From an uncultured virus (IMG/VR IMGVR_UViG_2841629896_000001) (lineage: Duplodnaviria; Heunggongvirae; Uroviricota; Caudoviricetes): DNA of 55,441 nucleotides. The notes beneath the pieces are model-generated. The model saw only the letters and a list, made by a program, of their open reading frames with translations. It did no database searches and was not told where the DNA came from. Below are positions 1 to 55,441 of this stretch, piece after piece (positions within the stretch are counted from its first letter, which is position 1; each line of letters begins with the position of its first letter). The stretch lies in IMG/VR virus record IMGVR_UViG_2841629896_000001, one strand, 5' to 3'. The position numbers and the translations under genes are program-made.

Positions 1-584
1 CGTCGATACACCCATCCTTTTTTCTGTAGGAACTGAATGAACTGTTTTGGTTGAATTTCGAGAATTTTAGCAGCTTCAGTAAGACCGAAGAGCCCATCAG
101 CGCGTTGCAAGCTTTCCAAAGCCATTGCTTTTGGTTTTAAATATTCAATGATAGTATCTTGTTGATCTATTTGACTTTGTAGGTAATTCAAAAAGCCCAT
201 CATAGCTTTTGGACTTGAATAGTCGATTTGTTGTAGTGTTAGTGCCTGCTTTGCACGCCGCTCGCACTCGATAAAGTATAAACGAGCTTGTTTTCCTTTT
301 TCATTACGCTCTACCATGGAAAGTTCTTTTGCCATTTCCAAGGTGAGATGATAATTAATTGCAATAACAGATCTAGATTTTGCGCTCGCCAAATTTGGTG
401 ACCGCAAATCTTGTGTTTTTACAAAGTCTTGTCCTTCTATAAAATTGTATCTGCTAATACGGTCCTTAATCCAATTGGAAAAGTCTCGTTTTGCTTCTAA
501 GAATGCGTGCAAATCACGAGCATTGACTGTTTGAACGTCTTCTCCGTTAACCGTGTTATTTGTAATAGCAATAGGATTATCCAT
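1..584 (-). CDS. AntA/AntB-family phage antirepressor with a KilA-C/ANT-like C-terminal part; runs off the window start
   Basis: Not in the ORF track. Manual translation from ATG at 584: MDNPIAITNNTVNGEDVQTVNARDLHAFLEAKRDFSNWIKDRI...YHLTLEMAKELSMVERNEKGKQARLYFIECE...LTEAAKILEIQPKQFIQFLQKKGWVYRR. GGAG RBS upstream. Confidence 0.9.
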   Translation of the reverse strand, partial: MDNPIAITNNTVNGEDVQTVNARDLHAFLEAKRDFSNWIKDRISRYNFIEGQDFVKTQDLRSPNLASAKSRSVIAINYHLTLEMAKELSMVERNEKGKQARLYFIECERRAKQALTLQQIDYSSPKAMMGFLNYLQSQIDQQDTIIEYLKPKAMALESLQRADGLFGLTEAAKILEIQPKQFIQFLQKKGWVYR

Positions 585-664
585 AAGTTTACTCCGTCCG
601 ATATTTAATAAGAGGAAAGAGGGGGCGCTCTTAAAAACGCCCTTCATAGTTTTTAAAGCACATC

Positions 665-1057
665 TCAAGGATAACGGTTCTGTTCTTCATAGGTACCATA
701 GACCTCATCATTATATTTTTCTTTTGCTAAATCATCTAAAAGGTCATTGTAAGAAACACTTTCGCGAACAAAGTCATGAACATTACTATTCTCATCGAGA
801 TGTTCGATATTTTTTTCTACATATGCTTCTGCAATCTCTTCAGAAATGTCTTCACAACTCTTTTCAGAAGGATTTATACGAAAGATTTGTATAACATCAT
901 CTACCCCATCAACAATGCTTAGAATTTGGCTCGCATCAAGCGGTCCAGACTCTGCAATGTTTTGATCATCATCGCAGGAAACTAGTAAAATTTCATCAGA
1001 ATTTATAAGCACTGGTTTGTTCACAACTACCTCCATTATCAAAATATTTAAATACAT
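665..1057 (-). CDS. Acidic phage hypothetical protein (early left operon)
   Basis: 130-aa ORF co-oriented with the antirepressor and downstream of the leftward promoter; true start may be slightly downstream. Confidence 0.65.
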   Translation of the reverse strand: MYLNILIMEVVVNKPVLINSDEILLVSCDDDQNIAESGPLDASQILSIVDGVDDVIQIFRINPSEKSCEDISEEIAEAYVEKNIEHLDENSNVHDFVRESVSYNDLLDDLAKEKYNDEVYGTYEEQNRYP

Positions 1058-1113
1058 TTTGAAAAAAACGCCTTGACATAGGTTTTTTTTTTCAGGGTAT
1101 GGTGCTGTGATAA

Positions 1114-1157
1114 TTGTATTTTATGCACAAGTCAACTAAAATTTTGCATAAAACGCA
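1114..1157 (-). promoter_or_regulatory. PL/OL-like leftward promoter-operator
   Basis: 1119-1136 is an exact 18-bp inverted copy of 1685-1702 (GTTGACTTGTGCATAAAA, containing a TTGACT -35). TGCATAAAACGCA at 1145-1157 equals 1694-1706. Confidence 0.7.
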
Positions 1158-1287
1158 AAAATAAATCTTAAAATATATAATTAATTTATGCGCTATCCAC
1201 AATTTAGGAGATGTTTATGAGCGATATAGATAAAAAAATAGAATCTGTTTTCTCATTATTTAATGAGAAAGAGCAGTTAATTCTTAC

Positions 1288-1617
1288 TTATTTTGTTTTT
1301 AATTTTTTTAATAATTCAAGAAAATCAAGCACCGCTTCTTTGTCGACTGGATCAAGCGATGCACATATTTTCATAAAATCCAAGTCTACTTCTTTATAAA
1401 AACTGGGTGGAGGTTCATTAAAAAATTCAGAAATCTTCACTAGTTCATCTATTGTTATATCTCGCGTTTTCCCATTCTGATAGGTATTAAGCATGCGATT
1501 CACTGCTGACGGGTGTAGCTCTAAATGTAATGCTAATAATGTTTGTGCGCCGTGTCCTCGTTCTTTAAGACGCTCTTTAATCCATAGCTTAAGTTTGGAC
1601 TGAATATCTTGTTCCAT
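1288..1617 (-). CDS. CI-like HTH repressor (short, no S24 peptidase domain)
   Basis: MEQDIQ...GAQTLLALHLELHPSAVNRML...RDITIDELVKISEFF is an XRE-type HTH; divergent from the Cro-like gene. ORF track starts at 1707. Confidence 0.8.
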   Translation of the reverse strand: MEQDIQSKLKLWIKERLKERGHGAQTLLALHLELHPSAVNRMLNTYQNGKTRDITIDELVKISEFFNEPPPSFYKEVDLDFMKICASLDPVDKEAVLDFLELLKKLKTK

Positions 1618-1659
1618 AGTTTGTATAATCCTTGAAAATATATTTTTATGCAAATGTGT

Positions 1660-1730
1660 AAAAATGATAAAAACGCATAATTTTGTTGACTTGTGCATAA
1701 AACGCAATTATTTGTTACGCTGTTATGGAG
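1660..1730 (+). promoter_or_regulatory. PR/OR-like rightward promoter-operator
   Basis: TTGACT at 1686-1691 overlapped by the TGCATAAAACGCA motif shared with the left site; GGAG RBS at 1727-1730. Confidence 0.7.
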
Positions 1731-1737
1731 ATTACAT

Positions 1738-2019
1738 ATGCCTGCGAGATTAATTATAAAATATTTAGGCGGTTTAAAAATTGTAGCAGCTATAGTGCAA
1801 AGAGATGCGTCGTCTGTTTCTAGATGGCATGATTTTATACCAGCAAAGCACCAACAAAAATTATTAAATTATGCGCGTGAACATGGGATAGATTTACGTC
1901 CAGAAGATTTTTTTTATCCCGAGCGTTTGCAGTCATTAATGCAAGAGCAACGCCCCCCATTGTCGAAAATTTGCAAGAGCCGCGTTGTTGATCACACCGG
2001 CGAGACTTTGCAGCCTTAA
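1738..2019 (+). CDS. Cro-like HTH regulator
   Basis: MPARLIIKYLGGLKIVAAIVQRDASSVSRW...IPAKHQQKLL resembles alphaproteobacterial Cro-like proteins; divergent from the repressor. Confidence 0.75.
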   Translation: MPARLIIKYLGGLKIVAAIVQRDASSVSRWHDFIPAKHQQKLLNYAREHGIDLRPEDFFYPERLQSLMQEQRPPLSKICKSRVVDHTGETLQP

Positions 2020-2029
2020 GGAGATCAAA

Positions 2030-2446
2030 ATGGGATTAAGTGAAGTGGTATTGATAGTTGTATGTGTGACGCTTGGTTCTTTGCTTTTTAGTGGGATGTC
2101 GTTGCTTTGTGCTTTGAATTATAGCGAAAAGGTTAAGGCGCTTAAAAAGGAGATTGAAGATGAAGAATTTGCAGCTAGGGCTTTAGAAAAAGAACGCGAA
2201 GAAATTAGAGAGATCATTAGTGGATATGATGAGAATGTAGAAAAATATGAAGAGGAAATTAAGAGACTTAAAGAAACTAGAGACGAGTACAGAAAAAAAT
2301 TACAACGAAAAAACGAAATTATAGATACCCTTGAAGCAGAAGCTAAATCACGTGGTGAAGAAATAGAAAAACTTACACAAGAGCTTAAGCAGCGTGGTGA
2401 ATCTGTAAAAGAAAAGTCTCATAAAAATAAGAAGAAAAGTAAGTGA
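2030..2446 (+). CDS. Membrane-anchored coiled-coil hypothetical protein
   Basis: AGGAG RBS, hydrophobic N-terminus, then E/K-rich heptads. Confidence 0.7.
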   Translation: MGLSEVVLIVVCVTLGSLLFSGMSLLCALNYSEKVKALKKEIEDEEFAARALEKEREEIREIISGYDENVEKYEEEIKRLKETRDEYRKKLQRKNEIIDTLEAEAKSRGEEIEKLTQELKQRGESVKEKSHKNKKKSK

Positions 2447-2456
2447 GGAGAGAGAG

Positions 2457-2639
2457 ATGGCAATGATACCTACAGCTATTTTTATGGCTACTAATTTTTA
2501 TCTGCTCTATCAAGTTTATTACTGGTTTAAACTGACACAAGAATTGAGAGATGAGATAGACGAAAAAAACAAAATAATATGGGATTTAGAGGATGAGCTT
2601 AGCCTGAAAAACAACCGACGAAATGTGTCCAAAAAATAG
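2457..2639 (+). CDS. Small membrane-anchored hypothetical protein
   Basis: GAGGAG RBS; hydrophobic N-terminus and short coiled coil. Confidence 0.55.
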   Translation: MAMIPTAIFMATNFYLLYQVYYWFKLTQELRDEIDEKNKIIWDLEDELSLKNNRRNVSKK

Positions 2640-3309
2640 ACTTCATTGTTTTTTGGGGATGATTTGATGAGGTGTGTTCTAAAATGAAGAGTGGAGAAGC
2701 TGCTTTATCTAAATTTTGGGGCAGGATAAAAATCTCCCATTTAATTTCTTCTCTTGGGTCGATGTTAAATGGAGCAACAGTGTATCCATTAAATAGTATT
2801 TGTGGTTTAGTTTTAGGATTTATAAGATTAATGTGCTTTGATGATGTTGGATAAATTTCTATCGTTTGACTAAGTCTAGGAGGACAACACTTTATCTTAT
2901 AAAATTCGAAAGGGCACTTTTTATCTATCCAGATATTATCCATTTGAATTATTCGTTCGGTAGGATTTATGATACGTACTATTATACTGATGGGGCCATT
3001 ATTAGGGTCATCTTCATCTGGAGTGGGGCTATTAGGCTTAAAAAGTAGCGATGGTCCTAAATCCAGCTCTTCTTTTGTTTTTAGTAAAAAATTGACGTGT
3101 TTTTCTGCTAATGTAGCTTGCTTTTGCAATGATTTATTTTGGTCTTCTAAATGGTTAAACTGTTTTTCTACATTGCATAAATCTTCTCGTCGAGTTTTCT
3201 CTGCTCTTTTTAGGTCTGCGTTTCTCACACACCATGACAGCAAAAACGAGATCGTACTACCAATGAGAGCAGAGATGATACTACTGAGTATATCAAGTGG
3301 TATTTCCAT
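2599..3309 (-). CDS. Moron-like membrane-anchored hypothetical protein
   Basis: 236 aa, opposite to the early operon; N-terminal TM helix, coiled coil, beta-rich C-terminal domain. Confidence 0.7.
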   Translation of the reverse strand: MEIPLDILSSIISALIGSTISFLLSWCVRNADLKRAEKTRREDLCNVEKQFNHLEDQNKSLQKQATLAEKHVNFLLKTKEELDLGPSLLFKPNSPTPDEDDPNNGPISIIVRIINPTERIIQMDNIWIDKKCPFEFYKIKCCPPRLSQTIEIYPTSSKHINLINPKTKPQILFNGYTVAPFNIDPREEIKWEIFILPQNLDKAASPLFILEHTSSNHPQKTMKSIFWTHFVGCFSG

Positions 3310-3384
3310 ATTCTATACACCCTTCTTTCCTTCATTTTCAGAAAAAAACAATCTTATAAAATACGTTTTGTATGGAGTGGTGCG

Positions 3385-3849
3385 GTGATTAACACGATTC
3401 TTTGTTTTGATCTAGGTACGAAGATGGGGTGGGCGATACGAGGGGGAAATGGTCATATATTCAGTGGTACGATGAGTTTGCAACCCCGTCGTTTTGAAGG
3501 CGGGGGAATGCGTTATTTACGCTTTAAGCAATGGCTTAATGAGATAAAGCATACAGCAGGTGATATTGACGCGGTGTATTTTGAAGAGGTGAGGCGTCAT
3601 GTTGGAACCGATGCAGCGCATGTTTACGGTGGTTTATTAGCAGCATTAACGGCGTGGTGTGAAGATCATGAGATACCGTATGAGGGGATACCAGTTAGCA
3701 CAATTAAGAAAGCGACGACGGGCAAGGGGAATGCGTCAAAAGAAGAAATGATTAAGGCGATGCGTGCAAAAGGACACGCGCCTTGTGATGATAATGAAGC
3801 GGATGCTTTAGCAATTTTACATTTAATTAAAGAGAGGGAGATCTTATAG
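3385..3849 (+). CDS. Phage RuvC-like Holliday junction resolvase
   Basis: ILCFDLG, AVYFEEV, PVSTIKKATTGKGNASKEEM, DDNEADALAI motifs. Confidence 0.9.
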   Translation: MINTILCFDLGTKMGWAIRGGNGHIFSGTMSLQPRRFEGGGMRYLRFKQWLNEIKHTAGDIDAVYFEEVRRHVGTDAAHVYGGLLAALTAWCEDHEIPYEGIPVSTIKKATTGKGNASKEEMIKAMRAKGHAPCDDNEADALAILHLIKEREIL

Positions 3850-3851
3850 CG

Positions 3852-4217
3852 ATGCCCAGTAACAAAGTAGAGTGTGTAAAGTTTAATTCAGATCAGTTTT
3901 TAAAAGAGCTTATGGGTTTAAAAGCAACAGAGAAGGCAGTTTATACAACACTTGTGTTGCTTATGAATGATAAGAAAGCGCCTCTTATCAATAATGGGTC
4001 TTATTTATCAAGTTGGTGTGGGTGTTCAGTAAGAACGTTTCAAAAGACATTAGAGACTTTAATAAGCATGGGTTACATCACGCGTTTAGAGAATGGGAAC
4101 TTATGGCATAGGTCATTAGCTTTTGATTATAGCATCAGTAAATTTTCAGAAAGAGCTTCAAAAGCAGCGCATATGAGGTGGAGTAAGAAAAGAGAGGAGG
4201 CAATACATGTCAACTAA
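3852..4217 (+). CDS. Short YdaU/DUF1376-like wHTH protein
   Basis: Paralogous to the N-terminus of the next gene (GCSVRTFQKTLETL / GCSVKRFQKALDLL; SKFSERASKAA / SKFSERAQKAA). Confidence 0.7.
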   Translation: MPSNKVECVKFNSDQFLKELMGLKATEKAVYTTLVLLMNDKKAPLINNGSYLSSWCGCSVRTFQKTLETLISMGYITRLENGNLWHRSLAFDYSISKFSERASKAAHMRWSKKREEAIHVN

Positions 4218-5322
4218 GTTGCCATGGACGAGGCTTTTTGCAGACAAGTGGCTTCTTGATCTTGCGCATTTGCCCGCTTTTGAAGGTTTTATATATGTGA
4301 AGTTGCGATTTCAAATGCTTCGCACTGGAGAACCGCTTAAGAATAATTTTCGAGTATTGTCTTTATTGGCTGGTTGCTCAGTTAAAAGATTTCAGAAAGC
4401 ATTAGATCTTTTATTAGAAACTGGACACATTATTTTTTCAGAAGATGGTCGTTTGTGGAGTTTACAAGTTGAAGAGGAACTCAATAACTCAAATGAAAAT
4501 TTAAGCAAGTTTTCAGAAAGAGCACAAAAGGCAGCGAAGGCAAGATGGGATAAAAATAAAGATAACAGTGATGATGATGCTAAACATGCTACAAGCAATG
4601 CACAAGCAATGCTTAATGATGCCATTAACAATAACATTAACATTAACATTAACAATAACAAAAAAAATAAAAATATTATTTTATCAAAAAGAGAAATTGA
4701 ATTTGAAAATTTAGAAACAAACGATTTGGTTGACGAGCCAATCGAGTGTGATGATGTTCAATCAGAAGAAATCAAAACGATAGAAACTAAACAACTAATC
4801 ATTCACGAGCAAAATAACAACATTTCAAACGAAGCTAATAATCGATGGCAAAGTAACGAAGCAATGATTGAGAAATTGCCTTCACGAAAAGGTAAAAAGG
4901 TTGGCAAACAACTTTCAGAAATCGTTGACAAGATAATGCCTGCTTATTTTCCAGAGCAAGCAAACTTTTTTGAGAAAGACAAGAAAATGAGAGAAAAACA
5001 AGAAGTTGAAAGCATGTTAGAAGATTTCAACCCCGATTTTCAATACGCAATTGATCTAGGATTAACGCATGATGAAGCGTTATCAGAGTTTAAAAAATTT
5101 ATACGCTTTTCAAAAGCCAACCCATATCGAAATGCTCATGAACGTGATTGGCAAAGCGCTTGGGATAATTGGATTACACACCCGAAATATGGATTGGTAG
5201 CTAAGAGACACGCAGAATTAGAAATGAAAGAAAGATATACAATCACATGCTGTAAACCACTAACAGAGAGCTTGGCAAAATATATCAGAAATATAGAGCC
5301 TATCAGTTCATTTGCAACATAA
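4207..5322 (+). CDS. YdaU/DUF1376-family putative phage replication initiator
   Basis: LPWTRLFADKWLLD N-terminus, low-complexity linker, C-terminal RDWQSAWDNW motif; lambda O-like position. Confidence 0.75.
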   Translation: MSTKLPWTRLFADKWLLDLAHLPAFEGFIYVKLRFQMLRTGEPLKNNFRVLSLLAGCSVKRFQKALDLLLETGHIIFSEDGRLWSLQVEEELNNSNENLSKFSERAQKAAKARWDKNKDNSDDDAKHATSNAQAMLNDAINNNINININNNKKNKNIILSKREIEFENLETNDLVDEPIECDDVQSEEIKTIETKQLIIHEQNNNISNEANNRWQSNEAMIEKLPSRKGKKVGKQLSEIVDKIMPAYFPEQANFFEKDKKMREKQEVESMLEDFNPDFQYAIDLGLTHDEALSEFKKFIRFSKANPYRNAHERDWQSAWDNWITHPKYGLVAKRHAELEMKERYTITCCKPLTESLAKYIRNIEPISSFAT

Positions 5323-5519
5323 TGAAATCGTATTTAGTTGCATTTGAAAAAACAGCAAACTAGTGAAAAGAGCTGATAGTTTTGAGAATAGATATGGGTT
5401 TAAACAGCTAAAAAAGTACCGTACAGAGCGATTTTAGATTTTTATGATAAAAACCACATTGAAAATAAAAACGCTACTGCACGGTCCAATATGAGGCAAA
5501 TAAACCCATCGGTAAAGTT

Positions 5520-5945
5520 ATGGATTTAAGCAAGGGGATATTAAATCAAATGTTTTTAAAAAAACGTAAACAGCCTATTCAAAAGAAATTTGTTGCAACG
5601 GCGGTTGGATATGCACCATGGGGATTAGGGGTGGCAGAGTATTTTTACAATCTCTATGAATATGAAGATGGTATGAGGGAATATGAAGAATTTGAAGGCG
5701 GTCAGTATCATGATCATGAGATGCCTAACAAAGTTGATTATAGTACCAAAGCGCAAGTGAAAGCATGGATATATGGGGGTGATTTACCAAAAAGCGTATT
5801 GAGTTATGAACCTTTAATAGATGAGGTCAATGTGAAAATCAAAAAACGTACAGAGAAAGCAGTGAAAACTTATGATGATATAGACAGTGAACTAGAAAAA
5901 GCGCTTGATATTCAATTGGGTAGATATCAAAATGAAAAAAAGTGA
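5520..5945 (+). CDS. Phage hypothetical protein
   Basis: 141-aa ORF co-oriented with the operon. Confidence 0.65.
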   Translation: MDLSKGILNQMFLKKRKQPIQKKFVATAVGYAPWGLGVAEYFYNLYEYEDGMREYEEFEGGQYHDHEMPNKVDYSTKAQVKAWIYGGDLPKSVLSYEPLIDEVNVKIKKRTEKAVKTYDDIDSELEKALDIQLGRYQNEKK

Positions 5946-5956
5946 AAAAAATAAAA

Positions 5957-5993
5957 AATACGTATTGACTTTAAAGAAAAGGTCGTTTATTAA
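5957..5993 (+). promoter_or_regulatory. Sigma70-type promoter with overlapping palindrome AATACGTATT
   Basis: TTGACT (5965-5970), 17 bp, TATTAA (5988-5993); palindrome at 5957-5966, also present at 13634-13645. Confidence 0.65.
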
Positions 5994-6107
5994 GGTTGGC
6001 AAGTGATTAAAAACCACGATAACTAGCGGGTAAACCACGAAAAGGTTTCTCCCATTTCTTTAAAATACTGACTTTATTTTATGCTGTCGCTAGCATATAA
6101 CGATTTT

Positions 6108-6191
6108 GTCGGGTGTGCTTATGCCATACAATACCCTTCGCGAGGGAAAAGTATAAGCAACGGACTAGTTACCGTGTTTTTAGCACCCGGC
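6108..6191 (+). ncRNA. C4/CI-like cloverleaf antisense RNA, copy A
   Basis: Closing stem GTCGGGTG/CACCCGGC; arm TGCTTAT...ATAAGCA; arm ACGG-ACTAGTTA-CCGT; single-stranded GTTTTTA. Complementary sites lie on both sides (6008-6026, 6211-6230). Confidence 0.75.
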
Positions 6192-6238
6192 GCCCTTATG
6201 GGCTGTCAATTAAAAACTCTAAATAACTAGGTGTTAAA

Positions 6239-6763
6239 ATGCATTCTAAAGAAAAAAATCAAGAAACATCTCCAAAATATCAACTCACAAATCAAACAAT
6301 CATTCGCGAAGGTAAAAAACTTTATCGCATTAAGGCGTTAAGAGATTTCGGTGATGTTAAAGCTGGTCAATTGGGCGGCTTTATTGAAAGTGAAGATAAT
6401 CTCTCTCATGATGGCAATTGCTGGGTTGGTGATCAGGCCATTGTTGTGAGTCCTGGTCGTGTTTATGATAATGCGCAGGTTTATGGCAATGCAGGTGTTG
6501 GTGGTTTTGTATATGGTAATGCTCGCGTCTACGATTCAGCAAAGGTTTTTGCCAATGCCCATGTGTATGATAATGCCCATGTTTTCGATAGTGCAAAAAT
6601 TGTAAGTAAAGTGCATGTTTATGAAAATGCCAATGCATGTGGCATGGCTATTGTTACTAAGAATATTTGTGGTGACACAATGAATAATGTTTATACAGAA
6701 CGCCTTTCTCCTTATGGTGAAATTTGCTTTGTTATGTGTCGTCCTCATAGGAAAACAGCTTAA
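6239..6763 (+). CDS. Phage LbetaH hexapeptide-repeat protein
   Basis: LYRIKALRDFGDVKAGQLGGFIE.E.NLSHDGNCWV N-domain followed by VYGNA/VYDNA repeats. Confidence 0.9.
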   Translation: MHSKEKNQETSPKYQLTNQTIIREGKKLYRIKALRDFGDVKAGQLGGFIESEDNLSHDGNCWVGDQAIVVSPGRVYDNAQVYGNAGVGGFVYGNARVYDSAKVFANAHVYDNAHVFDSAKIVSKVHVYENANACGMAIVTKNICGDTMNNVYTERLSPYGEICFVMCRPHRKTA

Positions 6764-6858
6764 ATAACGCGCGGGCGCGGCGGGGCGCCCCCTTTTAAAC
6801 ATTTCATTTTAAAATTTAAATCTTTTTATAAAGGAATAGTGTTATGCAAAAGAAATTT
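6761..6858. repeat. Intergenic GC-rich motif plus next gene start, inverted relative to 11697-11794
   Basis: TAAATAACGCGCGGGCGCGGCGGGGCGCCCCCTTTTAAACATTTC...ATGCAAAAGAAATTT is a near-identical reverse complement of 11697-11794; the core recurs at 12619-12650. Confidence 0.9.
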
Positions 6859-7647
6859 GCACTCACAAATGAAACGCGTATATTTAATAATAAAACTCTT
6901 TATCGCATTAAAGCTTTAAGAGATTTTGATGATGTCAAAGCTGGTCAATTGGGCGGCTTTATTGAAAAGGAAAACAATCTCTCTCATGATGGCAACTGCT
7001 GGGTTTATGATAATGCTCTTGTTTTAAGTCCAGCCCATATTTACGAAAATGCCAAGATTTTTAATAAGGCTATTATAATGGGTAATGTTTATGGCAATGC
7101 TCATGTGTATGACAGTGCCCGCGTTTATGCAAATGCTCATGTTTATGACAATGCGCATCTTTCTTATAATGCTTGGGTTTATCATCAGGCGCGGGTTTAT
7201 GGCAATGCAAAATTATCAGGAAGTGCACGTATTCATGGCAATGCTGAGGTTTATGATTATGCTGTTGTTAGTGGTGCTGCTAAAATTTATGGCAAGGTTT
7301 ATGGTCGTGCTAGTGTGGGGTGCCATGCTGAGATTAAAGGCTTTGTTTATGGCAATGCAAAAGTATCAGGATCTGCTTGTATTTATGATGGTGCGCATAT
7401 TTTTGATAAAGCAAGGGTTTATGGAAAAGCGGTTGTTTATAAAGATGTCAAGATTTATGGCAATGCGCGTGTTTATGAGAATGCTATGATTTATGAAAAA
7501 GTAGAAATCTATGATGACGCGTGTGTTTCTAACAGATCTATTATTGCTGAGGGTGTAAAAATTTATGGCAATGCCGCTCTTAAAGAAAAGAAAATATTTC
7601 GTGAAGATGTTTGTAGTAATGATGCCATTAGTGAAAAAGCAGCGTAA
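6844..7647 (+). CDS. Phage LbetaH hexapeptide-repeat protein
   Basis: Same N-domain with long VYGNA repeats. Confidence 0.9.
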   Translation: MQKKFALTNETRIFNNKTLYRIKALRDFDDVKAGQLGGFIEKENNLSHDGNCWVYDNALVLSPAHIYENAKIFNKAIIMGNVYGNAHVYDSARVYANAHVYDNAHLSYNAWVYHQARVYGNAKLSGSARIHGNAEVYDYAVVSGAAKIYGKVYGRASVGCHAEIKGFVYGNAKVSGSACIYDGAHIFDKARVYGKAVVYKDVKIYGNARVYENAMIYEKVEIYDDACVSNRSIIAEGVKIYGNAALKEKKIFREDVCSNDAISEKAA

Positions 7648-7674
7648 ATAACGGGGCGGGGGGCTGCTTATAAC

Positions 7675-7710
7675 AAAAAAAGCCGTGTCCTTTAAAGACG
7701 CGGCTTTTGT
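7675..7710. terminator. Bidirectional intrinsic terminator
   Basis: AAAAAAAGCCGTGTC-ctttaaa-GACGCGGCTTTT. Confidence 0.7.
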
Positions 7711-8223
7711 TTTCACAGAAGGTATATACATTTACACTAAATACGTATCACACAAAACGTGTAAAATGCAAGCATTAATACATAAAAACCGCATCAAAAT
7801 GAATTGATACGGCTTTTATAACTAATGAATCAAACAAAATAGAATTGAAAATTAAACACAAAAGCGTTTAAAAAAAATCTTTTCACTACTAAAATACATA
7901 TTTTGTGTATAAACACAAGTTTATTTCAAATATTTGATGATGATTGTTCATATGATAAAGCCGCGCTCTTTATGAACGCGGCTTCTGTTTTGCGATGTGT
8001 TTCTGTTATCGTTATTCGTAAGTTTACGAACACCTCTTTTATTGCACATTACGTATCAAAACACAAGCAAATAAGTAAAATAAAAACAGGATTAATTCTT
8101 TAGATTCAGTTTATTAAAACTATTTTTGCTTGTAATAATATAGCATAATGTGTTATATTATTGTTATGTATCAGTTATTTCCGTTTCTAAGTACCATTTC
8201 CCATAAAAAGGATAGCAAAGCAA

Positions 8224-8667
8224 ATGCTTAATAAAGTGATGTTAATTGGTCATTTAGGTGCAAATCCTGAAAGTAAAAAAATGCCGTCTGGTGTAGAAAT
8301 AGTCAATTTTCGTATGGCAACTTCTGAAAGCTACACAGATAAGGCAACCAATAAGAAAGTAGACAAAACAGAATGGCATTCCATTGTGGTCTTTAATCCG
8401 CATTTGGCAAAAATAGCGCTTCAGTATCTTAAGAAGGGTAGCAAAGTTTATATCGAGGGGCGCTTACAAACCCGTAAATGGCAAGATAAAAACGGTATTG
8501 AACGATATACAACAGAAGTCATATTGCCTCCGTACAAAGGCGACTTAAAGCTCTTAGATGCCAAAAATGATGATAATCAAGAGCAGTCATCATCTGCTTA
8601 TGACAGAAGCATTTATAGACCTCTTGATACACCCCATACCGTTATGAATGATGATGTTCCTTTTTAA
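8224..8667 (+). CDS. ssb: Single-stranded DNA-binding protein (phage copy)
   Basis: MLNKVMLIGHLGANPE, TEWHSIVVF, KGSKVYIEGRLQTRKW, C-terminal DDVPF. Confidence 0.97.
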   Translation: MLNKVMLIGHLGANPESKKMPSGVEIVNFRMATSESYTDKATNKKVDKTEWHSIVVFNPHLAKIALQYLKKGSKVYIEGRLQTRKWQDKNGIERYTTEVILPPYKGDLKLLDAKNDDNQEQSSSAYDRSIYRPLDTPHTVMNDDVPF

Positions 8668-8680
8668 ATAGAGGGTATAA

Positions 8681-8757
8681 GTGAAAAGAAACAAGAGGGG
8701 ACGCCCTAAAATCATAGGGCAAATAAGAGAAGCCAATGGTCGTATATCACGTGCAAA
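8681..8757 (+). pseudogene. 5' part of the split prophage gene; continues at 29886
   Basis: GAGGG RBS and GTG at 8681; reads MKRNKRGRPKIIGQIREANGRISRA; in frame with 29886-30383 across the 12-bp repeat. Confidence 0.85.
8746..8757 (+). repeat. att core, left junction (ATCACGTGCAAA)
   Basis: Exact match to 29885-29896. Confidence 0.85.
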
Positions 8758-10149
8758 TCCGTATCATATCAAAAAACACAATAAAGTCAATATGTTGATT
8801 GCAATTATTTTATATGAATCCACTTAAGAATCCATCTTTTTATGCATGATTCATTTGACCATTTTTTATATAAGATTGCCATGTATGAATAGACCATAAA
8901 AAGCAAATCATGGTGCAAATATTATAACGCATGTAAACATTCAAATGAAATGAAAAGCAGATATCATTCATAACAGTTCATAAATTTTATGATACGTTTT
9001 TATCACAGCACAAATCACATTGTTTAAAATTTAGTCGTTTGGAACTATCGATAACATACGTTTAAAGATCACATCTTGTTTTAAAGATTGGATTGTTAAT
9101 CGCATATTAACGTTCGCCAAAATTGGCGAGCGCAAAATAGAGAGCTGTCATAACAGCAGCATCATAATACCGAACATTTTAAAGATTGCATAAAAGGATT
9201 AAGGACAAGATCGCTTTTAAACGCTTTCTAAAAGTTTAGAAAACGATAAAGAGGTATTTTATATCTTATGAAATGAAAAGCCTTTTAATGAATAGATTGC
9301 AGACTAGTTTTTAGAACAGAACTATATTCGCTTCCATAAAAAAATGGAGGCGCATAATGCCATAGAAGTAGAATACTATATACCTTAGACATGGTATAAA
9401 AAACGTTTTAAAAGTTATCGTTTTAAAATATGAAACCAAATGAGATCTCCTCAAATTTGAGGGCATCTATTTTAGACAAAGATAAGCAAGTAAAATTCAA
9501 AACCGTTGTAACATCATAAGGCACAGGATTTACTTAATTGTGCTAGCCAAATAGAGCGATTAATTTGCAAAGAAGCTTTGTTTAAAATACGCTTATTATG
9601 AAAGCCTTTCTAAATGAATGTTTAAACGTTTGAAACGGATGTTTATAATAATTTTTAAAACCTTCCATTTGATAAAAGCGGTTGTTTATTTATCTTATGA
9701 GAGCTTGTTTTAAAAACCAGCGTTTGCAAATGTAAAAAGAACGTTTTTATAAGACATTCATTTAAGATGCATTTTCTTTTGATTGAATTGATAAAGCTAC
9801 CAAACGTTTTGATTTGTTTGATAGGTTTTGATTTTAGATAATGTGTTATTTGAATTCACTCAGCTCGATTTTGAGCTTAGTATATTGAAACGTTTTAAAA
9901 GAAGCATTGTGATCATGGGCTTTGTTTTAAAAACCCCCCTCACAAAGGAGGGTGTTATGATTAATACGTTTGAGAGTAACAAAAAGCGCTTATAGGCTCT
10001 CTCATTCAAGTGAGTGATTAAAGATCATATACATCATTTACGTTCCTTTTGATAAGTTTTCATATCTCTAATAGAGCGCTTGTAATAGATATGTTTTGTA
10101 TATATGTGTCATTACCTTGATTAGGGTTGATTCATAAGGATAGACATTA

Positions 10150-10186
10150 GAAAGCCGCGTCATATCAGTTGGCACGGCTTTCTTTT
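10150..10186. terminator. Hairpin terminator at the end of the minus-strand LbetaH array
   Basis: GAAAGCCGCGTCA-tatcagt-TGGCACGGCTTTC followed by TTTT; related to the 7675-7710 hairpin. Confidence 0.6.
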
Positions 10187-10246
10187 ATGAATTCTCTCTT
10201 TTATGATGGGTTTATAGCCATAAAGAAGGCACCCCCATACCTATTT

Positions 10247-11026
10247 TTATTCTGTTTTATCAATAATCTTAACGACATTATCGCTTTGATAAACCTCATA
10301 ATTTTTAGGAACTAACTTTGCTTTGCTTTTTGTGTTGATTGTTGCATTGCCATAAGCACGCCCCCAGATCGTTGCACAATGTGAGATTTTTGCATTACCA
10401 TAAACAGAGCCATAAATCTCACAAGAGCCCCCCACGCGCGCATTGCCATAGACCTTGCCATAAATCTTTGCACGACCATTAATCACAGCATAATTATAAA
10501 TTTTCGCATGGCTATAAATGCAAGCAGAGCCACAAACCCTAGCATGACCATAGACGCGGGCATAACTAAAAACCGTAGCATCATAAGAAACATGCGCATG
10601 GTCATAAATATGAGCATCAGCAAGAACGCGGGCAGCACCACTCACATGAGCATTGCCATAAACATTGCCATACACATGAGCACTCCCATAAACACAAGCC
10701 TGATCATAAATCTTTGCATATTGAGAGATAAAAGCCTTGCCATAGACCTCGGCATTGCCATAAACGAGACCACAGACTTGAGAATAATGCCGTATTTTTG
10801 CATCATCATAAACACGGGCATGACCATAGACACAAGCATTATCATAAACCCAGCAATTGCCATCATGAGATAGGTTGACTTCCTTTTCAATAAAACCCCC
10901 CAATGCACCCGTCTTTACATCAGCAAAATCTTTTAATGCTTTAATGCGATAAAGGCTTGTAATATTTCGAGTAAGAGCATGTTTGATTTTTTTGATTTCA
11001 CTGGTTAATTCATATTTTTTGCACAT
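10247..11026 (-). CDS. Phage LbetaH hexapeptide-repeat protein
   Basis: LYRIKALKDFADVKTGALGGFIEKEVNLSHDGNCWVYDNA plus repeats. Confidence 0.9.
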   Translation of the reverse strand: MCKKYELTSEIKKIKHALTRNITSLYRIKALKDFADVKTGALGGFIEKEVNLSHDGNCWVYDNACVYGHARVYDDAKIRHYSQVCGLVYGNAEVYGKAFISQYAKIYDQACVYGSAHVYGNVYGNAHVSGAARVLADAHIYDHAHVSYDATVFSYARVYGHARVCGSACIYSHAKIYNYAVINGRAKIYGKVYGNARVGGSCEIYGSVYGNAKISHCATIWGRAYGNATINTKSKAKLVPKNYEVYQSDNVVKIIDKTE

Positions 11027-11132
11027 AGAGATACCCTCACAATTTAATGTGTTAAACGTTTTCTAAAATTTGGAATGGAAAAATTTGGTTTGAAAGCAAG
11101 CGCCCCCACAACGCCCGCCGCTGCTTTATTGA

Positions 11133-11711
11133 TTAAACCCAGACAATTTCTAACTCGCCATAAGGAGAGAGACGTTCAGTATAGGTTTTTATTTTAGTAG
11201 ACCCGCCGACATTTTCACGAATAACAGCAATGCCATGGATATGAGCATTTTCAAAAATATGCACGTCATTTGCTATACGCGCGTTTTCATAAACCCTAGC
11301 ATTGTCATAAACATAGGCATTATCATAAATAATAGCCTTGCCATACACATGAGCATTGCCATAGACACGGGAATTATCAGAAACAACGGCATTGCCATAA
11401 ACATGCGCATTATCATAAATATAGCCAGCAGCGATAGCATTATCATAAACGCGGGCATGACCATAGATATGACCACAAGCGACAGCCTTGCCAAAAACCC
11501 TTGCGTTTTCATAAACGTGACCATTTTTAAACACAAGAGCATCATCATAAACCCAGCAATTGCCATCATGAGAGAGGTTATCTTCCTTTTCAATAAAGCC
11601 CCCCGAGGCACCCGCTTTAACATCAGAAAAGTCTTTTAATGCTTGGATACGATAAAGGGTATGATTACCAAATACACGCGTTTCATTTGTGAGTGTAAAC
11701 TTTTTTTGCAT
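11133..11711 (-). CDS. Phage LbetaH hexapeptide-repeat protein
   Basis: Same family; N-terminus like the 6844 gene, C-terminus (YTERLSPYGE) like the 6239 gene. Confidence 0.9.
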   Translation of the reverse strand: MQKKFTLTNETRVFGNHTLYRIQALKDFSDVKAGASGGFIEKEDNLSHDGNCWVYDDALVFKNGHVYENARVFGKAVACGHIYGHARVYDNAIAAGYIYDNAHVYGNAVVSDNSRVYGNAHVYGKAIIYDNAYVYDNARVYENARIANDVHIFENAHIHGIAVIRENVGGSTKIKTYTERLSPYGELEIVWV

Positions 11712-11791
11712 AACACTATTCCTTTATAAATAGATTTAAATTTTAAAATGAAATGTTTAAAGGGGGCGCCCCCGCCGCGCCCGCGCATTAT

Positions 11792-12565
11792 TTACGCAGC
11801 GTCTTTTCTAGACTGATTATCATCACAAATATCATTCGTAATTTTTTCACGGCTATTAACCACGGCATTACCATAGATTTGTACATCATGATCAATATTG
11901 GATTTACCATAGACCTTTGCATTTTCATAAATTCTTGCAAAGGAGCCCACCCGAGCCGAGCCAGAAACCTTTGCATCATCAAAAATACTTGCAAAACTCT
12001 TAATCCAAGCATTACAAAAGACATGGGCATTGCCATAAATACACGCCCCCCCATAAATGCGTGATTTACCATAAACATGGGAATTCCCATAAACAAAGCC
12101 ACTCACATGAGCATTTTCATATACACGGGCATTATCATAAATATGTGCACTAGGAGAAACATTAGCATTATCACAAACCATGGCATTGCCATAAACTAGA
12201 CCACAGATCCTAGCATTGTTACTAATTTTTGCATTGTCATAAATGCTAGCATCATGACCGAATACCCATGCCTTATCACAAACCACAGCATTCCCATAAA
12301 CTTTAGCTTCCCTAGCAATAATGGCATCATGATGTATTTTTGCATTTTCAGAAACGACGGCATTGCAAAAAACCATAGCATTATCATAGACCCAGCAATT
12401 GCCATCATGGGAGAGGTTGTTTTCATTTTCAATAAAACCGCCCAATTGACCAGCCCTAACATCATCAAAATCTCTTAAAGCACGAATGCGGTGTACAGTA
12501 ATCCCTTCAAAAGTATGATTTTCATTAGTCAATTCATATTTTTTAGATACAGTTATAGTGGACAT
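11792..12565 (-). CDS. Phage LbetaH hexapeptide-repeat protein
   Basis: HRIRALRDFDDVRAGQLGGFIENENNLSHDGNCWVYDNA plus repeats. Confidence 0.9.
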   Translation of the reverse strand: MSTITVSKKYELTNENHTFEGITVHRIRALRDFDDVRAGQLGGFIENENNLSHDGNCWVYDNAMVFCNAVVSENAKIHHDAIIAREAKVYGNAVVCDKAWVFGHDASIYDNAKISNNARICGLVYGNAMVCDNANVSPSAHIYDNARVYENAHVSGFVYGNSHVYGKSRIYGGACIYGNAHVFCNAWIKSFASIFDDAKVSGSARVGSFARIYENAKVYGKSNIDHDVQIYGNAVVNSREKITNDICDDNQSRKDAA

Positions 12566-12647
12566 AGGTAACTCCCTAAGTTTATATTTGATAAATTTTA
12601 GAATGAGATTTTTAAAGAGGGGCGCCCCCGCCGCGCCCGCGCGTTAT

Positions 12648-13379
12648 TTACGCAGCATCATTTTCATATTCGCTATCATCGTCATAATACCATTCACAAT
12701 CAGCATAATACTCATGACGGTAATAATCATCTTCACTTCCAAATTCTGGATATGCCTCATCCCAAATATGATCATCAGCAGTTAAAGAGGCGGCGCTATG
12801 AACATAAGAATCGCCAGAGATAAGAGCCCCACAAACCACGGCATCATCAAAAACACGCGAGCCATCACAAATATGAGCAGCGCCGCTTATTTTAGCATTG
12901 CCACCGACATGAGCATCATCACAAATAACGGCATCATCACAAATATGAGCATGATCAGTGACGCGGGCGTTATCATAAATTTTAGCATTACCTTCAATTA
13001 CAACGGCATTGCTAACATGAGCATTTCCATAAAGCTTTGCATTGTCCTTTAATAACATGCCTTCAAAAATAGCATTACCATAAATTCTTGCATTACCACA
13101 AACATCAACAAAAAAGCTTTTTACTTTAGCATTGCCTGAAACCCTTGCATTTTGAAAGACGCGCGCTTTGTCATAAACCCAGCAATTGCCTTTGTGAGAT
13201 AAGTTACTTTCGTTTTCAATATACCCCCCAAGATCGCCCGCTTTGACATCACCAAAATCTCTTAAAGCACGTATACGGTATAATATGAGACCAGTCACAA
13301 AATCCATTTCGCCAGTAAACTCATACTTTTTGGATATTTTTTTCTTATTAACGGGGGTAATTTTTGAGATATTTGTCAT
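12648..13379 (-). CDS. Phage LbetaH hexapeptide-repeat protein with an acidic, Tyr-rich tail
   Basis: Same N-domain; ends EDDYYRHEYYADCEWYYDDDSEYENDAA. Confidence 0.9.
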   Translation of the reverse strand: MTNISKITPVNKKKISKKYEFTGEMDFVTGLILYRIRALRDFGDVKAGDLGGYIENESNLSHKGNCWVYDKARVFQNARVSGNAKVKSFFVDVCGNARIYGNAIFEGMLLKDNAKLYGNAHVSNAVVIEGNAKIYDNARVTDHAHICDDAVICDDAHVGGNAKISGAAHICDGSRVFDDAVVCGALISGDSYVHSAASLTADDHIWDEAYPEFGSEDDYYRHEYYADCEWYYDDDSEYENDAA

Positions 13380-13428
13380 AATTAAAACCTTATGGTTATA
13401 TGTTTGTTATTGACACCCCTATAAGGGC

Positions 13429-13510
13429 GCCGGGCGCTAACAAACACGGCCATAAGTCCGTTGTCACACTTTTCTCATAAAGAGTATTGTATGGTGTGAC
13501 CACACCCGAC
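13429..13510 (-). ncRNA. C4/CI-like cloverleaf antisense RNA, copy B
   Basis: Minus strand: GTCGGGTG...CGCCCGGC; arm GTCACAC...GTGTGAC; ACGG-ACTTATGG-CCGT; GTTTGTTA. Complementary sites at 13590-13610 and 13389-13409. Confidence 0.75.
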
Positions 13511-13619
13511 AAAATCACTATATATGCTAACAAAAGCATAAAAGAAAGTCAGTTTTTATAATAGGATTAGGTTTATCGCAACCTAGTCGCTTATGGTTTA
13601 GTGTTTGTTAATCACTTAA

Positions 13620-13653
13620 TTATTTATATAACAAAATACGTATTTATTGTCAA
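13620..13653 (-). promoter_or_regulatory. Sigma70-type promoter with palindrome AAATACGTATTT in the spacer
   Basis: TTGACA on the minus strand at 13653-13648, 17 bp, then TATATA; palindrome at 13634-13645. Confidence 0.65.
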
Positions 13654-14313
13654 TTAATATTTTATCTTTTTTGATATTTTTTTGTATTTTTTTAAATACG
13701 TTGTGTATTGATAATATCTTATGCTTATGAATTGCTTCTTTTATATTTATGTGCTTTTAAAGCTATATTATGGGCTTTATAAAACGATTGCGTTATGTTT
13801 TGAATCTATACATTTATAATATTTAAAAACGCTCTCATAATGCGTATTTTTATCTTTATAACCTATCAGTTTTTTCACTAAATGAATTTAAATTTTTTTG
13901 TGAATTTTGTTTATAACGCATTTGCAACTTAACAGCTTTTTATAGGAACTGTTTTTATAACCAACGCATTCATTTGTATTATGATTATAAAACCTTGCTG
14001 TTTTTATGCATTCTTTATAACCGTTATATGCTTTACAGCCACCGCATCATTTTTCATTTTCATAAGAGAAAAGATAAATAGGATAATTGCGATTTATAGA
14101 CTGTTATGAAAACACTTATGAAAACATCTAAAGAGAGTTTGATAACTATAGAGATTAGAAAAATCCCTTTTATTGAATTTTATCAGTTCTTTTGAATGAT
14201 AACCTTATGATTTAGAGAATGATTACAACGTGCTTTATGAAAATCATGTGATCCTTTAAAGCTTTTCAAAAGATAGCTTGTAACTTATAAGAGATGCTAT
14301 CAAGATCATTAGG

Positions 14314-14508
14314 TTATGAGTTTTGGGGGTGTTTTTTATACGTATTATTTTATTTTTTTAATTAGAAATAAAAGTTATTATATTTCAATATGTTAATGTT
14401 TTAAAGAAACAACCTATATTAAATACAACCCATAAATACAATCTATAATATATATAAAAAAGGGGTTTTGTAGGGGTTTTGGGGGGTTTAAGAACCTACA
14501 AAACCTAT
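14314..14508 (+). repeat. ~195-bp inverted repeat, left copy
   Basis: Reverse complement of 20031-20224 with scattered substitutions; contains iterated GGGGTTTT motifs. Confidence 0.92.
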
Positions 14509-14566
14509 AAGTAAAATGAATATACATAACTCTCTTTAAACAAAGCTTTTGAAAACAATAAAGCAC

Positions 14567-14707
14567 TCATTTTAGATTACGGTATAACCTCTTAAAGGCA
14601 ATGTAAAAAAATCTAACTCTATTTAAGATGGGATTTCTTAAAAATCTTAAAGCAATCCAAATGAGAGTATCTAAAAGTGCAAATGATTTCTTTTTAGAAT
14701 AACGCAT
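14567..14707 (-). CDS. Small basic/hydrophobic peptide (46 aa)
   Basis: AAGGAG RBS ahead of ATG at 14707; MRYSKKKSFALLDTLIWIALRFLRNPIL... Confidence 0.4.
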   Translation of the reverse strand: MRYSKKKSFALLDTLIWIALRFLRNPILNRVRFFYIAFKRLYRNLK

Positions 14708-14827
14708 ATAAACACTCCTTTTAAAGATTAGATGTAATAAACTTAACAAAAGAGGTATAGATTATGGTTATAAGCTCTATACCCCTTATGCGTTTATCAT
14801 AACCATTATGTGAGCATGCTTTATAAG

Positions 14828-17800
14828 TTATTCAGTTTCTCTTAATACCAGATTTGGTAAGTTTTTTACGATTTTCATTGTTTCTAAACTTACAGTAATA
14901 ACCCTTTGAAATAATTCTAAAGGGTAGGCAGGGTTGCCAACGGTTTCAACAGCATAGCGATTGGCATCATTGACAATGCCGCTCTTTTTATCAGTCTTAA
15001 CACATTGACGCCCCATAACCCATTCAAGAGCAGGCTTGCCGTTGACGATATACTCATAAGCTTCAAGAGGGATATCTGTTATGGTAATATTGCTATTATA
15101 GATAACCGTTGATTTATCCTTTTCCTTACTATTCTTAATTTTTGCGAATTTCATTTCAGTTACATAATAGAATTTTTCGGGATTAGAGATGTCAGTTAAT
15201 TTTGGATTACCCTTTTTAAAGGTTACTGGATAAGGCTCTACATCTTCATAATTCACGTGCAAATGACCCAGTTCACGCCCTGCTGTTACAAATTTCCAAA
15301 AATCTTCAGCACTCTTTACACAAGGGATACGAGGTAATTCTTTAGAGAGGTTATCAGCATAACGGGCACGATAATCTTCCGAATGCAAAATTCCATAAAC
15401 GTAATAGAATAGATCATCCTTAGAGATTTTTTCATTAGGATAAGCTGCTTTAAAATGTGCTAATCCCGCATCTGTAATGCCATCACGAACTTTCTTTTTT
15501 ACACTTGCAGCAAATAAACTCTGGTTATGATGTTTTTTTTCATCAGAATATAATAAAAGTGGATAGCATCTCGTTTTTTCCAATGTATCAAAACTGATTG
15601 GCTTATTTGTCATAAGACAAGAAAATCCTGATCGATTTCCTATTCCAGAAACACAAATTCCAAGGTTGCCAAGAATATTTGAGTTAAAAAATTGATGCGT
15701 GTGTCCTAGACCTTCATTTAAGAATGGTGATGTATAATGCCATAGTGTCATAAACGGGCGATAAAGAATGAGAGCTTTTAGATGAGATTCAAATGTTGCT
15801 TCTATGCTCCGTTTTAATTTGGAGATAAGAGCATCCGTCCAACTGATTTTTGTAGTATCATAATCAATGATTTTTTTCATAGATATAGACGGATTTTCAG
15901 CAACGAGACGCCTTTGTTCATTAAAAAAATCAATTGCCTTTTGCACAGATGTACTTAGTGCATCTGTTGAAAAATTACAAACCCAAGAATCTCTTGCTGT
16001 TCTCATACCAAGCGACACTTCCTCAAAAAGCTTAGTATCTATCGACGTATTCCTATCTCCCATAGGCATAAATTGATAAAAATTGACATCTCTTGGTTTT
16101 ATCCAGTCATGCTTTTCATTAGGAGTAATTTCAATAAATTGTTTGGAGTGTGTTATTCCTTTTATACTCTTAAATTCACGCAATTGCTTTAATTTTTCCT
16201 TTGTAGAAAGGTTATCCCCAATATCATGATAGAAAATCTTACAAGGCTGTTGTTTTTTTGGATTACGTACAAAAAGAGTTATTGATATTCCATTTTGACA
16301 TCCAGAGCCAAAGACGTTTTGTCCTTCTTTTGCCATTCTGTTCGATAATCTGTTTTTTCGAATATCTCCACGAAGATTAACGATATAAATAGAGGAATAT
16401 TCATTTTCTAAACAACTACGCATACCATCCGCAGAGATTTTATCTATCCATCCATTCCCAGAAATATAAGCGACAATACCTCCTTGTGAACTTAAGCGAT
16501 TACTTGCCCACCTAATTGCTCGAATATAGCTATCATAAAGCTTATTTCGATTCATTTTTTCTGATGATCTCGTTATATATTGTTTATAGATACTATCATC
16601 AAGCGTATCATAACGCACATTTGGATTGTTATCATTGGCATTTTTTTGCCCTACGGAATAAGGAGGGTTGCCAACAATAACTTGGATATCTGCTTCCTGC
16701 TGTTTTTTACACCGCTCTGAATTCTCAAACATATAGCGTGTAAAAAAATCTTTTTCCTCTAACATCAGAAACGTATCAGTTAAACAAATTCCTTCAAAGG
16801 GTATATAATCTCCTTTCATAAGACTATGATAAGTCGATTCAATGTTAATGGCTGCTATGTAATAGGCTAGGAGAACAATCTCGTTGGCTTTGATTTCATT
16901 TCGGAACTTATATTCCATATCCTCTGGTTTTATCAGTCCAGATTGTAAAAGCCTTGTAATAAAGGTTCCTGTACCTGTAAAAGGGTCAAGAATAGAGACG
17001 CCTCGAGAACTTAAGCTTTGTCCAAACTCTTGCTCTAAAACATCATTGACGGAATGTAAGATAAAATCAACTATTTCAATAGGCGTATAAACAATCCCAA
17101 GCTTATCTGTTGTCTTTTTGAATGCCTTGGTAAAAAAATCTTCGTAAAGTTTGATAATAAGATTCTGTTTTGCTCGCGTCTCAATAATCTCCTCTGTATC
17201 ATCCTTTACACTTTGATAAAACTTTTCAAGATCTTTGGCTTCGTCTTTGATATTAATCTTATCAAGTTCTCTTAAGATCTTTTCCATCGCTTGCGAGATG
17301 GCGTTTTTACTCACAAACTCATTTCCATCAAACAAGGATTCAAAAATAGGTCGTGTCACAAGGTGTTGCGCCAACATCTCGAGTGCATCCTCTTGCTCGA
17401 TACTGTCATTTAAACCGTTCTTTAATTCTTTATGAAAGGCATCAAAAGCATGAAAGGCTTCACTCTTTTTATCAGCGAGTATGCTTTTAAGACGAATAAT
17501 ATGATTTTGTGCAATTGCAGCTACATTGCCAGCCCAATTTCCCCACTGATTAGGCTCCCCACATTTTTTGACAATGATGGGCTTAATAGCACGCGATAAT
17601 TCATCAACATAAAACTCGAATTCTTTTTGTCCTTCATAGCTATGAGAATTTTCACTTGCTACTGAACCAATATGAAGCCCAGCACCTTCCGATTTCGTAT
17701 GGAAAGAGAGTTCGTCAACAACTGCGGTCATTGCTTGTAAAGCAGGGTCAAAAGTGACTCCTACAATCTCAAACACATGACGAACATTTTGGTCTAGCTC

Positions 17801-19756
17801 TAAGGCTTTTATTTTGTTTTTAAAGTTGTCATCATGAGCACGCAAAGCATTGAGAACTTGCCAGATGACATCATACTTTGTATTGTTTTCTAAAGCCTGT
17901 TGTGGTGGAATATTAAAGGGAATACCAACGGGTAAAATAATATAGCCTGTTGTTTTACCTTCTGCGCGGCGCATCACACGCCCCACAGCCTGTATCACAT
18001 CCACATGACTTTTACGCGGGTGTAAAAACATAACCGCATCAAGAGCAGGGACATCGACTCCTTCAGAGAGACAGCGGACATTGGTTAACACACGGCAGTT
18101 ATTCTCATCTGTATCTTCTTTAAGCCAATCAAGTAATTTATTACGATTTTTGCCATTAAAAGAGCCATCAATGTGCTTAACATCAAAGATAAGAGAAGTC
18201 TTACTTTCTGGAACAAATTTATGATATTCATCAATGGCGTCATTGAATAGTTCGCTAACGAGTTGAGACGTATTGATATTTTTACAAAAAGCCAGAGAAC
18301 GACGCATAGGTTTTATGCCATCTTCTTCTTTCTTTTCTATTTGGGAAAGTGCTTTGTAGCAGCCAATGATTTTGGTTGTATCATCAAGAATAAGTTCGGA
18401 ATTTTTATCTTTAAGGCGTTTCTGAATCGTTGCGTTAATAATTGCTTCATCAACAGCCAAGACGATAACTTTATAGGGTGTTAAAAGTTTATCTTTTAGA
18501 GCTTTTGAAAAAGTATAAGTGTAAAGATTTTTTCCATAGAGCTCTTCATCATCCATGGACGCCAGAACAGCATCAGATGCGTCAGCCTTCTTTTTCAACT
18601 TGTCGGTAAAGATCTTAGGGGTTGCCGTCATGTACAGACGTTTTTTGCCCCGAATGATGCTGTTATCATGAACCTTGATAAATTCAGATTCACGCTTGTC
18701 TGTTCCTAACACAGCTCCAGTGGTACGGTGTGCTTCATCACAGATGATCAGATCAAATTCGGGTAAATCATACTTTTTTTGCGCATCCGAAATCACTTGG
18801 ATTGAATGGTAAGTAGAAAAGACCACAGTCATTAGATCAAGAGAAGTTTTATTGGCTTTACGCGCAAGCTCTTTGGCATCGGTCGTAGCCGGTAAAACAA
18901 GGTCTGATGCATCGAGACCAGCTTCATCATCATCATTTTTATTATTCTTCCGACGTTTACCCACTTGTGTATCCGAACACACAGCAAAGGAACGCAAAGG
19001 CACTTCTGTATCTTCTGTCCATTCACGAATTGTTTGAGAGATAAGAGCAAGGGAGGGTACCAAAAATAAAACACGTTTGCCTTGACCTGCTATGGTTTCT
19101 GCTATCTTCAAACTGGTGAAAGTCTTTCCCGTTCCACATGCCATAATGAGTTTGCCACGGTCTGCTTCTTTTAAACCTTCACAGACTTTCTCAAGGGCTT
19201 CTTTCTGATGATCTAAAAGCTTTTTCTTTGGTTTCTCTTTAAGGACGGCTTGTCCTTGTTCTTTATAAGCGCTCCAATCGATTTGACTGCTTTCCAAATC
19301 AAAAAGGTTAATACGTTGAATACGAACCTCTTGTCCTTCACAAGTCAGTTCAACATTGTCACTCCAATCTGTTTCAGTGCTATCAACCAGTATGCGACGG
19401 GTGAAGATTTTTTTGCCCGAGGCAGCGATAAAGCTATCAATATCTTCTTTTTTAATTATGTGAGAGGCGTTATAGCATTTACATTGAATGGCAGCATAAC
19501 CTCCTTCATCACGGATTGTCGCCACCAGATCAATCCCAATATCCGTTCCATCTTCATCATGCTCTTTTGCCCATTCCAAATAAGTTTGAACCTTTTCGTA
19601 TTCTTGCTTTTGAAGAGGGTCTTCACTCAAATAAACCATGACAAGGTTTTCAAACATGGTTCCTAATTCACGGGGTGATTTTGATTGTTCGCGATAATAT
19701 TCCAACAGAGAGCGTAAAGTGACATGTTCATTATCAGAATTAACAGATTGCAGCAT
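14828..19756 (-). CDS. Type ISP single-polypeptide restriction-modification enzyme (LlaGI/LlaBIII-like)
   Basis: Mrr-like nuclease (GIDLVA..AIQCKCY), SF2 helicase (MACGTGKT, DEAH, TAT, QAVGRVMR), N6-adenine MTase (LDPFTGTG, GNPPY), C-terminal target-recognition region; 1642 aa. Confidence 0.95.
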   Translation of the reverse strand: MLQSVNSDNEHVTLRSLLEYYREQSKSPRELGTMFENLVMVYLSEDPLQKQEYEKVQTYLEWAKEHDEDGTDIGIDLVATIRDEGGYAAIQCKCYNASHIIKKEDIDSFIAASGKKIFTRRILVDSTETDWSDNVELTCEGQEVRIQRINLFDLESSQIDWSAYKEQGQAVLKEKPKKKLLDHQKEALEKVCEGLKEADRGKLIMACGTGKTFTSLKIAETIAGQGKRVLFLVPSLALISQTIREWTEDTEVPLRSFAVCSDTQVGKRRKNNKNDDDEAGLDASDLVLPATTDAKELARKANKTSLDLMTVVFSTYHSIQVISDAQKKYDLPEFDLIICDEAHRTTGAVLGTDKRESEFIKVHDNSIIRGKKRLYMTATPKIFTDKLKKKADASDAVLASMDDEELYGKNLYTYTFSKALKDKLLTPYKVIVLAVDEAIINATIQKRLKDKNSELILDDTTKIIGCYKALSQIEKKEEDGIKPMRRSLAFCKNINTSQLVSELFNDAIDEYHKFVPESKTSLIFDVKHIDGSFNGKNRNKLLDWLKEDTDENNCRVLTNVRCLSEGVDVPALDAVMFLHPRKSHVDVIQAVGRVMRRAEGKTTGYIILPVGIPFNIPPQQALENNTKYDVIWQVLNALRAHDDNFKNKIKALELDQNVRHVFEIVGVTFDPALQAMTAVVDELSFHTKSEGAGLHIGSVASENSHSYEGQKEFEFYVDELSRAIKPIIVKKCGEPNQWGNWAGNVAAIAQNHIIRLKSILADKKSEAFHAFDAFHKELKNGLNDSIEQEDALEMLAQHLVTRPIFESLFDGNEFVSKNAISQAMEKILRELDKINIKDEAKDLEKFYQSVKDDTEEIIETRAKQNLIIKLYEDFFTKAFKKTTDKLGIVYTPIEIVDFILHSVNDVLEQEFGQSLSSRGVSILDPFTGTGTFITRLLQSGLIKPEDMEYKFRNEIKANEIVLLAYYIAAINIESTYHSLMKGDYIPFEGICLTDTFLMLEEKDFFTRYMFENSERCKKQQEADIQVIVGNPPYSVGQKNANDNNPNVRYDTLDDSIYKQYITRSSEKMNRNKLYDSYIRAIRWASNRLSSQGGIVAYISGNGWIDKISADGMRSCLENEYSSIYIVNLRGDIRKNRLSNRMAKEGQNVFGSGCQNGISITLFVRNPKKQQPCKIFYHDIGDNLSTKEKLKQLREFKSIKGITHSKQFIEITPNEKHDWIKPRDVNFYQFMPMGDRNTSIDTKLFEEVSLGMRTARDSWVCNFSTDALSTSVQKAIDFFNEQRRLVAENPSISMKKIIDYDTTKISWTDALISKLKRSIEATFESHLKALILYRPFMTLWHYTSPFLNEGLGHTHQFFNSNILGNLGICVSGIGNRSGFSCLMTNKPISFDTLEKTRCYPLLLYSDEKKHHNQSLFAASVKKKVRDGITDAGLAHFKAAYPNEKISKDDLFYYVYGILHSEDYRARYADNLSKELPRIPCVKSAEDFWKFVTAGRELGHLHVNYEDVEPYPVTFKKGNPKLTDISNPEKFYYVTEMKFAKIKNSKEKDKSTVIYNSNITITDIPLEAYEYIVNGKPALEWVMGRQCVKTDKKSGIVNDANRYAVETVGNPAYPLELFQRVITVSLETMKIVKNLPNLVLRETE

Positions 19757-20030
19757 ATTATAATAAAAATCCCTTGCCTTAAGAGATGATCAATAATCAT
19801 CAAAAGAATCAAAACGAACTCAATCAAATGCATTTAAAGCAAATAACGATAAAAATGGGAAAAAACTGATAAAAAGCCGATATTTTTTCAAAAGGGGTTT
19901 TTAGAGGTTGTTTATCAACAGCCCATGACACAGCGTAAGATCAGCAAAATAGTGAAATTTGCTATTCGTTTCACGGGTTAATTAAGACAAATGCACTATG
20001 TGTTTATAAGGTATCAGAATTATTATTTTG

Positions 20031-20224
20031 ATAGGTTTTGTCTGTTTTTAAAACCCCCAAAACCCCTACAAAACCCCTTTTTATATATATTATAGATTGT
20101 ATTTACGGATTGTATTTAATATAGGTTGTTTCTTTAAAACATTAATGCATTGAAATATAATGATTTTTATTTTGAATTAAAAAAATAAAATAATACGCAT
20201 AAAAAGCACCCCCAAAACTCATAA
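20031..20224 (-). repeat. ~195-bp inverted repeat, right copy
   Basis: Reverse complement of 14314-14508; lies just 3' of the DUF3987 gene. Confidence 0.92.
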
Positions 20225-20287
20225 TGGGGAGTGCTTTGAAGAGTTCACTGTTATATTGTTAATGTTCTATAAGATTTCCAAATTGCC

Positions 20288-21295
20288 TCAGTGTGATGTT
20301 TTATGGCTTGTCACTAAGGGATTCCATTCATAGCGTATGGTAGGGCGACCGCCTTGTGAGCTCTTGTCTCCAGAGATTTCACGAATATAGTTACAACGGC
20401 ATAAAAGCTCTAAAGCTTGCTTAACGGCTTCATTATCTTTGAAACATTTCCAATCACGTTTATAAATATCCCTTGTTGTAAAAACATCGGGTAAACAATC
20501 ACAACGTTCGACAATTAATTTTGCTCCCTCTGTTGCTAAGCTATCCGCCGCCGCATAAAGCCTTTTGACATGACTTAATAAATATTTTTCCCAATACAAG
20601 GCTCTTTCAAGGGCATCTCTATTGATTTCAAAACGACCATCCTCAACCAGTTCAAAAATCAACGCAAGGGTTGGTATGGTTTGATTCATTTTCAAAAGAT
20701 GTGCTTTTAAACTTGATGAGAAATGACCATTCTTTATTCTTTTCTGAAAATCTTCCCACCATTCACGAAACATTTCTTGGGCTTGGGCAGAAAAGCGTAT
20801 AGTTATCGGATATTTTGGTGATCCTAATGGTTTATCATAAAGAGAACGAAAAAAACCTTGATAACTTTCCCATGCCTTTTGATTAGGAGGTCTATCAACC
20901 CATAACTGCTCTTGTCGTTCATCGGGATAGATCAGCATTTGAAACCGTTGCATAAGACCATCATCGTTTATTCCACGGTGCATGTCTTGAATAATGGGAA
21001 TAATACGTGCAGGTTGAATACCCCCTATAATAGAGACAGTTGCATTGGGAATAAAAATGGTTCCCCGCCCAATCCGGTCATAGGTGTAAGACTTATTGCC
21101 ATTAAAAGCTGTTAGATAGAAAGAACGGTCTGATTGATATTCCTTTCTTTCCATATCTGTTAAGAAACCGGATAATTCATCACGCACCATCAAGAGACCG
21201 CGGGGATTTTCTTTTAAGAGTTCCCCAAGCTTTTCCACGCTCGTATCATTGACAATAAAACGAGAGACATCATCGTCACTTTTACGAGTAAGAAA
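20288..21295 (-). pseudogene. 5'-truncated DUF3987/YfjI-family helicase-like replication protein
   Basis: RFIVNDTSVEKLGELLKENPRGLLMVRDELSGF, DRIGRG, SIIGGIQP, DGLMQRF. The frame is closed by a stop near 21296 and no N-terminal Walker-A region is present. Confidence 0.8.
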
Positions 21296-21436
21296 CTAAA
21301 TGGTGTGCAAAGCGATCATGCAATCATATTCTCGCAATATTAGAAAAGTAATAATTTATCATTACTTACTGATATAGAGTGCAGTATTTAAAAAAATAAT
21401 TTGCTTCAATTACCAAATAAATAAAAATACAGTTGA

Positions 21437-21709
21437 TTAAGGGAATTTTTGCTTTGTATGAAGCACACGTAAAATACGAACAACGCCATCTGAAATATCA
21501 TAAATCATGATATAATTTGGATGTACAATAAATTCACGTGTATTTACAACTCGTCCTAAACGACCAAGAGTAGGAAACTTAACGAGTTTTTCTATCTTTT
21601 CAGATAAAAGTTGATCAAACTTTAAGGCAGCAGAAGGATTATCTTGTGATATGTATTCACGTATCTTTTTGCGGTCAACGCGTGCTACTTGTGTCCAAAT
21701 TAGCTTCAT
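21437..21709 (-). CDS. RelE/ParE (RelE/StbE-type) toxin
   Basis: MKLIWT..A..D...I..YI..DNPSAA...FPTLGR.GRV..TREFIVHPNYIMIY...ILRVLH. Confidence 0.9.
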   Translation of the reverse strand: MKLIWTQVARVDRKKIREYISQDNPSAALKFDQLLSEKIEKLVKFPTLGRLGRVVNTREFIVHPNYIMIYDISDGVVRILRVLHTKQKFP

Positions 21710-21996
21710 AAAGTTGATCTATCTAGTTTACTTTGTATTTTTAAGCGCCATTCCTTTGCTTCTGCTTCGATTTCCTCAGAAGATATTATATCGCCTGCAT
21801 TAGCAGAATTTATCCCTAATTGAACCTGTTCCCGAAACCATAAATCGTGTGCACTTCTTTCTTTTTGTTCTTTTACGATATCGCGCATATAATCTCGCAA
21901 CAATTGTGCACCAGATCTATCACACGCTTTTGCTGCTTTGGAAAATTCATTTTTCAATACATCATCAACGCGAAAGGTAAATGTCGTCTCAGCCAT
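21706..21996 (-). CDS. Ribbon-helix-helix (CopG-like) antitoxin
   Basis: TFTFRVDDVLKNEF...DRSGAQLLRDYMR...WFREQVQLG; overlaps the toxin start. Confidence 0.88.
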   Translation of the reverse strand: MAETTFTFRVDDVLKNEFSKAAKACDRSGAQLLRDYMRDIVKEQKERSAHDLWFREQVQLGINSANAGDIISSEEIEAEAKEWRLKIQSKLDRSTL

Positions 21997-22325
21997 TTTA
22001 TTACCTCTTAATGTGTTACAAAATAGTTCTAATGTAATACATTTTGACTATTTCTTCAATAGGTACTGTTAGAATAGATATTTTCTATCTATCTTGCATT
22101 TTCATATCCAAAACATGATTGTTGTTTACATATAAAAAACTTATAATTTAATTCACATTATTTTATGGGATAAAATATTAATTTTGATCTAAATTAATAT
22201 TTTTACTTAATATGATACAATTTTGTGCATATTTATGAGTTTCTCATGATTACAAGATACAGAAAATCAAAAACTTGGATTGTATAGCCAATTTTCTCTT
22301 GATGTTTTAGAACTTCTTAAGGACG

Positions 22326-22475
22326 TTAGTGAGCGTAATTTATAAGGTACGCCAATTTATTAAGGAATAACAGCCTATCATCATGAGCGGGGCAATGAGT
22401 AAGTCCATAACGCCCATGCCAAGTACCACGCAAGGCACGTGTAATGCCCCGCGCATTCTTAAAAGAACACATCAT
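22326..22475 (-). pseudogene. Truncated primase zinc-finger N-terminus
   Basis: Manual translation MMCSFKNARGITRALRGTWHGRYGLTHCPAHDDRL then a stop; CPAHDD is the zinc-binding motif of primase/VapE-associated proteins. Confidence 0.7.
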
Positions 22476-22572
22476 TTTAAATCCTATAACGTTGCGTCAC
22501 AGGACGGATTGTGCACTCTCTAGATTGATGAGTTTGAGAAAGCCTTGTCCGTCCTTACGTGACAAGGTTTTT

Positions 22573-22773
22573 TTATGCCACGTCGTTATAACGTTGCTGT
22601 TTTGCTTGTTCGATTACATTCAAAAGATCCGATTGTAACCAACGGGATAAAAAACCAAATTTTAAAGGTTTTGGGAGAGAGCCATTGGTAACATGACGGC
22701 GGAATGTTGAGACACTCATATGAAGCAATTTTGCACTTTCACGGTCTGTTAAAAGAATATCATTTTCTGTCAT
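22573..22773 (-). CDS. AlpA/excisionase-like HTH protein
   Basis: LLTDRESAKLLHMSVSTFRRHVTNGSLPKPLKFG..SRW. Confidence 0.9.
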   Translation of the reverse strand: MTENDILLTDRESAKLLHMSVSTFRRHVTNGSLPKPLKFGFLSRWLQSDLLNVIEQAKQQRYNDVA

Positions 22774-22982
22774 TCTAAAAACCTTTTATTTTCAAAAAAT
22801 GGAAACAAATCATGCCCATTTATTAAGCACATTTTGGTTTATTTTTGAAGGTATTTTATTTATAGAAAACAATATATTATCATATAATTTCTGATGTGAT
22901 AATTTATGCGTCTTATTGAGAGAGAATGAGAAAACAGAGAGAGAAAGTTATTCACAGATCATGGGGTTATGCACCCCATATC

Positions 22983-24149
22983 TTAAGATTGCCCAGTGAC
23001 ATAAGCCGCCCATTTATCCATATAGACACGGCGCTGTTCTAGATAGTCCGTACGACGATAGGCACGCTCTACTTTACCGCCTACCGTATGACTTAGAATA
23101 GTTTCAGCGACCTCATAGGGGGCATCGGTTGTTTCAGCGAGCCAATCGCGTAAACTAGAACGAAAGCCATGCGGGCAGGCGTTTAGTCCAGTTTTTTGCA
23201 TATACCTTGCCATATTACTTTCACCAAGAGGAGCACGACCGGTTGCAGAAAGGATAAAATCACTTTTGGAAAGACAGCGAGCATGTTCAATCACTTTCAT
23301 TGCTTCTGTTGATAAAGGTACGCGAAATTCTGTTGTAGCATCGCGCTTTCCTTTCATATTTTCAGCAGGGATTGTCCATATATTTCCATCAACCTGATCC
23401 TTATGAATATAACGTAAGGAATGCGTACGAACGCCTGTCAAGATGAGCAAACGCAAAGCCAGTTGTGTTATAGCTGTTGTTTGGCAAAGTGTTTTATAAA
23501 AAGCGGGTATATCTCTCCAATCCATTGCTGGTCTATTAGTGATTTTATGACGTTGTTTACCTAAAAGAGCACGTGCTTTTTCGGTTGCTTGTAAGTCAAC
23601 ATCTAAACCTAGTGCAGCCGCATGTTTGAGACAAAGTTTGAGACGCATCAATGCTGTCCGAGCAGCTCCAGCTTTTGTATGCCAAATAGGGGCAAGGGTA
23701 TCGCGTATCTCTGTTTGCGTAATTTCTGAAACGGGTAAACAACCTAATTTGGGGAGAATATGAAGTTGTAAAGGCGAAAACCAATCTCCATTTTTACCCT
23801 CTCCTTTTAATTCAGCTTTACGAGTTTCAAAAGTGTCTAAAGCAATATCTTTTAAATAATGGAGATTACTTATTGCCTCACGCTTTTGTTTATTGCGCTC
23901 TTTAATGGGGTCACGCCCCTCATGCAAAACAGAACGCCATTGGTTTGCCAATTCACGTGCTTTTTTTAAAGAAACATGTCTTAAAGCACCCAATCCCATT
24001 TCACGACGGCGCCCGTGAAGGGTATACCGTAAAATCCATTGAGCACCTCCATCTTTACGCTTATGAAGTAACAAGCCGGCACCATCATTATATTTGCCAG
24101 CCCCCAATGTTGCGACAGATCTTGCATTCAGACGGTTCATAAGAGCCAT
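22983..24149 (-). CDS. int: P4-like tyrosine integrase, copy 1
   Basis: Arm-binding N-domain (YNDGAGLLL, RRREMGLG); catalytic LTGVR, HGFRSS, ILSH, AYRR. Confidence 0.95.
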   Translation of the reverse strand: MALMNRLNARSVATLGAGKYNDGAGLLLHKRKDGGAQWILRYTLHGRRREMGLGALRHVSLKKARELANQWRSVLHEGRDPIKERNKQKREAISNLHYLKDIALDTFETRKAELKGEGKNGDWFSPLQLHILPKLGCLPVSEITQTEIRDTLAPIWHTKAGAARTALMRLKLCLKHAAALGLDVDLQATEKARALLGKQRHKITNRPAMDWRDIPAFYKTLCQTTAITQLALRLLILTGVRTHSLRYIHKDQVDGNIWTIPAENMKGKRDATTEFRVPLSTEAMKVIEHARCLSKSDFILSATGRAPLGESNMARYMQKTGLNACPHGFRSSLRDWLAETTDAPYEVAETILSHTVGGKVERAYRRTDYLEQRRVYMDKWAAYVTGQS

Positions 24150-24324
24150 TTTTAATCCTTTCTTATACAAATTTTATCCACACACTCATCCCACTTGTTA
24201 TGTGCAAATGAGTGGTTTTGATTGATGCAACATAAACAGATTTGAAATGAGAGAATCTTACGTTATTCGAGACTCTCATTCAACATACAAAACAGTGAAT
24301 TATCATTATAAATCAGTGTGTTGA

Positions 24325-27300
24325 TCACTCATATCGGGGGGCAAAGGTGTTGCCATTGATTCAGGAAACAACACGGAAATTGTAGCCTCGATACTCACAG
24401 CCGGCAAGATAGGGGAGACTTCAGGAGCAAAAACGCCAGAAGACCAAGCAAAAGCCGATATTACCATTCACTCTGGTGGCAATATTCTCATCAAAGGGGC
24501 GCAAGAAAAGTATGATCAGCAAGCACAATCGTCAGAAAGTGGCTTTTTGAGTAGCAAATCTTCCGATACATCTGAATCGCATAGCACAACGGTTTCCTCC
24601 ATTCTTGGGGCGACGGGCAATATTGTGTTAGACGCACAAGGGGATGCCACAATCACGGCTTCTCATATGATTGCCAATGAAGATATCAATGTGGCAGCAG
24701 AAAATGTAACGATTAATGGCATGACAGACCATCATAAGAGCCATTCAGAAACCCATGAAACCGGTTTTGGTGTGGGATCAGGCAAGGGCTTTGTCTCAAT
24801 CTACGGGAGTGAGGGAAAGACAGAGAATGAAGAAAGTTTTGAACATCAAGGCTCTTCGTTCAATGGGAAAAATATCACCATCACCGCCAAAAAAGACGAT
24901 GTGAACGTGGTCGGCTCTGATTTTAATGCACGAGAAAATATTAATGTTTCGGCAGCCCATGATATCAATGTTTTGCCTGGTCACAATAGCCATAGCGCAA
25001 ATTCAAAGGAAGAACGCACAGGCTTTGGGATTCAGTTTGAAAAGAACAAAAGTGGTGCTTCTGTGGGTGTTGGGGTTGAGAGCAATAAAGATACGGGCGA
25101 TCAATGGGAAAAGACGAATACGCCGTCCAATTTCCATGCGGGCAATGATGCGAATTTTAATGCGGGCAATGATGCGAATTTTCAAGCGGCAAATGTTTCG
25201 GCAAATCGTGATGTCAACATTAATGCTGGCAATAATATCACCCTATCGGAAAGCTATGATACCTCTCATGCACAAGAAAAGCATGAAAAGTTCTTTGCTG
25301 GTGTGACAGGTTCTGTCAATGTTGGCATTCTTGGTACTGTACAAGATATAAGGGATGCCGGAAAACGTTTTGGTCATGGGGATACAAAACACAAAATCGG
25401 CAATGGTTTGCTTGGCGGTTTAAAAGGTTATGATCTCTATAACAAAGGCAAAGGTCTTTACAATGGGATAAAGGGTGGAGCAAGCAAAAGTGACCTTCGT
25501 AATATGGCGGATGTTTCAGCCAGCATTACGGCAGGCTTTAAGGCTGAAAAGGCAGAAGCCTCTTCTCAAGTTTCCACCGCGGTGACCACAACAATAGAAG
25601 GTGGGCGTTCTATCAACATGCATGCCCACAATGGGAGTATTCATGGTGTTGGTGCTGATCTTATCGCTGGCACAAACCCTCTGAGCAATGATGAACAGAG
25701 CGGAAATATCACCTTGGATGCAAAAGAACATATCCTCTTTGAAAGTGCGCAAAACACGCAAAGCACGCAAAACCATTCGCAAAATATTTCTGCAAATGTT
25801 GGTTACAGCTACGGGAGTGGCGGTCCAGGCTGGATGGGCAATGCTTCTTTTGGAAAAGGAAAGGGTTCCAGTGAACAAGTGCATCATAAAAACAGCCATA
25901 TTATAGGCACCGGCACTGTTCATACCAACAGTGGGGGAAATACTACATTAGCAGGCGCTGTAGTTTCTGGAAACCGTGTAGAGATGGGGGTTGGTGGTGA
26001 TTTCACCATTACCAGCCTCAGTGATACGGGACAAAGTTCCAGCAAGCAAAACTCTGTTTCTGTTGGCTTTAATGGTGGAAAAAAGGATGATGTGGCGACA
26101 ACCAATATTGCCTTTAACAAGGATAAAACCTCTAGTGATTATCACAGCGTTGTGGAACAATCCGGCATTAAAACCGGTGATGGCGGCTTTGATATTACAG
26201 TGGCGGGTGCAACAACCATGACCGGAGGTATTATCGGTAGCACCGCACCGGCGAACAAAAATAAACTGACCACAGGAACCATTAAAACGAGTGATATCAC
26301 CAACAGTGCTGGTGCTCAAGCCAACAGCGATGGGATCAGCATTTCTGCGGGTGGACCCATGTACCAAGGCAAATACGGCGTTGGGAAAAACATTGCCAAG
26401 AATGTTTTAGATCATGTAAAAGCCAAAGATTCAGAGGAAGGCTATACCAAATCCGCCATTAGTGATAGCACCATTGTGCTGACAAATGAAGCAGGGCAAA
26501 AGGCGTTGACGGGGCAAGATGTGGAACAAGCCATCGCCTCCCTTAACCGTGATACTGCCAACGCCCATAAGGGTGTACAACAGCTTGATGTTGCCAAGCT
26601 GGAACAAATCGTCCATGAAAACCGTGAAATGGCAATACAATTGCTGGAAGAAGGGTTTAAATACAGCGATGACTCCTATAGAACCATGTTTATCAAAGAA
26701 CACCCCATCGCTGTGGTCGACCGTGATGAAAAGGGCAATATAATCTATGAAATAGATGCAAATGGACAGTATATCAAAGACGCTCGAGGACAAAAAATTC
26801 CTAAGTTTCATTATTTAACGGATGAAGAAAAGCAGCATTTGCAAGAAGGCTCTGATGGCAAGGTTCATGTGTCCCTCAATGGCATCTTTACTCCACCCTA
26901 TGAGGCTGCTGTTTATGCAGAGCAACATGCGGAGAATAAAAATGAACCACTTTATTTTGTTGTGTTCCCCCAAGCCGATTCTGCTATTTCAGAACTTCTG
27001 GTCGCAGGATACCAGAAGTTTCTGGAAAATAACTTTTGGGGTTTGACGAATTCTACACAAGAAGCAAAAGATCTGATGTTTCGCTATGGTAATACAGGAT
27101 TGCATTTTGATGCCCATAGTCGTGGCAGTATGACAAGCTTTAATGCGCTGAATTCTTTCAAACAAGAAGGTATCAATGATGTAGCTGGCAATACAACGAT
27201 CAATTTCTATGGACCAGCGGCTAATGTTTTGGCTGCATCCGGTCTGTTAAGGTATGTAAGTGGTGGCAAGCAGACCACGATTGGCTTTGATGGTCATAGA

Positions 27301-27513
27301 TACGATTTTGTCAGCAGAATTATTGGCGGCAATGACTATACCTATGAGACAATACCTGCTGGTAGTAACATGTGGAAAGAATGGCGGAGAATGTTCACAA
27401 ATCCCAATAGCGTTCATACTTGTCTTGGACATGCGAATGCTATGTGCAACATACTTTATGGCACATCTCATCTAGAACAATTTCCTTTAAGTAAATCAAG
27501 GAGTAAAAAATGA
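24325..27513 (+). pseudogene. fhaB: 5'-truncated filamentous haemagglutinin (FhaB/CdiA-like) with a C-terminal alpha/beta-hydrolase-like toxin domain
   Basis: Frame is open from 24325 (SLISGGKGVAIDSGNNTEIVAS...), directly at the integrase-module end. FHA-2-type repeats; C-terminal NGIFT, AHSRG, FYGPAAN, DFVS, VHTC. No signal peptide or TPS domain. Confidence 0.85.
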
Positions 27514-27913
27514 AACAAATTCTAAAGCTATTAGGTGTGGTAGTTTTGTTTATCATAACAGGATGCCAATTTAATAAACCTCCCGTATCTTCTATAGGTG
27601 CATGGGAGAAGCCAGGAGCAGATTTTACTGAGATAGGAAAAGCCTTATTAGAATGTGGCATGCCAACACCTTATGATGCCGATCCAGAAAATCAAAATCG
27701 TAGTTTCAATCAAATGGCAACCATTGATGCTTGCATGCTTCAAGCAGGTTTCCGCTATAAATATGATGTGGGGGGGGGTGGTGTGGAAACCATAAAGCCG
27801 AAAATCTTCCGATTTGTCGACCAGGTGCTGTTGTTCCACAGAGAAGTGTCAAAAAGCGCTTAAACAGCCCTTTTTGTAAAAAGCATCCAGAGCAATATGA
27901 ATGCTATCCTTAA
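27510..27913 (+). pseudogene. Lipoprotein, putative immunity protein, frameshifted at a G9 tract
   Basis: Lipobox-like IITGC. Current frame stops at 27863; the shifted frame continues WCGNHKAENLPICRPGAVVPQRSVKKRLNSPFCKKHPEQYECYP to TAA at 27911-27913. Confidence 0.75.
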
Positions 27914-28133
27914 ATATTGTTATTTGTGGAAACTACAATCCCCACATTCATGTGTTCCCATGCTTGTGCGGGATTGTCTCCTCAACCAACAATCTCAACA
28001 CTGTATGTGAAGCAGTATAACGTAGGGAATACACTTAGTAATCCTATAACGTTGCGTCATAGGATGGGTTGTGCACTCTCTAGGATTGTGAATTTGAGAA
28101 AGCCTTGTCCGTCCTTACGTGACAAGGTTTTTT

Positions 28134-28334
28134 TTATGCTGCGTCACTTTGACGTTGCTGTTTTGCTTGTTCGATTACATTGAGAAGATCCGATTGTAAC
28201 CAACGCGATAAAAAACCAAATTTTAAAGGTTTTGGGAGAGAGCCATTGGTAACATGACGGCGGAAAGTTGAGACACTCATATGAAGCAATTGTGCACTTT
28301 CACGGTCAGTTAAAAGAATATCATTTTCAGTCAT
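28134..28334 (-). CDS. AlpA/excisionase-like HTH protein, copy 2
   Basis: Nearly identical to 22573-22773. Confidence 0.9.
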   Translation of the reverse strand: MTENDILLTDRESAQLLHMSVSTFRRHVTNGSLPKPLKFGFLSRWLQSDLLNVIEQAKQQRQSDAA

Positions 28335-28543
28335 TCTAAAATCCTTTTATTTTCAAAAAATAGAAACAAATCATGCCTATTTATTAAGCACATTTTGGTT
28401 TATTTTTGAAGGTATTTTATTTATAGAAAACAGTATATTATCATATAATTTCTGATGTGATAATTTATGAGTCTTATTGAGAGAGAATGAGAAAACAGAG
28501 AGAGAAAGTTATCCACAGATGATGGGGTAAATTACCCCATATC

Positions 28544-29710
28544 CTAAGATTGCTCAGTGACATAAGCCGCCCATTTATCCATATAGACACGGCGCTGTTC
28601 TAGATAGTCAGTACGACGATAGGCACGCTCTACTTTACCGCCTACCGTATGACTTAGAATGGTTTCAGCAACCTCATAGGGGGCATCGGTTGTTTCAGCA
28701 AGCCAATCGCGTAAACTAGAACGAAAGCCATGCGGGCAGGCATCAAGTTTATTTTTTTTCATATATTTTGACATAACATTCTCAGCAAGGGGACCTCGAC
28801 CGGAAAAAGACAGAATGAAATCACTTTTAGAGATACAACTGGCTTGTTCAATCACTTTTAGAGCTTCTAAAGATAGGGGTACGCGAAATTCTTTTGTTGT
28901 ATCACGCCTTCCTTTCATATTCTCAGCAGGAATAGTCCATATATCCCCATCAATCTGATCCTTATGAATATAACGTAAGGAATGTGTACGAACGCCTGTC
29001 AAGATGAGCAAACGCAAAGCCAGTTGTGTTATAGCTGTTATTTGGCAAAGTGTTTTATAAAAAGCGGGTATATCTCTCCAATCCATTGCTGGTCTATTAG
29101 TGATCTTATGACGTTGTTTTCCTAAAAGAGCGCGTGCTTTTTCTGTTGCTTGTAAATCAACATCCAAACCCAAAGCAGCTGCATGTTTGAGACAAAGTTT
29201 GAGACGCATCAATGCTGTCCGAGCAGCTCCAGCTTTTGTATGCCATNTAGGGGCAAGGGTATCGCGTATCTCTGTTTGCGTAATTTCTGAAACGGGTAAA
29301 CAGCCTAATTTAGGGAGAATATGAAGGCGTAAAGGTAAAAACCAAATTCCATCTTTCCCATCCCCTTTTAATTCAGCTTTATGGCTTTCAAAAGCATCCA
29401 CGGCAATATCTTTTAAATAATGGAGATTGCTTATTGTCTCACGCTTTTGTTTATCGCGTTCTTTAATGGGGTCACGCCCCTCACGTAAAACAGAACGCCA
29501 TTGATTTGCACATTCACGGGCTTTTTTTAAAGAAACATCTCGCAACGCTCCCAATCCCATTTCGCGACGACGCCCGTGAAGGGTATAACGATAAATCCAT
29601 TGAGCACCTCCATCTTTACGCTTATGAAGAAGCAAGCCGGCACCATCATTATATTTGCCAGCCCCCAATGTTGCTACAGATCTTGCATTAAGACGGTTCA
29701 TAAGGACCAT
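28544..29710 (-). CDS. int: P4-like tyrosine integrase, copy 2
   Basis: Same motifs as copy 1; open frame with one N at 29247; adjacent to the right att core. Confidence 0.95.
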   Translation of the reverse strand: MVLMNRLNARSVATLGAGKYNDGAGLLLHKRKDGGAQWIYRYTLHGRRREMGLGALRDVSLKKARECANQWRSVLREGRDPIKERDKQKRETISNLHYLKDIAVDAFESHKAELKGDGKDGIWFLPLRLHILPKLGCLPVSEITQTEIRDTLAPXWHTKAGAARTALMRLKLCLKHAAALGLDVDLQATEKARALLGKQRHKITNRPAMDWRDIPAFYKTLCQITAITQLALRLLILTGVRTHSLRYIHKDQIDGDIWTIPAENMKGRRDTTKEFRVPLSLEALKVIEQASCISKSDFILSFSGRGPLAENVMSKYMKKNKLDACPHGFRSSLRDWLAETTDAPYEVAETILSHTVGGKVERAYRRTDYLEQRRVYMDKWAAYVTEQS

Positions 29711-29884
29711 TTTTACTCCTTTCTTATACAAATTTGATCCACACACTCATCCCACTTGTTATGTGCAAATGAGTGGTTTTGATTGATACAACATACACAG
29801 ATTTGAAATGAGAGAATCCTACGTTATTCGAGACTCTCATTCAACATACAAAACAGTGAATTATCATTATAAATCAGTGTGTTG

Positions 29885-29896
29885 ATCACGTGCAAA
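29885..29896 (+). repeat. att core, right junction (ATCACGTGCAAA)
   Basis: Exact match to 8746-8757; preceded by the IHF-consensus-like AATCAG-TGTG-TTG at 29872-29884. Confidence 0.85.
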
Positions 29897-30383
29897 AGCA
29901 CCCCGTGAAGCCGTTGATCAATTGGCAATAGAAATGCGTGCAAAACGCTTCGGTTTAACCCTATACGAGGCAAAAAATCCACTTTCTGGGTCTTACATAG
30001 GGCGGCTTTGTTTGCAAGGTGTGCTTACACAAGAGCAATATGACGCCGCGCAACAGTACTTACAGATAAGAAACGATTATCTATGTGCAAAAGGCTTGCC
30101 TAATGCGATTTATGACGAAATGCCGTCATCATCTGATGATAAGGCAAGAGATAAGTGGGTAGCATTCGCAACAGAGCAGTTTATCAACATGCAAGAGGCA
30201 CTAAAAGAAGCGCAACAGCGCTATAGACAGTATAATCTTTATGCCGCGATAAATCATCTCGTTATAGAAGATCAAATGCTACCATATCGAATTCATTGCG
30301 CATTGCTCTTAATGCGCTTCAGAACTATTTTGATCAAAAAAGTAAATGGTAATTGTTTTATGTGCTTTTGCAGAATGACGTGA
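29886..30383 (+). pseudogene. 3' part of the split prophage gene (putative late regulator/antiterminator)
   Basis: SRAKAPREAVDQLAIEMRAKRFGLTLYEAKNPLSGSYIGRLCLQGVLTQEQYDAAQQY...; in frame with the GTG at 8681. Function inferred from position. Confidence 0.75.
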
Positions 30384-30446
30384 AACCTTTTCTGGATTAA
30401 GACGTTATCTTTGTATTACAGTGAATACAAAGATGAGGATTGCGTT

Positions 30447-30674
30447 ATGACGATATCTATTCGATTGCCTAGCGAACTTGAAACACGTTTGAATAATTTA
30501 GCAACTAAGACAGGTCGTACAAAGTCTTTTTATTTACGTGAGATTATTGAACGTGGAATCGAGGAAGCTGAGGATTATTATTTAGCTTCACAAGTAAGAG
30601 AGCGTGTTCGAAGAGGAGAAGCTACTTTTTATAGCTCTGAAGAGGTGAGGAAAGAGCTTGGCTTGGACGATTAG
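30447..30674 (+). CDS. RHH/RelB-like antitoxin
   Basis: MTISIRLPSELETRLNNLATKTGRTKSFYLREIIE...EDYYLA...SSEEVRKELGL. Confidence 0.9.
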   Translation: MTISIRLPSELETRLNNLATKTGRTKSFYLREIIERGIEEAEDYYLASQVRERVRRGEATFYSSEEVRKELGLDD

Positions 30675-30927
30675 ATATGAAAGAAAAGCTCTTAGTTTTT
30701 TAAAAAAATGCGATAAAAAAGAAGCACGGAGGATTGTTGATTTTTTAGATCAACACGTTGCCCCTCTTGAAGATGTACGTGCAATAGGTAAGCCCTTAAA
30801 AGGGCAATTATCGGGTTTATGGAGATATCGTGTAGGAGATTACAGAATACTTTGCGATCTTTATGATAAGGAACTTGTTGTGTTAGTTTTAGCTGTTGGA
30901 CATAGAAAAAATATATATAAAGGCTAA
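30658..30927 (+). CDS. RelE-family toxin
   Basis: GKPLKGQLSGLWRYRVGDYRILC...VLVLAVGHRKNIY. Confidence 0.92.
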   Translation: MAWTIRYERKALSFLKKCDKKEARRIVDFLDQHVAPLEDVRAIGKPLKGQLSGLWRYRVGDYRILCDLYDKELVVLVLAVGHRKNIYKG

Positions 30928-30999
30928 AGCAAAAGTTATTTTTTGCGAGCTTTTTATAACTGATCTCCTTTGAAATTATCAATATGTGTTATTTTTATG

Positions 31000-31028
31000 T
31001 TGACAAAGTGTAGCAAATCGTATTTAAT
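31000..31028 (+). promoter_or_regulatory. Putative late promoter
   Basis: TTGACA (31000-31005), 17 bp, TTTAAT (31023-31028), upstream of terS. Confidence 0.65.
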
Positions 31029-31078
31029 GACGTTGCTGTACTTAGGCGTATTGTGTCTAGAGAGGGAAATGTACAGTC

Positions 31079-31106
31079 AAAAATCCCCGCATTTGCGGGG
31101 TTTTTT
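31079..31106 (+). terminator. Intrinsic terminator between the late promoter and terS
   Basis: CCCCGCA-tt-TGCGGGG followed by TTTTTT. Confidence 0.75.
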
Positions 31107-31127
31107 ATTATCTGGAGGGTGTATTTT

Positions 31128-31463
31128 ATGACATCACAAAATACAGAACAGGTTTCTCAAACAAAGAAAAAATATAAACCCCCTAAGGCAGGAATGGGGC
31201 GTGTCAAAGGTGTACCCAATAAGAATACACGTCTTTTGAAAGAAGCAATTCTTAAAGCCGCTGAATTGGCAGGCAATAAGTATGGGAAAGAGGGGTTAAT
31301 CTCTTATCTCGAAAAGCAGGCAATAAGATGCCCCGCGGCTTATTTAGCGTTGCTTGGTAAGATCTTGCCTTTGCAAGTGACGGGTGAAGATGGGGGGGCG
31401 ATTAAGATCATAGGGCGTGTAGAAATTGCTCCTTTAACAATGAATGACGACAAGACAGATTAA
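31128..31463 (+). CDS. terS: Probable terminase small subunit
   Basis: GMGRVKGVPNKNTRLLKEAI...GKILPLQVTGEDGGAIK; GGAGG RBS; overlaps terL. Confidence 0.75.
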   Translation: MTSQNTEQVSQTKKKYKPPKAGMGRVKGVPNKNTRLLKEAILKAAELAGNKYGKEGLISYLEKQAIRCPAAYLALLGKILPLQVTGEDGGAIKIIGRVEIAPLTMNDDKTD

Positions 31464-32772
31464 GATTGTACCAAAACTTATCCCTATTTTTGCAGGGGAT
31501 GCTTTGGTACGTGCGGCTTGGGGTGGACGAGGGTCTGGTAAAACAAGATCATTTGCCTTGATGGCTGCTTTAAAAGGCTATCAATTTGGTATGCAGGGAA
31601 TATCAGGGACTATTCTTTGTGCACGTCAGTTTCAAAATTCGCTAGCAGAAAGTTCATTGGAGGAGATTAAGCGCGCCATTGAAGCCCATGACTTTTTAAG
31701 CGAATATTACAAGGTTGGAGAGGCTTCGATTAAGTCAAATGATGGTCGTATAGCTTTTCAGTTTTCTGGACTGGACCGTAATATAGCCAGTATCAAATCC
31801 ATGGGGCGTATTTTGCTTTGTTGGGTTGATGAGGCAGAGCCGGTAACAGAAACAGCTTGGCAGACACTCATTCCAACGTTGCGTGAAGAGGGAGAGGGAT
31901 GGCGTGCAGAGTTATGGGTCACATGGAACCCGTTGCGAGACAATGCACCGGTTGAAAGGCGGTTTCGCTTTTCAGACAATGAATCCATTAAGCGTGTGGA
32001 GATTAATTGGTCAGACAATCCGAAGTTTCCCAAGATCTTGAATGAAGCGCGGCTTGATGACCTTAGAAATCGTCCAGAAACCTATAAGCATATATGGGAA
32101 GGGGCTTATCTTACAGCGGTTCAGGGCGCTTACTATCAAAAAGAAATGTTGGCAGCGGAGCAAGAGGGGCGGATAGGGCGTGTTGCGCGTGATCCTTTAA
32201 TGCAGATACGGGCTTTTTGGGATATTGGGGGCACGGGAGCTAAGGCAGATGCCACAGCAATATGGATAGCGCAATTTGTAGGGAGAGAGATCAGAGTGCT
32301 TGATTATTACGAAGCGCAAGGACAGCCGTTATCGGAGCATATCGGTTGGTTGCGTCACAATGGCTATGAGAAGGCACTGATGGTTCTCCCCCATGATGGT
32401 GCGACCAGAGACCGTGTGCACAATGTGAGTTTTGAGAGTGCTTTAAATGATGCGGGTTTTGAAACGCAAGTGATACCAAATCAAGGGGCTGGTGCTGTCA
32501 AAATGCGTATCGAGGCAGTACGACGTATTCTACCCTCTGTTTGGTTCAATGAGGAGACGACAGTAGCGGGGCGTAAGGCACTGAATTGGTATCATGAGAA
32601 ATGGGATGAGAAGCGTAATATTGGCTTGGGAGCAGAACATGATTGGTCCAGTCATGGTGCAGATGCTTTTGGATTAATGTGTGTGGGGTATGAACAGCCA
32701 ATGCAGAGACAGAAGAGACCAGCTTATAGCGGTAGAGAAGCCTATGAAAGCACGTCATGGATGGCAGAATGA
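31444..32772 (+). CDS. terL: Terminase large subunit (PBSX-type)
   Basis: GGRGSGKT, CWVDEAE, TWNP, WDIG, HDWSSHGADAF. Confidence 0.97.
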   Translation: MTTRQIKIVPKLIPIFAGDALVRAAWGGRGSGKTRSFALMAALKGYQFGMQGISGTILCARQFQNSLAESSLEEIKRAIEAHDFLSEYYKVGEASIKSNDGRIAFQFSGLDRNIASIKSMGRILLCWVDEAEPVTETAWQTLIPTLREEGEGWRAELWVTWNPLRDNAPVERRFRFSDNESIKRVEINWSDNPKFPKILNEARLDDLRNRPETYKHIWEGAYLTAVQGAYYQKEMLAAEQEGRIGRVARDPLMQIRAFWDIGGTGAKADATAIWIAQFVGREIRVLDYYEAQGQPLSEHIGWLRHNGYEKALMVLPHDGATRDRVHNVSFESALNDAGFETQVIPNQGAGAVKMRIEAVRRILPSVWFNEETTVAGRKALNWYHEKWDEKRNIGLGAEHDWSSHGADAFGLMCVGYEQPMQRQKRPAYSGREAYESTSWMAE

Positions 32773-34775
32773 TGGATGATGAAGAGCATTTAGAGCAAGA
32801 GAGCAACATCTCAGATCTGTCAACAGAAGGTTTGTTTCGCAAGTTAGTCAGTTGGTACAAAGAAGATGTGGAGCATGTGAACAAATGGCGTGAACACGCA
32901 AGGGAGGATTTTCAATTTTACAATGGTGATCAGTGGAATGATCAAGATTTAGCGGCTTTAAAAGAGCAACGCCGCCCCGTTATGACGTTTAATCGCATTG
33001 CCCCACTTGTGAATGCTGTTGTGGGTTCAGAACGCAATAATAAGCGCGAAGTGCAATTTATTCCCCGTCAAATAGGCAAGGCATTGCCAAGTGAATTGCT
33101 TACAGGAGCGGCAGAATGGTTTCGCGATATGGCACATGCTGAATATGCAGATAGTGATGCTTTCCAAGATGCTGTCATCTGCGGTATGGGGTGGACAGAT
33201 ACGCGGCTTGATTACGAAAATAGTCTTGATGGTGAACCGGTCATTACGCGTTTAGACCCTTTGAAAATGGTTTGGGATAGTGCGGCAGTGCAACCGAATT
33301 TAACGGATGCACAACGCATGTGGTATGTCGACCGCAAGCCATTAGACGTAGCCAAGCAAATGTTTCCAAAAGTCCATTGGAGTGAACTGAGTGCTGATTG
33401 GGCGCGTGATGGGGCTGCTTATGAAGGCGTTCATCATAATGATCTTGAAGCTTACGATGATGAGAAGGGCATTGATGTTGAAAACGGTCGACGGATGGTT
33501 ACGCTTGTGGAATGTCGTTGGTTTGAAAGCGAACGATATTACAAGGCACCCGATTTGGAAACGGGAGAATTGCGTGATTACAGCGAAGAGGAGTTTAAGC
33601 AGCTCCAATGCATGATGCCCGATATCCAAGGGGCGGCTTTCAATAAAAAGGTTGTAAAACGCGCCTTTTTAGGGAGAAAACTGCTTGAATGCCCTGATCA
33701 ACCTTTGGTTCCAGCGGGTCAGTTGGGTTGGGAGTGTATCACGGGGTATTTTGATAAGATAGAACGGCAATTTTATGGGGTTGTAAGACCGACAAAAGAC
33801 CCTCAACGCTGGGCGAATAAATATTTTAGTCAAGTTATGCATATTCTCAATAGCCAATCCAAAGGTGGGATTATGGCTGAGAGGGGAGCGTTTGAAGATG
33901 AGAGAGAAGCGGTAAAAAGTTGGAGCAGGGTAGATAGTATTACGGTTTTGAAAAATGGTGCTTTGGCAGGGGGTAAGATACAACCCAAACCCGTAGCGCA
34001 ATTTCCAACCGGCTTTTTCCAACTGTTTAATGAAGCGAAAGAAGCAATTAATCAAGTTACAGGTCTCTCACCAGAGTTTATTGGAACGAGAGAAGTTTCA
34101 CAAGCAGGGATTTTAGAGGCACAACGGCGTCAATCCAGTCTTAACCTGCTTGCTTGTTTGTTTGATGGTTTGCGTTTGTATCGCAAAAGGCAGGGCAAGA
34201 TCATTTTGCACCTTATACAGAATTATTTGTCTGATGGTCGTTTAGTCCGGATATCGGGAGAGGAGAATGCGCAATATATTCCGTTGACCCGTGAAGCGGT
34301 GATGAGTGTTGATTATGATATTGTGGTGGATGATGCACCCACCAGCCCGAACGAAAAAGAGCGTACCTTTGGTATTATCACGCAGCTGTTACCGTTGCTT
34401 CAAAATGCCGTTACACCGGATATCATGCTTGATTTACTTCGTTATTCGCCATTGCCTGCGTCATTACTCAATCGTGTAAGCGAGAAGATGCAACAGCAGC
34501 AAATGGCACAACAAGCCCAACAACAGCAAATGAATCCAGAACAAGAAATGAAGTTGCAAGAAAAGCAGCAGGATATTGCGACCAAAAGCCAGATGCAACA
34601 GATGGATTTGCAAGGCAAGCAGATTGAATTGGTCATGCGTCAAAAGAGAGCGGAATTGGAAGCGGAATTGATGCAACAACGCCATGAGCTTGAACGGGAG
34701 CGTATTCTTAATGAACGAGCGCAAAATCAGATTATGCGGGAGAGAGCCGCAACGTACAGGGGAAGAAGCATTTAA
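32769..34775 (+). CDS. Portal protein (P22-like)
   Basis: FYNGDQW..RPVMTFNRIAP, KDPQRWANK, DYDIVVDDAP, Q-rich C-terminal barrel; follows terL. Confidence 0.9.
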   Translation: MMDDEEHLEQESNISDLSTEGLFRKLVSWYKEDVEHVNKWREHAREDFQFYNGDQWNDQDLAALKEQRRPVMTFNRIAPLVNAVVGSERNNKREVQFIPRQIGKALPSELLTGAAEWFRDMAHAEYADSDAFQDAVICGMGWTDTRLDYENSLDGEPVITRLDPLKMVWDSAAVQPNLTDAQRMWYVDRKPLDVAKQMFPKVHWSELSADWARDGAAYEGVHHNDLEAYDDEKGIDVENGRRMVTLVECRWFESERYYKAPDLETGELRDYSEEEFKQLQCMMPDIQGAAFNKKVVKRAFLGRKLLECPDQPLVPAGQLGWECITGYFDKIERQFYGVVRPTKDPQRWANKYFSQVMHILNSQSKGGIMAERGAFEDEREAVKSWSRVDSITVLKNGALAGGKIQPKPVAQFPTGFFQLFNEAKEAINQVTGLSPEFIGTREVSQAGILEAQRRQSSLNLLACLFDGLRLYRKRQGKIILHLIQNYLSDGRLVRISGEENAQYIPLTREAVMSVDYDIVVDDAPTSPNEKERTFGIITQLLPLLQNAVTPDIMLDLLRYSPLPASLLNRVSEKMQQQQMAQQAQQQQMNPEQEMKLQEKQQDIATKSQMQQMDLQGKQIELVMRQKRAELEAELMQQRHELERERILNERAQNQIMRERAATYRGRSI

Positions 34776-34788
34776 GAGAGGTTAGAGA

Positions 34789-35691
34789 ATGAATGCAGAA
34801 ATGAACGAAGTGATGAATGAAGGTATGAATGAAGATTATAGGGTTGGAGCACCGGTTTTTGATGATGATGAGAGCTCTTTTGATGTTGATCATGAGGTGG
34901 AGGCGGTTGAGAGTCATGATGCAACACCTCCAGAGCCGATTGCAGAGCCCGTTGAAAAGCCTTCAGAAATCGTTCCTAGTATAGAGCAGCAGCGTGCAGA
35001 ACAGCAAGCCAACCAAGCCCGTGAAGCACTTACTAAGTTTTATGAACCTCAATCTCAAGCGCCAATGGCTGAAGGGGAAAGCAGACCTCCAGATCCTACA
35101 CAAGACATTATTGGTTATATGAGTTGGATGGGAAAAAAGCTTCAAGAGCAAGATGCGTATATTCGTGCACAGCAAGATGTGCAAAGACAAGCCATTGAAA
35201 CCCAAGAATTTAATGGACATTTGAATCAATTTTTAGAAAGTTCTGTGACCTCTATCAAAGATAAATACAGTGACTTTGATGCGGCAGCAAATTTTCTTTA
35301 TGAGACGCGTGCAAAGCAGTTGAATGCATGGTCTTCTGTTTATCCGAATTATGCACAAAAAAGTACGATAGATGCGATTATAGGGGATGAACTACGTACA
35401 ATTGTAGCGACTTGTGCACAAAAAGGGGTTAATCCAGCAGAAGAGCTTTATAGGATAGCGCAAAATCTTGGTTATCAAAACCAAGCGGTCCAAGCCAATG
35501 ATCAAGTTGCTGCGCTTCAAAGCCGTCAGAATTCTGCGCGAACCTTAACGGCATCTGGTGGAGGAGGGAGTACTGGACCAATGACTAAACAAACTCTATC
35601 CGATATGTCAGAGAAGGAATTTGATGTGTGGATATCCAATCCGAAGAATGAAGCGCGTTTTTATGAAATTATGGGTGCAGACCCCGATTAG
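34789..35691 (+). CDS. Putative scaffolding protein
   Basis: Acidic helical protein between portal and capsid; C-terminal LSDMSEKEFD. Confidence 0.7.
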   Translation: MNAEMNEVMNEGMNEDYRVGAPVFDDDESSFDVDHEVEAVESHDATPPEPIAEPVEKPSEIVPSIEQQRAEQQANQAREALTKFYEPQSQAPMAEGESRPPDPTQDIIGYMSWMGKKLQEQDAYIRAQQDVQRQAIETQEFNGHLNQFLESSVTSIKDKYSDFDAAANFLYETRAKQLNAWSSVYPNYAQKSTIDAIIGDELRTIVATCAQKGVNPAEELYRIAQNLGYQNQAVQANDQVAALQSRQNSARTLTASGGGGSTGPMTKQTLSDMSEKEFDVWISNPKNEARFYEIMGADPD

Positions 35692-35735
35692 GCAATAGAT
35701 TTTACAGCATAATCCGCCTCTGATGCGGGTTTTCC

Positions 35736-35759
35736 ACCGGCTTTAAAGCCGGTTTTTTT
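35736..35759 (+). terminator. Intrinsic terminator-like hairpin ahead of the capsid gene
   Basis: ACCGGCTTTAAAGCCGGT followed by a T run. Confidence 0.65.
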
Positions 35760-35784
35760 ATAGCAAAGAAAGGTGAAACAAAAA

Positions 35785-36912
35785 ATGGCAACAACACATA
35801 TAGGGACTCATGATCCGCAATCGGTGAAATTGTGGTCACAGAAGTTAAGCAATGAAGTTTTGAAAGCGACGAAAATAGCCCCTCTGATTGGCAAAAGTTC
35901 GAACAGTATTATCCAGCTTTATAACGAAACCCATAAGAGTGCAGGGGATAGTGTTACATTTAGTTTGTTGGTCAATCTGTTTGGAGATGGTGTCACGCAA
36001 GGTGAAACCTTAGAGGGCAATGAAGAAGCGCTTCAATTTATGAATGATCGGTTGGTGATTAATGAGCTTTTACATGCGGCGCGTGTTGCCAATGATGACT
36101 CGATTGATCAACAGAGAATCCTCCCGAATTTACGCAAAAAAGCCAAAGAGGGTTTGGTTCGCTGGTATGCTAATCGTTTAAGCATCATGTTCTTTTTGCA
36201 GGTTTGTGGTTATACAGCGCGTACAATCAGTGTTGATGGTCGAGAAGTGTACATTAAACCGGTTCATTATGGCTTTAATGAAATCATGGCACCAAGCAGT
36301 GAACGGATTATTCGTCCCGATGCAAAAACCAAGGATGAAGATCTTACCGATAAAGCCAAACATAGCTTTAGTTTGAAGCTGATTGATGAAGCGGTTAAAC
36401 AAGCAAAGCTTGCTAATCCACAAATTTCTCCCGTCCATGTCAATGGTGATGATGTTTATGTTCTCTATTTGCACCCAACCCAAGTAATGCAATTGCGAAC
36501 CAATACCGCTGCTGGAGAATGGTTAGATATTCAAAAATCGGTTTATGCAACCTCTCGTGCGAAGAACCCAATCTTTGATGGCTCTCTTGGTATGTATAAT
36601 GGTGTTGTTTTACGCGAAGCTATTCATGTTACCCATGGTGTAAAATCGACAGATCATACAGCGGTCAAAAGCGTGCGTCGTGCGGTGTTCTTAGGAGCGC
36701 AGAGTGCAATTATAGGTTTTGGGAAAAATCATAGTGCAACAAATTACACCCTTAAAGAAGAGTATTTTGATTATGAACGTGAATTTGGTGTTGCAGCAAA
36801 AACTTTGATAGGAATGAAGAAAACTCGTTTCCAAATGCCAAATAGTGGACAGACAGCCCAAGATTTTGGAACGATTGTTATTCCTACCTACAGCGGTGAA
36901 GCCGCAGCGTAA
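35785..36912 (+). CDS. Major capsid protein (N4-gp56/DUF4043-like)
   Basis: VKLWS, AGDSVTFSL, TLEGNEEAL, NPIFDGSLGMYNGVVL, RAVFLGAQS, GMKKTRF..DFGTI. Confidence 0.9.
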   Translation: MATTHIGTHDPQSVKLWSQKLSNEVLKATKIAPLIGKSSNSIIQLYNETHKSAGDSVTFSLLVNLFGDGVTQGETLEGNEEALQFMNDRLVINELLHAARVANDDSIDQQRILPNLRKKAKEGLVRWYANRLSIMFFLQVCGYTARTISVDGREVYIKPVHYGFNEIMAPSSERIIRPDAKTKDEDLTDKAKHSFSLKLIDEAVKQAKLANPQISPVHVNGDDVYVLYLHPTQVMQLRTNTAAGEWLDIQKSVYATSRAKNPIFDGSLGMYNGVVLREAIHVTHGVKSTDHTAVKSVRRAVFLGAQSAIIGFGKNHSATNYTLKEEYFDYEREFGVAAKTLIGMKKTRFQMPNSGQTAQDFGTIVIPTYSGEAAA

Positions 36913-36934
36913 ACATTAAGGAGGAAAACAAGAC

Positions 36935-37315
36935 ATGGCAGATCAATTACCCCCTCCATTACAGGGCAGAAATCTTCATACCCAACAGGTAAGCTTTTTG
37001 CGTTTGAATATCTCACATAAAGAGAAGCATCTTACAGAGAAAATCGGAATTTTGCCTCGTGGCGCTTTGATTACTTCAATTAAAACGTTTGTGAAGACGG
37101 CATTTTCCGAAGCAAAATTGAAGATTGGCAGCAGCTATGGGGGCAATGAGTTTGGCGAAAAAGATATCAAAGCCCAAACCACACAAGATTTTACACCAAC
37201 AGACCAAAAGGTTTTTGCTCCAGAGGATAAAGAAATGACCCTTTATGCAACAAGAGATAAAACCACAGATGCTGGTGAGTGTGTTGTGGTCGTGCAATTT
37301 GTGGCAAATCATTAA
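36935..37315 (+). CDS. Putative capsid decoration protein, copy 1
   Basis: Small beta protein after the capsid gene (IGILPRGALITSI). Confidence 0.65.
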   Translation: MADQLPPPLQGRNLHTQQVSFLRLNISHKEKHLTEKIGILPRGALITSIKTFVKTAFSEAKLKIGSSYGGNEFGEKDIKAQTTQDFTPTDQKVFAPEDKEMTLYATRDKTTDAGECVVVVQFVANH

Positions 37316-37326
37316 GGGGACAAGAT

Positions 37327-37707
37327 ATGGCAGATTATTTACCAGAACCCTTACAGGGGAGAAACCTTCATACGCAGCAGGTAAGCTTCTTGCGTCTTAA
37401 TTTTAGTTACCAAGATAAAGAAAACGTAATGAAGATAGGCACTCTCCCTCGTGGTGCTTTAATAACATCAATCAAGGCGTTTATTAAGACAGCGTTTTCG
37501 GACACAAAGGTCAAAATAGGCAGCACTGCTGGCGGGACTGAATTTGGTGAGTTAGAGATCAAACAAGCGGGTATTAAAGCAGCGACGATTTCTAATCAGA
37601 AGGAGTTTGTTCCCTTTGATAAAGAGGTCACGCTTTATGCCAAAGCCGATAAAACAGTCCAAGCTGGTCAAGCAAGTATAGTCGTTGAATTCGTAACCAA
37701 TCACTGA
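37327..37707 (+). CDS. Putative capsid decoration protein, copy 2 (tandem paralogue)
   Basis: MADYLPEPLQGRNLHTQQVSFLRLN closely matches the previous gene. Confidence 0.65.
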   Translation: MADYLPEPLQGRNLHTQQVSFLRLNFSYQDKENVMKIGTLPRGALITSIKAFIKTAFSDTKVKIGSTAGGTEFGELEIKQAGIKAATISNQKEFVPFDKEVTLYAKADKTVQAGQASIVVEFVTNH

Positions 37708-37742
37708 AATTGAGAGGAGAGATCTATTAACTCTCCTTCAGT

Positions 37743-38022
37743 TTATGAAGTAGAAGACTGTACAAAGAGTTGCAGGTTAAGGGCAGATAAGACAGCGACT
37801 AAAGTAGAAAGCTTGGGGTCACCCGTTTTACTTAAGGAGCGATATAATCCATTCGCGATTGGTTTCTTTTGCTAAAGCACGCATATTTTGAGAGCGAGCA
37901 ACGATACCAATGGCATCCGCTATATGAGCGGCATCACCAGTTTTGAAGGCTTCATTGAGAAATGCTTGTTGTACTTCAATGTCTTCAAGATATTCTTCTG
38001 GTTTAAATGGGGTTGTTTTCAT
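37743..38022 (-). pseudogene. HI1420-like addiction-module antidote (HTH), frameshifted
   Basis: MKTTPFKPEEYL...MRALAKETNRE, then a shifted frame GLYRSLSKTGDPKLSTLVAVLSALNLQL... ending at 37743. Confidence 0.8.
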
Positions 38023-38311
38023 CACTGTACTCCTCTTTTAACTTTAACGCTTGTTCGATATCCCTTTGCTGCGTTGATTTATCTCCACCACATAACAAAA
38101 GGATAAAATCAGAGCCTTTTTGGGTAAAATAAATTCTGTAACCAGCACCATAGTGGATGCGTACTTCACCTATGCTATTGAAGAACTTAACATCACCCAA
38201 AAGTCCTTGTTTTAAGCGTACAACACGTTGAAGAATAATCGCTTTAGCCTTTTTATCTTTGAGTTTCTTAAGCCAATTATCAAATTCTATCGTTTTATGA
38301 ATGAATATCAT
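38003..38311 (-). CDS. HI1419-like addiction-module killer (RelE/ParE superfamily)
   Basis: EFDNWLKKLKDKKAKAII..GDVK...EVRIHYGAGYRIYF...LLCGGDKSTQQRDI. Confidence 0.92.
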   Translation of the reverse strand: MIFIHKTIEFDNWLKKLKDKKAKAIILQRVVRLKQGLLGDVKFFNSIGEVRIHYGAGYRIYFTQKGSDFILLLCGGDKSTQQRDIEQALKLKEEYSDENNPI

Positions 38312-38376
38312 TAGTGCACTGTAATGCACATGATGTGTAATGTCAATAATAATATTCCTTACAGAAAGGTATTTTG

Positions 38377-39084
38377 ATGACGCGTCATTATATTCGGGTT
38401 AGGACAGGCGGACCAATACCGGCTAGTCAAAATGTTTATCACCATAGAAAAACGCTTTCACACATGGTGTCTGTTATCCAAGATGAGATTGATGACATTA
38501 CGGACGAGTATGTAGCACAAATCCAAGAAAGTATTTTTGCTGCTATTCGTTTTTGTGAGAGGGAAACTTTTTACTTTAACGAAAGCCGTGATGTGGTGTT
38601 TGAAACACGGGCGGGTCAAGGCGCTTATGATGCAACGGACACCCGCCATATTGAAACAGCTGTCAAAATAAGGAGCGTTTATCTTTGTTCTGATCCACAT
38701 CATAAGATTGAATTAGAGCACAGGAGTCCTTTTTCTCTAGAGTCTTCGTTATCATCAGAGCAGCGAGGAACACCGGTTTGTTACAGTTATTTTGATAGGA
38801 AACTGCATCTTTATCCCACACCGGACAGAGCCTATCAGATTCAACTCATACTCTCTCCACAGCGTTTATCAGAGATAGAGCGTGTTGATGAAGAGCATCT
38901 ATGGTTTGTGCACGCGTTTGATCTGATTAAGGCGCGTGCAAAATATGAGTTGTACAAGAATATCCTTAAAGAACCCGATTGTGCAACGGCAGCTTATAAT
39001 GACTTTACCGAGCAGTTGCATGAATTGCGTGCAGAGACGTCCAAACGTCATAACGTCACACGCATAATTCCAACGGATTTCTAA
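38377..39084 (+). CDS. Putative head-tail adaptor protein
   Basis: Position after head genes; GTPVCYSY...LHLYPTPDRAY motif. Confidence 0.65.
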   Translation: MTRHYIRVRTGGPIPASQNVYHHRKTLSHMVSVIQDEIDDITDEYVAQIQESIFAAIRFCERETFYFNESRDVVFETRAGQGAYDATDTRHIETAVKIRSVYLCSDPHHKIELEHRSPFSLESSLSSEQRGTPVCYSYFDRKLHLYPTPDRAYQIQLILSPQRLSEIERVDEEHLWFVHAFDLIKARAKYELYKNILKEPDCATAAYNDFTEQLHELRAETSKRHNVTRIIPTDF

Positions 39085-39085
39085 A

Positions 39086-40543
39086 ATGGTTTATTTTCCA
39101 ATCGCTGATTATCGCCCCGATGTTTCGGTCGTCAATGGCAGCTTTACGGATACACTTGTGAATGTTTTACCGGCAGATGGAGGCTATATTCCTATGCCTA
39201 GCGCAATGGTAGTATCGGCTCCTTTGGGAGAAAAGCCTTTGGGGTGTATAGCGTTTCGAAGTGGTAATGGGGTTAAGATTATCGTAGGAGGAGCCAAAAA
39301 GCTTTATAGTTATGATAGTCAAACGCAGGGTTGGAAAGACATAAGCCAAAGCGGTGTGACCTATCAGGCAAATGAGGATAATCAATGGTCATTTGCCTTG
39401 TTTGGTCAGAGAGTTATTGCGGTCAATAAAAATGATAAACCGCAAGTCTTTCATACCCATAGTTCCGAACGATTTGAAGAATTAGGAGGCAATCCACCGA
39501 AAGCCGGATTGGTGAAGGTTTGGGGACCTTTTGTTTGTTTGATGCAATTGACAGATCATCCCAATCGCATTCATTGGTCTGGTTTGGAAGATGCAACCCA
39601 TTGGACAGTTAAGCAGAAAGATTGTGATTTTCAAGATTTTCCAGATGGAGAATACGTTCAAGGGGCAACGGAATCGAGCAATCCACTCATTTTTATGCGT
39701 TCTGCGATTTATGCAGGAACTTTTGTTCCGGGTTCTAAAATTGTATTTGCTTTTCAAAAGATCCAAGATAAGCGCGGAGCGCGCAGTGCAGCTTCTATAG
39801 CTTGTCGAGGCAGTGATGCTTTTTTTGCTGGTGATGGTGGCTTTTATCAGATGAGTGCTGATGGTCAACTTTTGCCAATAGGCTTTGAGAAAGTTGATAG
39901 AACGGTTTTTAAAACCTTTGATAAATTTGCTCTTGATAATATGCAAGGAGTGATAGACCCCGTTGATAATCGGATTTACTGGTCTTTAAAGAGAGGTAAT
40001 AACGAGCAAACGACCTTTGTTTATGATTGGGGCTTGCAGAAATGGTCGACGATACAGGGAAAGCCTTTCACATTGTTTCCCGTATTTACGACAGGTTATA
40101 CTTTAGAACAGTTAGATGAGATCTCGATCAATCTTGAGTCCTTGCCTGCTTCTTTAGACAGCCCCCGTTGGCAAAGTGGCGCACCCATGCTTGGTGCTTT
40201 TGATGAAAACAATTGTCTTGTTATGTTTACGGGCGCACCGATGGAGGCAACGGTTGTTTCGCAAGAGATGGGGGCACCGGATGGAAGTTTTAACTTTATC
40301 ACAAAAATGTTTGCCGAAGTTGATACGACGCAAGGTCTTTTAAGTATCGGAGAACGTCGTCTTCGCAATCATCAGACGCCGATCACATGGCACAAGGAGA
40401 GAGAATGTTCCTATGCTACGGGTGCTTATCACGGACGTTCGCGCAATCGTTATCACCGCTTTAAATTACGCATTCCTAAAAATGAACCTTGGACGGCAAT
40501 TACGGGGTTTGATGTTGATTTACGTCCTTTAGGCAGAGGGTAA
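39086..40543 (+). CDS. Putative tail nozzle/DNA-stabilisation protein (beta-propeller-like)
   Basis: 485 aa, beta-rich, RIHWSGLEDATHW; podoviral position. Confidence 0.65.
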   Translation: MVYFPIADYRPDVSVVNGSFTDTLVNVLPADGGYIPMPSAMVVSAPLGEKPLGCIAFRSGNGVKIIVGGAKKLYSYDSQTQGWKDISQSGVTYQANEDNQWSFALFGQRVIAVNKNDKPQVFHTHSSERFEELGGNPPKAGLVKVWGPFVCLMQLTDHPNRIHWSGLEDATHWTVKQKDCDFQDFPDGEYVQGATESSNPLIFMRSAIYAGTFVPGSKIVFAFQKIQDKRGARSAASIACRGSDAFFAGDGGFYQMSADGQLLPIGFEKVDRTVFKTFDKFALDNMQGVIDPVDNRIYWSLKRGNNEQTTFVYDWGLQKWSTIQGKPFTLFPVFTTGYTLEQLDEISINLESLPASLDSPRWQSGAPMLGAFDENNCLVMFTGAPMEATVVSQEMGAPDGSFNFITKMFAEVDTTQGLLSIGERRLRNHQTPITWHKERECSYATGAYHGRSRNRYHRFKLRIPKNEPWTAITGFDVDLRPLGRG

Positions 40544-40968
40544 TGGCAAAAGTCTATTTGACCACGTCTTGGGATATGGAGCGTATAGCGCCTTATCTGG
40601 AAGACATCATTGCATCCTTTAGAGCATATGTGGAACGTTTTAAACATGAAATCACGTTGCAAGATCTTATTGAAGCGATTTGCAGTGGCAAGAAACAGTT
40701 ATGGCTTGTTTTGGACGATGACGCGCGCTTTTTAGCGGCGGTTACAACACAGATACAGCAGACAGTTTTAGGAAAGAAGCGCGCACTGATTTGTGAATGT
40801 AGTGGGAAGGGTGTTCTTGATCAAGTTGACAATTTGACATTTGTAGAGGATTGGGCGCGTGAGAATGGCGCTTTCGAGATAGAGATTTTAGGACGCTTAG
40901 GTTGGAAGCGCGCATTAAACAAACAAGGTTATGGCATAACGATGCTTTATTATAGGAAGGAATTATAA
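40543..40968 (+). CDS. Phage GNAT-like tail-region protein
   Basis: KQLWLV, VEDWARENGAFEIEILGRLGWKRAL. Confidence 0.6.
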   Translation: MAKVYLTTSWDMERIAPYLEDIIASFRAYVERFKHEITLQDLIEAICSGKKQLWLVLDDDARFLAAVTTQIQQTVLGKKRALICECSGKGVLDQVDNLTFVEDWARENGAFEIEILGRLGWKRALNKQGYGITMLYYRKEL

Positions 40969-40969
40969 C

Positions 40970-41893
40970 ATGGGGAGCAAAACACCAGCAACGACAGAAC
41001 AGAAGCAGGTGCAGACAAGTGCACCTCCTTCTTGGATGGCAGATGTATTTAAGCGTGGTGGCAGGGATGCGTATAATCTATATAATATAGGGGCGGGTGG
41101 TAATGTTTATGGGGGACCTCGTGTAGCCCCATTAAGTGATCAAACGCGCTATGGAATTGGTGGTCTTGGCAGCATACCTCAGCATTATCAAAACCGTTCT
41201 TTGATGAATACGGTCTACAATCCAACGTCGGCAGCCAATAATCTTGGAAGCATGGCTTCGGGTGCTATGGTTGGACAGAATCCCGCTTTTAATGCCGCCT
41301 TACAAAATAGCTTAGACCGTGTAAGAGATACGATTAACAGCTCTTTTGCCGGTGCAGGTCGTTATGGCTCCGGTGCACATACAGGGGTATTGGCAAATGA
41401 ACTTGGTGCTTTGTCGACAAGTGCGACAGCGAACCAATATAATCAAGATGTTCAGAATATGATGCAAGCCAATGCCATGATAGACCAAGCCAATCAAAAT
41501 CAATTGGGAGCCTCCAATAACTTCTTACAAGGTTATGGGAATGCCTATTCCAATGCCATACAGGGGGGAGGTGTACTTGATGCCCACAATCAGAGAGTTG
41601 TTGATGCCAATCGTGAACGTTGGATGGAACAAGACAATAGCGGCTGGAATAGGTTGAATATGCTTATGAACGCCGGTCATGGTTTTGCAAGAAATTACGG
41701 TACGACAACGAATAATATGTCAGGCTCTAAGATGCAAGGTAATAGCCCGTGGAAAAATGCAGGAGTTATAGGTTCTCTGGCACTTCAGGCAGCCCCTATG
41801 GCTTTTGGTTACATGGCAGGTGGTCCAATGGGAGCAGCTTTAGCAGCAGGAGCCCCCTATGCTTTTTTAAAGTACATGAATGAGAAACAATAG
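40970..41893 (+). CDS. Putative DNA ejection/pilot protein
   Basis: G/A/N/Q-rich; FAGAGRYGSGAH; position among internal virion genes. Confidence 0.6.
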   Translation: MGSKTPATTEQKQVQTSAPPSWMADVFKRGGRDAYNLYNIGAGGNVYGGPRVAPLSDQTRYGIGGLGSIPQHYQNRSLMNTVYNPTSAANNLGSMASGAMVGQNPAFNAALQNSLDRVRDTINSSFAGAGRYGSGAHTGVLANELGALSTSATANQYNQDVQNMMQANAMIDQANQNQLGASNNFLQGYGNAYSNAIQGGGVLDAHNQRVVDANRERWMEQDNSGWNRLNMLMNAGHGFARNYGTTTNNMSGSKMQGNSPWKNAGVIGSLALQAAPMAFGYMAGGPMGAALAAGAPYAFLKYMNEKQ

Positions 41894-41932
41894 CTGTATA
41901 ATCATTAAAGAATAGTTTTGTAGGAGAATGTG

Positions 41933-43363
41933 ATGGCATTTCCATTATTATTTCCATTATTATTTACAGGTTCTATGGCAGCGAGAGCTGCGCCTCATAT
42001 TTTTAGATATATTGCTCCCAAAGCGGTTACAGGGGCGAACAGGTTGGGACAATTAATAACAAAGAGCCCCGTGGGAAAATTCGTAACAAAGTACCCAAAA
42101 ACCGCTGCATTTACTGTTGGGGGATCAGCCATCGAAGGTCTGATGATGCCAGAGACAGCACATACACCATCTAACCCCTATTTACAGTTGCCACAAAAAC
42201 AATTCCCTCCTTATACGGCTCCTGGAGCAGAGATGCCTCTTGGAGTTGATCAACATCCACCTTTGCTAAATGCACTGGAGGAAGCCCCAGAAGATCTTAA
42301 ACCTAAAGTTGATGTCCCCCAAGCACAGCCATTAGCGCCTGCTTCTCAAACACCTCCTCGTGAACCGACAGATGCAGAGAAATTTTTACAGTCTAATACT
42401 TATAAGTTTTTTCAATCAGATGCATATCAGAAGCTTCAAGATCTTTTTGCAGGTATGGCAGCATCTTCATCAGACGGTTCAGGATGGGATGCGCTTGCAA
42501 GTGGTGTGAAGCGTCTTAATGAAGGCGATAAACAAAGAGGACAGGTTAATCAGACCGTCGAGTATCTAAAGTCCAAAGGGTACAGTGAAGAAGAAGCGCG
42601 GGTTATGGCACGCAACCCCCAAATGCTTAGTGCTTTGCTAACAGGTGGTAAGGCCCCAGAAGGCTTTCAATCGTATACCAATCCAGAGACAGGTGAACTT
42701 GAATATAGACCGGTTAAGGGGTCTATGCAGGAACTTGAATATAAGCAGAAGCTACAAGCACAGAAAGAATGGGAGGGTAGAAGGATAAAAAATATGTTCA
42801 CCACCAAGCAGCAGTTGAGAGCTGGTTTAAATGATCTGAAAGCTGCTTTTGAACTCATTCATGAAGGTAAATCTAACGCGTTTGTGCGGTGGCTCACGCA
42901 AGGAGTTGGAGGAGGTGAAGGGTACAGATTAAAAAAATTATTGGAGGGCATTAGAGGAAGTGTTCTAAAGACGGTATTTGAGAACCTAAAATCAATGAGT
43001 TCTAGCGGAACAGTAGGAGCTGGTGCTATATCAGATTTTGAAAGTAAAGCGCTATCATCAATGTTTGGTTCTTTGGATGTTGGGCGTAATAAAAAGGAAT
43101 TAGAGAATACTTTCGAAATAATTAAAACAGCATTTGATTTTTTCAATAGGCATAATGATCTTCAACTGTACAATGCATTAACAGGTCAACCTATAGATAC
43201 CCCCCAAGAAATCTCTGAAAAATATTTTGTAGATTCACCGATGTCACAAGGAGGTAGTGCAAGCTTGCCAATTATAAGCAGCAGAGAAGAGCTAGATCGT
43301 TATCCTCCTGGAACAATAGTTAATTATAATGGTCATCCAGTATATAAGGGAGCAAAAAGATGA
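41933..43363 (+). CDS. Putative DNA ejection protein
   Basis: Long helical ORF; NQTVEYLKSKG, GAGAISDFE. Confidence 0.55.
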   Translation: MAFPLLFPLLFTGSMAARAAPHIFRYIAPKAVTGANRLGQLITKSPVGKFVTKYPKTAAFTVGGSAIEGLMMPETAHTPSNPYLQLPQKQFPPYTAPGAEMPLGVDQHPPLLNALEEAPEDLKPKVDVPQAQPLAPASQTPPREPTDAEKFLQSNTYKFFQSDAYQKLQDLFAGMAASSSDGSGWDALASGVKRLNEGDKQRGQVNQTVEYLKSKGYSEEEARVMARNPQMLSALLTGGKAPEGFQSYTNPETGELEYRPVKGSMQELEYKQKLQAQKEWEGRRIKNMFTTKQQLRAGLNDLKAAFELIHEGKSNAFVRWLTQGVGGGEGYRLKKLLEGIRGSVLKTVFENLKSMSSSGTVGAGAISDFESKALSSMFGSLDVGRNKKELENTFEIIKTAFDFFNRHNDLQLYNALTGQPIDTPQEISEKYFVDSPMSQGGSASLPIISSREELDRYPPGTIVNYNGHPVYKGAKR

Positions 43364-45558
43364 TAAACAATAAACGTTATCGACCAGGAGATCGAATTCT
43401 TGAACTTGGTGATGATGTTTACGTAGCCGATTATCCTCTTAATCCCAGCAATTCAGGTAAACGTTATCGACCAGGAGATCGAGTTCTTGAACTTGGTGAT
43501 GATGTTTATGTAGCCGACTATCCTTTATATAATAATTCTTATGAGGAAGAAGCAGAACATCCCGAAATCACGCAAAGTGAAGCTTTTTTGAACTCTTTAA
43601 AGCATGGTTTGAGTTTTAATTTAGATGATGAGATTGCAGGGCTCACAGCGGCAGGACGTGATTCTGATGATGATTTGGCAATATTGGCTTTTTTGAAGGG
43701 GTTTGGAAAATATTGGTTCTCTAGAGATAAGCAAGCCAGAGAGAAATATGAGAAAGAAGCCAATAGAATACGTGATTATTATCGTAGGATGAATGATCAA
43801 CATTATTGGACTTCTTTTGCCGGAAATGCTTTAGGGGCGGCAATTCCTTCACTTGCAACTTTAGGGACAGGAGCGTTAGCCTCAGGAGCACGCTTTGTAG
43901 CGCCTAGACTCACAAATAGTCTTGCAGGGTCAAAGTTAGGTCAATTGTTCTTAAAAGCAGGTCAGTTACCACCAAGTCGATTTGCAAGTCCTTTTTTAGG
44001 CATCACGCATAAAACAACGTTGCCTCATTTACTTAAAGTAGGTGCAGCATCTGGTGCATTACACGGTGCAGGAGAAGGGGAAGGGCTTGGGAATACACTT
44101 ACAAGTACAGCAACTGGTGCAGGTTTAGGAGCGGCAGGGACAGCCGTTGGAAGTGCTTTAGGTCATTTGGCTGGTTCTACTGTTGGTGGAATAGGAAGAC
44201 TTTTTTCTCCTTCTCATAAGGAAGGTGTTGCAACAGATACGTTAAGAGCAATCAGTAAACATTTAGGCAATGAAGCTTCTGAAGATCTAGGAAAATCTTT
44301 TAAGAATGCGGTCTCTACCGATTATGTAGCTGATCATAGTCCTTTTTTACAAGATCTTGTTTTTGATATCGCGAAAAGAAACCAAGGAGCTTATCTTGAT
44401 TTGACTAAAAGAGCTGGGCAGAGAGCGCTGGGAGGAGGGGAGCGTATTCATCAGGCAGCAGATGAACACTTTGTTCCTCGTCAAAATGTCACAGGTTTAA
44501 AAGATGATCTTATCGCGAGTAGAGAAGCAGAATCACATACTCTTTACGAAATAGCCAAGAAAACGCCGATAGGAGAAAAATATTATGGTGCTCTTAATGA
44601 ATTAATGAAGCGTCCATACTTCAAACAAGCTTATGATGAAGGACTAAAGCGGTTTATTACGGATGGCAACAACGTTAGTCCGTTTTCTTCTCAAAAATTT
44701 AGTCTCCTTAAGGAGAAACCAAACATGGGGGCTCTTCATAAGACTAAGGAGGTTGTCGATTTAATGATAAGGACGGAAAAGAAACAAGGAGATAATAGCC
44801 AAGTTCGTAGTTTAGTAGGCATTCAGAAAAAGTTATTAGAGCTTATGGATGATATCTCGTCTGAATATAAGAAGGGACGGGCATTATATCATCAATATAG
44901 TTCAGATGTAGATGCTATGGATGAAGGTTCCAAAATTCTTAGAAAGTCAGTTAATAAGGATAAATTCAGTAAAACTTTTGATGAATTATCAGAGGGAGAA
45001 CAAGAATACTTTAAAAAGGGATCAAGAGCAAAACTTTTACAAGGTATGGGGCAAGCAGGAGATCAAGTTTCCAAGGCAAAGGAGATTTTTGGTACGAATG
45101 ATCTGTATGAACGATTTGCAAAGATTTATGGAGCAGATAAAGCTTCTGCTGTTAAGAAGGTTGTTGATAGAGAAGCTAATTATGCAGATATTTATAACAG
45201 AATACCAAATCGTATAGCAGATAAAGATATATCTTTTACCCATAATGTCAGTATACCAACGAGTACCCGTGATGCCGCCTTTCAAACAGGAAGAGCAGCG
45301 GTGAAAGCCTCTTGGATTCCTTTCAAACAAGCAGCATCTAGAGAGCGTCAACGGATTGAAAAAGATGTTGTCAAATTGTTAACAGGGGGGACACAGATTC
45401 CGAATGATAAAATTGCAAAGCTCATTCAAGATATGATTAAAGCGCAAGAAAAGGGATACGCTACAAAAGAATGGGTGAAAAAACTATCTGCTGCTTTGTT
45501 TGGAGGTGGAGGGAAAGCCTTAACAGAGGAATTGAATGTACTGAGTGCATTTGAATAA
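43360..45558 (+). CDS. Putative large ejection/internal virion protein
   Basis: 732 aa with GA-rich membrane-interacting segments and an N-terminal 23-aa duplication. Confidence 0.55.
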   Translation: MINNKRYRPGDRILELGDDVYVADYPLNPSNSGKRYRPGDRVLELGDDVYVADYPLYNNSYEEEAEHPEITQSEAFLNSLKHGLSFNLDDEIAGLTAAGRDSDDDLAILAFLKGFGKYWFSRDKQAREKYEKEANRIRDYYRRMNDQHYWTSFAGNALGAAIPSLATLGTGALASGARFVAPRLTNSLAGSKLGQLFLKAGQLPPSRFASPFLGITHKTTLPHLLKVGAASGALHGAGEGEGLGNTLTSTATGAGLGAAGTAVGSALGHLAGSTVGGIGRLFSPSHKEGVATDTLRAISKHLGNEASEDLGKSFKNAVSTDYVADHSPFLQDLVFDIAKRNQGAYLDLTKRAGQRALGGGERIHQAADEHFVPRQNVTGLKDDLIASREAESHTLYEIAKKTPIGEKYYGALNELMKRPYFKQAYDEGLKRFITDGNNVSPFSSQKFSLLKEKPNMGALHKTKEVVDLMIRTEKKQGDNSQVRSLVGIQKKLLELMDDISSEYKKGRALYHQYSSDVDAMDEGSKILRKSVNKDKFSKTFDELSEGEQEYFKKGSRAKLLQGMGQAGDQVSKAKEIFGTNDLYERFAKIYGADKASAVKKVVDREANYADIYNRIPNRIADKDISFTHNVSIPTSTRDAAFQTGRAAVKASWIPFKQAASRERQRIEKDVVKLLTGGTQIPNDKIAKLIQDMIKAQEKGYATKEWVKKLSAALFGGGGKALTEELNVLSAFE

Positions 45559-45575
45559 GGGAAGAGATTTAAGCT

Positions 45576-46223
45576 ATGCCTCGTTATAATCCTTCAGTCG
45601 ATCAAGCAATCCGTCAAGCAGCAGCGCGATATGGTTTGCCCGAAAGCTATTTATACCGTGTTGCGCAAGTTGAAAGTGGCGGCAATCCCAATGCAAGGAA
45701 TCCACGTTCATCTGCGGGTGGGTTGTACCAATTTATAGACAGCACCGCCAAACAATATGGTTTGCAAGACCGTTTTGACCCCATGCAGGCAGCCGATGCC
45801 ATGGGGCGGTTGACCCTTGATAATCGCAATCATTTAAGCCGTGTATTGGGAAGAGCGCCTACTGATGCGGAATTGTATTTAGCCCATCAACAAGGGGCAG
45901 GTGGAGCCGCACGTCTTTTGCAAAATCCCCATGCCAATGCAGCGCAAATTGTTGGCAGCAATGCGGTTGGTTTGAATGGTGGCAACAGCGGCATGCGTGC
46001 AAGTGATTTTGTTAACCGTGTGTTACAGATGTACGGAGGGCAGCCTTATAGGGCAAGTCCTATAGCAAGGGGGGGCTTTGGCAATAGAGCCAACTTGTTA
46101 GAGGTTTTGAGGGCATTATTAGCATCACAAGAAGAAACTTTAGAAGAAGAGAGTGATGAAGATGATAATCTTTTGATGACGCCATTCATGCGGGCATTTT
46201 ACGGACCATTTTACCGAAATTAG
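45576..46223 (+). CDS. Lytic transglycosylase (SLT domain)
   Basis: VAQVESGGNPNA..SSAGGLYQF...LYLAHQQG. Confidence 0.92.
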   Translation: MPRYNPSVDQAIRQAAARYGLPESYLYRVAQVESGGNPNARNPRSSAGGLYQFIDSTAKQYGLQDRFDPMQAADAMGRLTLDNRNHLSRVLGRAPTDAELYLAHQQGAGGAARLLQNPHANAAQIVGSNAVGLNGGNSGMRASDFVNRVLQMYGGQPYRASPIARGGFGNRANLLEVLRALLASQEETLEEESDEDDNLLMTPFMRAFYGPFYRN

Positions 46224-46235
46224 GATTCATGAGAG

Positions 46236-47237
46236 ATGTCAACGATTTATGATTGGTCGCTTAGAGCGGCGGATAATACGCGTTGTGATGCTTCAATTGA
46301 TTGGTCAGAGGGACAGCATCCTAGCAGTGTAAACAAGAGCGCCCGTGTGATGATGCAACGCGTAAAGGAATATTTATCCGATACGGGTGGAGCGCTTGAA
46401 GGCATTGTTACCAATGACCATGTTCAACAAACGAGCACGATACGTCTTCAAAGCCAATCGCAATTTTTAGAGTATAAGAATGGGATTGTTTTGCGCTTTA
46501 TGGCAACGGGCAGGAATGTTGGGGCAAGCACGATGTTCCTTAATGCTTTAGATGGCAAGCCGGTTTATAAAGCAACAGAATTAGGGGTTGGTCCTTTATT
46601 GGGAGGGGAACTCCAAGAAGGGTGTGTTTATACAGTGGTGTCTTGTGAAGATTATTGGCATCTTGTTAATCCTACCCCTATGCCAAGAGAAGAAGAAAGC
46701 AGTCTTTATCCTACTGGATTTATAGGCACGTTTGGTATGCGTGATGTTCCAAAAGATTGGTTAATTTGCGATGGGAAGGCTTATTTGCGTCGTGACTATC
46801 GCGATTTATTTGAGACGATAGGAACGGTTTGGGGAGAAGGAGATAGTGTAACGACATTTAATGTTCCGGATTTTCGAGGAATGTTTTTACGGGGAGTTGA
46901 TGGTGGCAGTAATCGAGACCCCAATCGTCGATTTGGAAGTATTCAGACAGATTTAATCCAGTCTCACCAACATGAAGGTCAAGCCCTTTCGATGCCTCAT
47001 TTTACCAGCAACGAAAACTTTTGGGATGGGAATACGACGGAGGTATTAGGTTATCGTCTAGGCTTGTTTGGAGGAGGGGCTCTAGCAAATTTTATGGGCA
47101 TAGAGCGTGATAATTTAGGGAGTCACGTTGCAACCCCCTATTCCTTTGATGAGACTCAAGAAGTTATTTTGGAAAGCACTGGAGAAGGCGAAACGCGTCC
47201 AGTCAATGTGAGTGTTCTGTTTGCGATTAAGACATGA
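46236..47237 (+). CDS. Tail fibre with tail-collar domain, copy 1
   Basis: PTGFI..WLICDGKAY...LFETIGTVWG.GD..TTFNVPDFRGMFLRG...ETRPVNVS..IKT. Confidence 0.9.
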   Translation: MSTIYDWSLRAADNTRCDASIDWSEGQHPSSVNKSARVMMQRVKEYLSDTGGALEGIVTNDHVQQTSTIRLQSQSQFLEYKNGIVLRFMATGRNVGASTMFLNALDGKPVYKATELGVGPLLGGELQEGCVYTVVSCEDYWHLVNPTPMPREEESSLYPTGFIGTFGMRDVPKDWLICDGKAYLRRDYRDLFETIGTVWGEGDSVTTFNVPDFRGMFLRGVDGGSNRDPNRRFGSIQTDLIQSHQHEGQALSMPHFTSNENFWDGNTTEVLGYRLGLFGGGALANFMGIERDNLGSHVATPYSFDETQEVILESTGEGETRPVNVSVLFAIKT

Positions 47238-47245
47238 GGTTTAAG

Positions 47246-48259
47246 ATGTCGACGATTTATGATTGGTCTTTGAGAGCCTCTGAGAATGCGTATTGTGATG
47301 GGTTGATTAATTGGTCAGAGGGACAGCGCCCTAGTAGCGTGAATAATAGTGCTCGTTTTATGATGCAAAGGGTGCGTGAGTATTTATCGGATACGAGTGG
47401 TGTGATTGAAAGCACGTTTACGGTTGATGCTGAACAGCAGACAACGTTGATAAGACTTCAAAGCCAATCGCGTTTTTTGAAATATAAGAATGGGATATCG
47501 CTTTGTTTTAAAGCGAAGAGCAAGAATGTAGGGGCGACCACGATTGCTTTGAATGATTTATCCGCCAAGCCCGTTTACAAGGCGACGGAATTAGGCATCA
47601 GTCCTTTATCGGGAGGGGAATTTCAAAAGGGGTGCATTTATAGCTTGGTCTATAGAGCAGATGCTTGGCATGTCTTAAATCCTACGCCGGTTTCTTTACC
47701 ACCAGAGCCGATTCTCCCCGTTTATCCTGCAGGGACGATAGGGATTTTTGGGATGCAAGTTTTGCCGGAGGGCTGGTTATTATGTGATGGCAAGGCTTAT
47801 TTGCGCAGTGATTATCCTGCACTTTATGAAGCGATATGGATCAGGTGGGGGGGCAGTGATAGTGTTACCCATTTTAATGTTCCCGATTTGCGTGGTGTTT
47901 TTTTGCGTGGCGTTGATGATGACCGCGAGATAGACCGTTTTCGTTATTTGGGGACTTTACAGAAAGACGCGATAAGAAAGCATGAACATGGGGGTCACAC
48001 CGTTACGATTTTTAATGATGAAAATGAGGAAGAGAGTTGGTATGGTGATATGACGATCATCTGGGGTTATGCACTTAATGACCAGCAAAGGTTAAAGCTA
48101 GCCGAACGTTTGGGGGTGAGAGCAGAGGATATACGGGTTCGTCATTCGCTAGCTTTTCCTCATACACACCTTCATATGCGTGATGTTGCGTTGGCAAGTT
48201 CCGGTGTCAGTGAGACACGTCCGATTAATATGAGTGTTGTGTTTGCGATCAAGACGTGA
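47246..48259 (+). CDS. Tail fibre with tail-collar domain, copy 2
   Basis: Same MSTIYDWSL N-terminus and collar motif. Confidence 0.9.
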   Translation: MSTIYDWSLRASENAYCDGLINWSEGQRPSSVNNSARFMMQRVREYLSDTSGVIESTFTVDAEQQTTLIRLQSQSRFLKYKNGISLCFKAKSKNVGATTIALNDLSAKPVYKATELGISPLSGGEFQKGCIYSLVYRADAWHVLNPTPVSLPPEPILPVYPAGTIGIFGMQVLPEGWLLCDGKAYLRSDYPALYEAIWIRWGGSDSVTHFNVPDLRGVFLRGVDDDREIDRFRYLGTLQKDAIRKHEHGGHTVTIFNDENEEESWYGDMTIIWGYALNDQQRLKLAERLGVRAEDIRVRHSLAFPHTHLHMRDVALASSGVSETRPINMSVVFAIKT

Positions 48260-48266
48260 GGTTAAG

Positions 48267-49400
48267 ATGTCGACGATTTATGATTGGTCTTTAAGCGCCT
48301 CCGAGAATGGTGGTGCGGATAATCTGATTAATTGGTCAGAAGGACAACATCCGAACACGGTTAATAATAGTGCGCGTTTTATGATGCAAAGGATACGTGA
48401 ACATTTATTTGATACGGGTGGAATGCTTGAAGGGATTGTTACGGTTGATGATAAACAAAAGACAAGTGCGATACGACTTCAAAGTCCCTCTCATTTTTTA
48501 GAGTATAAGAATGGGATATCGCTTTGTTTTAAAGCAAAGGGTAAGAATGTAGGGGCGACCACGATTGCTTTGAATAATTTAGCCGGCAAGCCCGTTTACA
48601 AGGCAACAGATACTGGTTTATTAGCTTTAACGGGAGGCGAAATTCAAGATGGCAGTCTTTATACCGTTATTTACGATGAAGATATAACCGGTTGGCAAAT
48701 TCTCAATCCCACAAGAGAGAAAGTTTCTTCTTTAAAACGCCTACCGTCTGGTTTTATCGGTCCTTTTGCAATGGAACGCTTGCCGGAAGGCTGGTTAGTC
48801 TGTGATGGGCGTGCTTATTTGCGAAGCAGTTATAGAGCGTTGTTTGAGGCGATAGGAACGACGTGGGGTCAAGGGGATGGTGCTACGACGTTTAATGTTC
48901 CTGATTTTCGAGGGATGTTTTTAAGGGGCATGGACTATGAACGCAATTTAGACCCTTGGCGTTCTTTTGCAAGTCAACAAGGCTGCTCTTTGAAAGCCCA
49001 TGAACATTTTATTGGTCCAGAGTCTTCAGGTGATCATTCTTCTCGAAAAAGACGGGATGTTTCTTCTTCTCAAGCGCCCTTGAGAAGGCGCAAGAGAGCT
49101 ATAGACGAAGAGTGTTTAGGCTTGGATGGGGATGCCTTGGCAAGCTGTAATAAAGAATTTGACCAAATAGCAGGAAGTCCACAGGTAGAGGCTCCCTTTT
49201 GGTTTACCGATAAAGATAAGCCGCCCCGCTTGCCTTGGTTTATCCGGAGCCCCTTTGCGAACTTTTTATATTATTCGACGCCGATCAAAGAGGGCGTCCA
49301 TGACAGAGCGCATCATGAACATCACCTTATGGCAGAGAGTGTTGGTGGCGTTGAGACGCGCCCGGTTAATGTAAGTATCGTTTATGGGATCAAGACATGA
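48267..49400 (+). CDS. Tail fibre with tail-collar domain, copy 3
   Basis: Same framework with a longer variable insert containing polybasic motifs. Confidence 0.9.
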   Translation: MSTIYDWSLSASENGGADNLINWSEGQHPNTVNNSARFMMQRIREHLFDTGGMLEGIVTVDDKQKTSAIRLQSPSHFLEYKNGISLCFKAKGKNVGATTIALNNLAGKPVYKATDTGLLALTGGEIQDGSLYTVIYDEDITGWQILNPTREKVSSLKRLPSGFIGPFAMERLPEGWLVCDGRAYLRSSYRALFEAIGTTWGQGDGATTFNVPDFRGMFLRGMDYERNLDPWRSFASQQGCSLKAHEHFIGPESSGDHSSRKRRDVSSSQAPLRRRKRAIDEECLGLDGDALASCNKEFDQIAGSPQVEAPFWFTDKDKPPRLPWFIRSPFANFLYYSTPIKEGVHDRAHHEHHLMAESVGGVETRPVNVSIVYGIKT

Positions 49401-49409
49401 GGAGTTGAA

Positions 49410-49643
49410 ATGTCATTAAAACCGTTTGCCATATCAGAGCTTAGCGACCCGTCTCAAGTACGGGTTGTTTTGTATTCGGGAGGAGGCTTGGTGCACGCCC
49501 CTCTTCATGGTGTTTTTGATTTACTGAAAACAGCTTTGAAAAGCGAGCTTGATGGTTCGCTGAAAGATTTAGAGCAGCGCTTAGAGTCTTTAAAAGAAGA
49601 GTTTGAAGACTTGAAAGAGTGTTCATTGGATGAAGCCCTCTGA
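49410..49643 (+). CDS. Small coiled-coil phage protein
   Basis: GAGGAG RBS; 77 aa. Confidence 0.7.
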   Translation: MSLKPFAISELSDPSQVRVVLYSGGGLVHAPLHGVFDLLKTALKSELDGSLKDLEQRLESLKEEFEDLKECSLDEAL

Positions 49644-49664
49644 AAGATGTAAGGAGGAAAGCAG

Positions 49665-52600
49665 ATGAAGATACCCGATCATAGTCATGAATATTTGATA
49701 CCGGTAGCAACACAAGAGGAAATCAGAGAAGGGATATCGCAAGATAGTGTTGTTGTTCCGAAGCTTTTAGGAACGGCATCTTTGTATTCGTATGAAACCT
49801 TTGCGCCGTTAGAACAGGTTGTCAATGCAAGGCAAGAGTCTGAAAAAGCCATGGCACGTGCAAATGGAGCGCAACAGGTTGCCGAAGAAGCGAAGAGGGT
49901 GTCGGAGCAAGCGCTTAGCGAAGTTACAAAAACGGGTGAAGCGGTTACAGCAGCAACGACAACGGCTAGTCTTGCGAAAGAGACAGCGGATACAGCGAAG
50001 GGCTTAGCAGAAGAAGCCAAGAATGCTTCTGATGCTGCGAAGCACATGGCAGAAGAGACAAAAGCAGCAGTCGATAGAGCCTCAGGGGAAATCAATAGTA
50101 CGAAAGGTTCATTGGCTACGGCATTACAACGTTTTGAAGAGGTTAAGCAGGTAAGTGAGAATGCCGTTAATATCTCGACCGAAGCCAAGAGGTTAGCTGA
50201 TGAATCGAAGACCATTGCAACCCGTGCAGAACAAACAGCAAGAGAAGCTTCACAAACAGCAACAGAGACGACGCAAGTATCCGCGACGGCGGTAGCAACG
50301 TGTCATGAAGTTAAGACTGTAGCCATGCAAGCCAGTCTTAAGGCGGCTGGCGCCAAACAGACAGCTGATGATGCCAAGGATATGGCGGAAAAGGCAAAAG
50401 GGTTATCGGAACGGGCGACATCTTCTATTACAGAACTTACAAAAACAACGTCACAAGTACAAGCGGCAGTAGAGACAGCATTAACGGATTTAAGGGACGC
50501 CAAGCAGATAGCAGAGGCATCTAAGACACTCTCGGGAGAATCCAAACAGATAGCCGATGACGCCTTGAGAGCGTCGAAAGATGCCAAATCACAATCAGAG
50601 ACAGCGGTAAGGATGTCGGAAGAGGCAAAGAATGCTTGTGATGAAGTTAAAGCCTCCGTTGCATCAGTTGAGAAAGTTGCAGAAACGGTGAAAACAGGTG
50701 TGGAACAAGCTTCGCAAACGGCATCTGAGGCGAAGGGTTTGGCGGAGGAAGTGAAAAGCGCCGTTGATAAGGCGACAGCCAAAGTAGAGCAAGCTGTAAG
50801 AGAGGCTAGCGATGCGCAATCTAAAGCGGACAGCTTAGAGAGATTAGCGAATGAAGCCAACCAAACAGCGCGCTCTTCGAAGAGCGTCTCAGAAGAAGCA
50901 AAAGGTTTAGCAGAAACCGCGAAAAGTACAGCAGATAGAGCAACATTGACAGCCACGCAGGCACAACAAGAGGCGTCTGAAGCGTCTAGAATAGCCAACG
51001 AAGCGAAGGTCACAGCAGAGCAAGCATTGCAAGCGGATAGACAAGCGGTCCGTGAAGGTGGGGAAGCCAGCAAAAGTTTAGCAGAAGCGGTTCAGAAGAA
51101 GTCAGAGGAAGCCGAGAGAGTTGCGCAAGACAGTAAGAGAGTTTGTGAAGAAGCCAAGCAGCTAGCAACAGAAGCCAAAAATGCCTCCACCAATGCGCTT
51201 ACAGAAGCGCGTGATGCGAAAGAGAAAGCGTCTACAGCGCTAACCTCAGTGAATGATGTAAAGAATCTTTGTGAAGAAGTTAAAGGATTAGCAGAAAAAG
51301 CGAGTACGGCATCTACAGAGGCGCAAAAGACATCAGACCAAGCTTTAAGAGAAGCAACCGCTGCGAAAACAACGGCGGATATGGCGTCTAGCACAGCCAA
51401 TAATGCGAAGGGGAGTGCTGAGAAAGCTAAAACATTATCAGAAGAGGCAAAGAAACTTGTTCAGGACAATAAGAATGCTTTTGATGAATCGAATAAAACC
51501 CTTGAAGCAGTTAAAGGATTAGCGGAAACGGCATTATCAACCGCCAATGAAGCCAAGCAGAAGGGGGAGGAGATAAGCCAACAAAGCTCAGAAGCATTAA
51601 TGAAGTCTGGTGAAGCCAAGAACTTAGCAGAGGAAGCGAAAAATTCTGCGGATAGTGCGCAGACAAAATCAGAGCAAGCGCACCAGAGTGCAACCGAAGC
51701 AACGCGAATAGCTTCTGAAGCCAAAGCAGCGGCAGAGGCAGCAGCGCGTTCAGGAGAGAGGTCAGGGCAGGTTGATGCAGAGGCGTTGAAGGGTATAGCT
51801 ACAGCAGCAAAGAGTAAAGCGGAAGCAGCAGAGAAGGTAGCAGAAGAAACGAAAGGTGCTTTGGATGGTGTCAAACAAGTAGCCAATAGTGCGAAGTCTA
51901 TAGCCGAAGAGGCAAAGAAGGTAGCTGATGGTGCACAAAAGAAGGCATCACAGGTAGAGACAGTAGCGGGTGAAGCTGAAAAGATAGCAAAAGAAGCCAA
52001 ACAGACAGCTGGTTATGCTAACCATGAGGCGGCACAAGCGCGCAGTGAGGTAGAAAAGGCAAAAAGTACAGCTCATGAGGGATGGAGTAATGCCAATAAA
52101 GCGCAGGAAGTAGCAAGTGACGCTAAGACTATAGCAAGTTTAGCACGGACATATGCAGACGAAGCCAAGAAGATAGCGGAAAATTCAGGCAACACAGCTC
52201 ATCAAGGGTGGAGTACAGCTAACAACGCGAAGGAAGTAGCCGATAACGCTAAGGCTATAGCAAGTTTAGCGCGGACATATGCAGACGAAGCCAAGAAAAA
52301 AGCGGAAGTAGCAGATTCACAANGGNGAAGTAGACAAAGCCAAGGAAATAGCTGGTAATGCAAAATATATAGCCGAACAAGCACAGAAAGCCGCAGAAAC
52401 AGCGGGTAAAAAAGCAGATTCTTTAGAAACAGAAGCGCGAGAAGCACAAAAAATAGCTAATGAAGCCAAGGAAAAAGCAGGCTACGCTGAACATGATGCG
52501 CGACAAGCCCGTAGTGAGGCAGAATCAGCAAAAAATATAGCTTATAATGCTAGTAGTACAGCTTACAACGCGAAGGAAGTGGCAGATAATGCTAGGACTA

Positions 52601-54150
52601 CAGCAAGCTTAGCGGAAATGGCAGGTGAAGAAGCCAAGAAGATAGCGGAGAAAGCCGATAACCGCGCGTATGAAGCTAAAGGTGAAGTAGGGAAAGCNNN
52701 GNAATTAGCGGAGAGTCCGNAGTCCATAGCCCAANCNNTGCNGAGAGAGGCTGAAGAAGCTAAGAAAACAGCCAATACAGCATGGTCAAAGGCAGATGAG
52801 GCGAATGATGCGGTAAAGGCTATAAAAGATACAGCAGGTTATGCAAAACATGAAGCAGGACAGGCGCGGTCAATAGCAGAAAATGCAGAGAAAATAGCCT
52901 CGTCTGCGGTGAGTAGGGTTATCGATATCAATCAAGTGGTTGAGAATTTTAAAGCCCCCGTAAGTTTAGCGCGGACATATGTAGACGAAGCCAAGAAAAA
53001 AGCCGAAGCAGCAGATTCAAAAGCTTATCAAGCCAAGAGCGAAGCTGATAAAGCCAAGGAAACCGCCGATAGAGCGAAAAGAACAGCCGAAGAAGCCAAA
53101 ACAACCGCCGATACAATGAAGAAAGAGCTTAGTGGTATCAAGAGTTCTCTGGAAACAGCGACAACAGCTCATACAGTAGCCACACAAGCAAAAAATCTCG
53201 CAGAAAAGATAAACACTTTTCTAAAACAGTCTCATTTAACGGTTTTATCAATTTCCACCCCTTTTCTTGTTGCGACAGGCAAAACGCAATTAACCGTGAA
53301 AAAAGGAACCTATCTAACTTTGCCACGAACTCATGATATTTTGGTTGTAAGTTATACGGTAGATGCCAGAATAAGCATGCCGTCTCTTTCTGCGGGCAAG
53401 GATTATTATCTTTATTTGGTACCGGAGGGAGATTCTCATAAAATTGTTGTATCAGAAAACTCTACGTATCCAAACGGTTACAGCGTTAATAATTCGCGCA
53501 AGATAGGAGGGTTTCATACGCTTTGTGCGGATGTTGGTACGATTTCTGGTCACCCCTTGTCTGGTTATAGGGCAGGGGATATTTTACCCAATTCAGTTTG
53601 GTGTTTAAATCACCGCCCTTATAGTTCACCAGAGGGAATGGTCTACGACCCCTCTACAGATCTTTGGGTTGATATTTATCTCCAGTCAGGGACGGGTGAA
53701 AATACCCGCTCTGCGTATAATGTTCCGATCACAACGGGTCGTATCTATACAGACCATGTAGCAGATATGTTGCGTGTCAAGAAAACGTTACTAAGTGATG
53801 TGGAATTTGCATCTGCGATGTCTGGAAGTAATGACAAAACAAGTATTACGGGCAAGAAGGCACCCTCTCCTAAGACTTCAGGAGGTCACGTTGATACAGC
53901 CAATCGTCGTATGATCTCGCATATCGGTTGTGAGGAAGGTTGTGGTTATGTTTGGCAGTTTTTATCGGGCACGTTTCCTATGCAAATAACGAATAGGGGG
54001 CAGGCTAGGCTAGAAATGAGATGGTTATCAGGAGGAGGAGGGTGGAGCCATGGTGTAGATAGCGGATGTTTTGCACGCTCCACCATATCTTCTGCTAGAG
54101 GTAATGAACAATTATGTGCGCGTGGTTGTAGCCGTCCGCGTCATTTTTGA
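49665..54150 (+). CDS. Long Ala-rich coiled-coil tail fibre with an Mtd-like (C-type lectin fold) tip; probably one ~1490-aa gene broken at Ns
   Basis: ORFs 49665-52358 and 52579-54150. The second frame is open back to the Ns at 52323-52326 (EVDKAKEIAGNAK...). The C-terminus matches Mtd motifs. Confidence 0.8.
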
Positions 54151-54160
54151 GGAGGAGAAG

Positions 54161-54490
54161 ATGATAGATTATCCAGAGCACTTAAATACGAAGCAAGATT
54201 ATTTAAACATGCTTTCCTTTGACAAAGTTGAAACAGTAAGAAGACTAGAGACGCTTTTATCAACGCGTTTTTATTGGGTCTTTGTTAAAGAACTCAGTGA
54301 AGGAGAAGAGGGGATAGAAGATGACACGCATAAGGTTTGTCTAACAACAGAAACGCCGGTTGATTTAGACGGTACTTCTATAGCAAAGCGTTGTCAGTAT
54401 GAATTACAGGAAAGTGAATATGCACCGCTCTTTCAACTTGGCTTTCGCGTTGACGAAGTGGAACAATTGATCAAAGAGCACAGCCAATAG
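54161..54490 (+). CDS. Phage hypothetical protein (possible fibre accessory)
   Basis: GAGGAG RBS; MIDYPEHLNTKQDYLN...LFQLGFRVDEVE. Confidence 0.7.
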   Translation: MIDYPEHLNTKQDYLNMLSFDKVETVRRLETLLSTRFYWVFVKELSEGEEGIEDDTHKVCLTTETPVDLDGTSIAKRCQYELQESEYAPLFQLGFRVDEVEQLIKEHSQ

Positions 54491-54516
54491 AAGATCATCA
54501 AAGAAGATTTTAATCC

Positions 54517-54542
54517 AGCCCCAAATCAGTGGGGCTTTTTTT
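54517..54542 (+). terminator. Intrinsic terminator-like hairpin ahead of the lysozyme gene
   Basis: AGCCCCA-aatcag-TGGGGCT followed by TTTTTT. Confidence 0.65.
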
Positions 54543-54554
54543 ATGGAGGATGGG

Positions 54555-55217
54555 ATGAGAAAGATATCCAAAGAAGGTTTGGAGCTAATCAAACAATGGG
54601 AAGGATTACGTTTAGAAGCGTATAGAGATACGGCATGTATCTGGACCATTGGTTATGGTCACACCAGCAATGCTGGTAACCCGCTTGTCAAAAAAGGTAT
54701 GCGTATTACGAAAGAGCGAGCAGAAGCAATTCTTTGTGAAGACTTAAAGCAATTTGAGAAAGCCGTCGAGGAGGCGGTTACGGTTTCGTTAACAGATTGC
54801 CAGTTCGCAGCATTGGTGTCGTTTTGTTATAACGTAGGAACAACAGCCTTTTGCAAGTCGAGTCTTTTGAAAAAACTTAATCAAGGGGATTATGAAGCTG
54901 TTCCCGTTGAATTACAGAAATGGAATAAGGTCGGTGGAAAGCTTCTTGCGGGATTAGCCAACCGTCGAGCAGCGGAAGCCGGTTTGTGGGCGAAAGGGTC
55001 TTATGTTTCTTCAAACTATCAAAGAGTGGAAACGAAAGAGGCAAGAGGACTTTTCAAGGTAGAAGCGCTAGCCCCGATTATAGGGTCTTGTTCAGGATTT
55101 GGGGGATTTTTAGTAGGCAATGGACCGATTCAGTGGGCGTTAGCAGGGATTATGGTTTTAGCCGCTTGTACAGGACTGGTGATTGTCGCCAAGCGTTTTC
55201 GGGAACAGCGCTTATGA
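54555..55217 (+). CDS. Phage lysozyme (GH24 endolysin) with C-terminal hydrophobic helices
   Basis: WEGLRLEAYRD...WTIGYGHT, QFAALVSFCYNVG, GLANRRAAE. Confidence 0.95.
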   Translation: MRKISKEGLELIKQWEGLRLEAYRDTACIWTIGYGHTSNAGNPLVKKGMRITKERAEAILCEDLKQFEKAVEEAVTVSLTDCQFAALVSFCYNVGTTAFCKSSLLKKLNQGDYEAVPVELQKWNKVGGKLLAGLANRRAAEAGLWAKGSYVSSNYQRVETKEARGLFKVEALAPIIGSCSGFGGFLVGNGPIQWALAGIMVLAACTGLVIVAKRFREQRL

Positions 55218-55441
55218 TTTTTGGGTTCAAAAGAAATCTGTCTCTTCTGTTAGCGGCTTTAGCCGTTTTTTTAATGGCATTAGCCAAAGCCTTTCATCTT
55301 GGCAAGAAAAGCGAGCAGCAAAAGCAAACAGAGCGCGCTTTAAAGACAGCAACAACCCGTTTTGAGGTGGAAAATGAAGTTAATCAAAAAACTGATGCTG
55401 GTGTGCGCTCTGCTTTGTCTCGTTGGATGCGGGGCAAATAG
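55214..55441 (+). CDS. Small membrane-anchored lysis-cassette protein (spanin/holin-like)
   Basis: ATG overlaps the lysozyme stop; N-terminal TM then coiled coil; 75 aa. Confidence 0.6.
   Translation: MIFGFKRNLSLLLAALAVFLMALAKAFHLGKKSEQQKQTERALKTATTRFEVENEVNQKTDAGVRSALSRWMRGK

Follow-up and report, generated by a model that had tools for sequence, protein, structure and literature searches.

The analyzed window, i.e., the entire stretch of viral DNA of 55,441 nucleotides, carries two structured RNA elements (copies A and B) on opposite strands, each placed in front of an array of YdcK-like beta-solenoid (LbH) genes. Array A is followed by ssb, and array B together with its RNA lies in an island of ~21 kb (Table 1). 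Each RNA is flanked by two pairs of short sites, a1/b1 upstream and a2/b2 downstream, which are complementary to a single-stranded bulge (a') and a hairpin loop (b') of the RNA. Both RNAs, their loops and bulges, and all eight target sites had been located in a preliminary description, and these positions proved exact on direct reading. Of the proposed RNA extents, the 5' ends (6108 and 13510) were retained and the 3' ends had to be revised: the Rfam-aligned cores cover 6108-6199 and 13510-13421, and a conserved extra 3' hairpin extends the RNAs to ~6203 (A) and ~13416 (B). The placement of each RNA before an LbH array also held, since an LbH gene comes first behind each of them, with b2 reaching into its ribosome-binding site.

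Table 1. Coordinates of the RNA elements, their complementary sites and the adjacent genes in the window.
Feature	Position	Strand	Remark
Copy A, promoter-like TTGACT - 17 nt - TATTAA	5965..5993	+	just 5' of a1; read by eye
Copy A, a1 TAAAAAC	6008-6014	+	complementary to bulge, 7/7
Copy A, b1 TAACTAG	6020-6026	+	complementary to loop, 7/8
Copy A, RNA	6108..6203	+	outer stem P1, hairpin P2/P2b, hairpin P3, 3' hairpin P4 (6192-6203)
Copy A, P3 loop b' (8 nt) ACTAGTTA	6164-6171	+	direct reading
Copy A, single-stranded bulge a' GTTTTTA	6176-6182	+	direct reading
Copy A, a2 TAAAAAC	6211-6217	+	bulge 7/7
Copy A, b2 TAACTAG	6224-6230	+	loop 7/8; overlaps ribosome-binding-site AGG (6229-6231)
Copy A, first-gene start codon ATG	6239	+	
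Array A gene 1, YdcK-like beta-solenoid, 174 aa	6239-6763	+	PF18836, phrog_5070/7964
Array A gene 2, YdcK-like beta-solenoid, 267 aa	6844-7647	+	PF18836, phrog_5070/7964
ssb, 3' of array A	8224-8667	+	SSB PF00436
Copy B, promoter-like TTGACA - 17 nt - TATATA	13625..13653	-	5' of a1; putative, read by eye
Copy B, a1 TAACAAAC	13610-13603	-	bulge 8/8
Copy B, b1 CCATAAG	13596-13590	-	loop 7/8
Copy B, RNA	13416..13510	-	scaffold as copy A; 3' hairpin to ~13416
Copy B, loop b' ACTTATGG	13457-13450	-	direct reading
Copy B, bulge a' GTTTGTTA	13445-13438	-	direct reading
Copy B, a2 TAACAAAC	13409-13402	-	bulge 8/8
Copy B, b2 CCATAAG	13395-13389	-	loop 7/8; overlaps AAGG ribosome-binding site (targets span 13388..13409)
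Copy B, first-gene start codon ATG	13379	-	
Array B, four YdcK-like beta-solenoid genes	12648-13379, 11792-12565, 11133-11711, 10247-11026	-	PF18836, phrog_5070/7964
Island holding array B and RNA B, ~21 kb	8700..29900		insert relative to sister prophage gene order

Alignment of copies A and B over ~330 nt revealed 81% mean column identity, with the differences clustering in loop, bulge, and targets. The minimum free energy of the RNA fold is -31.1 kcal/mol (z -2.9) for copy A and -28.7 kcal/mol (z -1.8) for copy B. A consensus structure of 92 sequences comprises 26 pairs, 10 of them with compensatory changes, located in P2, P2b, and P4 (e.g., columns 15/48 with CG in 43 and UA in 39 sequences). 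Loop and bulge are hypervariable in this alignment, and the rest of the scaffold is near-invariant.

Within the 117-kb provirus record, A and B represent two of seven paralogues. All seven align over their full length with the Rfam family sRNA-Xcc1 (RF02221) at 40.4-50.2 bits and E values of 5e-7 to 3e-9 (scanned singly: copy A, 45.4 bits, E 5e-7; copy B, 40.7 bits, E 6e-6). As these scores remain under the gathering score of 53, standard annotation misses every one of them. The four-helix scaffold of the family is present nevertheless, with an outer stem around two hairpins, a conserved AUACAAUACC-GGGAA hairpin and a variable second loop; a difference from the family is that the sequences are AT-rich. 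With a covariance model built from the Bartonella RNAs (model R1), RNAs with a/b sites on both flanks were picked up at ~40 bits from further genomes of this order, and these in turn exceed the RF02221 cut-off (62.6-68.1 bits), demonstrating reciprocal detection. Two of the C4-type Rfam families named in the preliminary description gave negative results: across the 117-kb record, neither C4 (RF01695, gathering score 45 bits; positive control P1, 68.8 bits) nor c4-a1b1 (RF03163) had a match at E <= 1, and around copy A or B no C4 match appeared at E <= 10. sRNA-Xcc1 was the sole family matching either core at E <= 10, with no c4-2 among the matches. Conversely, the R1 search did not find P1 c4. 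sRNA-Xcc1 is described as an integron-borne trans-acting sRNA of Xanthomonas, and the accessible part of PMC12189769 treats it as acting in trans; a c4-type switch with flanking targets is not described in the accessible parts of this source and of bioRxiv 10.1101/2025.06.18.660453.

Public viral contigs supplied 103 unique related contexts in which the complementarity between RNA and flanks was evaluated, with a loop match defined as at least 7/8 and a bulge match as no mismatch. Loop and bulge were both matched downstream in 90 contexts and upstream in 90, and all four sites were matched in 82; 13 contexts were without matching downstream sites. Pairing each RNA with the flank of another copy differing in both loop and bulge (non-cognate pairing) yielded 0 matches downstream and 20 upstream out of 8,130. 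The Bartonella loci near LbH genes showed a 7/8 loop match in 47/48 and a perfect bulge in 42/48 cases, compared with 28/2,172 for non-cognate pairings. Both target pairs track the loop and bulge changes in more than 150 homologues, which bears out the conservation of loop-target complementarity. In 158 contexts, at least 41 loops and 13 joining strands occur, in at least 95 combinations. The position of b2 is conserved as well: its last two bases begin the AGGAG in 68/89 homologue contexts, and the start codon follows 8-10 nt after b2 in 81/89.

On its own targets, RNA A matches 7/8 in the loop and 7/7 in the bulge by Watson-Crick pairing on both flanks, but only 5-6/8 and 5/7 on the B targets; RNA B matches its own targets in 7/8 and 8/8 and the A targets in 5-6/8 and 6/8. 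Among the seven copies, the cognate site had the best predicted duplex energy for 7/7 RNAs downstream and for 6/7 upstream. One non-cognate pair, the RNA at genome position 25714 on the A target, is predicted to be as stable as the cognate one (-12.8 vs. -12.4 kcal/mol). By duplex energies and site matching, A and B are mutually non-complementary, in agreement with the orthogonal codes postulated before.

The proteins encoded behind both RNAs matched PF18836 above its cut-off in 6/6 window genes (32.6-66.2 bits, cut-off 30). A profile of ten solenoid proteins matched YdcK (PDB 2f9c; E 6.6e-32), the match covering the N-terminal domain together with the first turns. In an alignment, the proteins share an N-terminal domain and vary in the number of solenoid turns. 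Unlike YdcK (NF040481; PDB 2f9c/2pig), they are shorter, variable in length, and organized in tandem arrays, and their NF040481 scores of 67-124 bits stay below the equivalog cut-off of 350. In Bartonella genomes, the RNA is found upstream of 40/46 solenoid loci for which 2 kb or more of preceding sequence was available. A solenoid gene is the first gene downstream in 44/48 parsed contexts.

The other five paralogues of the record precede AntA/ANT or Rha/ANT antirepressor genes, which are also found downstream in 84/103 viral-contig contexts. The LbH genes consequently represent additional cargo here, and the earlier suggestion that they stand in place of the usual ant had to be abandoned. In the record, the RNA cassettes are interspersed with toxin-antitoxin genes (RelB/YafQ, HigB, ParE, and HicA). 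That copy B belongs to a nested element is corroborated by a synteny break, two integrases, and a ~390-nt direct repeat (22480-22867/28040-28428): ssb at 8208-8546 corresponds to genome positions 39289-38952, and the next match, window positions 29886-30339, to 38742-38285. The ~21-kb island in between carries genes for a Type ISP restriction enzyme, DUF3987, ParE, and the integrases, and a haemagglutinin-repeat gene.

In terms of order and spacing, both elements follow the annotated immI region of phage P1, confirming the a1b1-RNA-a2b2 layout recognized earlier. P1 shows the order P1c4, a1, b1, c4, a2, b2, icd, with a1 of 7 nt, b1 of 8 nt, 67 nt to a c4 of 77 nt, then a2, b2, and 11 nt to the start codon; copy A consists of the promoter-like site, a1 and b1 of 7 nt each, 81 nt, an RNA of ~95 nt, a2, b2, and 8 nt to the start codon. 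Common to both systems are the flanking a1-b1/a2-b2 pairs and two single-stranded RNA segments facing two sites, of which the second lies at the ribosome-binding site. As in P1/P7, sister copies precede antirepressor genes. Unlike P1 with its icd/ant, A and B have YdcK-like solenoid arrays as cargo, no C1-type operator was recognized, and seven paralogues occur per record instead of one. The CI RNA of P4/phiR73 is a short processed RNA with complementary sites on both sides of it in the same transcript that set immunity specificity. It acts by transcription termination, whereas the target here overlaps a ribosome-binding site, with no terminator-like site behind it. Like the present elements, the Brt RNAs of Bartonella henselae are small, occur in multiple copies, and occupy plastic genome regions rich in prophages, each 5' of a gene; in the accessible part of their description they are Bartonella-restricted, 194-203 nt long and located upstream of regulator genes of the XRE helix-turn-helix type (PMC5387305). 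An identity with Brt was rejected, since the published pan-Brt primers (PMC5387305) are absent from the 117-kb record (<=4 mismatches) and from the fetched loci (<=3 mismatches), and the genes behind the RNAs encode solenoid proteins or antirepressors instead of XRE regulators.

Based on these data, two antisense RNAs most likely keep the beta-solenoid arrays silent in this Bartonella-type prophage. Judged from sequence, we consider each element, with a probability of roughly 80%, to be a repressor of translation that works like c4 of phage P1, as an antisense RNA encoded in cis, and is built on an sRNA-Xcc1 scaffold. A promoter 5' of a1 would drive a leader with a1 and b1, the structured RNA of ~95 nt, a2, b2, and the solenoid genes. 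For copy A, transcription would start from the TTGACT/TATTAA site, which occupies a position equivalent to P1c4/P51b in the annotated P1 record. A consensus promoter scan passed this site over on account of the terminal A of its -10 hexamer, and did not call the putative copy B site either. The folded RNA is predicted to expose b' as an 8-nt hairpin loop with five variable positions and a' as a joining strand of 7-8 nt, and these segments would base-pair with the a2 and b2 sites of the mRNA. Since b2 reaches into the Shine-Dalgarno sequence, with the start codon 8-10 nt further on, this pairing would keep ribosomes off the first solenoid gene, and polarity would then probably silence the whole array in the lysogen. 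The sites a1/b1 are, as in P1, a second upstream copy that belongs to the gene unit of the RNA and probably serves to hold or modulate it within its precursor. With a loop and bulge of its own, each paralogue would address only its own cassette, so that A in the prophage early operon and B in the inserted island may constitute two independent specificities. As the scan detected no terminator-like site 3' of the RNA in either copy, a free RNA would need processing. Within the assembled contigs examined for RNA-library signal, a single 395-nt contig of a related variant spans the leader into the RNA core, which could reflect DNA carry-over or read-through.

The missing terminator, together with the absence of an internal promoter called by the scan in A and B, would also suit a purely cis-acting leader switch, in which the RNA is never released and a'/b' toggle between a1/b1 (ON) and a2/b2 (OFF), making it a self-contained riboregulator and not a diffusible immunity factor. 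Both target pairs lie on the RNA's own transcript and covary equally well, and this covariation fits intramolecular as well as trans pairing. However, seven contexts are orphan units in which a1b1 and the RNA are present but a2b2 and a gene are missing, leaving nothing to regulate in cis; each is stacked before a complete unit at a distance of 241 nt. The stacked complete unit differs from the orphan in specificity in 6/7 cases, and the orphans hint at an action in trans. Furthermore, the sister copies show a by-eye TTGACT-18-TATAAT promoter immediately 5' of the RNA, and the homologous P1 layout yields, according to the record annotation, a separate c4 RNA feature binding a2/b2. We therefore regard a switch confined to its own leader as unlikely.

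An addiction function, similar to a type I toxin-antitoxin system, would employ the same pairing for a different purpose, with harmful solenoid proteins and the RNA as unstable antitoxin stabilizing prophage or island. The location of copy B within an integrative island, the toxin-antitoxin genes around the cassettes, and Xanthomonas integron cassettes with sRNA-Xcc1 upstream of the toxin gene symE (accessible part of bioRxiv 10.1101/2025.06.18.660453) are in line with this idea. Nothing points to toxicity of the YdcK family, though: the solenoid genes matched neither a toxin family nor PADLOC, and in 3/3 other phages examined genes of the same family lie within early operons without an RNA guard, rendering addiction improbable. 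In favor of DNA operators, a' and b' are inverted copies of a1/a2 and b1/b2 at the DNA level, and in favor of a virulence sRNA, the accessible part of PMC12189769 treats sRNA-Xcc1 as acting in trans. Least plausible, nevertheless, is that the 7-8-nt sites are operators of a protein or that the RNA regulates host targets in trans as a virulence sRNA, its flanking complements being incidental, given that the compensatory scaffold changes point to an RNA, that the complements recur at fixed flank positions (82/103 vs. 0-20/8,130 by chance), and that orphan units encode no protein, so that no variable protein could have co-evolved with the 95 site combinations.

The antisense switches proposed here are of a known kind, the P1 c4 immunity RNA, and what is new is a variant with unusual solenoid cargo. 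More tentatively, Bartonella may possess a combinatorial two-site address code on one scaffold, by which at least 14 cassettes per genome would be silenced separately and orphan RNAs would police in trans; the YdcK-like arrays might then form a new class of prophage effectors, antirepressor-like or host-toxic, that would need to be kept off like ant. The findings support a re-reading of sRNA-Xcc1 as a c4-type switch, and if the address code is true, this RNA, published as a virulence-linked trans-acting sRNA, would generally be a c4-type cis-encoded immunity RNA. In parallel, ~100 RNA-target pairs, each matched and all sharing one scaffold but for about eight positions, provide a natural library and thereby a ready test set for the amount of sequence needed for orthogonal RNA control. 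Because the copies remain under the Rfam cut-off, these multi-copy regulators in plastic, prophage-rich Bartonella regions are currently invisible. For the widespread YdcK-like phage solenoid genes, they offer a first regulatory context, in which these genes appear to be handled like antirepressors.

Direct reading of both stretches bore out all coordinates that the preliminary description had claimed for two antisense RNAs and their target sites (see table). Each RNA, copy A on the plus and copy B on the minus strand, lies in front of an array of beta-solenoid (LbH, YdcK-family) genes and carries a hairpin loop (b') and a single-stranded bulge segment (a'), complemented by upstream sites a1 and b1 and downstream sites a2 and b2. 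The second downstream site of copy A overlaps the AGG in the ribosome-binding site, 8 nt short of the ATG at 6239, and in copy B all four target sites are altered in step with the changed loop and segment. Alignment of the two regions yielded a mean column identity of 81%; the differences cluster in the loop, the bulge, and the target sites. The distinct pairing specificities proposed for A and B hold: on its own sites each RNA matches with 7/8 loop and all bulge positions (7/7 or 8/8), versus just 5-6/8 and 5/7 or 6/8, respectively, on the sites of the other copy. Energy estimates predicted one sister RNA, a paralogue from the same 117-kb provirus record, to bind the copy A target no less well than RNA A itself, and by these estimates the orthogonality is not absolute.

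Parts of the two RNA elements and the integrase genes of the insert (window positions)
Feature	Position	Strand	Remark
Copy A, structured core	6108-6199	+	by Rfam alignment
Copy A, hairpin loop	6164-6171	+	ACTAGTTA
Copy A, single-stranded segment	6176-6182	+	GTTTTTA
Copy A, upstream complements	6008-6014, 6020-6026	+	TAAAAAC, TAACTAG
Copy A, downstream complements	6211-6217, 6224-6230	+	TAAAAAC, TAACTAG
Copy B, core	13510-13421	-	scaffold as copy A; loop ACTTATGG, segment GTTTGTTA
Copy B, upstream target sites	13610-13603, 13596-13590	-	
Copy B, downstream target sites	13409-13402, 13395-13389	-	ATG 13379
Integrase genes beside the direct repeats	22983-24170, 28544-29746		

An exact pattern derived from the 3' portion of the RNA retrieved at least 145 stretches from public viral contigs, containing at least 184 cores in at least 103 unique contexts with at least 56 loop/bulge combinations. 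A match was defined as a loop complement of at least 7/8 together with a perfect bulge complement, downstream sites being searched within 90 nt. Among the matches listed, loop and bulge were both complemented downstream in 90 of 103 contexts, upstream likewise in 90 of 103, and at all four sites in 82 of 103, versus 0 of 8130 downstream and 20 of 8130 upstream for non-cognate RNA-flank pairings differing in both loop and bulge. The co-variation of loops and targets, noted between the two copies, is kept in homologues. Alignment of 92 distinct RNAs revealed an almost invariant scaffold with hypervariable loop and bulge; ten of the 26 pairs of the consensus structure show compensatory changes (e.g., CG 43 : UA 39 in the second helix), and a fourth, 3' hairpin, absent from the preliminary description, covaries as well. 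The geometry toward the gene is similarly constrained: in 68 of 89 contexts the final two bases of b2 form the opening AG of AGGAG, and the distance from b2 to the start codon is 8-10 nt in 81 of 89.

The window represents the right-hand 55 kb of the 117-kb record, in which we found seven copies of the element, all matching the sRNA-Xcc1 family (RF02221) with 40.4-50.2 bits. All five sister copies outside the window stand before antirepressor genes, namely four AntA genes (three with a KilAC/ANT domain) and one Rha+ANT gene. Loops differ among all seven copies, and the downstream sites track loop and bulge in 7/7. Upstream of the sister copy at genome position ~5.9-6.2 kb (L006), b1 fits the loop of another copy, ACTGTGTA, and not its own, ACTATGCA; judging from these sites, the leader of this copy looks recombinant or its b1 looks like a cross-talk site. 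Outside the window or at its edge, blastn detected additional YdcK-like sequences, either N-terminal fragments or short genes, at genome positions 47266-48127 and 61409-61810; these have no RNA before them. Pooling of 158 contexts gave at least 41 different loops and 13 different bulges, in at least 95 combinations. Within three genomes all combinations are distinct (7/7, 14/14, and 11/11), which we rejected as a sign of selection since random draws from the pool yield such uniqueness with P = 0.85, 0.48, and 0.64.

Concerning family membership, the Rfam scan of the window returned no family at or above its gathering score. The assignment to C4 fails at sequence level: neither C4 (RF01695; phage P1 control, 68.8 bits) nor c4-a1b1 (RF03163) gave a match at E <= 1 anywhere in the record. 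Closest is sRNA-Xcc1, which matches both cores end to end (A, 45.4 bits; B, 40.7 bits; cut-off, 53 bits) and is the only family to match either core at E <= 10, four other weak matches near copy B (E 2.4-9.9) being off the core or on the opposite strand. When 150 other genomes of the same order were searched with a covariance model built from the Bartonella RNAs (R1), three gave RNAs at ~40 bits, and these exceed the RF02221 cut-off with 62.6-68.1 bits. By eye, complements of loop and bulge are seen at the downstream ribosome-binding site for all three RNAs (L268, L269, and L270) and also upstream for two of the three, the third showing a1 only. The genes behind them are small and of unknown function (72-150 aa). 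Because R1-found members pass the RF02221 cut-off and carry the same flanking complements, the Bartonella RNAs can be regarded as an AT-rich, sub-threshold branch of sRNA-Xcc1, and from its sequences the whole family looks c4-like. Comparison of the copy A region with 50,697 phage records by blastn gave no match, and we rejected the possibility that the copies are the Brt RNAs published for B. henselae, these being a different family according to the accessible part of PMC5387305.

A profile scan for the solenoid proteins, using one genome per species, identified 78 loci, all in Bartonella. On these, R1 detected 56 RNAs, 55 of them on the gene strand and all 55 upstream of the gene; among loci having at least 2 kb of upstream sequence, 40 of 46 possess the RNA. 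Our script parsed 48 of the 55 same-strand RNAs, the other seven representing an outer-stem variant outside the pattern. In the parsed contexts the loop reached 7/8 in 47 of 48 and the bulge was perfectly complemented in 42 of 48, non-cognate loops attaining 7/8 in 28 of 2172 pairings; in 44 of 48 the gene that comes first behind the RNA is a solenoid gene. The link between RNA and solenoid genes is general in Bartonella. The cargo in viral contigs is distributed over AntA (69), Rha/ANT (15), solenoid (5), and other genes (2), with no intact gene in 12 of the 103 contexts among the matches listed. Bartonella rattimassiliensis (L162 117-905) harbors two RNA units in series, the first before a ~100-aa unknown protein and the second before a solenoid gene; with this protein, also present in L059, L196, and L255, the switch has a third kind of cargo.

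In all six genes that follow copies A and B (phrog_5070/7964, function unknown) the YdcK beta-solenoid repeat PF18836 is present; they encode a common, conserved N-terminal domain of ~50 residues and, behind it, solenoid turns that vary in number. Their profile matched the solved YdcK structure 2f9c with E 6.6e-32, the NCBIfam YdcK model was matched below its cut-off, and structure prediction for the first protein reached a mean pLDDT of 63.8. PADLOC returned no match for four solenoid proteins and the upstream 141-aa protein, and, judged by title and abstract, no paper on the function of YdcK with phage was found. Members of this family occur widely among temperate phages of many phyla, with 81 phage records containing them. 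Within the early operons of Mannheimia 587AP2, Liberibacter SC2, and Xanthomonas MK21 the solenoid gene is unguarded: R1 and the Rfam models placed neither the Bartonella RNA nor an Rfam c4-type RNA before it in any of the three. In the Mannheimia phage, C4 and isrK stand before the ant gene instead. There (vB_MhS_587AP2, L012 6620-6832), an isrK-like match of 43.7 bits, below its cut-off, is followed by C4 with 53.8 bits, above its cut-off, both directly preceding the annotated anti-repressor gene Ant; the record annotates neither RNA at this position, just a promoter and a terminator. Within array B, the gaps between solenoid genes at window positions 11756-11824 and 12612-12680 share a conserved element of very high GC content (69 nt, 81% identity) in a region that is otherwise AT-rich, possibly a hairpin or attenuator between array members.

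The nearest relatives of the first solenoid gene occur in rodent-associated Bartonella species (91-95% identity), hence the host is a Bartonella. Its record holds two prophages, one at genome position 1-58 kb with lambda-type head and P2-type tail genes, and a P22-like one in the window, whose early genes occupy 1-8.7 kb and whose late genes occupy 31-55 kb. In the early region the two prophages share their gene order as far as ssb (window 8208-8546), and since synteny resumes only with the next common gene at 29886-30339, the window region ~8.7-29.9 kb is an insert. It contains array B with RNA B, a Type ISP restriction enzyme, DUF3987, ParE, two integrases, and a haemagglutinin-repeat gene. 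Synteny break and insert contents support the earlier proposal of a prophage plus a nested element. A direct repeat of ~390 nt (22480-22867 and 28040-28428; 92-95% identical), each copy beside an integrase gene, suggests that two integrative elements lie in tandem; a search of the window for tRNA genes, as possible integration sites, found none. The Type ISP enzyme (14828-19756, minus strand), whose single 1642-aa polypeptide combines an Mrr-like nuclease with helicase, methylase, and specificity domains, is the immediate neighbor of the RNA B promoter region. In the tail-fibre region, a protein encoded at 52579-54150 (plus strand) contains the "Mtd second domain" PF21916, the fold of the diversity-generating-retroelement target of a Bordetella phage.

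The best-supported reading of these sequences is that the element would act as a c4-type translational repressor: the folded RNA would present b' and a' for pairing with b2 and a2, respectively, thereby covering the ribosome-binding site of the first solenoid gene. The sequence is compatible both with an RNA that is released before it acts and with one acting inside its own transcript. The terminator scan called none on the RNA strand after either copy, its two candidate sites in the vicinity of copy B lying inside the RNA or on the opposite strand; a released RNA would therefore need processing. The promoter consensus scan called none of the promoters assigned by eye to the two copies. Action in trans is argued for by seven "orphan" units in viral contigs (L035, L045, L058, L093, L146, and L147), which consist of promoter, a1b1, and RNA without a2b2 or gene and precede complete RNA-antirepressor units by 241 nt, the specificity of the complete unit differing in 6/7. 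They are possible free-standing trans-acting immunity RNAs.

Three of the 17 sequencing runs listed are RNA libraries, all in the form of assembled contigs and each with 6-8% of the sampled words. Compared with positions 5600-7700, one contained a 395-nt contig of depth 126 covering 5898-6117 and continuing into a variant RNA core; the other two cover parts of solenoid genes only, and 6168-6451 is uncovered in every run. Contig depth was 111 over the upstream gene and about 40 over the solenoid genes. These data are too weak for conclusions on expression or on the start, end, strand, or discreteness of an RNA.

This RNA switch is real and conserved, and its mechanism class is already known from P1 c4. 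The annotated P1 record comprises promoter P1c4, a1 (7 nt), b1 (8 nt), the c4 RNA (77 nt), a2, b2, icd 11 nt later, and ant; copy A shares this part order of immI, at similar distances. As far as the accessible portions of these sources go, c4 and c4-a1b1 are listed in PMC2864571, and sRNA-Xcc1 is handled as a trans-acting sRNA (PMC12189769), with a table in the latter placing C4, isrK, and sRNA-Xcc1 matches of one Xylella genome within about 400 nt of one another. The available parts of two preprints locate sRNA-Xcc1 in APSE phages, ahead of an ORF6N gene (bioRxiv 10.1101/2020.03.17.996009), and in integron cassettes, ahead of symE (bioRxiv 10.1101/2025.06.18.660453). No paper on c4-like RNAs in Bartonella was found in the literature searched. 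New with respect to this literature are a Bartonella branch missed by standard annotation, the size of the two-site specificity repertoire, and YdcK-like solenoid arrays as cargo.

Follow-up and report, generated by a model that had tools for sequence, protein, structure and literature searches.

The window, the whole 55,441-nucleotide stretch of DNA analyzed here (IMG/VR record IMGVR_UViG_2841629896_000001), contains a prophage gene that is split by a 21.1-kb insert (positions 8758-29884), and we consider insertional inactivation of a late-gene regulator to be the most likely explanation of this arrangement (probability roughly 0.55). Specifically, tyrosine-integrase recombination inserted a composite island at a 12-bp core in codons 23-26 of a gene of a P22-like Bartonella prophage, the last gene of the early/replication block, upstream of a terminator hairpin and the packaging operon. 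Because the island severs the promoter, the ribosome-binding site, and the conserved N-terminus from the remainder of the gene, the gene is inactivated, leaving a disrupted putative regulator in a probably grounded prophage. We are close to certain of the insertion and of the anatomy of the island, and it is quite probable that the arrangement does not function as a switch. The split gene and its flanks are made up as follows.

8224-8667, plus strand: prophage ssb, which always precedes the split gene (Pfam SSB, E 1e-32)
8681-8757, plus strand: 5' fragment of the split gene (phrog_15385/BgtS-like), with a GTG start, 25 codons, and the conserved basic motif KRGRPKI..NGRISRA
8746-8757, plus strand: attL, 12-bp core ATCACGTGCAAA (exact repeat, comparison with L003)
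29885-29896, plus strand: attR, 12-bp core ATCACGTGCAAA (exact repeat, comparison with L003)
29886-30383, plus strand: 3' fragment of the split gene (phrog_15385, E 3e-73, residues 1-136 only)
30411-30927, plus strand: RHH antitoxin (DUF6290) with its ParE toxin, after the split gene and before the terminator
31085-31100, plus strand: G+C-rich hairpin and T run resembling an intrinsic terminator, directly upstream of the packaging operon
31152-34775, plus strand: start of the late operon (phrog_11043 protein, large terminase, portal)

The core occurs exactly twice in the window, both times on the plus strand, and none of 100 shuffles held at least two copies. The first-pass annotation had reported this repeat and an intact integrase beside its right copy, and both observations hold: a 400-aa integrase (with one N) lies 138 nt from that copy. 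Read directly, the two copies share one reading frame. From the GTG at 8681 the frame runs across the left copy (...G R I S R A) and continues into island DNA up to a stop at 8827, and the right copy lies in the same frame directly after a TGA (tga tca cgt gca aaa gca ...). Rejoining 77 nt (8681-8757) and 487 nt (29897-30383) gives, by arithmetic, 188 codons, i.e., 187 aa. An uninterrupted homologue was indeed found right after ssb in a sister prophage from a named B. queenslandensis record (L003), whose adjoining ssb protein is 100% identical to that of the window and whose DNA reads through the predicted attB junction exactly. The frame reading and the L003 junction together confirm that the gene is split and that its halves would rejoin in frame. 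Furthermore, both window fragments align end to end on homologues, which do not begin at 29922 but carry the KRGRP N-terminus (MKKNKKRGRPKI.GQ.RE.NGRISRAK.PREAVD). The genome of L003 (G002) holds no close relative of the integrase, the best match being 53% identical and with a stop. None of the 46 evaluable homologous loci is occupied by the island; the exact core is present at 15 of them, and 25 differ from it by at most one base.

The restored ORF proposed earlier agrees with this reading in frame and length, whereas its tail of about 30 residues is frameshifted relative to the conserved C-terminal helix. Compared with L003 and with G192 (the only other record found to share the right junction), 4 nt are missing from the window between 30288 and 30289; this gap puts the last ~27 codons out of frame, and the alignments to both records show that the conserved helix is thereby lost. 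Since the gap may be a sequencing error, given the N bases of the window record and the intact, unshifted 3' half in G192, the decay argument rests on one record. The lost function might be replaced in trans by L002, a 58% identical paralogue that the same record carries, or by the chromosomal bgtS. No ssb or 5' fragment was found anywhere in the 97.5 kb of G192, which is a fragment, and the missing 5' half could lie beyond its end.

The N bases, together with island modules that recur several times in these genomes, might also suggest an assembly error in which repeats wrongly joined the island to the prophage. This is very improbable, however: a repeat of 12 bp could not produce such an error, core and arm meet cleanly at the left junction, and the identical right junction is present in the independent record G192, with a 100% identical integrase 2 protein and 15.6 kb of flank at 99% identity. 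In addition, contigs of run X1 agree perfectly with the island over long stretches.

The insert is built from two related P4-type integrase/AlpA islands (A and B), one having inserted itself into the fhaB gene carried by the other. Its features are the following.

8758-9400, no strand: integrase-distal (left) arm, holding no ORF of at least 60 aa
10247-13379, minus strand: four YdcK-type beta-solenoid paralogues carried as cargo (Pfam B_solenoid_ydck, E 1e-12 to 1e-19)
14828-19756, minus strand: Type ISP restriction-modification enzyme of 1642 aa, defence cargo (Pfam Type_ISP_C, E 6e-99)
20288-21238, minus strand: truncated DUF3987 (P4/PICI-type primase-helicase) gene, of which profile positions 133-363 of 364 remain
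21437-21996, minus strand: ParE toxin (21437-21709; Pfam ParE_toxin, E 4e-19) and upstream antitoxin-like ORF (21706-21996)
22573-22773, minus strand: AlpA-like HTH gene of integrase module 1 (Pfam HTH_17, E 1.4e-4; 22.5 bits, below the 27-bit cut-off)
22983-24170, minus strand: integrase 1, 395 aa (Arm-DNA-bind_3, Phage_int_M, and Phage_integrase domains)
24171-24328, no strand: integrase-proximal arm of island A, matching the arm at 29747-29884 up to ...GTGTGTTGATCAC
24329-27513, plus strand: 3' remnant of fhaB (filamentous haemagglutinin; Pfam Fil_haemagg_2, E 4e-58)
27510-28183, plus strand: two small ORFs after the fhaB remnant, 27510-27863 (phrog_21928, of unknown function) and 27917-28183 (no family found in Pfam and PHROG searches)
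28134-28334, minus strand: AlpA-like HTH gene of integrase module 2, a direct duplication of module 1
28544-29746, minus strand: integrase 2, 400 aa with one N at 29247, adjoining attR and transcribed away from it

The composite origin is shown by the direct duplication of 22480-24328 and 28040-29889 (91.7% identical), in which the two integrases are 89% identical in pairwise comparison. The two integrase arms are identical up to ...GATCAC, beyond which they diverge into fhaB: the arm of island A joins fhaB at a shared TCAC, homology to the G192 fhaB begins at 24325, and whole fhaB genes read ...GGTTCAC followed by TCATATCGGGG in G192 and similarly in G001. Island B (int2, alpA2, fhaB, and the downstream ORFs) sits at the phage gene, and island A (int1, alpA1, ParDE, the solenoid and Type ISP genes, and what is left of DUF3987) landed in the fhaB of island B at a TCAC pseudo-site, after which everything between the two left arms was presumably lost. 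From ~8770 on, the present left arm resembles those of three further island copies in G192. Both islands are of the "fha-repeat" type described in Bartonella (Berglund et al. 2009, PMC2697382), and in G192 a whole fhaB (2329 aa) and an fhaC-like gene adjoin the same int2 module and right junction, whereas the window keeps only the 3' remnant of fhaB. The passages of PMC2697382 drawn on here map no att site or target gene; in the window, the boundaries are base-exact and the target is identified. As for the cargo, the solenoid genes hold internal 18-nt periodic repeats, and the Type ISP enzyme, which has further Pfam domains (ISP_coupler, Mrr_cat_2, ResIII, and N6_Mtase) and matches PADLOC REase_MTase_IIG with E 0, is flanked by inverted repeats (14314-14508 and 20031-20224). 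The partner ORF of ParE has Arc-like PHROG matches, and the same toxin-antitoxin pair adjoins a related integrase in G001.

By its sequence, the split gene is a member of phrog_15385, a family that includes the BaGTA protein BgtS and comprises helical proteins of ~175 aa with a conserved basic KRGRP N-terminus; all 120 family members scanned match this PHROG. Over 150 aa, the 3' fragment shares 57% identity with P0342 (CAF28222.1), equated with BH14580 (bgtS) of B. henselae by numbering from brrA, brrF, and brrG. In the portions of the literature drawn on here, the function of BgtS is given as "unknown" in Table S7 (Quebatte et al. 2017, PMC5496983), and the published papers (also Korotaev et al. 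2025, 10.1101/2024.11.20.624540) assign it no known function. BgtS is encoded on the chromosome as a domesticated paralogue, with the bgtTUV lysis cassette downstream of it, whereas the window gene is a prophage version upstream of a packaging operon; the bgtS orthologue of G002 lies upstream of a phage lysozyme. G001 and G002 hold one high-identity copy each (97% and 87% to P0121) and also prophage paralogues at 55-65% identity, and in a wider sample a BgtS-type high-identity match is present in 39 of 71 genomes of the genus.

Would such a gene regulate late transcription? The first-pass annotation had placed it at the position of lambda Q, with ssb and replication genes before it and the packaging operon after it, and this reading is plausible because the gene follows ssb, lies upstream of the terminator hairpin and packaging operon, and is weakly linked to DUF6456. 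Of 57 Bartonella loci, 38 show the same hairpin pattern on the plus strand beyond the 3' end of the family gene, and in Rhizobium phages the early block ends with the homologue, which lies 1.7-2.7 kb ahead of the large terminase. Lambda Q, Q21, and BaGTA BrrG are likewise last early genes before a terminator and late operon; BrrG (BH14530, CAF28217.1) is nevertheless a gene distinct from the family member BH14580. DUF6456 is the C-terminal domain of GafZ and GafA, activators/antiterminators of alphaproteobacterial GTAs (10.1101/2023.11.12.565669; PMC9638019, as excerpted), and the models of Q21, BrrG, GafZ, and GafA share structural features, according to the parts of Korotaev et al. 2025 consulted (10.1101/2024.11.20.624540). 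The likeness to DUF6456 and GafZ noted earlier stands in moderate form. A wide family profile aligned by hhalign with 30 DUF6456 domains gave a probability of 81.4% (E 1.2e-5) over 109 columns, covering positions 7-139 of 139 and hence the whole domain, and DUF6456 clusters make up 16 of the 30 named ESM-Atlas neighbours (score 0.91, language-model search). On the other hand, a narrow Bartonella-only profile reached 1.3%, and hmmscan found no Pfam DUF6456 match at E ≤0.01 in any of 120 members and none at E ≤10 in 5 members. A DUF6456 protein ranked 11th in a viral fold library (probability 0.97, E 0.31). The predicted model matches the Q21 complex entry (6jnx chain P) only at Z 4.3, the noise level for helical proteins. 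DUF6456 matches are present in 104 of 121 genomes of the order and absent from B. grahamii G001. Like GafZ/GafA, the family consists of small helical proteins of an alphaproteobacterial phage-derived element, encoded before terminator-guarded structural genes, with the difference that, where GafZ/GafA have a GafY/DnaA-like partner, it has a basic KRGRP N-terminus. We thus lean toward a late-gene activator or antiterminator, and the family looks like a distant DUF6456 relative.

Alternatively, the island may have used a conserved phage sequence as a harmless landing site, in a gene (for example, a replication or packaging accessory) whose loss has no regulatory consequence. Pfam searches found no family for the protein and searches of solved structures nothing significant (best Foldseek E 0.39, VIA Z 5.0), a weak Terminase_4 match was seen in 1 of 120 members (E 0.0064), relatives of the integrase use many unrelated sites, fhaB included, and Bartonella genomes contain many decayed copies of such islands. 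This alternative is nonetheless doubtful. A likelier small terminase is the phrog_11043 protein (its ORF, as listed, begins at 31053 and matches the family from residue 34 on), whose small ORF overlaps the start of the large terminase (31444-32772; the P22-type portal follows at 32757-34775). Moreover, two independent methods link the split-gene family to DUF6456, its position at the early/late boundary is conserved with a conserved terminator downstream, and its conserved chromosomal paralogue bgtS appears among the BaGTA donor genes in Table S7 of PMC5496983.

The first-pass annotation had gone further and proposed a possible DNA-rearrangement switch. In a working switch of this kind ("regulated gene integrity"), the island would block late transcription of the helper until integrase and AlpA excise it, restoring the gene and coupling island mobilization to late expression of the phage. 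Excision appears mechanically possible: the 12-bp cores are perfect and in one frame, both integrases are full length and each is accompanied by an AlpA-like gene, and precise excision would rejoin the gene halves in frame. The int-alpA-primase core resembles that of P4/PICI satellites, and the 3' half of the gene is unshifted in G192. However, the 3' half in the window is frameshifted and nothing suggests regulated excision, and we therefore favor an insertionally inactivated regulator over a working switch, which is improbable. Against the switch also stand G192, without the 5' half, the 0 of 46 other loci occupied despite a common core, the truncated primase-helicase gene, the composite make-up of the island, the orientation of its genes against phage transcription, and the other sites in phage DNA at which related integrases lie; Pfam and PHROG profile searches found no packaging or capsid-redirecting gene in the island. 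In addition, ParDE and the restriction-modification gene would penalize loss of the island. What stands of the earlier interpretation is the integrase-bounded insertion, the in-frame rejoining, and the position of the gene, together with its fallback that the prophage was simply disarmed, an ordinary gene disruption of a kind already described. The skin, phi10403S-comK, and nifD-type elements ("active lysogeny") similarly interrupt a coding sequence that precise excision rejoins in frame. In those systems the gene belongs to the host, occupancy is conserved, and excision is developmentally timed, whereas in the window the gene is part of another mobile element, the site is rarely occupied, and a second lesion is present.

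The closest precedent for a satellite that gates its helper is already in print as the HE-PICIs, which reside inside genes of their helper prophages (Tommasini, Mageeney and Williams 2023, PMC10111431, in the passages drawn on here). Shared with them are an integrase-plus-AlpA island with a primase gene inside a prophage gene, an attP without replacement sequence that leaves the gene broken until excision, and integrases whose relatives repeatedly target prophage genes, with some off-target sites, which recalls HE-PICI late-gene tropism. In Figure 3 of PMC10111431, the key genes share the direction of the target, whereas those of the window island oppose phage transcription, and the nine late targets named there after lambda cognates contrast with a putative early/late-boundary regulator here, with ssb as the target of relatives. 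The window element showed no captured late genes or Bro-N genes; it has a truncated primase-helicase gene, carries defence, toxin-antitoxin, and fhaB genes, and is a composite of two islands. Related integrases lie at ssb codon ~64 in four loci (L007, L011, L020, and L030), and also at ssb ~125 (L019), at the end of ssb (L039), and in another phage ORF (G001). The integrase family has 97 matches in G001 and 71 in G002, and almost all among the matches listed carry stop codons.

At each broken end of the interrupted prophage gene lies a 12-mer, ATCACGTGCAAA; the 55,441-base window has only two copies of it (8746-8757 and 29885-29896), and none of 100 shuffles contained two. The left copy is read through by a frame opening at GTG 8681, with AGAGGG 5′ of the GTG, and the right copy lies in the same frame. 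There is no replacement sequence: the left fragment runs into island DNA and a TGA stands immediately before the right core. By arithmetic, 8681-8757 and 29897-30383 together make 187 codons and a stop. A search with the 3′ fragment returned 216 proteins of 90-289 aa (all names among the 120 matches listed are Bartonella), and the aligned homologues begin MKKNKKRGRPKI.GQ.RE.NGRISRAK.PREAVD, from which it follows that the two fragments abut, with no gap or overlap beyond the repeat. The same 117-kb record holds an uninterrupted paralogue directly 3′ of an ssb gene. No tRNA genes were found in the window, so that there is no tRNA target.

We compared 57 related loci from species-representative genomes. 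One of them, L003 of B. queenslandensis strain BqUM, encodes an ssb protein 100% identical to that of the window, followed by a 5′ gene part that is also 100% identical and contiguous with the 3′ part, and its DNA reads through the exact junction predicted for excision; the flanks are 96-97% identical. Since the closest integrase relative in that genome is only 53% identical and contains a stop, we conclude from this empty site and these identities that the insertion is real and recent at the species scale. The first-pass annotation had proposed the in-frame rejoining across the 12-mer and suggested a search for uninterrupted homologues after ssb; the rejoining holds, and such homologues are present in L003 and in the same-record paralogue. 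Of the 57 loci, 46 could be judged, after L034 (offset match), L035 (N run over the site) and L038 and L052-L059 (gene start off the contig) were dropped. The window's own site is occupied in 0 of these 46, the exact 12-mer being present in 15 and a site differing by at most one base in 25. At L035, in another named B. queenslandensis record, the N run (3674-3999) covers just that portion of the family gene into which the window's island is inserted, and the locus can therefore be scored neither as empty nor as occupied. One further provirus record, G192, has the right junction only.

Within the insert, two integrase modules bracket an fhaB remnant, as the following list indicates.

Features of the island (8758-29884)
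10247-13379, minus strand: four YdcK-type beta-solenoid genes
14314-14508 and 20031-20224: two inverted repeats, each about 190 nt long, on either side of the Type ISP gene
14828-19756, minus strand: Type ISP restriction-modification enzyme, 1642 aa
20288-21238, minus strand: DUF3987 primase-helicase gene that has lost its first third (profile positions 133-363 of 364 kept)
21437-21996, minus strand: ParE and an antitoxin-like partner
22573-22773, minus strand: AlpA-like HTH gene of module 1
22983-24170, minus strand: integrase 1
24329-27513, plus strand: 3′ remnant of fhaB, 988 aa
27510-28183, plus strand: two small ORFs
28134-28334, minus strand: AlpA-like HTH gene of module 2
28544-29746, minus strand: integrase 2

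Both integrases carry Arm-DNA-bind_3, Phage_int_M and Phage_integrase, that is, an arm-binding N-domain and a catalytic domain, and integrase 2, encoded at one end of the island, starts 138 nt from the right core. The two proteins are 89% identical and their surroundings (22480-24328 and 28040-29889) 91.7% identical; the DNA 5′ of each matches up to ...GTGTGTTGATCAC, after which one continues into the phage gene and the other into fhaB. The origin of this arrangement is indicated by G192, which a search with 32 nt of the right arm brought up (in the metagenome scan, a 32-nt piece of this arm had 0 matches) and which has an integrase 2 100% identical in protein, the same right junction and a 15.6-kb late region 99% identical to that of the window. 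Beside integrase 2, its fhaB is whole (2329 aa) and accompanied by an fhaC-like gene, and it reads ...CCGGTTCAC followed by TCATATCGGGG at the exact point where the window's integrase 1 arm reads ...GTTGATCAC followed by TCATATCGGGG. Because the fhaB of G192 is whole and the B. grahamii fhaB copies agree with it at this junction, we conclude that the island of module 1 entered the fhaB of the island of module 2 at a TCAC pseudo-site. Only TCAC is common to both sides of the junction, and no copy of the 12-mer with up to two mismatches, as a second att core for integrase 1, was found near 24.3 kb. After this landing, the part of the recipient island between the two left arms was presumably lost. 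The element is a composite integrative island.

This composite history fits the heavy load of decayed integrase copies in the genus: the island integrase family has 97 matches in B. grahamii (genome G001) and 71 in B. queenslandensis (genome G002), and stop codons in almost all of the matches listed indicate that dead copies abound in these genomes. The integrase-proximal arm (...attatcattataaatca...) is kept in nine other loci, in which the flanks beyond it differ.

DNA flanking the conserved integrase-proximal arm
ssb codon ~64: L007, L011, L020, L030
ssb residue ~125: L019
last ssb codons: L039
other DNA: L034, L037, L057 and a second place in L011
another phage ORF: G001

Prophage ssb and the gene beside it are thus recurrent targets for relatives of the island integrases. 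For the integrase/fha islands so abundant in Bartonella genomes, the window defines the att site to the base and shows how one island came to be nested in another. In G001, an integrase, alpA, antitoxin, ParE and DUF3987 remnant make up the same module as in the island, and G192 holds at least three more island copies.

Several smaller features of the island may be recorded here. The inverted repeats flanking the Type ISP gene are 88-92% complementary, an arrangement that suggests a cassette moving or inverting as a unit; in G192, pieces of the Type ISP gene lie in three places and in both orientations. Besides the four beta-solenoid genes of the island, the prophage has two (6239-7647, plus strand). 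An element of about 130-160 nt lies 5′ of the beta-solenoid genes (13388-13557) and is repeated at several other places in the 117-kb record; its Rfam match to sRNA-Xcc1 is below threshold (40.7 bits against a cut-off of 53), and the Rfam scan of 7500-31500 gave two sub-threshold matches only. Between the AlpA-like gene of module 1 and the ParE pair, a 49-aa ORF (22326-22475, minus strand) has a Cys/His-rich motif that resembles, by eye, the zinc-binding part of P4-type primases; it matched no Pfam family. Finally, one contig in each of the runs X1 and X7 joins 8934, in the left arm of the island, to 24132, at the 5′ end of the integrase region, with 37 other letters between, which reads as a miniature island derivative lacking about 15 kb of the interior.

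The 3′ fragment of the split gene matches phrog_15385 (E 3e-73, profile positions 24-159 of 181), and the 5′ fragment aligns to the N-terminus of the same phrog_15385/BgtS family; no Pfam family matched the gene. In a wider set, drawn from 462 representatives at E ≤0.001 among 1.84 billion proteins, all 120 members scanned match phrog_15385, whose function is unknown, and Pfam added a single weak Terminase_4 match. Direct matches to DUF6456 (PF20057) were found in 0 of these 120 at E ≤0.01, in 0 of 5 family members at E ≤10 and nowhere in the window's record. An AlphaFold2 model built with 39 Bartonella sequences is all-helical from residue 27 (mean pLDDT 76.8, pTM 0.63). Neither hmmsearch against solved structures (best E 0.097) nor Foldseek against the PDB at E ≤0.001 (best E 0.39) gave a significant match, and the best hit of the wide VIA structure search, Z 5.0, is at noise level. 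The same applies to sigma region 4 and the Q21 complex (VIA scores of Z 4.0-4.7), which correspond to two of the comparisons suggested by the first-pass annotation; the Q21-type chain P of 6jnx (Z 4.3, rmsd 3.7 over 88 residues) ranks 17th among unrelated helical proteins. In the viral fold library BFVD, the top hits are uncharacterised phage proteins (best E 2.5e-4, TM 0.60), with a DUF6456 protein at rank 11 (E 0.31).

Profile comparison gave a mixed picture for DUF6456. Against a DUF6456 alignment built from 30 genomes of the order, hhalign placed the wide family profile at a probability of 81.4% (E 1.2e-5, 109 columns, positions 7-139 of 139) and the narrow Bartonella-only profile at 1.3%. 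In the ESM Atlas, DUF6456 clusters account for 16 of 30 named neighbours (score 0.91, 196 of 256 features in common). A search for the domain across the order gave one match in 104 of 121 genomes and none in B. grahamii G001. GafZ itself probably carries PF20057, in line with a control match in Caulobacter. Homologues of GafA are annotated as DUF6456 proteins in the text of PMC9638019, and GafZ is reported as an antiterminator in bioRxiv 10.1101/2023.11.12.565669.

The position of the gene agrees with such a role. A tblastn search of the phage collection found the family in five records, all Rhizobium phages, and in two of them the homologue closes a tightly packed early block, with the large terminase 1.7-2.7 kb downstream. 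In the window, an RHH/ParE pair (30411-30927, DUF6290 RHH antitoxin and ParE) directly follows the split gene, and after it come a G+C hairpin of six pairs and its T run (31085-31100) and then a phrog_11043 protein, the large terminase, a P22-type portal and capsid genes. In 38 of the 57 Bartonella loci, a hairpin of the same pattern follows the family gene on the plus strand. Split gene, hairpin and late operon together form the layout that would be expected for antitermination control. Most likely, the split gene encodes a GafZ/BgtS-like late activator of the prophage. The first-pass annotation's assignment of the gene to the Q position is thus plausible and agrees with the boundary layout, the hairpin and the Rhizobium phages. 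The RHH/ParE pair, the second toxin-antitoxin pair of the window, is a moron lodged between that gene and the terminator of the late operon; at L002, the paralogous locus of the same record, two small ORFs (60 and 140 aa) occupy the same place on the opposite strand.

The family also has a chromosomal branch. G001 and G002 each contain one high-identity copy (97% and 87% to P0121), next to prophage paralogues at 55-65%, and in the genus sample 39 of 71 genomes have a match at E ≤1e-70. CAF28222.1 (P0342), the family member in B. henselae, is 57% identical over 150 aa to the window's 3′ fragment. The supplement of PMC5496983 lists brrA as BH14470 (CAF28211.1), brrF as BH14520 (CAF28216.1), brrG as BH14530 (CAF28217.1) and bgtS as BH14580, a 199-aa protein of unknown function. 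Since the numbering is consecutive and both entries are 199 aa long, we infer that CAF28222.1 is BH14580, i.e. bgtS. We therefore rejected the idea that the family is BrrG, the published Q21-like antiterminator; on this numbering, its chromosomal member is nevertheless a gene of BaGTA. Downstream of the bgtS orthologue in G002 come two YopJ-like genes, a 193-aa ORF and a phage lysozyme, an order that fits bgtTUV, the second lysis cassette of BaGTA. This cassette is described as controlled independently of BrrG in the preprint text of Korotaev et al. (bioRxiv 10.1101/2024.11.20.624540), and the BgtS family link offers a testable idea of how that control works. The two tandem YopJ-family acetyltransferase genes (L114, 12893-15178 on contig 6 of G002) lie between the bgtS orthologue and the lysozyme of the presumed cassette. 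No large TOPRIM gene was found beside the conserved family copy in G001 or G002. The split gene thus ties a large unnamed phage family to BgtS of BaGTA, and provides a testable functional lead for it; the link to the GafZ/GafA antiterminator domain is weaker.

Given that the cores are perfect and that two int-alpA modules are full length, it is tempting to regard the island as a working switch that breaks a helper late gene until excision, one of the two readings offered by the first-pass annotation, and HE-PICIs, as described in the text of PMC10111431, provide a precedent. However, L003 and G192 both have 4 nt that are missing from the window between 30288 and 30289, and the frame of the last ~27 codons is shifted as a result. 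These codons specify the C-terminal helix conserved in the family (invariant L154, L157, L161 and L165), which hhalign aligns with the most conserved DUF6456 motif, and the rejoined frame of this record would lose it. The gap may be a sequencing error, because the record has N bases. In G192 the 3′ half is unshifted, but ssb and the 5′ fragment are absent from its 97.5 kb; G192 is itself a fragment. The absence of occupancy among the 46 loci, the truncated DUF3987 gene and the orientation of the island genes, opposite to that of the phage gene, also speak against a switch. In addition, ParDE and restriction-modification cargo would penalise loss of the island. Contigs of four runs that contain the junction (sets of about 3 million letters), compared over 8200-28199, gave fragmented multi-copy matches. 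Taken together, insertional inactivation is the best reading of the present arrangement, and a working switch is unlikely.

The island shares with HE-PICIs its location within a prophage gene without replacement sequence, but its int, alpA and DUF3987 genes are on the minus strand and face against a plus-strand target, whereas in the HE-PICI description the integrase, AlpA and primase share the direction of the late gene; moreover, the island's replication zone is not intact, DUF3987 keeping positions 133-363 of 364. With P4-type integrative islands it shares a tyrosine integrase at one end, terminal direct repeats and a relative whose site is empty. It differs from the skin, comK and nifD elements in that its occupancy is not conserved across strains or species (0/46) and in that the rejoined gene would be frameshifted by 4 nt, although a sequencing error is possible. 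Islands embedded in prophage genes are a kind of system already known, to which the window adds a member from the Alphaproteobacteria with a different target and orientation; since islands that break a helper prophage gene until excision have been described, a switch would matter little even if true. One may speculate further that the Bartonella int-alpA islands are an alphaproteobacterial counterpart of helper-embedded satellites, homing to the early/late boundary of P22-like prophages (ssb and the GafZ-like phrog_15385 gene) and holding helper late transcription hostage until excision, and that in parallel chromosomal BgtS acts on the separately controlled bgtTUV of BaGTA as its missing antiterminator or activator of the GafZ type; we consider this combined scheme improbable.

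Further downstream in the late region, 49665-54150 contains two tail-fibre-like ORFs with alanine-zipper domains, one of which carries an Mtd second domain, from the family of the Bordetella phage tropism determinant. The only N cluster of the late region (52323-52742) lies in this stretch, and the AT skew reaches very high values between 50 and 53 kb; the stretch may be a hypervariable region that binds receptors, or it may be masked.
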